DNA of 55,732 nucleotides, the filler included, from Sluysia triapertura (lineage: Eukaryota): NCBI GenBank assembly GCA_046118255.1. It is 4 parts of 4 records of this genome, joined end to end, with 100 filler letters (N's around TTAATTAATTAA, not from the genome) between each part and the next. Parts side by side here need not be neighbours in the genome. Positions count along the whole stretch, not along the records: positions 1 to 11,268 come from JBJNIA010186614.1; positions 11,369 to 23,501 come from JBJNIA010136062.1; positions 23,602 to 43,129 come from JBJNIA010060981.1; positions 43,230 to 55,732 come from JBJNIA010102988.1. One strand, 5' to 3'. Both the position numbers and the translations under genes were made by a program. The notes beneath the pieces are model-generated. The model did not search any database. It had not been told where the DNA came from and was given only the letters and a program-made list of their open reading frames with translations. The first letter of the stretch is position 1; every line of letters begins with the position of its first letter. Below, in pieces: positions 1-55,732 of the stretch.

Positions 1-47
<47 letters not shown>

Positions 48-48
48 T
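1..48. repeat. (TTA)n microsatellite
   Basis: Direct observation. Similar pure or degenerate ATT/AAT tracts occur at 2297-2485, 3490-3588, 3758-3808, 7317-7381, 45545-45705 and 52419-52503, several abutting gaps. Confidence 0.95.
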
Positions 49-244
49 AGACAATTATTTTAATAACTCCATTTTCCTTTTTTTACATTTTCTAATAATA
101 ATTATATATCAGCTTTTACTATCGATTTTTTGTATCATCATTTTCCTAAATACTTTTTTTTATTTTATTGCTTTTTTTATGGTTGCTTCAGTAAATTTTT
201 TAGAATTTAAATTGTTTCCAAATTGAATTTCCATTATTTTCCAT

Positions 245-515
245 TATTATTGAAGAATGACAACTGTGCTGTGCATGTGTAGTATAAATAGTATTGATTA
301 AATCACAATGAACATGGAAAGAAGTGTCTTCCGTGAGACAACATATTAATATTGATACAATGCTACCACTGTGTGTAACTGCAAGAAATGTGTTTCTTTG
401 TAGAATTTATTTGGAAAAGTTTTTATTTCAATTTTAAATTAACATATGCAGCATTTAATGTACGAAAATTCTCCAGATTTAAATTTTAAAGACAAAAGCA
501 GGACCGGGTAAAGGT
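245..515 (+). mobile_element. possible piggyBac 3' remnant (Cys-rich C-terminal domain)
   Basis: Broken frames give LCCAC, RETTY and LPLCVTARN, in the order of the piggyBac C-terminal cysteine-rich domain. No intact TTAA/TIR. Confidence 0.35.
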
Positions 516-894
516 AGTGAGAGGATAGATTTGAAATTTCATTGAAAAACACTTTTTTCATTATTTATATTTATAATACAATATTAACAAAACCGATATA
601 ATTTACATAAGAAACAATAAGTAAAATATAACAAGAATATGGAAATATCCGTACTAAACTATTTCCGTTTATCTCTGGTTTAATTTTTGATATTGCGTGG
701 GTGCATAAATTCGGGCGGTTTTATTTGTAGCAACGAAAACACACCAACTTCTTTTAACTACTTAAATCATTTTAGACTAACTTTCACTTTCATTCCCGGC
801 ATCTAATCCTTTTCTGTTTTAATCAACATTTAAAAGCTGCACCAGCCACCAGAACGATTTGTTGCGTTTATGGAGAAAAGGCAGTCAGTGAACT

Positions 895-1103
895 TACAGC
901 TCCAAAAATCACCAAGCTTCTTCAAACTGCCAGAAAGGTGGAAGGAAGTGAAATCGATTGTGGCGAATAATATCTCACCGACTGAGACTGAGATATTTGA
1001 TTATTCTAATGATTTAATAAATTCATTTTGTTATCTGGAATTTTTTGCATGGTTTTTATTCTTGATCAGTATGCATTTTTAATAATTGTGAAAAACCGCA
1101 TAA
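895..1103 (+). mobile_element. mariner 3' end fragment
   Basis: QKSPSFF..KLPERW (mariner C-terminus) followed by a 3' region ending AAAAAACCGCA. 938-1100 is closely repeated at 4227-4388. Confidence 0.7.
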
Positions 1104-4014
1104 GCCAATATATGTGATATTTGTTGTACTTGCACATGTATGAAACCTATTGTAATTGTTAGGGTGTCATTACAATTCATTTAAATACATTAAAATTATT
1201 TAAAAATCAATTAAAATGCTTTATAATTCTCTAAAATCACTTTAAAAATTATTATTTTCCAAAAAAGAAAATTTCTAAAAAAGAAAATTAGCTTCTAAAA
1301 TTGGAAAAGAAGCTTCTAGAATGTTCTGGAACATTCTATGGATTTTCATTGAATGATGAATAATATGTAAAATAGCATCAGTTTAATGAAAATCGCCATT
1401 TTAATTGTCTCCATCTTGGATTTAATATTATTTTAAAGATTCAGCTTTACGAATTCTGTACCAGTTCGATAAATGCTTCTTCCATAAATGCTTATTTATC
1501 ATTTCCTTATTATATTTTACAGAAAGTTCTATTCCTTTTTCTATTATACTCTTCAGAATAGCATCACGCCTTTCATTTCTCTTATTAAATATCTTTTCTG
1601 CTCGCAGCAGATAATTCTGTTTTTTACATCATCGGATAACTGATGGTCCTCTTCATCATCCACGTACAAGTTATTTACTCGTGTTTAAATCCGCTTTTCG
1701 TGTCGCAACAGTAGAATTATTTGCTTAAACATATTTATTATAAAGTAACAATGTAATAATTAATTAATTATTTACAGATTAATTAGAAAAGAGTTTTTTG
1801 CAATTTATAAACTTCAATTTAAGATACTCCATGCATTTCGGACCCGGCATCTTCGTACCACTATTTGAGACGATGTCATCGCACTTATTTAATCAATTTA
1901 TTTAAAGTTTGGTTTTGGCCCAGAAACAATAAAAAATTAAAATTTAATTAAAAAAATTAATTAAAAATTAATTATAATATAAAAATAATAATAAATATAT
2001 ATAATGATTGACAAAGTTATTAATTAATTAACATTTCGACAAAGAATTATTATATTATTAATAATAATAATAAAATGATTTTTACTTTTTCTAATAGAAT
2101 ATTTTTGCTTCAATAACGTTACAAAAAAAGAACTTAACACNNNNNNNNNNNNNNNNNNNNNNNNNNNNNNNNNNNNNNNNNNNNNNNNNNNNNNNNNNNN
2201 NNNNNNNNNNNNNNNNNNNNNNNNNNNNNNNNNNNNNNNNNNNNNNNNNNNNNNNNNNNNNNNNNNNNNNNNNNNNNNNNNNNNNNNNNNNNNNNNTCAT
2301 TTATTATCATTATTACTATTATCATTATTATTATTATCATTATTATTACTATTATTATCACTATTATTATTATCAGCATTATTATCATTATTATTTTTAT
2401 AATTATTATTATCATTATTTTTACTATTAATATCATTATTATTACCATTGTTATTATCACTATTATTATTATCATTTATTATCATTGTAAGAAGTGTGTG
2501 TAGAATAAAATGTGAGTTCACCAACGTACTGGACTTATCAGCTAGGGCCAGCCATTGCATTTCGTAGATAAGAATAAAAGGGTTGCGCATTTAGTTGAGA
2601 AATAAAACTTCTTTAGTTGATACTACCTTTAAAAACTTCTAGTAATCCTGGACGTTTTGTAATTAAAAATATTTTAATTAATATTTTACGTAGATCCTAT
2701 AAAAAAGATCGTTAATAAATATTTTGCGTAGTCAGAATTAAAATCCAACTATAGAAAGCCTTTTTCGTAGTATAGATTTTATATTTGAAACTACATAATA
2801 AAAAAACTAGTAAACGTTATCGAAATTTTATTAAGTAAAAATAAAAGAACTTGTACAAATTATAAGTAAAAATGATAATATAAAAATATATAATTTGCGA
2901 TAGAATTAAAAGTATTTCTAATTTTAGTGATATTTTAGCAAAAGATTTTACGGAGATCTAAAGTTAATATTAATTAATTTGCCTGTATTTTTCGTAGAAA
3001 TCGCTAGGATATCGAACCTTATCACAAATAAACTAACGGTTGTATCAAGAGAAAACTGAAAATCTGGTCAAGAGCTACTATAGATTCGTTGTCGACTGAC
3101 GCAGTTTTTGATATTAATCTGTTAAATGAAATGTTAATTTGCTGAATGAAATTATAGATCTGTTGAAATTAAAATGTTAATCTGTTGTGTGAGATCGTAG
3201 TAAAATTTATTGACTATTTATATAAATTTTTTCCTTGACCTTGACCAGATTTAAAAATGCAATTTAAAAAACTAACATTTAATGTTTAGAATCAATATTT
3301 AAGCAAAATTAAAAATTAATAAAATATTTACAACAGTTTAAAAATAAATAAAACATACTTTAAAACTTTAAAAATCCAATTTAAAACAATTATAATAATT
3401 GAAAAATGATTTAGTTTATAATATACAAACAATTCAATAAAGTAATCAATAGTTTTGTATCATATATACAAAATAATCTAATACATAACATCATAATTAT
3501 AATTATAATAATAATAATTATTATTAATATCATTATTATTACTATTATTATTATTACTTTTATTAGTATTACTTTTACTATTTTTACTNNNNNNNNNNNN
3601 NNNNNNNNNNNNNNNNNNNNNNNNNNNNNNNNNNNNNNNNNNNNNNNNNNNNNNNNNNNNNNNNNNNNNNNNNNNNNNNNNNNNNNNNNNNNNNNNNNNN
3701 NNNNNNNNNNNNNNNNNNNNNNNNNNNNNNNNNNNNNNNNNNNNNNNNNNNNNNNNATTCTTATAATCATTATTATTATCACTATTATTATTATTATCAT
3801 TATTATATTTCTTATATAATCTTAAAGAAAACGTTTTTGCAGCAAATTTCTTCATCTATAGATTTAAATTTCAAGGTTAATTTTTAGATTATTTATTATG
3901 ATATTGTTAATATTATTAATCTAACACTTTCCAGTGTAAAGTTAGGTCAAAGATCAATGAAGGTGTTAATAAAATTTCCAAATAAATATGAAATAAATAA
4001 ATACACGAAAGATT

Positions 4015-4392
4015 GTTTAAAACAACTTGGAAAAATATGGTTTCCAGAACTAAATTTCCACGAGTCTGAATCGTGTCTTTATTATCGAAATTGAGTATTG
4101 AACATTTTTATACGGTGATGAAATATGAATCATGTCGAACCATCTTTCTGGTCTCACATTTGAAAAAGAAGAAGCAGTAACAACGTGGATTGAAGAATTT
4201 TTCGACCAAGCTTCTTCCATCACTACGGTGGAAGGAAGAATATCGATTGTGCGGAGAATCTCACCGATTGAGACTGAGATATTTGCTTTTTTTCTAATGA
4301 TTTAATAAATTCATTTTGTTATCTGGAATTTTTTACATGGTTTTTATTCGTGATCAGTATGCATTTTTCATAATTGTAAAAAACCGCACGAA
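4015..4392 (+). mobile_element. deleted mariner copy
   Basis: Remnants GKIWFPEL (WVPHEL-like), GDE and HLSGLTFEKEEAVTTWIEEFFDQ, plus the same 3' end as 938-1100. Confidence 0.7.
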
Positions 4393-4663
4393 GTGACTAT
4401 TCGAAATAGATTGGATGAAAAAAGATGGATCTGGTTATAATAATAATACAGTTCGAATTATCGAAAATGAATGAACAATATTGCCTGACATCTTTTGTTA
4501 CTAATAATGTTGCTTGTGCCAGGAAATGTTAGATATTCTGTGAGCATCCATCAGATTATCATCTATTTTACTCGATGAAATACTTCTTAGAATATATAGA
4601 AAATTGATTTCTTAAAATTAGCAGACGCCGAATATAATTAATGTGTAAAAAAACTTGATCACA

Positions 4664-5300
4664 TAGCGTTACCCCGATAATAAATCCTAGCGTCATGCTT
4701 CAGGATGATTTTAATTTAAGACCTACCCCTAAAATAAGCTCTGGGTGACAGCCGATTAGGATGGCTAATAAAAGTCAATGAATGGCTTGAGACGGTGTTC
4801 AATGCATTCTTTAGCATATGTTTCTGTATTTAAATTACAATACATTGTGAGATACTTTCATTGTCAAAGTATTCTGGTTCCCTTTCTGAGTCTGTGACCG
4901 ACTATAACAAGATTGTGATTCACTTTCAACAATCCTCCAAGTAAGACTTTATTAACTATTGTCGAATCATTTCTCCACGATTGCGACTTAAAATAATGAA
5001 ATTCAGTTAAATGAAAACTTCGCAGAAACTTAGGAATCCAATGTGCCTTGCAAGACATTCCAGAGAACGACGATATGGTCATTTTTGAAATATTTATAGT
5101 TATAAAACGTGCTATTCATTATTAATGTAGATAAGTTTATTCATGTTTTTCGTATATTTAGAAATTTCATATATAATTCTCTGCTTTATAACTTTATTCT
5201 CGATAGATGAAAATAGGATAACCCCCTAAAATAAGCCCTAGTGTGTCGTATTTTTGAGTGAAAATTAAGATAATCCCTGTTTTATTTTCCGGAAACACTG
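4664..5300. mobile_element. non-autonomous pogo/Tigger-like element
   Basis: Repeated subterminal CCCCTAAAATAAGC (4726, 5223) and degenerate inverted ends (TAGCGTTACCCCGATAATAAA / TTTATTTTCCGGAAACACTG-TA). Confidence 0.5.
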
Positions 5301-6333
5301 TAATTATTTATATTAATTATATAAAATAGACGGAATGAGATTGAAAAAGTTATTTATCACAATAGCAAAAACAACGTTAGACAGAATCTTGACAGTTTAT
5401 TATCTATCGCTTAAAATAGCAAGTGAAAATCGATAATTATTTATAATTGGTTTGAAATTTTAAGTTTGACAATTATGTTGGATAGTCGACTTCACTGAGA
5501 ACTTGCCTAGTAGAAACATGATATTTAATGAAATTACTTTTTTAATTAGTCAGCTCTCTCATTTAATTAATGTTTAATGTAATATTTGTATTTGTGAAGA
5601 CTCATTTGATTTAATTAAGTGTTTTTACATTGATTTTCTGAATATAAAATCAATAAAGTGAAATATTTATAATATTTTTGATAATTCAAGTAATAGTAAT
5701 ATATTAACTCATTCGCAGACAATCCTAAATTGTATGAAGTTATTCGCTTTGCCATTTCTGTTTTGAGCGTTATTGTTTATCTAAGATTTATTGTTTCAAG
5801 ATAAATACACATATTTTATCTAATAATTATTTACATGTATAAACATCAAACATTGCAATGGGATGCAACAGAACTCGATATATCCTTTTTCTTATTTGCA
5901 CTCGTTTAAGCAAAAAACAAATCACACAAATATAGATGAAAATATAAAATTTTCTGTAAATTTGGAAAGGATGATTATTCACACAGTGCCGACGATTATT
6001 TGGATTCTTTTTCGTGTCAGAGATAACGGATCATGTAATATTGAACAATTTGTAGAGTAAGAAGTAATAAAACACGGTTTAGTCGAGTAGAAATTATTGA
6101 ATTTCTATTTTATTTCCATTGAATCCTCTACAGGTCATATTTAATTCCAACGAAAGCACAAAATTTTCACAATTAAACGCCTGACTCAAAAAAACATACT
6201 CAAATCGAATTTAAATTATTTATTTATTAATTTAATTACGTTATATTTACATATTTATGTGTAATATTTATATAATATAATATATAATACATAACATAAA
6301 AATTGCAATGTAAAAATTATAATGCAACATTTA

Positions 6334-6393
6334 TTCTTAGTACCGTTCTTAGTACCGTTCTTAGTACCGTTCTTAGTACCGTTCTTAGTACCG
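6334..6393. repeat. perfect 12-bp tandem repeat (TTCTTAGTACCG)x5
   Basis: Read directly from the sequence. Followed by (ATT)n at 6432-6476. Confidence 0.95.
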
Positions 6394-6431
6394 TTTAGTA
6401 AATTTAGGGTCGTTTTGAAACGATTGGACCG

Positions 6432-6476
<45 letters not shown>

Positions 6477-7247
6477 GTGTATGTACTGTAGTGGCCAACC
6501 CATTAATGCTAACGAATTTTATTTAAAATTTTATCCTAAACAAGTCATAACTACATAAACTTTCGAAACATAAAATATACACTTTAAAAAATGAATTTAA
6601 AACATTTTTTTATATACAATCCTAATTCAATATAACTAAAATCATATCCTTTTCAACACCACACAACAACTTCGCAGAATCAGTCAAAACCGTTTCCATA
6701 TCTTATTCCTTTTCAGATCCACCAAAATCAACTCTCATTCTTCAAAACATTTTAAACCACAAGAACATTCAAAACAATTAATCTACATTAAAAAATTCAT
6801 CCAAAATATTTTATTCTTCATCTCTTAACAATTCAATTTCAACCACATTCGAAATTAACTAACAGACACCTTCAAATCAATTCATACATTCTAAAGTCAT
6901 GACCTGTTATCATTCAGTCCCTAACGTCTCAGAAAGATAATATTACTTAAAAAACATCAAGAAAATAAATCACATTCTCAATATTGTACAATCACCTTTT
7001 GAACACACCCAAAGCTAGACTATAACTTATCTACTTTTCATAAACTAAACTACCCTCTTTCAACATATTTGTAACTCACAATCTACTAACATCTAAACGT
7101 TATTCCATGCAGAATATCAATGTATATTTGTAGTCTACGTAAAACATTTGTATTATTTCAAAGTATCTAAGTCCTAACCTTTTAACACTATAGGATTTAA
7201 CTCTCAGAAATTTAAAGATATTCAACTCCTCTAAATAAACCTAAATA

Positions 7248-7314
7248 TGTTGAGAATAAATAAAAGAGTACAAGAAAGTTTATGTTGGAAATAATACAAA
7301 GAATTTATGCAGTT

Positions 7315-7385
<71 letters not shown>

Positions 7386-7790
7386 GTGTGGTTATTATCA
7401 TCGTCATTATTATTTCTTATTATTTTTAAATTTTAAATATGTTAAGAAATTAAAGATATAAGAGTACAAGAAAGATCGTGTTATAATTCAGATAAAATAA
7501 AAGAATTTATGTGTTTTAGGATAGTATTAATATTAATAACATTCCTGTTATTATAATTATCACCATTTTTAATTTTTATCATTTTTATTTCAAATTAATT
7601 TCATTGTCAAACTTATTAATTCAATAACTACCACTGAAAATTACATTTTCAATCATTGTCACCACTGATAGCGGTTTCTTTCTCAAGCAATTTGTATGAC
7701 GTTACTACTGGCTGTCCAACCAAAGTGAATCTCTGCATTATTTTATATATCTCTGGTTGGACAACCAATCAAAACAAACTTCAGAATAAA
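7248..7790 (+). promoter_or_regulatory. shared upstream module A (duplicated head motif, AAT tract, CCAAT/inverted-repeat block)
   Basis: AAGAAAGTTTATGT..AAAGAATTTATG occurs twice. TAACTACCACT, ACTGATAGCGGTT and GTTACTACTG are shared with 23936-24004. Inverted repeat 7713-7722/7754-7763, then CCAATCA. Confidence 0.55.
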
Positions 7791-7927
7791 ATGCTCATAA
7801 CACAAAAATTTATTTGAGAATTAATAATAAATTTATTGGTACCAAATTATTGGTTAACTAAAAAAGAAACTTTTATCAATATTTTAGTAATTTGAAAATT
7901 TATATCAGCTTTTGTATTGTGATAATT

Positions 7928-8350
7928 ATGGCTTCTAAGACATCAACGTTAAAATTCATTTTATTAGGTGATAATGGAGTTGGCGAAACATCAATTATGA
8001 ATCGTTACGTAAATAACAATTTTAATTATCAATATAAAGCCACCATTCGTGTTTATTTTTTTCTAAAACTATTGAACCTAATGATCGAGTTATAGTTCTC
8101 CAAATTTGGAACACAACAGGCCTAGATCGGTTTCACTCCCTTGGTGTTACATCTTATCTGAGTGCCAATGGTTGCATTCTAACTTACGTTGTTTCAAGTG
8201 AAGGTACATTTAACAATTTGGCACATTGGTACGTTGAGTTCACAAGCATTGTCAGAAAATAAAGTAAAGAAGTGTTGCAATGATCATAATGATGTGCATC
8301 ATTTTGAAGTTGGAGTTTGTGTTAAAGAAGCTTTTGAATACATTCTCATC
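7928..8350 (+). pseudogene. RAB7: Rab7-like GTPase, intronless, frameshifted and internally deleted
   Basis: MASKTSTLKFILLGDNGVGETSIMNRYVNNNFNYQYKATI, then after a frameshift in a T-run, KTIEPNDRVIVLQIWNTTGLDRFHSLGVTSYLSANGCILTY...WYVEF. This parallels Rab7 (GDSGVGKTSLMNQYVN..YKATIG; QIWDTAGQERFQSLGVAFY). P-loop K is replaced by E, DTAGQ is degenerate, and the NKxD region is missing. Confidence 0.85.
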
Positions 8351-8419
8351 ATTAAAATTAAAACGGGCATTATCTAAGTCAACCAAATAATTACATTTCA
8401 AATCATATATGATATTGCT

Positions 8420-9107
8420 TTCAGTAAATACTTGGCTCAAGTCAGATACGTTAAAGTTGGCCGACTTAGATTCAAATAATATTGTTGTCGATTTATTCGA
8501 AGTGCCTAATGTCAACGACTAATCAATGAAATATGTGGAACCTGTTATAACTAGTGTTGATGATGATGACGATTCTTCTCAAGATACACAAACACAATAT
8601 GCAGAACTAATTAACGTTAAGGCAGATATTTGAGATTATACCTCAAAATACTCAACATCAACATATGCAAATGAAAGTGAACAAAATATCAAAAATCTTA
8701 CTCGCAGTTTATATCATACTGAATTCAAAGACGACTTGCAATCAAAGAAACCCACAAATACTATGAACGTACCAAATTCTAATGAAGTTATCAAAAAGGC
8801 AATCTGCCAATTCGACTTTGATCAAGATGGAGTTTGTGTTAAGTATGGTATAAGTTGTATATACGCCCACAGGGCGAACCAACTAACAATTACCAATACT
8901 GAATTTCTACAATACCTCGATTATTTCTCCAGAATTGCAAACATCTTAAGAAGTCCCGGAGTATCAAATAAAAAGGGGATCAATAACAATTCATGTATTA
9001 ATGAACTCAAAGTAATTGATTCTTATACTGTTAAAAATGATATTATAATCTTTTATTTTTATTCAGATAGCGAAATGTGGAAATCCAACAATATAAAATT
9101 ATTTTAA
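8420..9107 (+). pseudogene. degenerate ORF ending in a CCCH-type zinc finger, continuing downstream of the Rab7-like segment
   Basis: A single reading frame runs from ~8420 to 9107 with two internal stops. It includes KKAICQFDFDQDGVCVKYGISCIYAH (C-x9-C-x6-C-x3-H, 8805-8870). Confidence 0.6.
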
Positions 9108-9344
9108 ATAAAGTTCTATGTAGTTTTCAAATGTTATTTATTATTTATGAATTTAAAACTCGTTTTATAAATTTAAAAAATAAATCTACAATAAAGCTAA
9201 CAAGTCTCTGCAATAATAAAATTCATAAACCACAACATATATAATTATAATTAAATTAATAACCTTTATTAAATTTATTAAATTATAATGTCTTTTTAAT
9301 TATTAAATAATATACAAAATGATATAACATATGATAAAAAATAT

Positions 9345-9559
9345 TCAAATGTGATTGTTTGTTGGCTCCAGATATTCGTCGTCTTCCTTCATTTCATCAA
9401 TTTTATTACAACACTCTGTCTGAATCGTACACAGTTCATTACCGTCCAACGAATCATACAATGTGGAATTGTCATAAATTTTATTTTGATTTGAATTCGT
9501 TGATAAATTGTTTGCTAACGTCAACGGAATATTACGATAAATTACAATGGGCAATTTTG
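9345..9559 (-). CDS. orphan terminal-exon-like segment rich in tyrosine motifs
   Basis: After a TTATTTAG acceptor the minus strand reads SKLPIVIYRNI...KIYDNSTLYDSL...EDDEYLEPTNNHI*. The upstream region is occupied by a LINE insertion. Confidence 0.35.
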
Positions 9560-9639
9560 AACTAAATAAATACAAATCATATATTACATTTTTAATAAAT
9601 AAATAATTAAAATTGAAAAATAATAAAAATAACAAAAAT

Positions 9640-10560
9640 TAAATAAATAAATAATAATGTATATACTACTCAAAAGCGCTTAAAATAAATCATTCACCAT
9701 AATATTTCTGAAACAGAAAGAACTTTGCTTTTCTTAAATATTTCATAATCTTCCACTAATTTGACATTCTCTGGTAACTGGTTGTATTTTTTGAAACATA
9801 AACGGCACATAACCTAGATTGTTATCACTGCGGATTCTGTTTAGATTATTATTATGTCTCAATGAAATAAACATCTTGGTTTCAAATTTTCGTATTATTT
9901 CTGAAAGATATCCCGGACTTCTGTAATGTAAGCATTTGTAAATTAATGCCATGAATTTGAATTCAATTCGTGCTTTTATTGGCAACCAATGCAATTCCTT
10001 ATGATAAGGTGTTATACTATATTTACTTCCCAGTTGGAGAATTTGTCTTGTTGCTTGAATAATTATTAATTGTAATTTTTTCACTTCTATATGAAACTGA
10101 GTACAACAAACCATTATCAATGAATGATCAATAAGTTTAGCTGTTTCTCTATTACTAAATTTTCCAATATGTGATATTTTATTTAATTGATATTTATACT
10201 TTTAACAATACAATTAATATTTTCTTCCATGTTCATTTTTGAATCCACATAACAACCTATATTTCGTACTTTTTGCTTCTCATCTAGTATGTCTTACCAC
10301 CTACAATTAACATTTGTTTCATTTAGTTTGGTATTGTCGCTATTTTTCTTACTGAAGATTATAAATTCTGACTTTTCTTCATTGATTTTCAAGTATTCAT
10401 TTCCAAACCATTTTCTCAATTCATATACTAGTTCTTCTGTTCTTTAACAGCATTTTCTATATTGTTCATTTCAAATTCAGTACATATTTGTTCGTTATCA
10501 GCATATATATGGTATTTAAAACCACATGTTTCGATGAATTTTAACTTTAATTCTTTAATG
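9640..10560 (-). mobile_element. 5'-truncated, decayed L2/CR1-group LINE (RT C-terminal part)
   Basis: The minus strand encodes YHIYADN (YADD-like, ~10495-10515), LKINEEKSEF and ITPYHKELHWLPIKARIEFK...IYKCLH, the typical L2/CR1 ORF2 tail. Confidence 0.85.
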
Positions 10561-11387
10561 TGTAACATTCAACAAAATTTTGCAAAATAACTTCGAAACA
10601 ATTATTCGACATACTTTGCTAAATGCATCAACTTGTTGCAATTTGGGGAAATAGGTTGTTTCTTTAAAAAATTGATGGTCAATAAATTATTGCTACATGC
10701 ATAATATTGTTGGATCTTAGATCGACTTTTGATCATTTCGAAATTTGGGCATTACATTTGATGGCGTTACATTTGATTTTATATCCTATACTATTTGATT
10801 GTTTTATTATTATATTTTAAATATTTTATTGTGTATTTTATATTATTATTCGAATTCTATAAATATTATTTAAATATTATTATTATTATTATAAAATAAT
10901 CAAGAATTATTAAATAAATAATTATAAAATAAAATAGTAAAATTTTTAAAAAGAATTTAAATTTGTTTAAATAAATCAATATTAATAATGCACGCCAAAA
11001 TGGCGAAACTCACTATATAAATGGTAAAACTTGTATAATTAATATACAATTAATTCACAATTATTTAGTTAGCACTTTCACAGATACGCATATGTCTTAA
11101 AGAAGTAATTTTTTATTTATAAGTTTTTATTAAGGTTCTAATTTTAATAAAATAGAACCCCTTTAAAATCACACTTAAACTATACTTATTTTTCCTAGAT
11201 CGTAACTGGCTAGGTTAAATTTTAACCAAAATTTCGTATTTACAAGATTTCTAAGCCTTAAGCTTAAGNNNNNNNNNNNNNNNNNNNNNNNNNNNNNNNN
11301 NNNNNNNNNNNNTTAATTAATTAANNNNNNNNNNNNNNNNNNNNNNNNNNNNNNNNNNNNNNNNNNNNTTTCTCTTTCATTATTCTT

Positions 11388-11500
11388 ATTTCAACGAAGT
11401 TTATAATACTTCATCTGTTACTTCTCATCAATTCTTTCTTCATTTTTAATTCTATATATTCTTTACTCGTCTCTTAATCTAAAGTTGGGCAATCCCAACA
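11388..11500 (+). mobile_element. right end of TGTTGGGATT-family element
   Basis: Ends GGGCAATCCCAACA and is a diverged direct repeat of 11973-12105. The left part is lost in a gap. Confidence 0.65.
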
Positions 11501-11879
11501 CTCGTAATAAAAGAAGCTAGCAGAAATTCGGCATTTTCGGCGCAAATTGAGGATAGATTGTCGAATTGTTGTCTATCATGTCAGAAGTCGTGAAGGCTTA
11601 TTGGGTTTACCGCCATTCAGCATCAGAAATATTCTCGACTTTATTTAATCTATCATTGGCGACGCGAATAATTTCATGTAAGGCAAGGGTAAGAATAAGA
11701 TTTGTTCGACTGTTAAATAGGCAGAATGCGCAAATTATATTCTGGCACATATAACCATCGTAAAAAGAAATCAGGCTTAACCGTAGTGATTTTTGCGTGC
11801 ATAAAAGAAGGAATTGTTTAAAGGGAAGTTTTTCAATCCTAGGAAGCTCTTGAATAGATGGTTTATTTTTTCGTACCTT

Positions 11880-12105
11880 AATACTTCTAAAACTTTTCAA
11901 GTCCATCTCAAGCTTTTATAAGGTCTCCAACCCTTATATAGATCTTTGGAATCTTAAGATAATTATAAATGTTTTCTTTTTCATGATTCTTATTTCAACA
12001 ATGTTTATAATGTTTAATCCATCACTTCGTATCAGTTCTTCCTTGATTTTATAGTTCTATATGTTTCTTACTCATCTACTGTTCTACAGTAGGGCAATCC
12101 CAACA
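11880..12105 (+). mobile_element. right end of TGTTGGGATT-family element
   Basis: Ends GGGCAATCCCAACA. The subterminal TCCAACCCTTA..TCTTTGGAA..ATTATAAAT is shared with 27676-27770. Confidence 0.65.
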
Positions 12106-12123
12106 TTTTATCATTATTATTAT

Positions 12124-12281
12124 TGTTGGGATAAAAAGGACTAAAGTGCCATTTGGTAAAATTGACTATAATAATCTAAAATTGTTAAACGAGGCTGATA
12201 GCTCAGTGGTAGAGCAATCGAACTGCGCATCTTGAGGTCCCGGGTTCGATCCCCAATCAATCCCTTTTATGAAGTCTAACA
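12124..12281 (+). mobile_element. 158-bp TGTT...AACA element containing a tRNA-derived cassette (copy 1)
   Basis: Starts TGTTGGGATA and ends GAAGTCTAACA, flanked by TTAT/TTAT. The internal region ~12192-12264 has an A box (TAGCTCAGTGGTAGAGC) and a B box (GGTTCGATCCC). Homologous to 44295-44443. Confidence 0.85.
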
Positions 12282-12853
12282 TTATTATTAAAACAAAATT
12301 TCGTTTTTTTAATACTAATGTTGAAATCTAAATTTATGTAACAGAAATTAAAGCTTCATTAAGAAATACCTGTAATAATAAAATACTTGTAAACAATTTT
12401 TATTTAAACCAGAACCAAACATTCATAGAATAAAATTTGTAATATATTGGTTATCTGTACCTTTTTATTAACTTCAGAATTGTATTTAAAAAATAATACA
12501 TATTGCTAAGCAAAATTCATGATATAACTAACATATTTGAAATATTTGAATCAGTTTGCAAATATATGTTATTATTTTTATGTAACATATATGTGTTTTA
12601 ATATACATTAACTACATGTTTTAAAATTATAAATATGTTCATATTTTTAAAGTTTAGTAATTAATTTTAGTTATTTTTACGCTCATTAATTTAAAGAAAA
12701 AAGTAAAAAGAATTTTTCGGTATCAGTAATTTTAAATCCATATCATATAGAGTCTTACGTTTTTTCTTGAAATTTCTTTTATTTATTTTATTCACCATAA
12801 AGCTTTTTATTAAACTTTAGTATTTTAAAATATTGTTTTTTAATTATTCAAAT

Positions 12854-15800
12854 ATGGAAACTTTGTTTGATCAAAGCTTTTCACCTTATGCTGAAGTGAA
12901 AAATATTTTATTCCAGCCTAATGCTAATATTGGTTTGATTTCAGAACAGTTAGAGCAAATGAAGGATTTAAAGTTTATTTTTAAAACTAGTTAAATTAAT
13001 TTTTTTAGAGATCCTAAAAACGTTATCGATTGTCTAATTCGTGAACAGTTATTGGTTTATCTAAAGAACAGTGATATTATTAATGCGCAAAACATTCTTA
13101 ATTTATCAATTGATTTGTTGCGTAAAGAATTAGCTAATGCTTCTCTTCCGTTTTTATTATTCAGTGATGTTTTTAACAGTTTGACTATACAAAAATGTGA
13201 AGAATTTTTTGCTTTCCTAGAAGGCTGCGTGCAAAAATTGAAAGATGTATTTTTAAATTTTGTATTAGCTTCAATTAATTTAGACTCCAATTTTTTCGTC
13301 TGGAAGAACCATGTTACTTCGAATTTGCAATGGTAGTTTAATGTTGATTATTGGTATATAATTCTTATTAGACTTATTACGCCGTTTATCAAAATCGCAG
13401 GATACAGTGTTTTGTGGGCGTATTCAAATTTTTCTTTCGCGATTATTTCCTTTAGATGAAAAGTCAGGTTTAAATTTGATGGGCCATTTTAATACCGATA
13501 ACTTGACACCATTCAATACGTTAATTGAGGATGATAAAGAAATTACCGAAGAAATATCTATTGATTTAACTAATGAGTCTCAGCAAATAGAGATTGATGA
13601 AGTTCAATTAAAATCTTCTAAGCAATTTTATAAATTATTTTGGACTCTGCAAGATTACTTTAGGTAAGAAAAAGTATTAATTTATTGTATTTGTAGATCA
13701 CCTAACCAAGTTTATTCAAGCCGAGAACATTTTGATGAATTTTCTAATTGTGTGACTGCTGTTTTACAATTTTTTAGTAAAATTCGTTTTATTGAACCTA
13801 AACAGGCGAAGGTAAATGATAATACAGAATCAAAAGTAGTTAGTGATAATAATTCATCTCTTGATGAGGAATGGGATTCTTTTACAACAGCTGATGTTAC
13901 TTTTACCAAATATTTAACGAATGAAAAATTATTTGATTTACAATTGATAGATGTCAGTTTTCGAAGGTGTTTTATGTTTCAGTTGGCAGTTACATTTCAG
14001 TATCTTTTACTACAGCCTTGCAAATTTAAAACGTTAGTTGTAATTGAACTTTAATAGCTAGAAGTATTTTTGAATGTTACTTAATTGATTTAAAATATTT
14101 GTACATTAAAATGTGAAAGTACCAATAAATTTTTTATTCCTTTAAAAGTAACGATGCGCCATTTTTATTATGTATTTGAAATACATAAAATAGGTGACAG
14201 ATTTTGTAAAGATGCAAAGTACCCTCTTAGAAAATAATAATGTAATGAAAAAGTTATTTCTTTCTAAAAATTAGTATTAATTTGTAAAAGATTTTGTTTC
14301 GCTTTACAATTAGAATTCAACGTATTTTAAATTAAATGAGTTTATAAATTGTCTATAAGTCATGAAGATGGGGATTGAAGTGGCATCTTTTACATTTTTA
14401 TAATTATTCAAAATTATTTAAGCTTAAACGTAATCTGTTTTACAAAAACGGACTATTTATAATTCAATAACAATTTTAAAATATTTATTATATTTAGATA
14501 GTGTACTTATTACATAGTAATAGAATTGTTCTCCAACAGTTATAATTGCTTTTGAGTAAAATTGTTTGAATATCAAAGCGAATGCAATAAAATTGCGTGA
14601 AACTGAATAACATTGTTTCTTTAAATTATAATTATTGTGATTATCACTGTAAAATTTCACTTTATATAGTGTTTAATGATATTGCACCAGAATAAAACTT
14701 TTCATTTCAATTAACTATAATATTAATTAAATTATTGCTTAATTAACTAAATTAAATTTTGGATCTTCATAGTTTAGGATTGTATTACAATTGAATAACA
14801 GTTGTAATAAGAACTGCCTTTAAATTGGCCTAATCAATAAAACAAAATTATTGCTTCTTAACGATTACACATTATTTCATGTTGCCTTACAAATATTGTA
14901 ATATTTAGTTTTGTCATACTTAAGCCTCAAATATCTTCAGACCAGACCAAGTTTTGAGTGCCAATCAAAAGATATGGGTTGAAACAGCTCAAAAAGATCT
15001 TTATAAATTGATTAATGACAACTCATGTGATTTTGAGCCATTTTCTAAGATTGTCGATCAAGTGTTATTACGTGAAGCTGTTAAATCACGTTGGAAACAA
15101 GAAGGATGTCCAAGTTTTGTTAAACGAATCAAAACTTCAGATTTGAGTGCTGGTACTGATGGTTCAGTTAAACCCAAGTTATGGTCAGGTGGTCGTGCAG
15201 ATATTCGGATACCCACTAATGAAAATGGCCAACGAGTAGTTTCATTCGACAGTTCTACCGAACTAGGACGGTTGTGGAGGTTAACACCAGATCATTGGAT
15301 GGCATGTCGATTACCTGAAAGGGTTCAAGATATACCATTACATCAACGATTTGCACAAGTTCAGCAAGAAATTAAAAATGGCCAATGCAAAAAGATTTAT
15401 GACGAAAGATGGTCCTGGAGTGCTTTACATGTACTTAGTCGTCGATCTGCTTTCTTTTATAATAATTGGGCTACACCAGGTTTGTTTACTTTACTTTCAA
15501 TGTTTCAAAGTACTATAATAATAATTATTATTATAATTATAATTTTAATTACAGATAGCCCTCGTTTCACGTCCCGTTTTACGTTGTTTCGTTATAACGT
15601 CGTTAAAAATTAAAAAAATTTAAATGATCCAAATTAAAAGTTTAAAGAATTATTTTTTGCATAGGTACACTTGGCCTGAATGTACAAAAATGTGTTTCCT
15701 TCCAATATTATAGATTTAGTAGGAGAAGTTGGGTTTAACGAAGTGGAAAAGGATGATGTGATTGGAGTACTGGATTCTCATGGAAAAGATCTATCAAATA

Positions 15801-18800
15801 AAGATCTGTTAGCACTTAACTTACAAAGAATAAAGGAAGAACTCGTCTACTGATAATAAATTAATAAACAAAAAAATTATCAGAAGCTTAATCTATTAAA
15901 AAAGGAATTGATATAATTAGTGAATATGATCCTAATATGGAAAGCAGTATTAAGTGTTGAAGATACTTTATACTTTTACCAAGAAATTTATAAATAGGAT
16001 TGAAGGAAAGCTGTCCAAAGAAGAAAGAGTAAACCTTTTTGGTATAAAGCATTAAATATTGTGTAATAGTGATTAGAAATAATCACATTTCTAAATATCT
16101 TCGAATTATAACTGTAAAATGAATTGTAATCGAATATGCCTCTTGAAGTTTAAACTATTTTGTTAAATTTCGATTTATTCAAGATAGATCAATCCCATTT
16201 TTATATAACACTGTTGTATATTGCATTTAAAGTTCTCAATAAATGTATTACTTAACTAATTTTGAAACATTAAAATGTAAATCAAATTCAAGAAATTGAT
16301 CCATACAACGTAATCGTAGTATATTACCATCATACGCTTGTATTATTTGTTTTTTGAATATTTTAATTTGGAAGTGCATATCAATTCGATTAATATTTTC
16401 AATGTTCTCTTTTTCAAAATTCGTGACAAATCAAATTATTGCTTTCATTTTACTTTATTTTCAGTCAAAGTTGTATTTTTTTGAATTATAAAATAATATA
16501 AAGTAATAAAATATTCGATAAAATAATAACAAAATATTCAGTAAAATAACAATAATAATAGAATATTTAAAAAAATAATAGAATATTTCATAAAACGTTT
16601 AATAAAATGAAAAAATAAATTTGAATAATTAATTTAAATTTAAGATTTTTATGTAAAAAACGTTGTTGAAAGTTGAATGTAAATTGATAGTTTTCGTGTA
16701 AAAATAGTGTTCTGTTTGAAATGAGAAATTGAAATTTTAAATCGGCACATTAATATAATTTAAAATTAAAAACAGATCTGACTTTGTGATAAACTGTAAA
16801 AAACAATACATTTATGAATTCACTTATTAATTCCTACTTATCAATCTGTCAATTCGATAAAAATAGTTGAATCTATTATTATTGATTGTTATCCAGAATT
16901 AATCAAGAGAAATAAAGTTTTATTTGATTAAGATGATACCAAACTTCACATGTTGAAATTAACAAAGAAATGATTAAATTGTCTTGATTGATGTGAGTTA
17001 ATTCGAGTTAATTCTATAAGCAGCTTATTGTTGCTGCTTGGGACATGAGAGAAATGTTAAAAAGCAAAATTTTTAAGCTTACACAATTAGAATGAAAATT
17101 ACATTGCATCAATGAATTATTTTATTAAAATAATACGCAACAAATAATAAATAAATCTATGTATATTTTGATAAATCATAAAGCCTAAAATCAAAATTTA
17201 TGGAAAATGAAAGCAAATCTTTACAAATTGTCTTTTCATGTGATGCACTGCTGGTGAGAAAAAACCTTAATCAAAGTATCCGAATTCAAATAAGAAAGAG
17301 CTTAAATTCAATAACTTATATTTTACGAAATACTGCGAAACATTTAGTTGCAGTATTTAGGTCAAAAACTTAACCTTTAAAGTGTTTTCAAAATGACAGT
17401 TAATTTTTAAAAGCAAAGCCGCTTTTTCTTAATTTTTGAAAAAAATCAAACAAGAAAAGTTGTTTTTTAGATTGTGTTGGTTTATATTAAGGTTGTGAAA
17501 TCTAAACGCATAAAGAAATGAGTGTGTGTAAAAGAGTCAAGGTTGAATCTAAATTTCTAGTGTTGTGTAAATTTTTGAAAGCATATTATTATTTGTAAAT
17601 TGATTTTGAGTTTTGATTCACGACATAGTTTGAATAAAATAGCTCATTTTTTTCGAAATTGGTACATTACTTTTTGGACTACTGAATAATGTTACTTATG
17701 TTATAAAATCTCTTCATTTTTCTGTTTAGCATTTATCTATAAGTAAATGCTACTTCTGTTACTTCATTAATTGCATTTTATATTCTAATAATATGATATT
17801 ATAGTTTTAAATATTCAGGTCAGCCGTTGAATGCATATTTATCTGCCATATTACAACACGATAGTCAATTAAATATATCAAAATCGAATTCTAATTCTAC
17901 TGCTACTAAGTCAATAAAGTCAGATAATAAAGACAGTAATAAAGACAGAGACAGTACTGATTTGAATAATAGAATCGATTCGAGCGATGATCAAATAGAT
18001 TCATCTAAAGTAAGTCTAAAAAATAAAAATATTTAATTTTAAAGAAGTTAATAAAAAATTTATGTGAAAGTATTGTTTGTGGAAATATAGTCAGTTTCTG
18101 AGAGTTGACTAAAATTACAAAAATTGGGTTCAATTTCGGCATCAATTTTGAAACAACAACTTATGCTAAACGTATCACAAGATGCTTCAATTTAACAGAA
18201 AAAATATTTTGAAAAGTAACAGTTACAAAAAAAGCTTATAGAAAATAATATAAATTTGAAACAAAATGATGGATTTCATACCTGGGTATAAAAAAGTAAG
18301 GGTTATTTTCAAAGTTATGTTCACATGGATTGATGATATAGAATGCTTTATTATAGAAGCTGTCTTATAAATTAATAAAATGTGTTTACATTAAGTAAAA
18401 TGAATATATGTCATCTATCAACTTCAATGACAACTATTTATGTGCTCAAATATCAACGTAATGAAGTAGTCTCAGTTAGTTCATGAAATTTGCAATAAGT
18501 CAGTAAAGCATTTAACACACTTTAACCATTTACTTTATAAACTTACTTTGAATATCTTGTCTTAATTGTTGCCTAAAAATAAGAATAACAGTAGGTAAAA
18601 ACTAGAAATAATTTAAATCGGAGCAGTACGATTTAGGAATCGCATTACATAACGATTAGGTAAACATGATCTAATATTGAAGACAAATTATAAAAAATTG
18701 AAATAAACGTACTTGATGAAAGGAATTATAATGATGCAGACAAATATATGTTTGTCATTATAATTCTTTTCAAATACGCATAATTTTGAAATAAAAATTA

Positions 18801-18990
18801 TTTGGTCTAGGAACATGATACTGAAAGTGCGGAAGTGAGTAAAGCCGATTCTCAGGCAGATAATATCAGTGCTAGTGATAAAGCAATGGGAGTTGATGAA
18901 GAATATGGAGACGATGTGGATGTTATGCATGAGGATGATCATATAGAATCTGATTCGGAGCATGTGAGTGATGATGTAGAAGCTAATTAA
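12854..18990 (+). CDS. THOC1: THO complex subunit 1 (Hpr1/p84), 8 predicted exons
   Basis: Phase-consistent GT-AG exons: 12854-12972, 13009-13246, 13284-13332, 13372-13663, 13697-14032, 14941-15479, 17819-18009, 18811-18990. The spliced product contains [63 protein letters not shown] and WKQEGCPSF, which match hallmark THOC1 motifs. The last two low-complexity/acidic exons are less certain. Confidence 0.93.
15552..16010 (+). mobile_element. Tigger1-like remnant inside THOC1 intron 6
   Basis: TA-CAGATAGCCCTCGTTTCACG TIR-like start. Coding remnant VGFNEVEKDDVIGVLDSHGKDLSNKDLLAL...EYDPNMESS resembles the Tigger transposase C-terminus. Confidence 0.65.
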
Positions 18991-20253
18991 GATGTCACAA
19001 TATACAAATATATAAATGATTTCATTTGTAAATTTTTGTGTTATATTTAATATATTTGTTCTGTGTTACGCCTACACTATATTTACTTTTACATTCTAAT
19101 CGAAAATAATCTTTAATAAAGAAAATGATGTTATTTAGAGTTCGAGAAAATGCATGTTATTTTTAGAATTTTTGAAGTTACATTATTACCAATCAAAGTC
19201 TCCACTGGTGTTTATAATTTATTGAAATTCGAGTTCAAATATAATAGACGAAAAATATTATTTATAATTTAGGATAACTATATGAGACTTGACTTAATTA
19301 CAAAATTGTCTATTAATTATGATCTCGTTTTGACTTAATTGAATATAAATAAAATTAAATAACTCACAATTTGAGGTATTAAGAACTTACTTTTTAAGAT
19401 TGACTCGCCTATCTGTTAACATAAACTTAACATTAATGATGTATTATATATTTTATCGAACATGAAACAAGACATTCTGTAAGTAAATACGTAATATAAA
19501 ATTAGGTAATAACACTAATTGAACACTGAATATATAGCATAAGATGATAAAGAAGATGTTAAGAGACGTTTAAAGTATTTAGCATTACAACTTTTCAAAA
19601 TAAAAAATGACAAATTAAAAATTTTAAAATTCTTAAATTTGTTTTATAATAACTAATTCGTTGTTTTGGGTTGTCGGCACTCATCATTTGAGAAATAATA
19701 ATAAAATTAAAAATTCAGTTTTTAATAATAAATTATCTACTCACTAAAATGAATAGATTAAAATAAGTATTTAAAAAATTAAAGTTAAATAAATAATAAA
19801 TTAGCTAAAAAGTGAACATGGTTGAAAATGATTTTTTTGATCAAAAAAGGCTTTATACTTAAAACCATTTTCAATAACACTCACGATTTAATTTAGACTT
19901 TAGTAAGTTTAATCTTTATCGTCATGAGCAAGTCAAAATCTTAAAATTACGAAGTCTATTTGATTAAAGGCCTAAGGGTTTTAATAGTAAACTTTCGAAT
20001 TTAATAGGATCATATATCTAACTCAGTTAATAGAGTTATTTAATTGATTACCAGTTGTACTCGGATATTATTTGATTTTTTCGTTGTACGTTTGACTGAA
20101 TTGAACTTACTCGTTTTAATTGTTAAAGTATTTACTCTAAAGAATTATGGAATTTTTACACAAAATGGTTTTAGTAAAAGAATAATTTTGACGAATTCAA
20201 ACTATTAATTATTTAAGTTAGTACCACAGAAGTTAGACAAAAACCTACAGTTA

Positions 20254-20340
20254 TGTTGGGCTGTAAGTAAGAGATAAGAAAGAGGCAGAATTACATAATG
20301 AAGGAAGAGTTGATACGAAGTGATATGTAAAGATGTATTA
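20254..20340 (-). mobile_element. inverted end fragment of the same family
   Basis: Starts TGTTGGG. AAGGAAGAGTTGATACGAAGTGAT is nearly the reverse complement of ATCACTTCGTATCAGTTCTTCCTT at ~12021-12044. Confidence 0.55.
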
Positions 20341-21193
20341 TATTTACGTTTATGTTATTTTATAAATATTATTATTATTATAATTAATTAAATTATAAAA
20401 TTAAATAAATTTTATTAAATGTGTTTAAATAAAATAAATTATTTATTTTAATAAAGAATTGTTTAAATGGAATAAATTATTTATTTTAATAAAGAAAACT
20501 ATTTATAGCAATAAAAGAATTATTTTTAGTAAATATTAATTTTTAGAAAAAATTATTTTAATTATTATCAAAACTCGTCTGCATTAGTATAAATATAAGT
20601 GCATAAATTACAACCAAACTCAACAAGAGTTATGAGGAATTCAGAACAATAACAAGCGATTCAAAGGAGATTTAAATATGCCTATAACGTTAAAGGATTT
20701 AAAGTAATTTTTTATTAATAAGTTTGTAATATCACTCTACGTGGGATATTTAAAATATTACTTAAAATCTTAGAATAAATTTTCTTCAACACCTTAAAGA
20801 AAGGGTTGAGAAACTATAATTTAAAATCCTTCATTTAATCAATCCCAGTATTGAATTATATTAACGTCGTATTATTATTATATAACTGCTTGTACGATTT
20901 AATATTTTTTTAAGTAGAATAAATCATTAGTGACTTCAATAAATTTTTGCCTTTTGAATTTACAAGTTAAATTCGAGTTTTTGTGAAAATACAACTAAAT
21001 AAAACATTAAAATACGAATTTTCATAACAACACCTTAATTTAAGGGTTGTGTAAAATCAATAAATTAACATTTTTAATACAACATCTCAGTAAAAATCAA
21101 AAATCCTAATAATACGTCTCCAATTTTGGTATAAAGCGTATATATTAGGCGAACCGACTCTAGATAATTTGCTTAAGTTAAGAAAAACACTAG

Positions 21194-21232
<39 letters not shown>

Positions 21233-21349
21233 TTTGCTTCAATGTTATTTTATTTAGAGAATATTGAAAGAAGTTAAATATAGATCAGCGATAATGAAAA
21301 CAAGAAAAGAAATATTCAAAGAATTAAGCAATTTGTAGAAAATTGAATG

Positions 21350-21750
21350 CCCACCATGTACAACTTTTATGCAATTGAGTTTAGAAGTAGAATAATTTCT
21401 GCTTTTAATGAAGACAAGACTGATAGACTCAATTGGTAGGAAAATTATTCATACTATCATAAAGAATCGGTAAAGAGATTTATCAATATACTTAAACATT
21501 GAAGCTACTTCGGTCAGAATTATGTCCATATTTCTTTGCAAGTTCAGTAGTGAAAAAATAAATTTAAAAGTCCTGACTTAGTCCAGAATGAATTTCGTTT
21601 GTTTAAACATTTAAAAAGGCTCTCAATATGGTAAAAAAATTAATACTTCTTCTGAATTAATTCATATTTTCAAGAAATATTTTGCAAAACAACCTAAAGA
21701 ATCTTGAAGAAGTATTGAAAAATATTACCTAAATATATCTGAAATTGTGT
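21350..21750 (+). mobile_element. highly decayed mariner/Tc1 remnant
   Basis: SPDLVQNEFRLFKHLK at ~21569-21616 resembles YSPDLAPSDFHLFxxLK. Confidence 0.45.
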
Positions 21751-23601
21751 TTTATATTTATTAATGAATGTATGTAATATGCGTATTATCATTTATTATA
21801 ATTACTAATATTTTAATTTATGAATAATTTAATTAATTAAATAAAAATTAATTGTTCCTTTTTAATGTTTTTTTGTTCTTAATTTAAATACATTTTTATA
21901 TAAACCCTAGCACTAACTCGTTTTAATTTAATTTAGACTACTTGAAATAGAATAATTATTTTGTTTTCAAAAAATTATTAATTTAATTAGTTATATTCTT
22001 ATTTCTCAATTTTTCAATTGAATTATTCAATAAAACTAAGAAATTATGTTATTTAATTGAAGTTTTATATTGATATTTATAATTTAAATTTGATGATAAA
22101 AACAAATGAAAATAATTTTAAATTCAATTTTAAAAGCAACCAAATTTAATATTTTGTATTTATTTAATAAATGACAAGATAAATATATAAAAATTATTAC
22201 GAAAATATTTATTTCCTTGTCTTTGAAAACAAAACTTCTTTATGGTTTGATTCAGATAGTCTGAAGAAGTAATGTGTTGACAAAAAGTAGGTGTATTATC
22301 CTTCAGAATCTCGAATATATATTATTCATCTCAGTGACTTTTTGATTAGTTTGAAATGAATCGAACGGAGCTATACCTCTTTAGTTAACTATTGTAGTAT
22401 ATTTAAGATCTATGTTTTGGCCATACAAATAACTGTACAGCAGAAACGATTATGCAAATCATTGTTCTTATTTAATCCTCTAAAACAATATGTAACATGA
22501 CTGACAAACTTGCAGAAATACGAGTGGGACCAATTGGTTCCAGTGGCGGCGAAAGAGTTAAGAATATGTTAATAATTTTACTAATTTGCAATAGCTTTTA
22601 ATAAGTCTTCTTGATGTTAATTTTTACAAAATTCAAGTAAAATTTTGAAGCAAAATTTATTATCACTTATATATTATCAATTTGCAATCACAAAAAGCAA
22701 ATGTCAGACGAAAATATTTTGATTTAGTATAATTTTATCAATTTTTCAAAGAATATAAAATACTACTGTCTTCTTAATTTTTGTATGTGTACGTGGTGTG
22801 CCAAAAAAGTAAAAAGTACCTCATGGGAATACATTTGAAACAAACCTATTCACTTTTAAATTCGAAATATTAAAACTAAAAGATTTTTTTATTTATCTTC
22901 GAATGACGTTTAAACAGAAATTCAAATAATAAAGCAATTTTGCAGTTATTTCTTCAAACATAAGAACGAGTTTCTTGCAGTGAAACACACACCATATTTC
23001 AGGAATATCTGTTGTAATAATGTCCACAACTGTCACCTAAAAGGTGCTAAACAAATGATAACTTCCACATTACAAGCACAAATATATTTTAAACATTTAT
23101 TAATTTCAGAAAGATTCGTCGCTATAGTGAAGTCAATTTTTTAGGATTTTCTTTGGTTTTCGTACACGATAAAAAACAATTAATTAAATTAACTATAAAA
23201 ATAGATAAATTTATAGAATATTATTTTCTTGTCTTGTGTTTCAGTAGTTGTTCAGTGTTTAATTTTCTCAAAATATCAATTTTCATTTTATTTTTGTTAA
23301 TTTTAATTCAACATTTTACTTTAATTTCATTATTTAAATAAAATAGCAACTAAACTTTAATTGAGATTTCAAAAATAAATATTGTTACAAAATTTGTATA
23401 TTTTTTATTTATAAACAATATTATTACAATATACATTGTATCTGTAAATTAGACATGAAATTTCAGTAGAAATATATTTATTTTCTGTCAAATATTTTTA
23501 TNNNNNNNNNNNNNNNNNNNNNNNNNNNNNNNNNNNNNNNNNNNNTTAATTAATTAANNNNNNNNNNNNNNNNNNNNNNNNNNNNNNNNNNNNNNNNNNN
23601 N

Positions 23602-23675
23602 GCCCCGTCTAACAATTTCATTTTCAATATATTCAATTACACTACTTGGCACTTTTTAGGCCTTTTACCCCAACA
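23602..23675 (-). mobile_element. 5' half of tRNA-containing element (copy 3, truncated by assembly gap)
   Basis: The reverse complement reads TGTTGGGGTAAAAGGCCTAAAAAGTGCCA...AATTGTTAGACGGGGC, collinear with copies 1 and 2. Confidence 0.8.
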
Positions 23676-23748
23676 ATAAGATAAGCTGTGAAAATAAACT
23701 AAAACTGTACAAGTTCACAATTCTTTAGTATTCACCTATTCTTAGAAC

Positions 23749-24190
23749 TGTAAATATATCGAGAATGAGAAAGTTAAGGATAAGGAAGTTCATGTCTTTA
23801 TAGTTTGAAAGATTTATGTTTTGAATAATAACAGTAATAATAGTAATAATAATAATATTATTGTTGTCATTGTTACCATTACCGTTTTCATTTCACATTA
23901 TTTTAAATAATGATTTTAAGTATTGATAAACTGAGTAACTACCACTACCAGTGGTTACATCATCGATTCACAGTTATAGTTTGATGTTACTACTGATAGC
24001 GGTTGTGTATTCATCACACAAAAATTCGTATACTAGTTAACCTGCCATCATTTCGACATGCACATTTAATCAATTAATGTTGCCTTACTAACTGCCGACT
24101 GATAACAGCTCCTTACATCTACCGTTCATTAGTGTTTGTACATGTTTTGGTGTCTGCCCAGTTTTGTATTTTGATTGGGCAGTCACTATA
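23749..24190 (+). promoter_or_regulatory. shared upstream module B
   Basis: AAGGAAGTTCATGT..AAAGATTTATG, AAT tract, three 10-13-mers identical to module A, and an inverted CTGCCCA/TGGGCAG overlapping a reverse CCAAT (TGATTGG). Confidence 0.55.
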
Positions 24191-24317
24191 ATTTCAGTAG
24201 ATTTCGCTTCAAAATTTATTTTTAAACACAATTTAACGTTTTTCTATTAATAACAAGAGTTAAAAATTAACATAACTGGCAAATATCTTCCAGTGATGAA
24301 GTAGCAATAACGAAACT

Positions 24318-25524
24318 ATGAAAAGTTACAATCGTGGTGATGTTTTAGAGTTAAGATCTCGTCATAAACTAAATTATGTCAATGAAAAGAATTAAAACAA
24401 ATTTAACGTGATTAAAAAGGAGTATGTAGATTTGGAAATTAAAATGATAGAATTTAATGTCCAAAACGAAATAACGTATAACGAAGAACATAAAGTAACG
24501 CGTTCTTTTTTTATCAAAGCTGATATCATCCAAACGTACAATCGTTCGACGAGTGTAATTCAAAATCAAACTAATTCGATCCTAAACGACATCAATTCTA
24601 ATGAAAGTCTAGAATGCAAAAACGTAAAAAATATTAGTTCATGAGAAATTTCAATTATATGTAGAGTCAAAGAAAAGAAACAAAAAATTGAAGAATGAAA
24701 ATAAGAAATTATCAGATGAATGTCTGAAATTCAAGCAAATTATCATATGTATGAGTAATAAAAGTGATGATATTAGATATGAAACTAATCAGTTACACCA
24801 ATATTATCTTCGCCAAATGGAAATACCTCAAAGTAAAACTATCAAGTACCGTCAGTCATTAGTAGAGACGTTAAGCCAATGTAGAACAAAAAATTCCAAA
24901 TATGTTAAAACCGAACAAAATAGAGTGTTGATAATCAAAATACAAAGTAAGTATATCGAATGTAAAAAAAGAATTAAGAATATGATCAAGGATATTATTA
25001 TGTCAATACAAGTGTTTCTTGAAAACCTTAAAGAAAGATGACGATTTACGAACGAGAAATCAAATAAATCATGGGTTCATACTGCAGCCGCCTATTATGA
25101 TTAAAGATTCCAAACGAAGTTTAATTAGTATGAAAATAAATTTACATGACACACATGATTGCTCAAATCAAGACATCATTAGTTACAAGAAGTCAAAATT
25201 GAATCTAGATTCAAAATTCAACAAAATCCTAACACCGTTTATCACCACAATGCAGTTTCTCTATTACAATCTATGATCAAATCTACGAATTTCTCCCGAT
25301 CAACTGAAAACGTAAACAGTCAAGAACGTGCAATTGGTAATATTACAATTAAGCTAAAAGTAATTTACTTTGTTAATGTATTTAGTGTAAACAGAGATAT
25401 GAACTTTCAATCTTATTCTATTATATTTTTTAGGACTTTTGTTACAATCAAACAGAAACATGCTCTCGGAAATATCAAAGGAATACAAATTGTGAATATA
25501 AAATATAAATATTTTTTGTCATAA
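24318..25524 (+). pseudogene. fragmented orphan coding region, K/E/N-rich and coiled-coil-like
   Basis: Four consecutive or overlapping same-strand ORFs (24408-24644, 24688-25041, 25019-25276, 25273-25524) follow an ATG at 24318 and are followed by AATAAA. No recognisable domain. Confidence 0.5.
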
Positions 25525-25709
25525 TAAAATTTTTTGGAATTTATCTTGTTTTAATTTAGAATATAAAGAAAGACCTAAGTTTCAAAAAATATTGTTTTTG
25601 CGATCGTCAACTATTTAATTTTGTCAAAGAATAATTTCATTGATGCACTAATTAATATTAAACTAAAATCTTTAATTAATTTTAATAATATTAATACACA
25701 ACAATTGTG

Positions 25710-28362
25710 ATTTTTAATACTTTTATTTTTTTAAAATTATCAATTTAAAACTCAATTAATAAATAAATTCAGAATTTCAATATATTCTCGAATAAATCAC
25801 AATTGTACAATGAAATTTTTTTATAATAATAACAATACAAATTATTCTTTCATAATAAATCGTCTTTGTATATAAACTTCAAAATTATAAATCTTTTGAT
25901 ATTAAAAAATCACAACCACGGGTGACACAACTTATCTAAGGTAAATGTTGACGCCCATATTAATACAAAATATAATCAATAACAAACACGTCACTAACTC
26001 TTGTTCCTATATTCCCAAAATGTTTATTTTAGCTGATTGCTAAAGAAAAGGATTCAATTTCACCATTATCCACAGATGAACTAAAGCAACGTCTCTACAG
26101 CTAGAAACTTTTTGTTTCCTTTTGTTGGGATTTATGTTAAAATGTCACAAAAATATTTTTAATAATAATAACAGAAATTCCCGTAAAATATTTATCACAA
26201 TAAATCCTTTTCTAATATTATAGATGAAATGATGAAATCAAAAAACAACCAACAATTTAATATATTTTAAACAATCTACAAAATAATCATTATGTGAAAT
26301 ATTACCAAAACAAATTAAATCTATAATAACCATAAATATCAATTTGTATATCTTAATCTTAATCTAGTTATAAGACAAAAATAAAATCTCTGAAAATGTC
26401 AATTTAAATCGCATAATACAAAGTTACTTCAAACGGGGATTCAACCAAAAAGGTATCACTTATCTAGATTAAAATCAACAGGAATCCCCTAAAATAACAA
26501 AATTGTTTAAAAAATCCCATAAATATGCTTTAACATATGCTTTAATATATTTTAACTAAATATAGAATTATTTAAAATAAAATGTGAAATGTTATGACAC
26601 AATTAATATTTATTTAAAATAAAAATTTATTTTAAGTAGATCAATAATAAAATTTAAAATACTATGGCAAAAGATTCTTGAATAAAATTAATATTTATTT
26701 TAAATAAAAAAATTTTAAAAAACATTACCAAAAACATAGATCTTTTTCGTGGCCTCTTGTGAATATGCCCTTTCTCCTTTTTTGTGAGTAAAATGCCTAA
26801 GTATTCTAAGTTATACCTTTTTTGTCAGCGAATGATTTCTACATTCGCAATTAGGAATTACTCTTACATTAAAATAACAATTATTAATATTATTGACATA
26901 CTTAAAAGTGATGAACTTAACTTTAGATTTTACAATTTAATTAATTTTCAATTCATCATCACACTCAGTTTTTTTAATGAAAAATTTTTAAGGTTCTCGT
27001 TCCCAAACAAACCATTTTACAAACATTCAACCTCATTTTCGGATTCTCCTATTTCATAGCAATCACTTTATATTCAATTCATTATCTTTTCATCATTCGA
27101 AATATGAAAATTTCAGCATTTTTTAATTAAAAATTAATTAAGATTCGACTTTGCTCAATATAGAAGTTTTCCTCGCATAAACTCATTGAAACCTTATCTT
27201 CATCGGAAGGTCTTTTTAAAATACATGCATACACAATTACAGATTTAACATAGCATTCCTCATTCAAAAGTTATTCACATCAACGTAATTTTTCTTAATT
27301 AAGTTAATATTTTAATTAATTATTTATTTATTTTAACTTATTTTATTCTAAGTTTAAAGCTTGTATTATAGTTATAAAGTTGTTAAATGCTATATAAAGA
27401 ACTCAAGAGACTCTAGATTCTTTCACTTCACCACTCTGATTCCTTTTTCTACTTTTTTATTTCAATTATTAATGTATTAAATTTATCATTAATATTATTA
27501 ACCATGATTTTAATTCTTGAACATTTGAAAGGCACCAAACATTTCACAAAGTCACTCGAAGGTTTCAAAAGTTTATTAAAGTCTCAAACGCCCTCAAAGA
27601 TTCCAAAAAATCAAAAGTCTCAAATGATCCTAAGATTCAGAAATTCAAAGGTATCTTCATACTTCAAGACATCTTTCCAACCCTTACTTAAGTCTTCACA
27701 AGTGTCTCTATACCCTACAAAGGTCTTTGGAACTTCAAGGTATTCTTTGGTTTCAAAATGATTATAAATATTTTACTGTTCATTACTTTTGCTCTGGAAA
27801 TATTTAATTATGTTTATATTATAATGTTTCATATACTTTATATCACATTTTCTTATGTATATTTTAAATTCTCTTACCATTTAATCTATTTTCTATACAT
27901 TAACTAGTCAATCCCAACACTTTTATTGGTATAAAGCTCTGACTCTGTTTCTAAACTTTCGAAAAAATGCGACTGCTTATATAGCAGCTTTATGATGATT
28001 TAAGAAATGGAAAAATTAAAAATTGATCCAGACGGAAATTAAAACCCTCTATTCTTTATTAGTCGGTGATAAGCCGACAAATTTTAGTGATTAAATATCG
28101 ACAGCAATTTCCGTCTATGTCCAATTTCATCATCTCTTTAATTATCTAAAGATAATTGATTTGTAGTATACAATCGCCTTATCTTTTCAATTTCATTAAA
28201 TTAAAATTTAATATCGTTATTATAAACTATTGCATTAATAAAGCAATTTGTTAAATTTAATTTAATTAACTCTAATTAATTTATTTTCTATAGGGATTTT
28301 TGTATAATATGTTGTGCGTCAACTGTATGTCGCACGTCAAGTTCAATAACGTATTTGAATTA
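25710..28362 (+). repeat. second copy of the ~800-bp repeat, split by the 26123-27919 insertion
   Basis: The left half 25710-26122 and right half 27920-28362 align in order to 49280-50075. Confidence 0.85.
26123..27919. mobile_element. 1.8-kb non-autonomous element with 10-bp TIRs and 4-bp TSD (Ginger-like or LTR-like termini)
   Basis: TGTTGGGATT (26123) and AATCCCAACA (27919) form a perfect inverted pair, with CTTT on both flanks. It interrupts a repeat whose uninterrupted copy is at ~49280-50075. Confidence 0.85.
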
Positions 28363-28667
28363 GTATCTTTATAAACGTTTATTAATTATAATTACAAACA
28401 TTTGATTTAGTTGGCTACCTAATTATTTTAGCTGTCATTTTCGGAGAGCATTTTTAATTATTTCGTTAAGTACTGTCATTGGTTGACAGTTTACATTATT
28501 GTGCTGTTGCCTTTACCACTATTTTTGCTTTGTAGTATTATCATATATTCAAGCTACCAAATCATATTAGGATTTCATTTAATTTATCGGCCAACTATTA
28601 AAAATTAAATTACAATTACGAATTGACTAATTCACAGTTGACTATTTACGTAATATTTATTATTAAT

Positions 28668-29400
28668 ATGCACAACGTGATTAACAAACTTCTATACTCC
28701 AAATGTCTTACAAGAAATACAAAGATCAACATAGTTTTTACGATAATAATGATAATGACAATTATGATTAAAAATATTATTATAACGATGATGATAATCA
28801 TCAATTTCATTCGTATTCAGGATATAGTACACTAGATAATTTATCAAACAATAGAAGATTTAGAAATATTAAATGTAGTTTTACAGAATTACACTCGACT
28901 ATTCGAATTTTGAAAGTTAATGAACCACTACCTTCAATTATCTTACAAAATGATGTCAAAAATATAGATGAGTTAAGCGAAACAAATGAACTCGTTTAAT
29001 GAAACAAGAGTCACAATGTTCGTTAAACCGGCACATTTCGTTACCAACAATTAACTCTGATATTTGTAAAACAAAGATTTTTTCAGTTGTCTATAGTCTC
29101 AATAAAAATCACGATTTCGTTCTAAACACATCATAAGCTAATCATTCAATTTTTAATGCAACGCGATCATCTAATAATTCAATCAGACCAATTAGACCTT
29201 ATAATGTTACAAGTATTGATAACGCAAAGTCAAACATAAAACAAGACTATGACAGACCACGTTTCTTCGAATCAGCCTTATGTCCATATGGATTTTTAAT
29301 GGCAGGGTAATGCATTCATAATGGAACAGTCTGTCCATATGCGCATGGATTATACTAATTTGTCTCAATTTCTGAAGTGTATACAATTACTTTCCTTCAG
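28668..29400 (+). pseudogene. degenerate orphan ORF with CCCH zinc finger
   Basis: 29281-29346 encodes CPYGFLMAG*CIHNGTVCPYAH, with the same C-x9-C-x6-C-x3-H spacing as 8805-8870. The upstream sequence is coding-like but broken by stops and frameshifts. Confidence 0.55.
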
Positions 29401-30013
29401 TCACAGTTTAAAAAAATGAATTTGATCTAAAGTCTCAACATTACTGTTACAACAAAAACTTTTATAAAGTATAATTTTATTCTACAAACCGTTTACTATT
29501 TCTTGTTCAAAATAATTATGATTTTATTTAGAAAGATTAATTATTATTCCATCGTAGCATATTCGTGTCTGAATGAAAATCCTTGGCCATTAACTTTTCT
29601 CTTTAATAAAGAAATTCTTAATATTATAATTGTCATTAACATTAATAAACAATTTACATGTTATTGTTGTTTTATTTCGAATAAATCAATTATTTTAATA
29701 ATAATAATTAAAGTTTTAAAAATAAAATTATTCACAATACCTCATATAAATGGTATAAGGGTTTAATACTCCCAAAATAATAAATTCCTGTCATATATGC
29801 AATAAAATTTTAAAATTATGCTATGAAATATAATAATTTTGCTCATTATTTTGTAATTTTATAAATCGTTTATTTAAACCTGCTTAAATTTTATTTTCGC
29901 CTAGTTTTTGAATATTTTCCTTGGCAAAGTTGTTATTTATTCTCTTTTTAAACAAAGGTACAGTTGTTTTAATAAATAGATAACTATACAGCTGTTTTTG
30001 GTTCTTTATAGAA

Positions 30014-30813
30014 ATGGATAGGAAAAAATATGCAGAGGTTTCCAAAAAAGCCGAAAGTAAACCTACTACTAGGTTTGAAAACTTAATTAATTTAACAATT
30101 TCTTATTTTAGATCTAATAATAAAAGTAATTCAAATCGAGATAATACATTTCTTCAAGTAATATTTCGTAATATTGAATAATTGAAGTATATTAGTACAA
30201 AAAAGAACCACAAAATGAAAAAGTTATAACGCGTTCTCAAAGTAGCAGACAGGTAAATTTTGTTGACTTTAATGCATTAACTTTTTAGGCTAATCTAGAG
30301 ATTCAATTCTCTAAAGAAAATTACAATTCCAATAAAGAATTGCGCCCTGTAAAAGAAGTAGCAGAAAGGAAATTAAATCAGGCAATGCGACCTTATCATA
30401 AAAATTATGATCCAAATATCGAATTGCGCCAAGTTAGAGAAAGATTAGAAAAAAAGAAAGCAACTGATTGGGCAACGCAGACATCATTATTAGATGATGA
30501 ACAAAATGATTTAAATAAGTATTCAGAAAAAGTACTAAGAAAAAATGTACGTTTCGTATTGTGTATTAATGAAATTTAGGGTTCTAAAGTTTTGGAATCA
30601 GACGTTGAAGTTTTATGCAGGCGTCAGTACGATATTGATAAAGGTAAAGGAACTGCTTGTTATCAGAAATACATCTATACTGTATCAAAAAATAAACGCA
30701 AACATTACATGCCTAGAACTCCAAATAAATTTGTGAAAATGAGTCGCCGTTGTTGGGATGGATTAGTTCGAAAATGGCGAAAGCATATACATGCTTTTGA
30801 CTTGCCAAAGTAA
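30014..30813 (+). CDS. SLBP: histone mRNA stem-loop binding protein, 5 exons
   Basis: Exons 30014-30072, 30112-30157, 30196-30252, 30289-30546, 30580-30813 (introns 39, 38, 36, 33 nt) splice in frame. The C-terminus RRQYDIDKGKGTACYQKY...PRTPNKFVKMSRRCWDGLVRKWRKHIHAFD is the SLBP RNA-binding domain (RRQ, TPNK, SRRxWD..W...H). An upstream DWA motif is also present. Confidence 0.92.
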
Positions 30814-32375
30814 CTTCATATTAATAATTTCATTTTATAAAATAAATAATGATAATTTAGCAAAAAATTTCACGATAAAATTGTTAACAATAAAACGTAC
30901 TTATATTTAAGCAGTCTTGTGAATTTGATATCGATTATTGAGAAACCAATGATTTAAGGAATTATTTTTATAATATTTTTATGCATCTATTACAATAAAA
31001 ATATTGCAATACATACTCATCAATTTATAAAAGATGTAATATCGGTACTCTTAATTCGAACAACCTCAAGTGTAACATTAAATTTCATAATTATAAATTC
31101 TAAGAGTAACTATTAATAACTTAATTATATAGTGTCCATGGTTAACAAAATTTAATAATTATAAAGTAATACACGCCTTTATTACATGTATGAATTCTTA
31201 ATATATAATTAATTGTACATCTAAAACACATACAAACTCGATATAGACATTGCAAATTATATTTGTATAATGGGCAACTGGTGGCTCGCGAACTTTAATG
31301 TGCTTACAAATATTAACTGGAGTTTATTACATTATAAATTGACTAAACTTTACGAATGTTGGATAAAAAGCCTAATATTGATAAATCTAACATAATATGA
31401 ATACATTCACTAATCGTGTGACAACTATTCCTCCAAGTTAAAAATTCACCTGATGTATTTTATATTAAAAAACATTTGTAAATTCATAAATGTTATTAAA
31501 AGTGGGTTTGGAGATTGCCATCGTTCAGCCATGCATTAAAAAAATTTACTCGGTTGCCTGTTTCATCTACCGGGTTTTCATTGTAAATATGTGGCTTTTT
31601 TCAATGATGTGTCTTGGCTTATATCATTCCATTAGTAATTAGTTTATGCGATATTTTTGTAGTGTTTATAATCTATAAGTTTATATATAAATTTTTTATA
31701 AGTCGTTCGAAAATATTTTCACAGATTTTAAACATGAAAATTAATAATGAGGTGGACATTTATTTGGACAGAGTTGAGAAAGATTATACAATTTTTGGTA
31801 TGCTTAGTTTTCAGTTGTGTGACAAATTATTACTGATAATGCAAAGTTTTGGTGTCTTGAAATAAGTAATTGTGTTTCTGATTAATATATTGTTAGGCTA
31901 TAGTAATGTTAGTATATTTTATCTTTTTCATTCAATATGAGAAAGTAGGCATTGTATTATGCACTTAAATATTTGGATTCCAATGATTTTGATTCTTTAT
32001 TTATTGAGTTTTTATTTATAGTTTTTATTTATATAGCAAAATTTCCAAAATAAAACTGAAAAATATTTATCGTGAATTGGATTGATTATAAATTGTATTG
32101 AAATCATGTTACGAAAAATTATGATTACTAAAATTGTACTCTCAGCTGCTTAATAGTTATAATTAATTTCTTAACTGGAGTTCTTGTAAGTACGTACGAA
32201 AAAGAATATATTTCATGCACCTTTCTCATAATCGCATATGATATAATTAATATTATTTATATGCACATAACTATGTTGAAATACGTGTTTTTGTTTGACA
32301 AGAGTTAAAAAATATTTTAACTTGCTTTTATCTGCTATTTAATATAAATATTTTTAATACACAAATACTATTCAG

Positions 32376-35300
32376 TTTTGGAGAATTGTATGCGGCTGGA
32401 TATACAATCGATTGTTGTAAATCTGAAACAGCATCTGTTTCTTCTTTGAAATCGGCTCTTAGTGATATCGATGGAAGCGTCAGTGATCACAGTAAGCAAG
32501 ATCTCACAGATTTAGAACAAGAAATTGAGAACGAAAATGAAGATACAGTTCAAGATGTTATTTTAATTTTAATTAACCTGTAGGGCCCATGTAACTTTCA
32601 GGTGCCAAGCTTATATATCCACATTTTACAAAATAGTTTAAGTTTTTTTCAGAAGATGATGTGTACATCTTAATTATGTAATGCATTTGAAATAACAATA
32701 TTGATGACTGTTGGCAGCACCATCACCCGAAATGTTAATAAATAAATTTTATATTTAAAAAAAGTAAGGACCTAAATTAGTTTCGGAAGTAACTGTGTCA
32801 TCGTACATGGAGTGCTAAAATTATCGAGATCAAAATCATTACATTCAATAGGGCTCAAATTGATACTGGTGGTAGTTTCCATATTGTATCAAACTATTGT
32901 GCTAGCTTCTTGATTTATTGAACTTATTGTATTATTTACGTTTGTCATATAAAAACTGTTCTACTTACCTATTTTTGTTTTTTTTGAAACTTGATTTTTG
33001 GCACATACATTATGATAATTATTATTTCTAGTTCTCCGTATTACAAAAGTGCTGAATATTAAATGATTTTAAGGAACTAATTACGAGTTTTTTAAAAACC
33101 AAACTCTCAAAGAAATATTTCTAACTTCAACATGTTTTTTAAATTAAAGAAATAAAAATAAAACCAGATTGTAGCAATTAGTGAAAATGATCTTGTGAAT
33201 GCTTTTCTTAATGTCATTGTTATATCATTAACCATTTTAAATAATAATTCGGTGTTTCGGTCCACCGATTTTATTGATTATTGATAATTGTCTTTTAAAT
33301 CCACAGTGATTTAGTAACTAAACAATTTAATATGAATAAAAATCCATATATTCTAAATTTATTCGAAGAATAAATACTAGAAAAAACTAATGGAAATTGA
33401 AAATAGAATACTAGCTTCGAATACTTCAGTTAAATAAACATCAATATCTGGTTCTGCACGATTAATCATCGACTATTAATTTATGTCTGATGATTGAATT
33501 AATAGTAAAAAAAGCACTACATTTAGCGTCATAAAATTTAATAGGTGTACCTACATTATTTTACATACAATATTATAATCGACTCAGATATTTTGTCGAA
33601 ATTTTTAAAAGGCATGATCTTTAAATTTTTGACCACAAAGAAATATGTGGTCTCAGTACGTTTTTCATGAAATATTACTTTATTAATGTTGCGTTGCATT
33701 TTGAGTTCACTACAACTTTTAATGTTAGTTCCATGTCATGAAGTGGCTTTAAAATCTTTGGATTTTGTTATAAACTTTAAAATAGTCATAGGGCCCCAGA
33801 AATTACTAGATACATTAATTTGAGTCACAATTACTTGGTTAAGCAGGATATCCAACAACTATAAATAATAATATACATTGATAATTTTAATGAAAATAAA
33901 ATTGGTCGTCAAATTATCAAGATTATGCAAAATTGTGAATAAAATTTTGATAATCTGCAATATAACAAAAGACTCGATAATCGCCTCTAAATATTGCCCA
34001 GCAATAGCCATACCAGCTGCACAATTCAAATCTTGACATCATGAACCGGTTGAAGCATACACAAAATTCAATCATTTTTTAATTTCGACTTGGTAGGAGT
34101 AACTCTGAATTTAAATAATCACTTGTTCTTTGAATTATAAATCAAATTATTCTAAATTGGACTCATGATTTTTGATGAACTGGACGAAAATTAATCAATT
34201 TATTTTCAATTTCTTGTCTTTGCTTTTTTTACATACTTTATTGCACATCGAAATCTTTACGATGAAGTTGAGGAATGCCGTCTTATGTTTGGCTGTATGT
34301 ACAGAGGGACTCGATAAAAATAATCTTAAATTAATATCTATTTGATTTTGAATTTCTTTCAAATGCATTTCTGTTAATACGCAACGAGCATAAATTTAAG
34401 GTAACTAGATTGTAATTGCCCATATTTTACACTTCATCTAATTTCAATTTGAATATTATTAGCATCTGAGATGTTTTTTCAGTAAGTTTCTTCATTATGT
34501 TCTTGAAATTATCTTCACACATTTTTTAAACTAACTAACTTATATTTGCTGAACTTAAACTTTTAAAGATAAAATGTTTAAACGAGTTTTCTTTTTTAAA
34601 ATAATCATAACACAATGAAAAAGGAATCATAATGATAATAAGATAATTATAATAAAGTAATAAGAATATTACAATAAAATGATAATAATAGAAACATATT
34701 GGTAACGATACTGATAATAGCAATTATGAATTATAATTATATTTGGTGTTATGAAGATATGAAGATTACATAATATGAGAATATAAAAGCTATGAAAATG
34801 AAATAATGAATTATTAAATATGAATCATTAGTGCTACGCGTATGCTCGAAAGTGTACAATTATGTATGAAATGAATTCAGGCTTTGACTCATAAGGTCAG
34901 CATGATTATCCGTCAACAATTGCTCTGCAATATAATCATCATCTAGCCCATGCGTAAAATTTTCTTATAACGTTTCAATATCATTGAAAAATTCCCCATT
35001 GATTAGCTTGATAAAGCAATTTACAGCTTAGAAAAATCAACATTGGTATTAGTTCATTAAGCCTTAAATATAATTATATAAATATAAATAGTCATAAATC
35101 TGACTTGCCTAACATTTTTTGATTCTCATTCACAGAATAAAATAAACAATTCTTGAAATGTTGTCTAAAGTAATTTAAGTCGCATACTTTAGAGTCTTCG
35201 GATAGTATTTGGAGGTTTATCAAATAATCCATGGATGTTTTGGAAATTGTTTGATCAACAAAATAATTTTAAAATTCCAAGTTAATAATTTTATTATGAA

Positions 35301-38300
35301 CTAATAAATACAAGCAAGTAGAAGTAATGTAAAAACAACAAATATTACTTGAAATAATAATAATAACAAAAATGTATAATTTAAAATATCTTAATAATTT
35401 CATTAGTTTCAAAAGTTCTGAAGCCAAGAAATGCATTTAATTTAAGAAGTAAACAAAAACAGTATGTAAGAAACGTGGAGTGGAACTTGCCAACTTAATG
35501 AAGAAATAATCATGCATATTAATCAGAAGCACCACAGGAACGAAAAATCATGATTTAATAATAATAATAAACGAATGCAAATAGCATGTAATCACTAAAA
35601 GAATACGTTGTATTATGGGGTTTAAAATGAAAGGTTAATATAGAACGTGATTTTTTTATTTCTGGCACTTCATAAGATTCACAAAAAATGAAGATAAAAC
35701 TGACATCATTATTGATCATTTAAATAAAGCTAGTATTTTTCATTAGTGACGTACTCTTGACAGCTATGTAAAATAATTTCTAATAATATGATGGATAGAA
35801 TAACAAACCCAGCATTGATGTAAAACAGTAGAAGGCCCATGTTACAGAAAAATTTAGTTTCATGTTTGTAGAATTGAATTCGATTTAATATTTCGAATTT
35901 TAATATATATTCAAGTTTAATTTTAATGATGCTTTTTGATTACTTTTGTGTTTACATTTTTCAGTTCGATCATTGCGTATTTTAAAGTATTGGGTAGGTT
36001 AGGCAATTGCCTAAGGATAGTAAATTATTGGATGTGCTGTGTTTACATGAAGTGTTCAGGTTGAGTGTTTTGCTTTTTATGAAGGATATTTTTGAAGTGA
36101 GAATTTAACATTTATCTGTTATTGTTGATGGTTGTAAAGTCTGGAATATTTTATTGCTAATATTTGAATAGTGGTGTTTTGTATAAATTAGTATTAGTTT
36201 TATGAATATTTTGTTCTATTTTGGTTTTGTATGCTATTTTTAGTTTGGTCATGCCCTATGCAGCATTCTTATAGGTTTTAGTATTTTGAGTTATATCATT
36301 ATATTTCAGAGCTTTATTATGGTATTTGTTAATTTTTTGTAATGCAAAGAAGAATGTGTTATACAAAAGTTATTGAGGAATTTATTATTTGGTTTTAGAA
36401 TCATTATTGTGCTAAGGGATAGAGTTGGTGTTTATGTTACTATAATGTGTATCTTACTTTAGTTACAAGAGTTAATTTTTTTATATATAGCATTCTTTTG
36501 CTTGTTGCAATGAATGTTAGAATTTAGTACTTGTAAAACTCATTGTTTTATGTTTATTGCTAGTTTTTACCTTTGTCCTTTTGAATAATGTTATAAAAAG
36601 GAGACAATAAACAAATTATATTGGCCAAAGATGAAATTAGTCATATTAGCACAATACATGCATAAAAATCATTTATATTATGTTAACTATATAGAGAAAT
36701 GGCCATATAAAAGAAATTAAGTAAAAATTATTATAGAATGAAATGGAAGAATTAATTGGCCATAAAACTTTAAATCTATAATTTTCAGAATCGGTAAAAT
36801 TTTATGAATTCATAAAATTTTGGATTAGTGGTAAATTAACTGGTGAACACTGATTTTGACTATATCTAAATTTCTAAGTGAAATATCTAAATTTAAAATT
36901 AAATAAAACTAAATCTTTCAAGAAATTAAAATTACGTGAGATGCTTTACTTTTTGTTCTACTTTTTAACATAAACTAAACGTCAAGAAAGTCATCCATTA
37001 TAAGTTATTATATATCATTATGTGGAATTATTGTTTTCCATATACTATACAATGTACAATGCTATACTATAGTCTAATTTCAATACTACACCGTTAAAAT
37101 AAACTTCAACTTATTTTAACTACAAAAATTGCTCTTTTATTTATAACATTAAAGATTAACCTACACAATTACCCATTTTATTATTACATAAGATATAATA
37201 GAAGCAATAAATAAAATAGATTGAAATTTATTTATTTTTTAAATTCCATAAAATTATTAATGTTAAAATAAATTATAATACTTTTGTAATTCAGAATACA
37301 AAGTTGAAAAATAAACGCAAAAGAGCTGGTCATGAAATTTTGTACGACATTAATGATGAAGATACATTGGGAGAATCAACTATAATTCCACCTGGGTTAG
37401 CAAATTTAAATATAATATGATCAAGTATATTTTGTATTTCTAAAAATTACAGAAGTACATTTTCTGCTTTCGGTAACAGAAAAAATAAACTTTCATACTA
37501 CCTTTTTCTTTGTAATTTATTTTGACTATCTGTTTCATTTTGAATTTCATTATTATTCTCAATCATTGGCAATAAAGTGCTTCTTTGTCGATCTAACACC
37601 TTTAGTTGATACATAGATTGTATTTGCAAGACTTAATTGTTTCGTGATTGATTAATGTTTGTCTAAATCAAGAAAAATTTACCACCAATATTTAAGAATA
37701 AAATAATTCACTTATGAGTAATATTGTCTACCGATAGTGTTTTAGTTAGTCAATGTGCTTATTTTATTTTAATTCTGTAACGGACCTAATTTTTGAACAT
37801 TGTGTATCAAAAAGGATTACACTTTTTGTTTGCGTAATTGCAAATATAAGCTTTCAGTCAATCTAAAATCAACATTCTCTTTTGAATATATATTTCAAAT
37901 TTTATGAAATTAGAATTAAAATAATGAATAAAAATAAGCGAGGCTGAATTTATTTTTAACTAAAACCGAAATCAAACATATTGAAAAACCGACGTTATAA
38001 AAGATATATTAAAAGGAATAAATGTTAATAATAGAATTAAAAGGAATTACTTGATTGAGAAGTTGTACAAGTTGCTAACAGACTTTACTTTAACGACTAC
38101 ATGATTCGATAAACAGAAGTAGTAAAACGTAGATTGATCGGATAATGTTCTTTGTCCACGTTCGTGATAGGCTTCTATCACGACATCTGTTTTAAAAATT
38201 TGTTTATGGACGTATATATTGTTCATGAATCGAAACTTGTTATAGATCTCGTTAACCTTATGTATATCGAAATCAATCTTGCTAATTTGAATAACTTTTT

Positions 38301-41300
38301 GAAAAATTACTTTTTCACTTGAAACTAATATCTCTTAAACAGCTAGCTTTAATAATATGAACTTTAATTCTACTTGATTTAATCATTTCATAGGATAGCT
38401 TTGACTTATTGACGTAAGTTAGACTTCCTAATTTTGGTAGACTTGATGAATTTTTCATTAAACTTCATATTAAACATTAGCTATAATTTTGGTGCTTGCA
38501 AAACTTATTCAAAATATTGTGGTATACTACTAATTTTAGTAGAATTATATATTCTAAATTGAATAGGCCACATCCTACGTTGCCGTTCTTTATTTTTTAA
38601 TTTTTGTTTTTGTTACGAAAACTTGGTAATGATCAAGTATTTAAATCAAAAAAACACAAAACGAAACACTTAGACTCGCCTTCGTATACTGATGCAACTT
38701 TTCCTCTACATCTCTTAGTCTGCTTTCTGCACAAAAGAATAACTTTTGACTTTGATGGCTTTGTTGGTTTAGGAACTTGTCTTTCTTTAATTCTTGAAAT
38801 AAAAGGTGTTGGTGAGTCGAACAGATTACAAGTAACTTGTGTTTTAATGAACTAACGACTATAACTTGTCGTCATTTTGATTTGCTTGTGTTTTTGGTAA
38901 TTTCTGAACTAAGTTTATTTGATTTTTCTAAGTAATCTGGTAAATAGATAAACATTTGTTTCTTTTTCTTTGTCATCACATGGCTTTCTATTGACGTATT
39001 AAACATTTTAAAACTTCGTTCTCAGACAAATGTTTGTTTTATAGACACTTCAGAATTAAATTTTTAGAGTAACAATACTGGATCATAATTATAACATAAT
39101 ACAAAACTTTTAATAATTTTAAAGTTGCATTTTGTACAGATTTAACTTTATCCTTTAAACCTGATTTAATCAAGTGAAGCCTCTTTGATATCGTTGAAAT
39201 GTTTTAATATTTTCCTTTTTGCTAAATGGAATCATTCAAGTTTTAAATGATAAATTGTTTAAAAAAACAATATCAGCTAGACACGTTAGAATATAATTAT
39301 GACTATATAATGTTACAGAGTAAAATGCATCGTGCAGAAGAGAATTAGAAAAAGATAATAGCGAACATGTGGTTAGAAGATATAGATAGGAGGTTAAACA
39401 AAAATGCAAATGATTTGAAACCCGACCAGATACATAATGCCGACGAGGCAGGCTTGTGCTGGAAGTGTTTGCTTACAAAGACACTTTTTCGTCTAATGAA
39501 TCATCGAACCCAGGCCATAAATCATCTAAAGAACGTATCACAATCACGTACTGTAGCAATTCATCCGGAACTCATAAAAAGAAACCTATCGTGATTGGAA
39601 AAGCAACAAAGCCAAGATCATTTAAAGGAACAGAAATAAAGAATCGTCCTGTTTACTACAACAATCAAAAAAGGAGCATGGTGGACAGAAGATGCTTTTT
39701 TAAAAGTAAAGGATTTCCACAGAAGGCAGTACCGTTATTAGATAATGCTCCTTGTCATCCAAATGAAAGCACACTAAAAACAGACGATGGCCTTATAGCT
39801 GAAAAATTTTTAAGATATAATGTAACATCTTTAATTCAACATACGGATCATTGAGTTATCTCTTTATCGCAATGATCTTCTTAGAAGCTTCTGCAGCGAG
39901 CATAACGATTTAATGAATTTATGGAAGAAATGACAATGTTTGCAATATATGGAGCTAAATCTAGGAACAAAATTAAGTCCGTAAAACTAGTTCTATCGTG
40001 GTTGAAAATTTTGTCAAATGTAGAAAGTAATGGTTCGAACTGAGATACGTAACATTTCAAATTTAAATGGCTTTGAAAGTGTTGATGATCAAAATATTGA
40101 GAAGTGGATGGAATTTGATTCATCTGAACCAGGATTCGAGATACAGAGTGACACTGATATTATTTCAAATCCAAATGAAAATAAAAGTGAGGTCGAAGAT
40201 ATTACCAATCGACACGGCACTGACTTCTGTCGATACTTTACTAGAATACGTCGATCGATGGAGCTTCGACTATGATTCGAGATGATATTAAAAATCATTG
40301 AGAAATTCACTTAACCCATTCGCTGCCAAGCCCAAATTATATGAAATCATCCCCATTGGCATTTATATTTATAATTTGCTTATTCAAAAGCCTGCATGTT
40401 ATAATACATTTAAAGTAGGACGAGTATACTCGTCTTGGCAATGCGTGATACCCATTTTTAATAAAGCATTGAATGTATTTTCATGGATTTTGTATTATAT
40501 TAGTATTTTTTAAAATTATTTTTGTATTATTATTTTGTGGATTATCCGTGCCGACCCTCACCATTATTAGCACGAATAATCGAGAGTTTACTGTATAAGT
40601 TGTGAAGTTTCTTTACAAAATTATCTAAAATGTATTAAAAATAATAAGTTACTGTTAAAACGAAAAGATTATTTACCAAATTAATATTAATCGATTTCAT
40701 TATAATTGAAATTAGTTTCTTATAACTTGTGACTCTGCATTTGCAAAAAAACCAATTTTTTCAACAAAATACAAATAATAATAATAATGCTGAATTAGAA
40801 ATTTTTGTGTGCAAGTAAAATTCAGATTAACTGTATAATTGAATAAAATTTAGTATCGGTGTAAATATTCTGTCAATGTACATGAGGACAGAATAGAAAT
40901 TTAACCACATATAATTTAATTTAGTTTAGAAATTCAGTATTACAATAAAATAAATAACGTTGTCTATAAAATTTACTATAAATAGAGATTGTTTTAATGT
41001 CTAAGAACAGAAGTGAACATTATTTAATCTTGATTATTTGGTGAACATTATTTGATTTTAAATATTCGGCTTATAAGGGTAATAGTGAGTAAAATTCGTT
41101 TATTAAAATATGTATTGCACTTGTAAAATTATAGGCAGCTATAATTTTAAAATAAATATTAAAATAAACTAAACTGTTAAATTTTTAAGAAAAAGAAATA
41201 GTTCCTAAGAAATCTTTTTACTATTTTAGTTTTTCTTTCATTTATTTTAGTTATTCGGGATTGAGAAATAAAATTTGAGGTTACGAACAATTATCTGTAT

Positions 41301-41648
41301 CATCAGAGACTAGTACTAACTCAAGCCTCCAGGATAAATTTATACTAAGTCATTAAAGAGATATAAAAGAAAAGTATTCATCAACAAACCAAATAAAATA
41401 TGTTAATAAATAAAAAGAAAATAGTCGAATTAAACTTTCAAAATATTTTTACAAAATGAATATTTTAACTTGCGAACAGATACTGATTAAACTTTAAACG
41501 TCTCTGTAGCGACTCACATGTATAACAAGCATGAAGTTAATTATTTTATATATAAGTTCATGATTAAGTATTTTTTCGTTTCAGAGATCGTCATACAGGC
41601 CTCACTCAGGATGCGTTTGGATTGCATATATCGGTGAAACGACAAAAG
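32376..41648 (+). CDS. internal exons of an unidentified multi-exon gene with long introns
   Basis: Candidate exons 32376-32556 (FGELYAAGYTID...EDTVQD), 37295-37395 (NTKLKNKRKRAGHEILYDINDEDTLGESTIIPP) and 41585-41648 (DRHTGLTQDAFGLHISVKRQK). Each is bounded by TTCAG and GT, and the phases join without a stop. A possible first exon lies at 31734-31797. Confidence 0.5.
39340..40593 (+). mobile_element. decayed Tigger/Jerky-like (pogo family) DDE transposon, 3' part with right TIR
   Basis: Frameshifted QIHNADEAGLCWKCL, KSSKERIT..CSNSSGTHK, IGKATKPRSFK, LLDNAPCHP and NVTSLIQ motifs. Ends CGAATAATCGAGAGTTTACTG followed by TA. Confidence 0.9.
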
Positions 41649-42434
41649 GTTATGAGTCTAAAGAAAGAATGATTATGTTTGGCTTATTTAATATAGCCAC
41701 TGTTTTATATTTTTGTAAAATCTGGAATGTGCTTGTTTTGCTTTATTTATAACTGTTTGAAATAATTCAATTTTGCTAATAAAACCATCTTCGTTATTGA
41801 TTTTTATACAAAGTATAATTTAAATGTATATTGTAGTATGGATTACGTGTAGATTCTTAACTTTTGTTTCTATGGAATGTTACATATATACCGTGCTAAT
41901 ATGCAAGGTTTAAAACATTTTGAAATAAATAAAAAAATAATTGCAATACCTATGGAATGACTAAAATATTTTAAAAATACTTTTAAGTGTAATTTAGCAT
42001 CACAAAGAAAGAAATATATTTCGATATCAGTCTATTTGAAGAGCTTGAATTTGAATGCACATTTGCGAAAAGGTATGATATTTTTAACAATCAATAATAG
42101 AAATGTGGTAGATAATTAAATTATTGCGTTTTATATAGAGTTTCTTTCTTTTAACCCTTTAATACATTAATAAAAATCATTTGAATTTTCCAATAAGACA
42201 ACTATAATTATCTCTACGAATATTTGTAAATCTTCCCATTTTCTTTTTATGTAATAAATTGTTATGAATGTATATAAATAATCAATCAACAACAAAAGCA
42301 CCATAGACTAAATTTGTGATCCTGAACCAAACATTCTTATTTACATTTACTTGATCCCTTGTATATTTATATAATTATTCATATTTATACTCTGTGTAAA
42401 TACCTGTCATAATGTTAAATAAATGTTTTAAATT

Positions 42435-42487
42435 CATCAAACTGCGCAGCAAGAGTTCCCGGTCAGTCCATTTAACGAAGTCTAACA
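42435..42487 (+). mobile_element. 3' fragment of tRNA-containing element (copy 4)
   Basis: CATCAAACTGCGCAGCAAGAGTTCCCGGTCAGTCCATTTAACGAAGTCTAACA matches the 3' part of copies 1 and 2. Confidence 0.75.
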
Positions 42488-42596
42488 TTTGATGAGCCCA
42501 CGTAATGAATACCCTTCTGATATTGGAATTAATTTATATGCATTTTTCGAACAAAATCAATAAATTAATGTTTATACTTTAGTGTGTGTTCGATTA

Positions 42597-43129
42597 CCGT
42601 AATTTCCGGCGTATAAGGCGCAACCTTTTACATAGAAATTTTGAAAAACTGGTACATGCGCCTTATACGAGGATTTTGCAAAGAATAAAATATTTACAGA
42701 TTTTATTACATTTTTATTTATTATAACGTTTAATTCACAACTGAATAAATATTTTAATAAGATTTTGATTGTTTAAATAATAGAAATTTTTAAATTTTTA
42801 AGCGTTATTATGAATTCTTCCAAAAGACATTTATACACTGTAGATTTCGAGCTCAAAGTAGTTGAATACTCAAAAAAGCACGGGAATCGCGCAGCAGGTC
42901 GAAAATGAATCAATGGTTAGAAAATGGAGGTCTCAGGAATATTTACTGAGTCAATCTAAAAAAACCAGAGAAAGTTTTCGTTGTGGAAGTCTTAAGTGGT
43001 CTTTATTAGAGAAAGAAATGGAGAAGTGGGTTATTGGGCAACGAGCAAGTGATAGGGCAGTTTCAACCTTGGACATACAACACAGGGCTAAAGTGTTGGC
43101 AACCGAAATGAACATTTCTAGCTTTAGTG
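42597..43129 (+). mobile_element. pogo-family transposon 5' part (Brinker-like DBD + CENP-B HTH), truncated by gap
   Basis: TA then TIR CCGTAATTTCCGGCGTATAAGGCG. Coding MNSSKRHLYTVDFELKVVEYSKKHGNRAAG, frameshift, then ESMVRKWR...WSLLEKEMEKWVIGQR...AVST. Confidence 0.85.
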
Positions 43130-44294
43130 NNNNNNNNNNNNNNNNNNNNNNNNNNNNNNNNNNNNNNNNNNNNTTAATTAATTAANNNNNNNNNNNNNNN
43201 NNNNNNNNNNNNNNNNNNNNNNNNNNNNNAGTTTAAAATGAGATTTTTCTTTGCTATCTATAAAGGATAGCCAGCTAATTAAAATATAATTTACGTTGAT
43301 TTTAGATAAGCAATTTCTAAAAATTGCGTTAAACTTATAACTCAAAACTAACGATAAAAGATTGCAAAAATGGTAAAATTGTTTCCTCGAAAATTGAGAC
43401 GTCGAATAATTGGTTGTGATAGAGAATCGAAGAATTAATCTTGGTAGACAATATTACGAGCTTGGCAACTAGTTAGAAACTTCAGAAAGTCGAAAAACTT
43501 GACAAAAATTTTTAAAATCGAGAAAATTGTGTAGTGCAAGTTGATGTGAGCTTTATTTATACTTATTTGATATGTCCTTGAAATTAAAACAAGAAAATTT
43601 TATAAAATATTTTTAAATCCAATAATTTATCTTAAATTTAATATTTATTTTAATAATATAAAGAATTTTTAAATAATTTTAACAATTTTAATAATATTAT
43701 ACTTAATAATTTTAACAATTTTAATAATAATAATATAATATTAATAATAATATACCAACCTGGAAAACGATGATAATTAAATTTTTTCGAAAAATTCCTT
43801 AAATTATAATTCCGATTAATGTTTAGAAACTTAAATCTTTAAATTATAAATGCTTTAAATTATAAATGAAAATATTTGATTATTTAATTGAATAAAATGT
43901 TTATTTATAACTAAATGACTATGTCTAATACTTTGATTTACTTGATTTAATTTATGTGATTTACTAACTGACTAATAAACTTGAAAATATTTGATTAATA
44001 CTTTGAACTTTACACTTAATACACTTACCATGTCAAAATCATTATACTCACATTTTAAAAATTTCAAAACAACAGTAAATAAAAAAGAATTTCTGTTAAC
44101 ACTTTTAACTTCCTTATTCCTCTCTCGCAACTCTCTTTCATATTTTTGTACTGATCATTATTCACGTATTTTATCAATATTACCCAATCAAATCCATAAA
44201 ATGGATATGTTAGAATTTTTGTCATTTGATATCTCAAAACAAATTTTTATATCAAAAAATTGTGTAACTTAATGCAAATTCCAAGTTGTAGATA

Positions 44295-44443
44295 TGTTGG
44301 GATATAGGCCTAAGGTGCCATTTGGTATAATTGAATATAGTAATCTAGAGGTTGTTAGACGGGGCTGATAACTCAGAGCATCGAACTAAGCAGCGAAGGT
44401 TCCGGGTTCGATCCCAGGTCAGTCCATTTTACGAAGTCTATCA
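44295..44443 (+). mobile_element. 149-bp tRNA-containing TGTT...CA element (copy 2)
   Basis: TGTTGGGATA...GAAGTCTATCA with a clean 4-bp TSD GATA (44291-44294 / 44444-44447). Acceptor-like stem GGGCTGA/TCAGTCC, B box intact, D arm partly deleted. Confidence 0.85.
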
Positions 44444-44996
44444 GATAGAATCACTTTATGCTGTCAAAACCTAAGGTATGATGCAAGACACAAACAATAT
44501 GATATAGATGTTTCATTGCTTCTTTTTATCAATATTCTCAGTTACATAAAACAAAATATAGAAGATATATTTTGCAAAGTTGGATGTTCCGAAACTACAT
44601 TTGCTTGCTTTTCCCTAACAACTACAAACCAATTACTCCAGCCGGATTTTGTCTTGGAAATAACAAACGCGCAATAATTCCTTAAGAATGTAGCTTTATT
44701 AATTCAAAAAGTCGAATATACGATTCTAAAAAATAAAATCACTATCAAGATTCTTTTTTGAACATACCGCCAAATCAACTAGAATATTATAATAAGAAAA
44801 ATTTTATTATACTTTCAATGATAAATGAAATAGCACATATTCGATATCGTAGTTTGAAGCGTTTCATTAATATTCCCTGAGAATTGGATCACACCAAATT
44901 GTGTTTACCATGAAACAATTTAATATTGTTCCATATATCATCATTTCAGATGTGTAACTAAAGTAAATTAAGACTAGATAAAATTTCATTTTAATA

Positions 44997-45960
44997 TGTA
45001 CCAAAAACCGGAGGAAGATTTTAAAGAAAAAGAAATGTTCGTAAACAGAGAATTTTATGTTTATTATTATTATTATTAATTTTATTATTATTATTATTTA
45101 TTATTATTACTATCATTATTATAAATTGTATCACTAACTATTATCATCAACATTTTAAGTATTCTTGGTAACTATTTAACTGTCATTCTTGACAGATTTT
45201 CATTACTAAAAAGTCTAAGTGCGACAGTTTAGAATCAGCTTAAATTGATTTTTCATAGTAACAGTACATGTGCCTGTAGAGCTACATAATGTATTAACAA
45301 TCACGTAGTAATTGGTCAGCCATTGAAAATGTTTAGAAAGTGCTTCACTCATTATTGACCAATCATAATTGTTGTTAAAGAAATCATCAACGAACTATAA
45401 GCATCAGTGATCACCAACACTTGCTACATCTTATTACCATATTGTGTTCTTACTTCATTCTTATCGATTTTATGTAAGATAATAAAGTAAATAAAGAGAA
45501 GTTCATGTACAAGAATTACAAGGTTTATGCAATTTTCTTTCTTTTAATAATAATAATAATAATAACGTTACCACTGTTATTGTTATTATTATTATTGTTA
45601 TCAGTAAATATTATTATTATTTTTATCATCATCATCATTAATGTTGTTATTCTTCGTATTATTACTAATGTTATTATTATTATTATCATTATTATTATTA
45701 TCATTAGATTTGCCGCCATCCTTCCAGATACCTAAAGAAATAAATTAAAAATAAACAAAATTAAAAATTGTTGATAACACTGGTTGCTACCACCACCAAT
45801 GCTGACAGCCCATTTCATGTTAACATTGAGCTGTCAGCCTTGATGGTGGTTAGCCATCAGTTTTGTCTAATTCATCTGTAGATTTTTCGTTTAGTAAGAC
45901 CCAATCAGAGCATAACTAACTAAATTACTAAATGCAAATATCGGTGCTCTGATTGGGCAA
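44997..45960 (+). promoter_or_regulatory. two tandem shared upstream modules D1 (44997-) and D2 (45473-)
   Basis: Head motif AGAGAAGTTCATGT..AAGGTTTATG, ATT tracts, TGACAG/CTGTCA pairs, and a 13-bp inverted CCAAT repeat 45900-45912/45945-45957. Confidence 0.55.
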
Positions 45961-46030
45961 ACAAAAATAAACCATATTGTACTAAAAATAATAATAGTAC
46001 AAATCACAATTTAATTCAATAATAGTAAAT

Positions 46031-47344
46031 TTGGAGTTATCACCTATTGAACAATCAATACTCATGCTAAAAAATTATGATATCAAGATGTTTAATGATA
46101 TAAAGCAGTCACGGTTCCTAAAATTAGTTTCATCAGATCTTCAAAGAGTTTTTATTGATACTTTTAGTGAGCATACCATGGATATTGGAAAAAGTGTGTT
46201 TCTAGTCGCACATTTATTAGAAATTCCTTGCATCAATGATTTATCAAAAGATCTAATTCAATTGTGTATTAATGATATTAGTGAAGATTCATCATTATCA
46301 AATTGTCATATGAAGCATATATCTCGAGTTACAACTCCTGTTTTAAATAAAGATCATACTATTAATGTTTACTACCAAGTTGACAAAATTGTTTATTTGC
46401 ATGCAAATCAAAACAACGTTTTCAACCAAGGTTACAACGTTCCAGAATGTATGTCTGTAATACAAGAATTATCTTATAAAGACAATAAATTAAACGATTT
46501 CAAAATAAATCTCTTCCATCCATCTACAAATTTTTTAGTGATGTTACTGAATGTGTTCACGCAATTACAAGATAATTCAAACAGTTTCACAAATTATATA
46601 AAGGCTACCAAGATTCCGAATCATAATGTAAGAGAATATACATTCTCTACTATCAAAGTAAACTCGCACGAGATAATTAGTAATCTAATCTTTCAAGTAT
46701 ACGTTGAATGTGCAAACGGCATCAAATTATTAGTTAATGCTCGAAATAAAATGTTAAAACGAGTCATCTATGTGCTTCCTGCTTTATGTTCAACTAAGGA
46801 AGATTTTAAAAAGTTTGTAGATAATTTTAAATTTTTATTAATACACTTGAATAAAAATGTTAATAAGATATCTATTTTAGATTTATTTAATGAATATTTT
46901 GTAGGCATCGCTGACACAAATTGGACCCATGCACACCTGAAGGCCAAGTCAAAGATTAGTTACAATGTTTCCATTTCAAGCAAATCCGTATTAAAAACAA
47001 TAAAATTTTACGTGTTTCATTTAATAAATATTTTCATATATGTTTATTTAAATAATTATAAATTAAAACGAAAGAACGACTTTGTAAATAATGTAATTTA
47101 TAATTTTGATAATATTAAGATCAGTAAAATCGTAGATGATCATGACGTTGTTAATTTTTATGATCCAGTTGCAAATAAAATATTAAAGTTATCTACATTC
47201 AAGGTTCTATGTCAAATGCGTTGTATGATAATTACAAAATTAACAATTAAAAGATCAAAAACATATAAAACTGTTCCTTCAAATATATATATTTTTCTTT
47301 CATACTATTATTATACAATTGTTTCTTTAATAAATTTAAGATAA
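46031..47344 (+). CDS. orphan protein, uninterrupted 437-codon ORF (first ATG 46064)
   Basis: By far the longest ORF in this very AT-rich window, and not low-complexity over most of its length. It is preceded by a CCAAT inverted-repeat block. No family recognised. Confidence 0.7.
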   Translation: MELSPIEQSILMLKNYDIKMFNDIKQSRFLKLVSSDLQRVFIDTFSEHTMDIGKSVFLVAHLLEIPCINDLSKDLIQLCINDISEDSSLSNCHMKHISRVTTPVLNKDHTINVYYQVDKIVYLHANQNNVFNQGYNVPECMSVIQELSYKDNKLNDFKINLFHPSTNFLVMLLNVFTQLQDNSNSFTNYIKATKIPNHNVREYTFSTIKVNSHEIISNLIFQVYVECANGIKLLVNARNKMLKRVIYVLPALCSTKEDFKKFVDNFKFLLIHLNKNVNKISILDLFNEYFVGIADTNWTHAHLKAKSKISYNVSISSKSVLKTIKFYVFHLINIFIYVYLNNYKLKRKNDFVNNVIYNFDNIKISKIVDDHDVVNFYDPVANKILKLSTFKVLCQMRCMIITKLTIKRSKTYKTVPSNIYIFLSYYYYTIVSLINLR

Positions 47345-48129
47345 CGTCTTCAATACTAATGCACGGCCCAAACTTAGACTTTTATATTTATTTCCCATTT
47401 TTAAACTTCAAACACTTAATGCCTTCTATGCCACAAAACACTCTAGCATTAAGTAAAATAAAATTGTCAACTCTTAACACATATCAAAAACATTATTACC
47501 AAAAACGATATTATGTACATACCAACAAAAAATGGTTTAAGGTGTATTACCCTCTAAATGGTGTCAGGGTACATTCTCCATACATGTTCACAAGCAGATT
47601 TGAATTTTAAAAATAATGAACATTTTTATTGTAATTCTAAACAATATATTTTCATATAACCTAAATAAATCTATGTTATGTTTTAGTTTCTCTTCGTTTG
47701 CAAATGAAAATTTTAAAACTCGGCCAATCTCATATTTTTTTAATAAAAATCATAACGTAAATTTAAATTTTGTAAATTTTAAACTAAATCTAAAATTAAA
47801 AATTATTAAGATAACGTTCATAAACATTTCCTACCCAAATGATTAAGGAGATTACTAAGAATAAATTAGGACATTGATTTTAAGAAATTGTTGTGGTAAT
47901 ATTCATTTTTGCATAATTGCATATTTTATATTTTGTTTATGTAAAAATAATATTTTCATCAAATAATTATTCAAAATTTTTTAAATCCCATTTTGCATCT
48001 CATTTAGTTCCCCATCTAAAACTACTAAATTTACCAACTAACTACTTCTACTTCATCTCAATCTGTACGAAGTTATTTAGACTGTATACCATAATAAGTC
48101 AAGAAAATCAATCTACTCATTTCTCGATG

Positions 48130-48572
48130 GATTTGCACTGATAATCTATTCATCTGCATATATGGTTTATTGCACTCCATTTCATATAGAAAAGTGAAAA
48201 AAATTACAATTAATAATTAATCAAGCAACAAGACTAATTCTCCAAGTTTGAAGATCTTAAATTACATTGGTTGCCAATAAAAGCAAGAATAGATTTCAAA
48301 ATCATGACAATAATTTACAAATGCTTACACATTACGGAAGTTCTGAATATCTTTTAGAAATAAAAAAATTGGAAACCAATATGAATATTTCTTTGAGGCA
48401 AATAATCCACAGTGATAACAAGATAGGTGATAGATTCTATACTGTTTATGTTTCAAAAATATACAACCAGTTACCAGAGAATGTCAAATTACTGGAAGAT
48501 TATGAAATATTTAAGAAAGAGTCAAAGTTGTTTCTGTTTCAGAAATATTATGAGTACTTACTTTGCAGTAGA

Positions 48573-48626
<54 letters not shown>

Positions 48627-48632
48627 CATTAT
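48130..48632 (+). mobile_element. 3' fragment of the same LINE with (ATT)n tail
   Basis: CATTGGTTGCCAATAAAAGCAAGAATAGA and CAACCAGTTACCAGAGAATGTCAAATTA match the 9640-10560 copy. Ends in (ATT)n at 48574-48627. Confidence 0.85.
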
Positions 48633-49279
48633 AACCACTTAATCTTTTTAGAATAAGTGGAAATGATTCGTTTTAAAAATCAATTATAAAATATTATTAA
48701 ATTGGAGAATCCTTTACGGAAAGGCCAAATCAATTTTGAATATTATTTTAAAACTCGAAATGAGGTCACAGAGAAACTGGACACTACTAAAATCGAAAAT
48801 ATTATGTTCATTCTTCGGAAAAAGCAAACATTCGTAACCAAGGAAACATATGGTTACAATTAAATATTTTATACAGAAATAATAAGAAATGCAAAAAATA
48901 TTTGGTAAAATGGCCCATTGCAGATGTGGTGTGCTTGCCTAAAAAGATCTCCAGTATTAATCATTGTTTTAAAATAAAACTTTGTCTGTATGCTGGATAA
49001 AGTAAAATTAAAATGTACATTTAAATTTCAAAGTGTTAAATTTCAAATGAATGATAGAACGAATTAAGAATTTAATCTGATCTCTTCATTGGAACTAAAG
49101 AAAAACAAATAACTCATACTAATTAAATAATTTTAAAAGCGTTTAGATGTATCGATGTAAATAAAACGGTTAACAATTAAATTAAAAGATTATAATAATA
49201 GAGATAATATTTTTAAATAAATACGGCACCAACATCCATTAAAGAAAAGCGTTGCTTAACACAATAAAATATTGTTGTG

Positions 49280-50075
49280 TCTTTTAATACTTTTATTTTC
49301 CCAAATTATTAAATTAGAACTCAATAACTAAATAAATTCAAAATCTCGATATATTCCTTATCACAAAATTACATATTATTATCACAAAATATATATATTA
49401 TTCTTTATAACAATGACAATACAAATTACTTTATATAATAATGTAAATTATTCTTTAAAGACAAATTACAACCAAGGTGACACAACTTATTTAAACTTTA
49501 ATGCAAAATATAAACAGAAAGAAATATATTACTAACTCTTGTTGTAAAAAGAAAATAGTTTATTTTAGTCAATTACTAAAGAAATAACTTTAGTATCACC
49601 GTTATCCACTGATGAACTAAAGCAGCTTCCCTACAGTTAAAAAGTTAATTCGAATATTCTTTACTTCTTCTTAATGTTGTTTCACTTCTATTTTTTCTTT
49701 CAGAAATGTAACTGCTTATGTAGCAGTTTTATGATAATTAGAGAAATTAAAAATCAAAAATTGAACACGACGGAAATTAAAGCTGTCGATTTTACTGATT
49801 AGATTTCGACATCAACTTTCGTCTATGTTCAACTTCATTATCTTTCTAATTATCCGAAGATAATGGGATTTGTGGTAAACAATCCTTTATCCTTTAAAAA
49901 TCACCTAATTTAAATTTAAAATCATTATACTGTTATTTTATTAATAACGTAATTTGTCAACTTAATTTAAATATAAAATTAATGAAATAATAAATTTATT
50001 TAGCACAGGAATCCTTTGCATAATGCGCAGTGCATCAACCGTACGTTGCACGTAGTTCAATAACATATTTGAATT
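49280..50075 (+). repeat. ~800-bp dispersed non-coding repeat (uninterrupted copy)
   Basis: Collinear blocks (GGTGACACAACTTAT, TTATCCACnGATGAACTAAAGCA, ACTGCTTATnTAGCAG, GACGGAAATTAAA, AGTTCAATAACnTATTTGAATTA) are shared with 25710-26122 plus 27920-28362. Confidence 0.85.
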
Positions 50076-50974
50076 ATTCTTTCTGCAAGTTTCAATTTGA
50101 TATATTCTTTATTAATGCTTATACATCGGAACATATTTAACTTTCATTTTAAATTATAAAAATTAATTAAAATAACAAATACTTCATCATTAAAAACACT
50201 TATAAAACTCAATATTATACACTAAATCCAATATGGTTATATAATGAGCAAACATTTTTATTGAGTTATCAAATTAAACAAATTTTAATTAAGTTATTTA
50301 ACAAATGTACTTTAATATTTTAACAAATAAACCGTGCAAAGGGTTATATCTCATTATTTTATAGACTTACCTTACCATTACAGTTCATCATAATACCCTA
50401 TCTTAATTCTTCAATAATGTTCACCTTATGCTATTATCTTGATTCCTGGCATTTACATCTACTTTTATCCTTCACTAATCCCAAAATTAACGTAAAATAT
50501 ACAATATTATTACATTATTGCACTGCGACAACTATAATAGTAGATGCTCGGCTCAAATGTTAGTAATCCAACAAGAAATATTCACCTTAGTAGTGTATAA
50601 TGTATCTTTTTGGATATTTGCTGCTTAAACGTCATCGCTAACTATATTAAGTCGAATATTCGAAGACGATACTGGACAAGTGGATCTAAGTGTTGGTACG
50701 TCAACTAGGGCTTTAGAACTGGGATCTCGCGGAGCATTATTGTTAATTCCTTCAACTGTATTGATTTCTGATCGTGACAATGAAACAAGTTTGATATTCC
50801 ACATGTTATGCTGATCCTGTTTTTTTGTTTAATATAAAATTTAAATCTTGTGTTTTTCGTTTGTTTAAATCTTGTGTCGTTAATAATTCGTTATAACTCA
50901 TAAACAACCAAGAAAAAAATAGGAAATAATAGAATATGGAAATGGAAAAGCAGGTAGACATTATCTGATAAATA

Positions 50975-51369
50975 AAGATAAATGTGAGAAGATGGAGAGC
51001 AAATAAAAACATTAATGAGGAAGAAAAATCCGTATTGAATTAAAAACTTGGGTTTTAAATCAATGGAAAGAAAGTATAAAAGTTTCTGTTTTATCGACTG
51101 AATTTAAAGCTAAATAAATTGCAAAAAGATTAGAAATTAGTGAATTTAAGAGAAGTGATTGTTGGGTCCATGATTTTATGAAAAGAAATCAATTAACATT
51201 AAGAATTGTAATATGATAATAACCTGAAGATCGGGAATGAAAAGAAGGAGGAATAAAGTTTTATTTTTTATTTTTTTCAACTACTCGAGTATAAGCTGCA
51301 TCACAATTTTATTTGATTTTTCTATTTTTCTATTTGTATAAGACACGGCTTATATACAAGATGTTAGGG
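50975..51369 (+). mobile_element. internally deleted pogo-family remnant
   Basis: NVRRWR...LKTWVLNQ...EFKRSDCWVHDFMKRNQLTLR (CENP-B HTH) followed by a pogo-like end CGGCTTATATACAAGATGTTAGGG-TA. Confidence 0.65.
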
Positions 51370-52605
51370 TAATTAATTTCGTCATATAGTCAATTTTATT
51401 CTTTGATGAAATACATATTTTAATATTATTCTTTATATTATAACCTCAATATGGCCAAATTTCTCCATTTTCTTCTATTTGTTTATTTGTTGTTTTCTGT
51501 ATTACAGTTACATACAGTTACATTTTTTTATATCTTTATATCTATCTTTGTATTAATTTCATGTTTTTTCACTTTTACGTTGTTCTTGCATATTCTCAGC
51601 TTATTATAATTATTATAATATTAATTATATTAATATTAATTCTTTCAAGTGTAACGTAAAGATCTGCATTCTTTCCCTAATACATAACATTTTCATAAGA
51701 TAGTAAATCAGTGTATGCATTAAATTCTACGTAGATTACAAACTTCGTATTATAAGGAAAATCATGTTTTCTTGTTATTAACAATAATATGAGCAATTTT
51801 GAGTATATTTGTTGAGTGTATGACCATTTAGAGTATTAGTGAATTATTTTTCAAATCAGGATTCACACAATTTACTAAACATCATCTTCTAATTACATTG
51901 TTTTAAGAAATCGAAGATCATTTTTTGTCAATAAATCTTTAAAAGCTTTTTTTTTAAATTTATTGCTTTGTTATTGATTTTTGAAATATTACTTTTTAGA
52001 TAAATAAATGAAATTTAAACAAACTAAATTTGATAAATTGTAATTTTATAAGTATTCGAAATAATTTGAAAATTATTTCTGATTCATAAAATGTGAATTT
52101 TTAATTATTATTTTGAATTTTAGTTAGGATTAGATTACACAAAAATGTTTCAAAAGTGTTTTAATGAATCAATGATTTATCTTAAACAATTTTGAATAAT
52201 ATAATAAAACAAGTAGANNNNNNNNNNNNNNNNNNNNNNNNNNNNNNNNNNNNNNNNNNNNNNNNNNNNNNNNNNNNNNNNNNNNNNNNNNNNNNNNNNN
52301 NNNNNNNNNNNNNNNNNNNNNNNNNNNNNNNNNNNNNNNNNNNNNNNNNNNNNNNNNNNNNNNNNNNNNNNNNNNNNNNNNNNNNNNNNNNNNNNNNNNN
52401 NNNNNNNNNNNNNNNNNNGATAATGATAATAGTAATAATAATTATAATGATAATTATAATATTGATAATAATAATAATGACAATAATAATAATAATAATA
52501 ATACAGCATGACTGATTGTAAATTATGACGTGAATGATTTTTATTACGTATTAAAATTTTATTGGTTATTGGACCAGCATTATTTCAATTGGTTAATTTT
52601 TTCAG

Positions 52606-52952
52606 AATTATGAAAAAGAACGAATCGAGAAAGACCGACCAACCCAGCCAAAACACGGAATGACATTGGGGCTCGTTGATATAGATAAAACCAAATTAGA
52701 AATCAATTACAATCCGCCATTATTAAGGTTGGATTATGTAGTTAGTTTCAAATTTTCGAATATATTTTCAGTGACGATCCAAGCGATGGTTCCGAATCCG
52801 ACAATTCTGATGATCAAAATCGACCTTTGTCGCAACACGAATTGTATGACAAAGCACTGCGAGATATTCGTAAAAAACAGGACCACTTGAATGCTCACAA
52901 AGTGCAACATCGTAGTTATACGGATGTATCGAAAAAGACTAATAAAAACTAG
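52606..52952 (+). CDS. two exons resembling the C-terminal region of ODAD1/CCDC114-CCDC63 outer dynein arm docking proteins
   Basis: Exons 52606-52727 and 52772-52952 (44-nt GT-AG intron) give NYEKERIEKDRPTQPKHGMTLGL...NPPLLSDDPSDGSESDNSDDQNRPLSQHELYDKAL. The PP-acidic-RPL(S/T)xxEL pattern is recalled from that family. Family assignment is tentative. Confidence 0.5.
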
Positions 52953-53084
52953 TATGAATAAACAATCATTAATTCAGTATCGAATAGATTTTATCGATTT
53001 ATTGATTGGTGGATGGAGTTGTTTATTGTGAAAAATGAATGATTATCATTTATTAACATCATTTTTAATTCATTAACACCACCA

Positions 53085-53403
53085 ACAATAATAATAATAT
53101 CAAAAGCGCTGAAACAGAAACAACTTTGCCTTCTTAAATATTTCATAATCTTCCAGTAATTTGACATTCTCTGGTAACTGGTTGTATATTTTGAAACATA
53201 ACAGTATACAACCTATCACCTAGTTCTTTTTCATCACTGTGGATTCTGTATAGATTATTATTATGTCTCAATGAAATATTAATCTTGGTTTCCAATATTT
53301 TTATTATTTCTACAAGATATTCAGCACTTCCGTAATGTAAGCATTTGTAAATTATTGTCATGATTTTAAACTCTATTCTTGCTTTTATTGTCAACCAATG
53401 TAA
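53085..53403 (-). mobile_element. 3' fragment of the same LINE
   Basis: Encodes IKARIEFKIMTIIYKCLHYGSAEYL and is closely similar to 9705-9995. Confidence 0.85.
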
Positions 53404-55053
53404 TTATTAGAATATTATAACATTTGAACAATAACTGTGACTTTTCTTGTATGCATATGTTTGGATTATAAGGTGGTATATAGATTACAATAGGATGGTC
53501 TGATAGAATTTCTAGAACCATCTGATCAAAAGCATAACTAAAAACAAATTTTTGTATTTCATAATTAACTAAGACATTTCTATCAAATATATATGGATTG
53601 ATGACTAAGATCTTTAATATAATCTCGAACTATAATAACATATTTTTTAGTTTTAGACTTTCCAATAGCATATTTAATTGTAATAAAGTGTTGTACAAAT
53701 CGAAAATCCAGCTATAAAATGATAATGATTGTTATTGATAATGATTGTTATTGTATTACAAATATATTTCGATTGAGGAAGTAGATTTTGAATTATATAA
53801 ATTTCAGTCACTTATCTATGTCTAGCTAGTTTAATGAATAAATTATTAAAGTCATCAATAACAATTACTTCATAATTGACTAGTTTTTGTTAAAACAATT
53901 AATTACTTTATTTACAAAATTAGATTTACATTAATACTGCATCTCCCTATCCACGTTGATGTTAATATATTTTATTAAATTTATTTTTAAACTAATACAT
54001 TGTAGTAATAATAATTTATATAAAAATGTTTTTTTACAATTTGATTATATATTAAATTATTATTTAAATCCATTTTAAACTTAACTTATAATAACATGAT
54101 TATAAAACGATCAAAAAATGCATACATAAAATATATTTTGCTCTAAGTTTTGTCAGTAATACTTTGAAAAGCTTTTTCTTTCCACGTAAGATATAATTAA
54201 TTTTCCATTATGAAATTTTGCATAACATGTTTATGTTTATCAATAATTAAAGTATGAGTAGTATCAAAAACATGTCTTTGATATATTTTCCAAGTCGACA
54301 TCACTAATACATTGAATAATGTATTTTCGTACACAATTTTTGAATATGATACAATGTCAAATGGATATAATTGTACTTAATTGATTTTAAGTTTAAAATA
54401 AGTCGATGTGTTTTTTGAATAATTTGGAAATATTTTTAAAAAGTTTTCTTCGAATTCTCCAGGATCCTACTTAAGATAGTATTAGAATGACTTACATTAA
54501 TTCTTTCTGGGCAATTTAAGATAATTTTTCTAAAATATATCAATTATTATATATTTATACATATGTTGTTAATTCTATCTGTGCCTCTTGCACCTTAATA
54601 TTACTTTTGTACATTATTTTGATATAATTATTCATTCTTTTGATATCAGTAATCATTAGATTATGTATCGCGCCTACGCCGATCACAAACCCTCATTTTT
54701 TGCAAGGGAATCATTTTTGCAAGGTGTTAAGGTGTTAAATGAAAAATAATTTTTAACCATTTGCGGTCCTCTGTCGAGGCAATCCAGTTAATAATTTAAC
54801 GCAAACATTGAAACGTGTATGTAATTTGTTACATGTCGAAGATGGACCGATAAGAAAATGTTTACATTTTTATTTACACCGACCCGTTATTATCGTCAAG
54901 TTTGGACCACTATACTGCCACTGTACTATATAAACTAATGTAATATATTATATTATGTAAATATTATTAATAATAATTATAATTAATATAGCAATAATAA
55001 TATTAATAAAATTAATAATGATAACACTTATAATAATAATATGCATTGTTTAG

Positions 55054-55158
55054 AAAACAAGTTTTCACAAGAAATCCGAGACAACGAATGCTCAGAAAAA
55101 GAAACCTCAAATAACAAAATCTTTTTCCATGGATAATAGCGATGTTCAGGACGAAAAG
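55054..55158 (+). CDS. isolated phase-0 exon (KTSFHKKSETTNAQKKKPQITKSFSMDNSDVQDEK)
   Basis: 105-nt open frame between TTTAG and AG/GTATAT. It may belong to the gene at 52606. Confidence 0.4.
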
Positions 55159-55339
55159 GTATATTTATTTTGTATAAAGTTACTATTCTACAAAAATTAT
55201 ATAAATCATAGGCACTATTTTTATCCTATTATAAACTACTTAATAATAAAAGTAACAAATAAATAATAAAAAATATTTTGAAGTAAAGAAATGATTACAC
55301 AATATCACATTAAATAAATAATATACGTAATAGATTAAA

Positions 55340-55732
55340 AAGGTATTAATTGCAAGGTTGCAACGCTTGTTTTGAATTTGTCAATATTTTTAAAAATATT
55401 TTTAATAAGTACGAGAAAATATCATAAAAGCATATATTTCCCGGATGAAAAAGAAGGAAATTTCAACTATAATAGATGTTAAATTATCAACGGTTTATTC
55501 AGTTGTGTTGCCAAAATTAAATGAAGACCAAATAAACACACTGAAAGACTGGATTGATCAAGATGCTACTACATCTTTGAGAGATTTAGTTGATAAATGT
55601 CGCTGTTTCTACAACTACAATTGCTACGGGCTTCAATTGCTCACTAATTTCTACAGAAAATATTGATGAGAGAATGGCTTATTCAAGAAGGGTTTTGAAG
55701 TATCAAACAGATATACTTATATTTATCGATGA
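55340..55732 (+). mobile_element. Tc1/IS630-like transposase N-terminal HTH remnant, running off the window end
   Basis: KKEISTIIDVKLSTVYSV and KLNEDQINTLKDWIDQDATTSLRDL are paired-like HTH motifs of Tc1/IS630 transposases. Confidence 0.55.

Follow-up and report, generated by a model that had tools for sequence, protein, structure and literature searches.

The question raised by this locus is whether a repeated piece of DNA carries gene fragments around the genome of Sluysia triapertura or is the shared control region of a class of genes. In the window, i.e. the whole stretch of 55.7 kb that was analysed from this AT-rich invertebrate, a repeated DNA cassette precedes several broken or unfamiliar intron-free genes. 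The original prediction of a mobile, cargo-carrying module was supported, because a module and its open reading frame (ORF) recur together as one unit, with derivatives that carry deletions, and one of its hairpins is far more repeated; the TGT starts assigned to the modules are, however, not termini. The control region reading is weaker, because three of the four cargos are broken and the same hairpin is very highly repeated.

Organisation of the modules

All of the modules (A to E, Table 1) lie on one strand. A, B and E share the same order of purine-rich head, AAT/ATT tract, hairpin 1 and hairpin 2, and their sequences indicate that they are homologous, with colinear block alignments between A and B (z 4.1) and between B and E (z 6.0). 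Modules C and D are looser relatives. Their blocks gave no clear alignment to A, B or E, the best being B with the minus strand of C (z 3.2) and C with D (z 2.3–3.1). The exact words previously reported as common to A and B were found at 7625/23936, 7664/23992 and 7701/23986, as was the palindrome CTGTCA-N-TGACAG at 28473 and 45180, for which 0.01 occurrences are expected by chance.

Table 1. Positions in the window of the modules, their cargos and candidate ends
Feature	Position	Strand	Details
Module A first head (purine-rich)	7242..7312	+	followed by AAT run to 7381
Module A second head	7434..7517	+	profiles, alignment
Module A hairpin 1, degenerate, shortened	7605..7676	+	folds no better than shuffles
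Module A hairpin 2	7707..7771	+	10-bp perfect arms 7713–7722 and 7754–7763; CCAAT box at 7765
Cargo A1, Rab7-like piece	7928..8374	+	disrupted by frameshifts and stops
Cargo A2, open frame with C-x9-C-x6-C-x3-H zinc finger	8634..9107	+	zf-CCCH_UNK, E 3.5e-7, just under cut-off
Module B head	23751..23822	+	alignment, profiles
Module B hairpin 1	23923..24006	+	fold z −3.4
Module B short palindrome and CTAG, then T	24003..24036	+	Helitron-type 3′ end, relaxed criteria only
Module B hairpin 2, reverse CCAAT box	24148..24186	+	fold z −4.7
Cargo B, decayed frame, no Pfam family	24318..25276	+	stop after 25 codons, frame changes
Module C palindrome CTGTCA..TGACAG, reverse CCAAT box inside	28472..28490	+	head absent; no CTRR after
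Cargo C, decayed frame	28668..29350	+	CCCH finger 29281–29346 with internal stop
Module D head	44991..45062	+	weakest of five heads
Module D 16-nt palindrome and CTAA	45180..45209	+	Helitron-type 3′ end, but then A
Module D inverted repeat, CCAAT boxes	45310..45365	+	folding, CCAAT pattern
Repeated E unit (module and ORF)	45410..47835	+	both ends approximate; contig depth
Module E head	45465..45535	+	alignment, profiles
Module E hairpin 1	45771..45870	+	z −7.6; ends in 19-nt palindrome 45841–45859, then CTAA and T, junction at 45870
Module E hairpin 2	45900..45957	+	13-bp perfect arms, CCAAT box in each
Cargo E, 437-codon ORF, repeated	46031..47344	+	no detectable homolog
Second frame overlapping cargo E end	47269..47610	+	other copies: indel within overlap

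The five heads, which had been described as similar, show only weak likeness; when each was held out of the profile in turn, the held-out head ranked first in two of five cases (E 0.1 and 1.1). A AAGRAAGTTCRTGT-like motif is present in four of them and was enriched, with seven matches in place of 2.5 expected, a count reached in none of 100 shuffles, using a pattern derived from the same heads on which it was scored. An AAGRATTTATG-like motif was not enriched (12 matches, 10.6 expected by chance), and the common TGT start did not hold. The TGT at 23749 in module B is out of register, the aligned position being TAT, and the TGT of module E is not a terminus because approximately 60 bases upstream of it are also repeated. 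Heads occur in tandem twice (7248/7440 and D/E), and the first head of module A is a local tandem duplicate of the second (E 1.6e-9). The heads were rejected as coding sequence, as the reading frames are not the same between copies, and a palindrome spanning them folded no better than shuffles. The identities of THOC1 and SLBP were confirmed, and a profile search of the window detected no module upstream of either.

The hairpin pair is the conserved core

The core of the module is the hairpin pair, not the TGT head. CCAAT boxes within inverted repeats had been correctly identified and are found in all five blocks, but the two-hairpin pair had not been recognised as the conserved core. Using a CCAAT-box pattern chosen after the fact, 6 of 12 matches fell within 3.1% of the window. 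A leave-one-out profile of hairpin 1 placed the held-out copy first in all three cases (A, B and E), and compensatory changes maintain the structure: neither arm is identical in B and E, and counting the base pairs directly revealed four compensatory pair changes. Hairpin 1 of module E is the most stable of 2169 100-nt windows, and hairpin 2 of module A folds with a z of −6.6 on the minus strand. An Rfam search at E up to 1 returned only two sub-threshold miRNA matches (MIR172, 27 bits, threshold 70). Candidate copies of hairpin 1 elsewhere were rejected. Two pattern matches in metagenomes were chance-like, at loci of 46–53% GC that had no 3′ arm, and 120 in viral sequences were also chance-like (best profile score E 0.056).

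Genes behind the modules

Each of the four cargos lies in sense orientation and starts 80–190 bases after a CCAAT box. The Rab7-like identity of the piece at 7928 was verified; it starts at its own ATG and is intron-free over Rab7 residues 5–106. The cargos had been called unrelated, but not all of them are, since A2 and C have a CCCH finger with the same C-x9-C-x6-C-x3-H spacing. The finger of A2, noted in the original prediction, was recovered as a zf-CCCH_UNK match. No homolog of A2 was found among longer proteins or viral contigs; weak look-alikes of its finger occur among large DNA virus proteins (score ≤0.83) and are a lead only.

The 437-codon frame at 46031, reported as intact, is open but begins with TTG, with the first ATG at 46064, and a second frame that is likely to be part of the same ancestral gene overlaps its end. 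No homolog of this ORF was found in a word-indexed protein search, 1.84 billion representatives, Pfam or viral contigs. Atlas scores were ≤0.79, and a single-sequence structure model had a mean pLDDT of 33.

Repetition of the E unit

Depth was taken from contigs of one DNA run, possibly the window's own source, and summed contig depth, which is not copy number, was approximately 190–2,700 over the E unit outside hairpin 1 and a skipped repeat, compared with 14.6–17.7 for difference-free contigs. For the E ORF it was 40–90 times single-copy, and for the two bins holding hairpin 1 1,500–1,850 times. These bins (45670–45953) average 26,780 and 32,702, and depth was 1,283–1,681 at 45877–45884, so that the right edge of the peak coincides with the CTAA/T junction at 45870. 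By contig depth, hairpin 1 is at least approximately 20 times as abundant as the E ORF. Copies of the ORF are 83–90% alike, carry internal deletions and each retain approximately 500–600 bases upstream, which would be lost if copying were through mRNA. Low-level repetition was also seen over approximately 500 bases upstream of head D.

Candidate ends

When both strands of the 55.7 kb were searched, the sole strict match to a hairpin followed by CTRR and T was at 45870, where a 19-nt palindrome stands 11 nt before the end; the same 11 nt spacing is given for Helraiser in the account consulted (PMC4778049). With the requirement for T dropped, two of three matches in the window lay within modules (D and E), and relaxed criteria add B. 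No CTRR end is present in A or C. Under relaxed criteria, CTRR followed 30 of the 206 hairpins of the window and 3 of the 7 in modules; the strict figures were 3 of 34 and 2 of 4, respectively. The enrichment over this background of 9–15% is modest and was noticed afterwards.

No 5′ TC end common to the modules was found upstream of the heads; several A-TC sites precede head E in 45384–45430, and A, B and D share none of them. The original prediction had found no matching right ends with exact TSDs, and searches of the window for TIR-TSD pairs and direct repeats agreed, with no convincing TIR, TSD or LTR pair for the modules and no credible TGT...ACA pair with a 4-bp TSD for any of the five heads. 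The end zones of the E unit had no exact direct repeat of 5–12 bp in common, nor was there, between 45370–45480 and 47720–47860 (the ends being approximate), a subterminal inverted repeat of 11 bp with up to one mismatch. A 17-bp imperfect direct repeat at 45411/47818 is a weak lead only, its pattern having been derived from these very positions. Inspection by eye revealed neither a primer-binding site nor a polypurine tract. The absence of right ends and TSDs fits a rolling-circle element better than an integrase.

A proposed Helitron-like element

We tentatively propose, at somewhat short of even confidence, that the module is a non-autonomous Helitron-like element whose 3′ end has been bypassed and which carries a predicted CCAAT promoter and intron-free cargo. 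This reading rests on the strict end at the edge of the depth peak, the concentration of CTRR matches in modules, the lack of a convincing TIR-TSD pair, subterminal repeat or second LTR, the tandem heads, and the diverged, internally deleted E ORF copies with retained upstream bases. The element proper would extend from the head to the CTRR that follows hairpin 1. Nicking at a 5′ end would be done by a Rep-helicase produced elsewhere, which would usually stop at the hairpin-CTRR and sometimes read through. Hairpin 2 and its CCAAT boxes would have been gained in an early read-through; processed or orphan ORFs would then come to lie 130–215 bases behind the CCAAT-bearing segment and be copied along at the DNA level, most of them decaying. 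In bats, according to the parts of the reports consulted, Helitrons amplify captured promoters and retrogenes, and flanking DNA is captured by 3′-end bypass (PMC4224331, PMC4778049).

As far as those accounts go, the bat HLE1 Helitrons (HelibatN3, HelibatN211/N424) resemble the modules in combining a palindrome and CTRR end with high copy number and the lack of both TIR and TSD, and in having a promoter-like segment with intron-free, mostly decayed host gene pieces. The 16–20 nt palindrome shortly before a 3′ CTRR that marks HLE1 occurs under strict criteria in E, without a following T in D and under relaxed criteria in B. The modules differ in that their putative 3′ end is formed by the distal arm of a foldback hairpin of 30 bp, a long stem not among the HLE1 features described there, and is followed, not preceded, by the promoter-like segment and the cargo. 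One amplified cargo here is a long ORF with no known homolog, and neither a 5′ TC end nor a Rep-helicase partner was found in the window (135 of the 136 listed open frames were searched for Rep and helicase domains, with none found). Also against a Helitron-like element, CTRR after a hairpin is common in the window, A and C lack it and in D it is followed by A. The sense orientation of all four cargos and their starts near a CCAAT box are not predicted by random read-through, and a free-standing element of approximately 100 bp corresponding to hairpin 1, as from a MITE, would account for the depth peak just as well, subject to the limits on depth given above. A literature search, mostly outside subscription papers, found nothing relevant on Helitrons with a CCAAT promoter and intronless orphan genes.

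Alternative explanations

Hairpin 1 could instead be such a MITE, one whose inverted arms are long, or else a palindromic 5′ end belonging to an HLE2/HINE element, joined to a head-plus-CCAAT promoter unit that spread with genes by another DNA route. We consider this unlikely. Both depth bins are compatible with a uniform peak over approximately 45771–45865, and hairpin 1 follows a TT in modules A, B and E, in AT-rich sequence; HINE subterminal repeats can be palindromic, with insertion at TT, in the part of the description available (PMC4067079). As far as described (PMC4067079, PMC11417382), DINE-1/HINE elements (non-autonomous Helentrons) also share a conserved core beside a microsatellite tract, palindromes and very high copy number. 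However, the profile search found all three hairpin 1 copies in the window between head and hairpin 2 and none free-standing, no TSD is visible around hairpin 1, no 12–15 bp subterminal inverted repeats of the DINE-1/HINE kind were found at the approximate ends of the E unit, and its cargo is gene-sized.

A bolder and more doubtful reading is that of a genome-wide gene-launching cassette, in which thousands of foldback-hairpin copies with a built-in predicted CCAAT promoter would set processed host genes and new orphan ORFs in sense behind them. Some would be amplified as element-owned genes by a transposition route outside the described families, one example being the E ORF, for which 1.8 billion proteins yielded no homolog.

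It is rather improbable that the module is the ordinary promoter of a fast-turnover class of host genes without introns, which tandem and segmental duplication would have multiplied, with the hairpins as paired factor sites (CCAAT, TGACAG). The CCAAT boxes in five of five blocks, the placing of the sense cargos behind them, and the E ORF, which remained open in only 4–13% of simulations at 4–6% neutral change, are consistent with such a promoter, and NF-Y and TALE factors co-occupy elements in zebrafish, according to the portions consulted (10.1101/720102, PMC6023610). Besides the broken cargos and the excess of hairpin 1 over the E ORF, stems of 20–30 bp with compensatory changes go beyond the needs of factor sites, and hairpin 1 of A and B does not retain TGACAG.

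Integrase-moved elements (Ginger- or LTR-type, TGT...ACA, 4-bp TSD) with eroded right ends and cargo gained via template switching on RNA are improbable. Three clear TG...CA elements with 4-bp TSDs are present in the window, and the Rab7 piece begins at its own ATG with no intron. Pack-TIRs and Ginger DNA transposons (PMC8277862, PMC2836005) resemble the modules as mobile units with host gene pieces, but the modules lack terminal inverted repeats and TSDs. LTR-mediated retrocopies, which can be chimeric, place intron-free cargo behind a promoter-like repeat in the sections available (PMC5131818), but have a second flanking LTR that is absent here; a profile search found no second copy of head or hairpins behind the four cargos. 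The TGT, out of register in B and internal in E, also argues against this, and the heads gave no significant alignment to the TGTTGGG ends. Of 103 TIR-TSD pairs, mostly at chance level, just one involves a head; it joins 7248 to 17142 and would take in the greater part of THOC1. Literature on a tRNA-derived element with Ginger-type ends, again mostly outside subscription journals, yielded only general papers.

Least probable of all, and very unlikely, is that the modules are intergenic signals before each co-oriented ORF of one large multi-ORF element, Terminon-like (PMC6431247; co-oriented ORFs of unknown function, captured host genes) or DNA-virus-like, as the single strand, the repeated bases upstream of head D and the weak viral likeness of the A2 finger (a lead only) might suggest. 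Against it, the modules are separated by THOC1, SLBP and numerous unrelated transposons, and no reverse transcriptase is linked to them. No viral relative was detected, nor any hallmark viral or retroelement domain near the modules, and there was no hammerhead ribozyme (no hammerhead match in Rfam at E up to 1, core pattern at chance level).

Significance

Hairpin 1 is a precise handle for collecting all copies of the module. The repeated E ORF, with no detected relative, may be a captured lineage-specific gene or a new type of element gene. If the Helitron-like reading is true, a transposon in this animal equips intron-free and orphan ORFs with a ready-made promoter at numerous sites, which would be a concrete route of new-gene birth beyond the bat and plant Helitron examples.

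Architecture of the modules

Modules A, B and E shared the same order of head, AAT/ATT tract, hairpin 1, hairpin 2 and a start codon 131–215 bases past the start of hairpin 2; C, which has no head, and D are looser relatives. The homology was stronger in the GC-richer block than in the heads. Block alignment gave z values of 6.0 for B and E (a score reached by 0 of 150 shuffles), 4.1 for A and B and only 1.7 for A and E, and no clear alignment of the C or D blocks to those of A, B or E was found. A TGACAG palindrome is common to C and D, and the 12-base word just 5′ of hairpin 1 in B is also present in D. The exact shared words and both CTGTCA-TGACAG palindromes lay where the original prediction had placed them. 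The five predicted heads were real but weak, the held-out head being top-ranked in two of five leave-one-out profile tests, and one of their two motifs was enriched (7 against 2.5 expected) but the other was not (12 against 10.6). The TGT proposed as the common head start is out of register in B with the other heads. The TGT of E is internal, since depth was ~800 at 45443, upstream of it, and one contig crossed 45480 with a deletion.

Of 2169 100-base windows, the one with hairpin 1 of E folded most stably (z −7.6). The B copy folded with z −3.4, and the shortened A copy gave no fold. Between B and E, 8 of 21 inner pairs differ: in four both sides have changed with Watson-Crick pairing kept, one has gone from mismatch to pair, two have a one-sided change that improves the pair, and the last is broken. 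The compensatory changes may reflect either selection on structure or arm-to-arm repair, which two sequences cannot separate. Hairpin 2 of A, B and E gave z values of −4.7 to −6.6, each on the better-folding strand. CCAAT boxes were present in all five blocks, and 6 of the 12 window matches to one pattern sit in 3.1% of the sequence, the pattern having been picked afterwards and the module copies not being independent.

Repetition of the E unit

All counts were drawn from the window and from the contigs of one DNA run over 44250–48500, which may be the window's own source. Against a baseline depth of 14.6 and 17.7 (contigs without differences), bins in the E ORF reached 666–1,672 (~40–90 times baseline) and the two bins with hairpin 1 averaged 26,780 and 32,702; this contrast shows repetition and is not a count, as summed contig depth is not copy number and ATT tracts were skipped. 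The hairpin 1 peak was flanked by depths of 474 at 45737 and 1,283–1,681 at 45877–45884, and the right-hand drop of the E unit fell between ~47800 and 47860. D and ~500 bases upstream were only slightly repeated (depth 24–164). The longest other copies of the E ORF were 83–90% alike, and several skip 44–178 bases inside it.

Cargos of the modules

The cargo of A starts with a Rab7-like piece, intron-free over residues 5–106 and disrupted by frame changes and stops; it is putatively a processed copy, judging from the absence of introns. A frame with a CCCH finger follows. The decayed frame of cargo C has the same finger spacing, and none of 2000 shuffles equalled the alignment score of the two fingers, which the shared cysteines drive. 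Cargo B is decayed and no family was found for it. The E ORF has 437 codons with a TTG start (first ATG at 46064), and no homologs were found in any protein, domain or viral-contig search run. The last part of the ORF is shared with a second frame; an indel lies inside this overlap in other copies, so the window's copy may be broken there.

Downstream of cargos C and E lies a weak shared motif (z 3.5, 25 shuffles), possibly a common 3′ segment. Decayed frames 5′ of head D, interrupted by a tRNA-like element and partly repeated at a low level, could be another cargo.

Ends of the elements and candidate mechanism

When the window was scanned for hairpins with CTRR and T behind them, a single match emerged, at 45870, where hairpin 1 of E has its right edge. 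The 19-base palindrome there stops 11 bases short of the terminus, as reported for Helraiser (PMC4778049). Two of three matches were in modules (D and E) when the T was dropped, and looser criteria brought in B. Weighing against this, CTRR also followed 30 of the 206 hairpins detected across the whole window under loose criteria, compared with 3 of 7 in modules. A and C had no hairpin-CTRR signal, no common 5′ TC was found, and no second module was found behind any cargo. The end zones of the E unit shared neither subterminal inverted repeats nor exact direct repeats of at least 5 bases.

The most likely reading, though a tentative one, is that the module is a non-autonomous Helitron-like element ending at hairpin 1 and CTRR. 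Occasional read-through past this terminus would carry along the CCAAT boxes of hairpin 2 with the hairpin itself, together with the ORF that follows. The left end of Helraiser is reported to be essential and its right end dispensable, loss of the hairpin leads to capture of flanking DNA (PMC4778049), and bat Helitrons amplified promoters and retrogenes via such capture (PMC4224331). Helitron-like read-through would explain why TSDs are absent, why the right ends are unrelated, why heads stand in tandem and why hairpin 1 outnumbers any one cargo. The long foldback stem is left unexplained, as is the sense orientation of all four cargos near the CCAAT box; both would call for selection or an RNA step.

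The main rival, in which a promoter unit contains a MITE or an HLE2 end, is unlikely; it ranks first among the rivals because a self-contained 100-base element fits the depth peak equally well. Of the HLE2 features (PMC4067079, PMC11417382), subterminal inverted repeats were looked for at the two ends of the E unit and not found. A host promoter class is more doubtful. Movement by an integrase is improbable; none of the heads could be paired credibly with a TGT...ACA end and a TSD, and the modules lacked the Ginger/Pack-TIR features (PMC2836005, PMC8277862) and LTR features (PMC5131818) that were looked for. Least probable is a large multi-ORF element; Terminon features (PMC6431247) were looked for in the modules and not found. 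PMC6544945 was cited in the same comparisons.

Other repeats and host setting

Coordinates of the modules and other features along the joined stretch
Feature	Position (strand)	Remarks
Heads	7248, 7440 (A); 23749 (B); 44997 (D); 45473 (E)	
Cargo starts	7928, 8634 (A); 24318 (B); 28668 (C)	
E unit	~45410–47835	
E hairpin 1	45771–45870	
E ORF	46031–47344	
Direct repeat	47336–47347, 47806–47817	exact, 12 bp; E ORF stop and near E-unit right end
Post-cargo motif	29718–29780 (C); 47501–47590 (E)	
Frames 5′ of head D	43985–44990 (+)	44534–44959 at depth 130–165
tRNA-like element, full	12124–12281 (+); 44295–44443 (+)	4-bp TSDs
tRNA-like element, partial	23602–23675 (−); 42441–42487 (+)	
1,797-bp element	26123–27919	4-bp TSD
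Related ends	12105 (−); 11500 (−); 20254 (+)	
~800-bp repeat	25705–26110 + 27965–28362; 49275–50076	copies 68–71% alike
Similar remnants	9603–10780 (−); 48148–48626 (+); 53109–53405 (−)	
Transposase remnants	776–1100; 4129–4388; 39349–40270; 42610–43128	HTH_48, DDE_1, HTH_Tnp_Tc5
Tandem repeat	6340–6395	12 bp, ~5 copies
Strong GC skew (1-kb windows)	6600–7240; 27000–27900; 36000–36613	−0.34; −0.32; +0.31
100-letter gaps	11269–11368; 23502–23601; 43130–43229	

A 150–160 bp element with TG...CA ends and a tRNA-like interior seems to derive from a tRNA and to have been mobilised by an integrase-type enzyme, unlike an ordinary SINE. ARAGORN called no tRNA; 166 loose-ended contigs met its left edge at 44295, and one bin exceeded a depth of 380,000. 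The 1,797-bp element, with 10-bp perfect TGT...ACA terminal inverted repeats and nested in another repeat, is Ginger-like or a solo LTR; the window yielded no integrase. One copy of the ~800-bp non-coding repeat, which contains an internal inverted repeat, sits directly 5′ of module C, whose head it may have displaced. The three similar remnants resemble the 3′ ends of LINEs, complete with an ATT tail; no Pfam family matched them, and depth was very high over 48084–48500. Remnants of mariner-type and pogo/Tigger-type transposases were also present. The first skewed stretch stops just upstream of head A, and the identical 12-base spacer in the middle of each gap is a scaffolding artefact.

The source of the window is an animal. 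GC was ~25% across the window, the introns of THOC1 and SLBP were short (~33–45 bases), and the best named matches to a THOC1 exon were from annelids and molluscs (51–57% identity), with two unnamed proteins higher (66–69%).

Transposon capture of genes and promoters is already known; a foldback core that combines paired CCAAT boxes with an amplified ORF lacking relatives had no match in the literature searched. The module is a real feature that would work like a promoter- and gene-capturing Helitron; the comparison does not take in its target site, its 5′ end or a Rep-helicase partner, so the module is not classed as a member.
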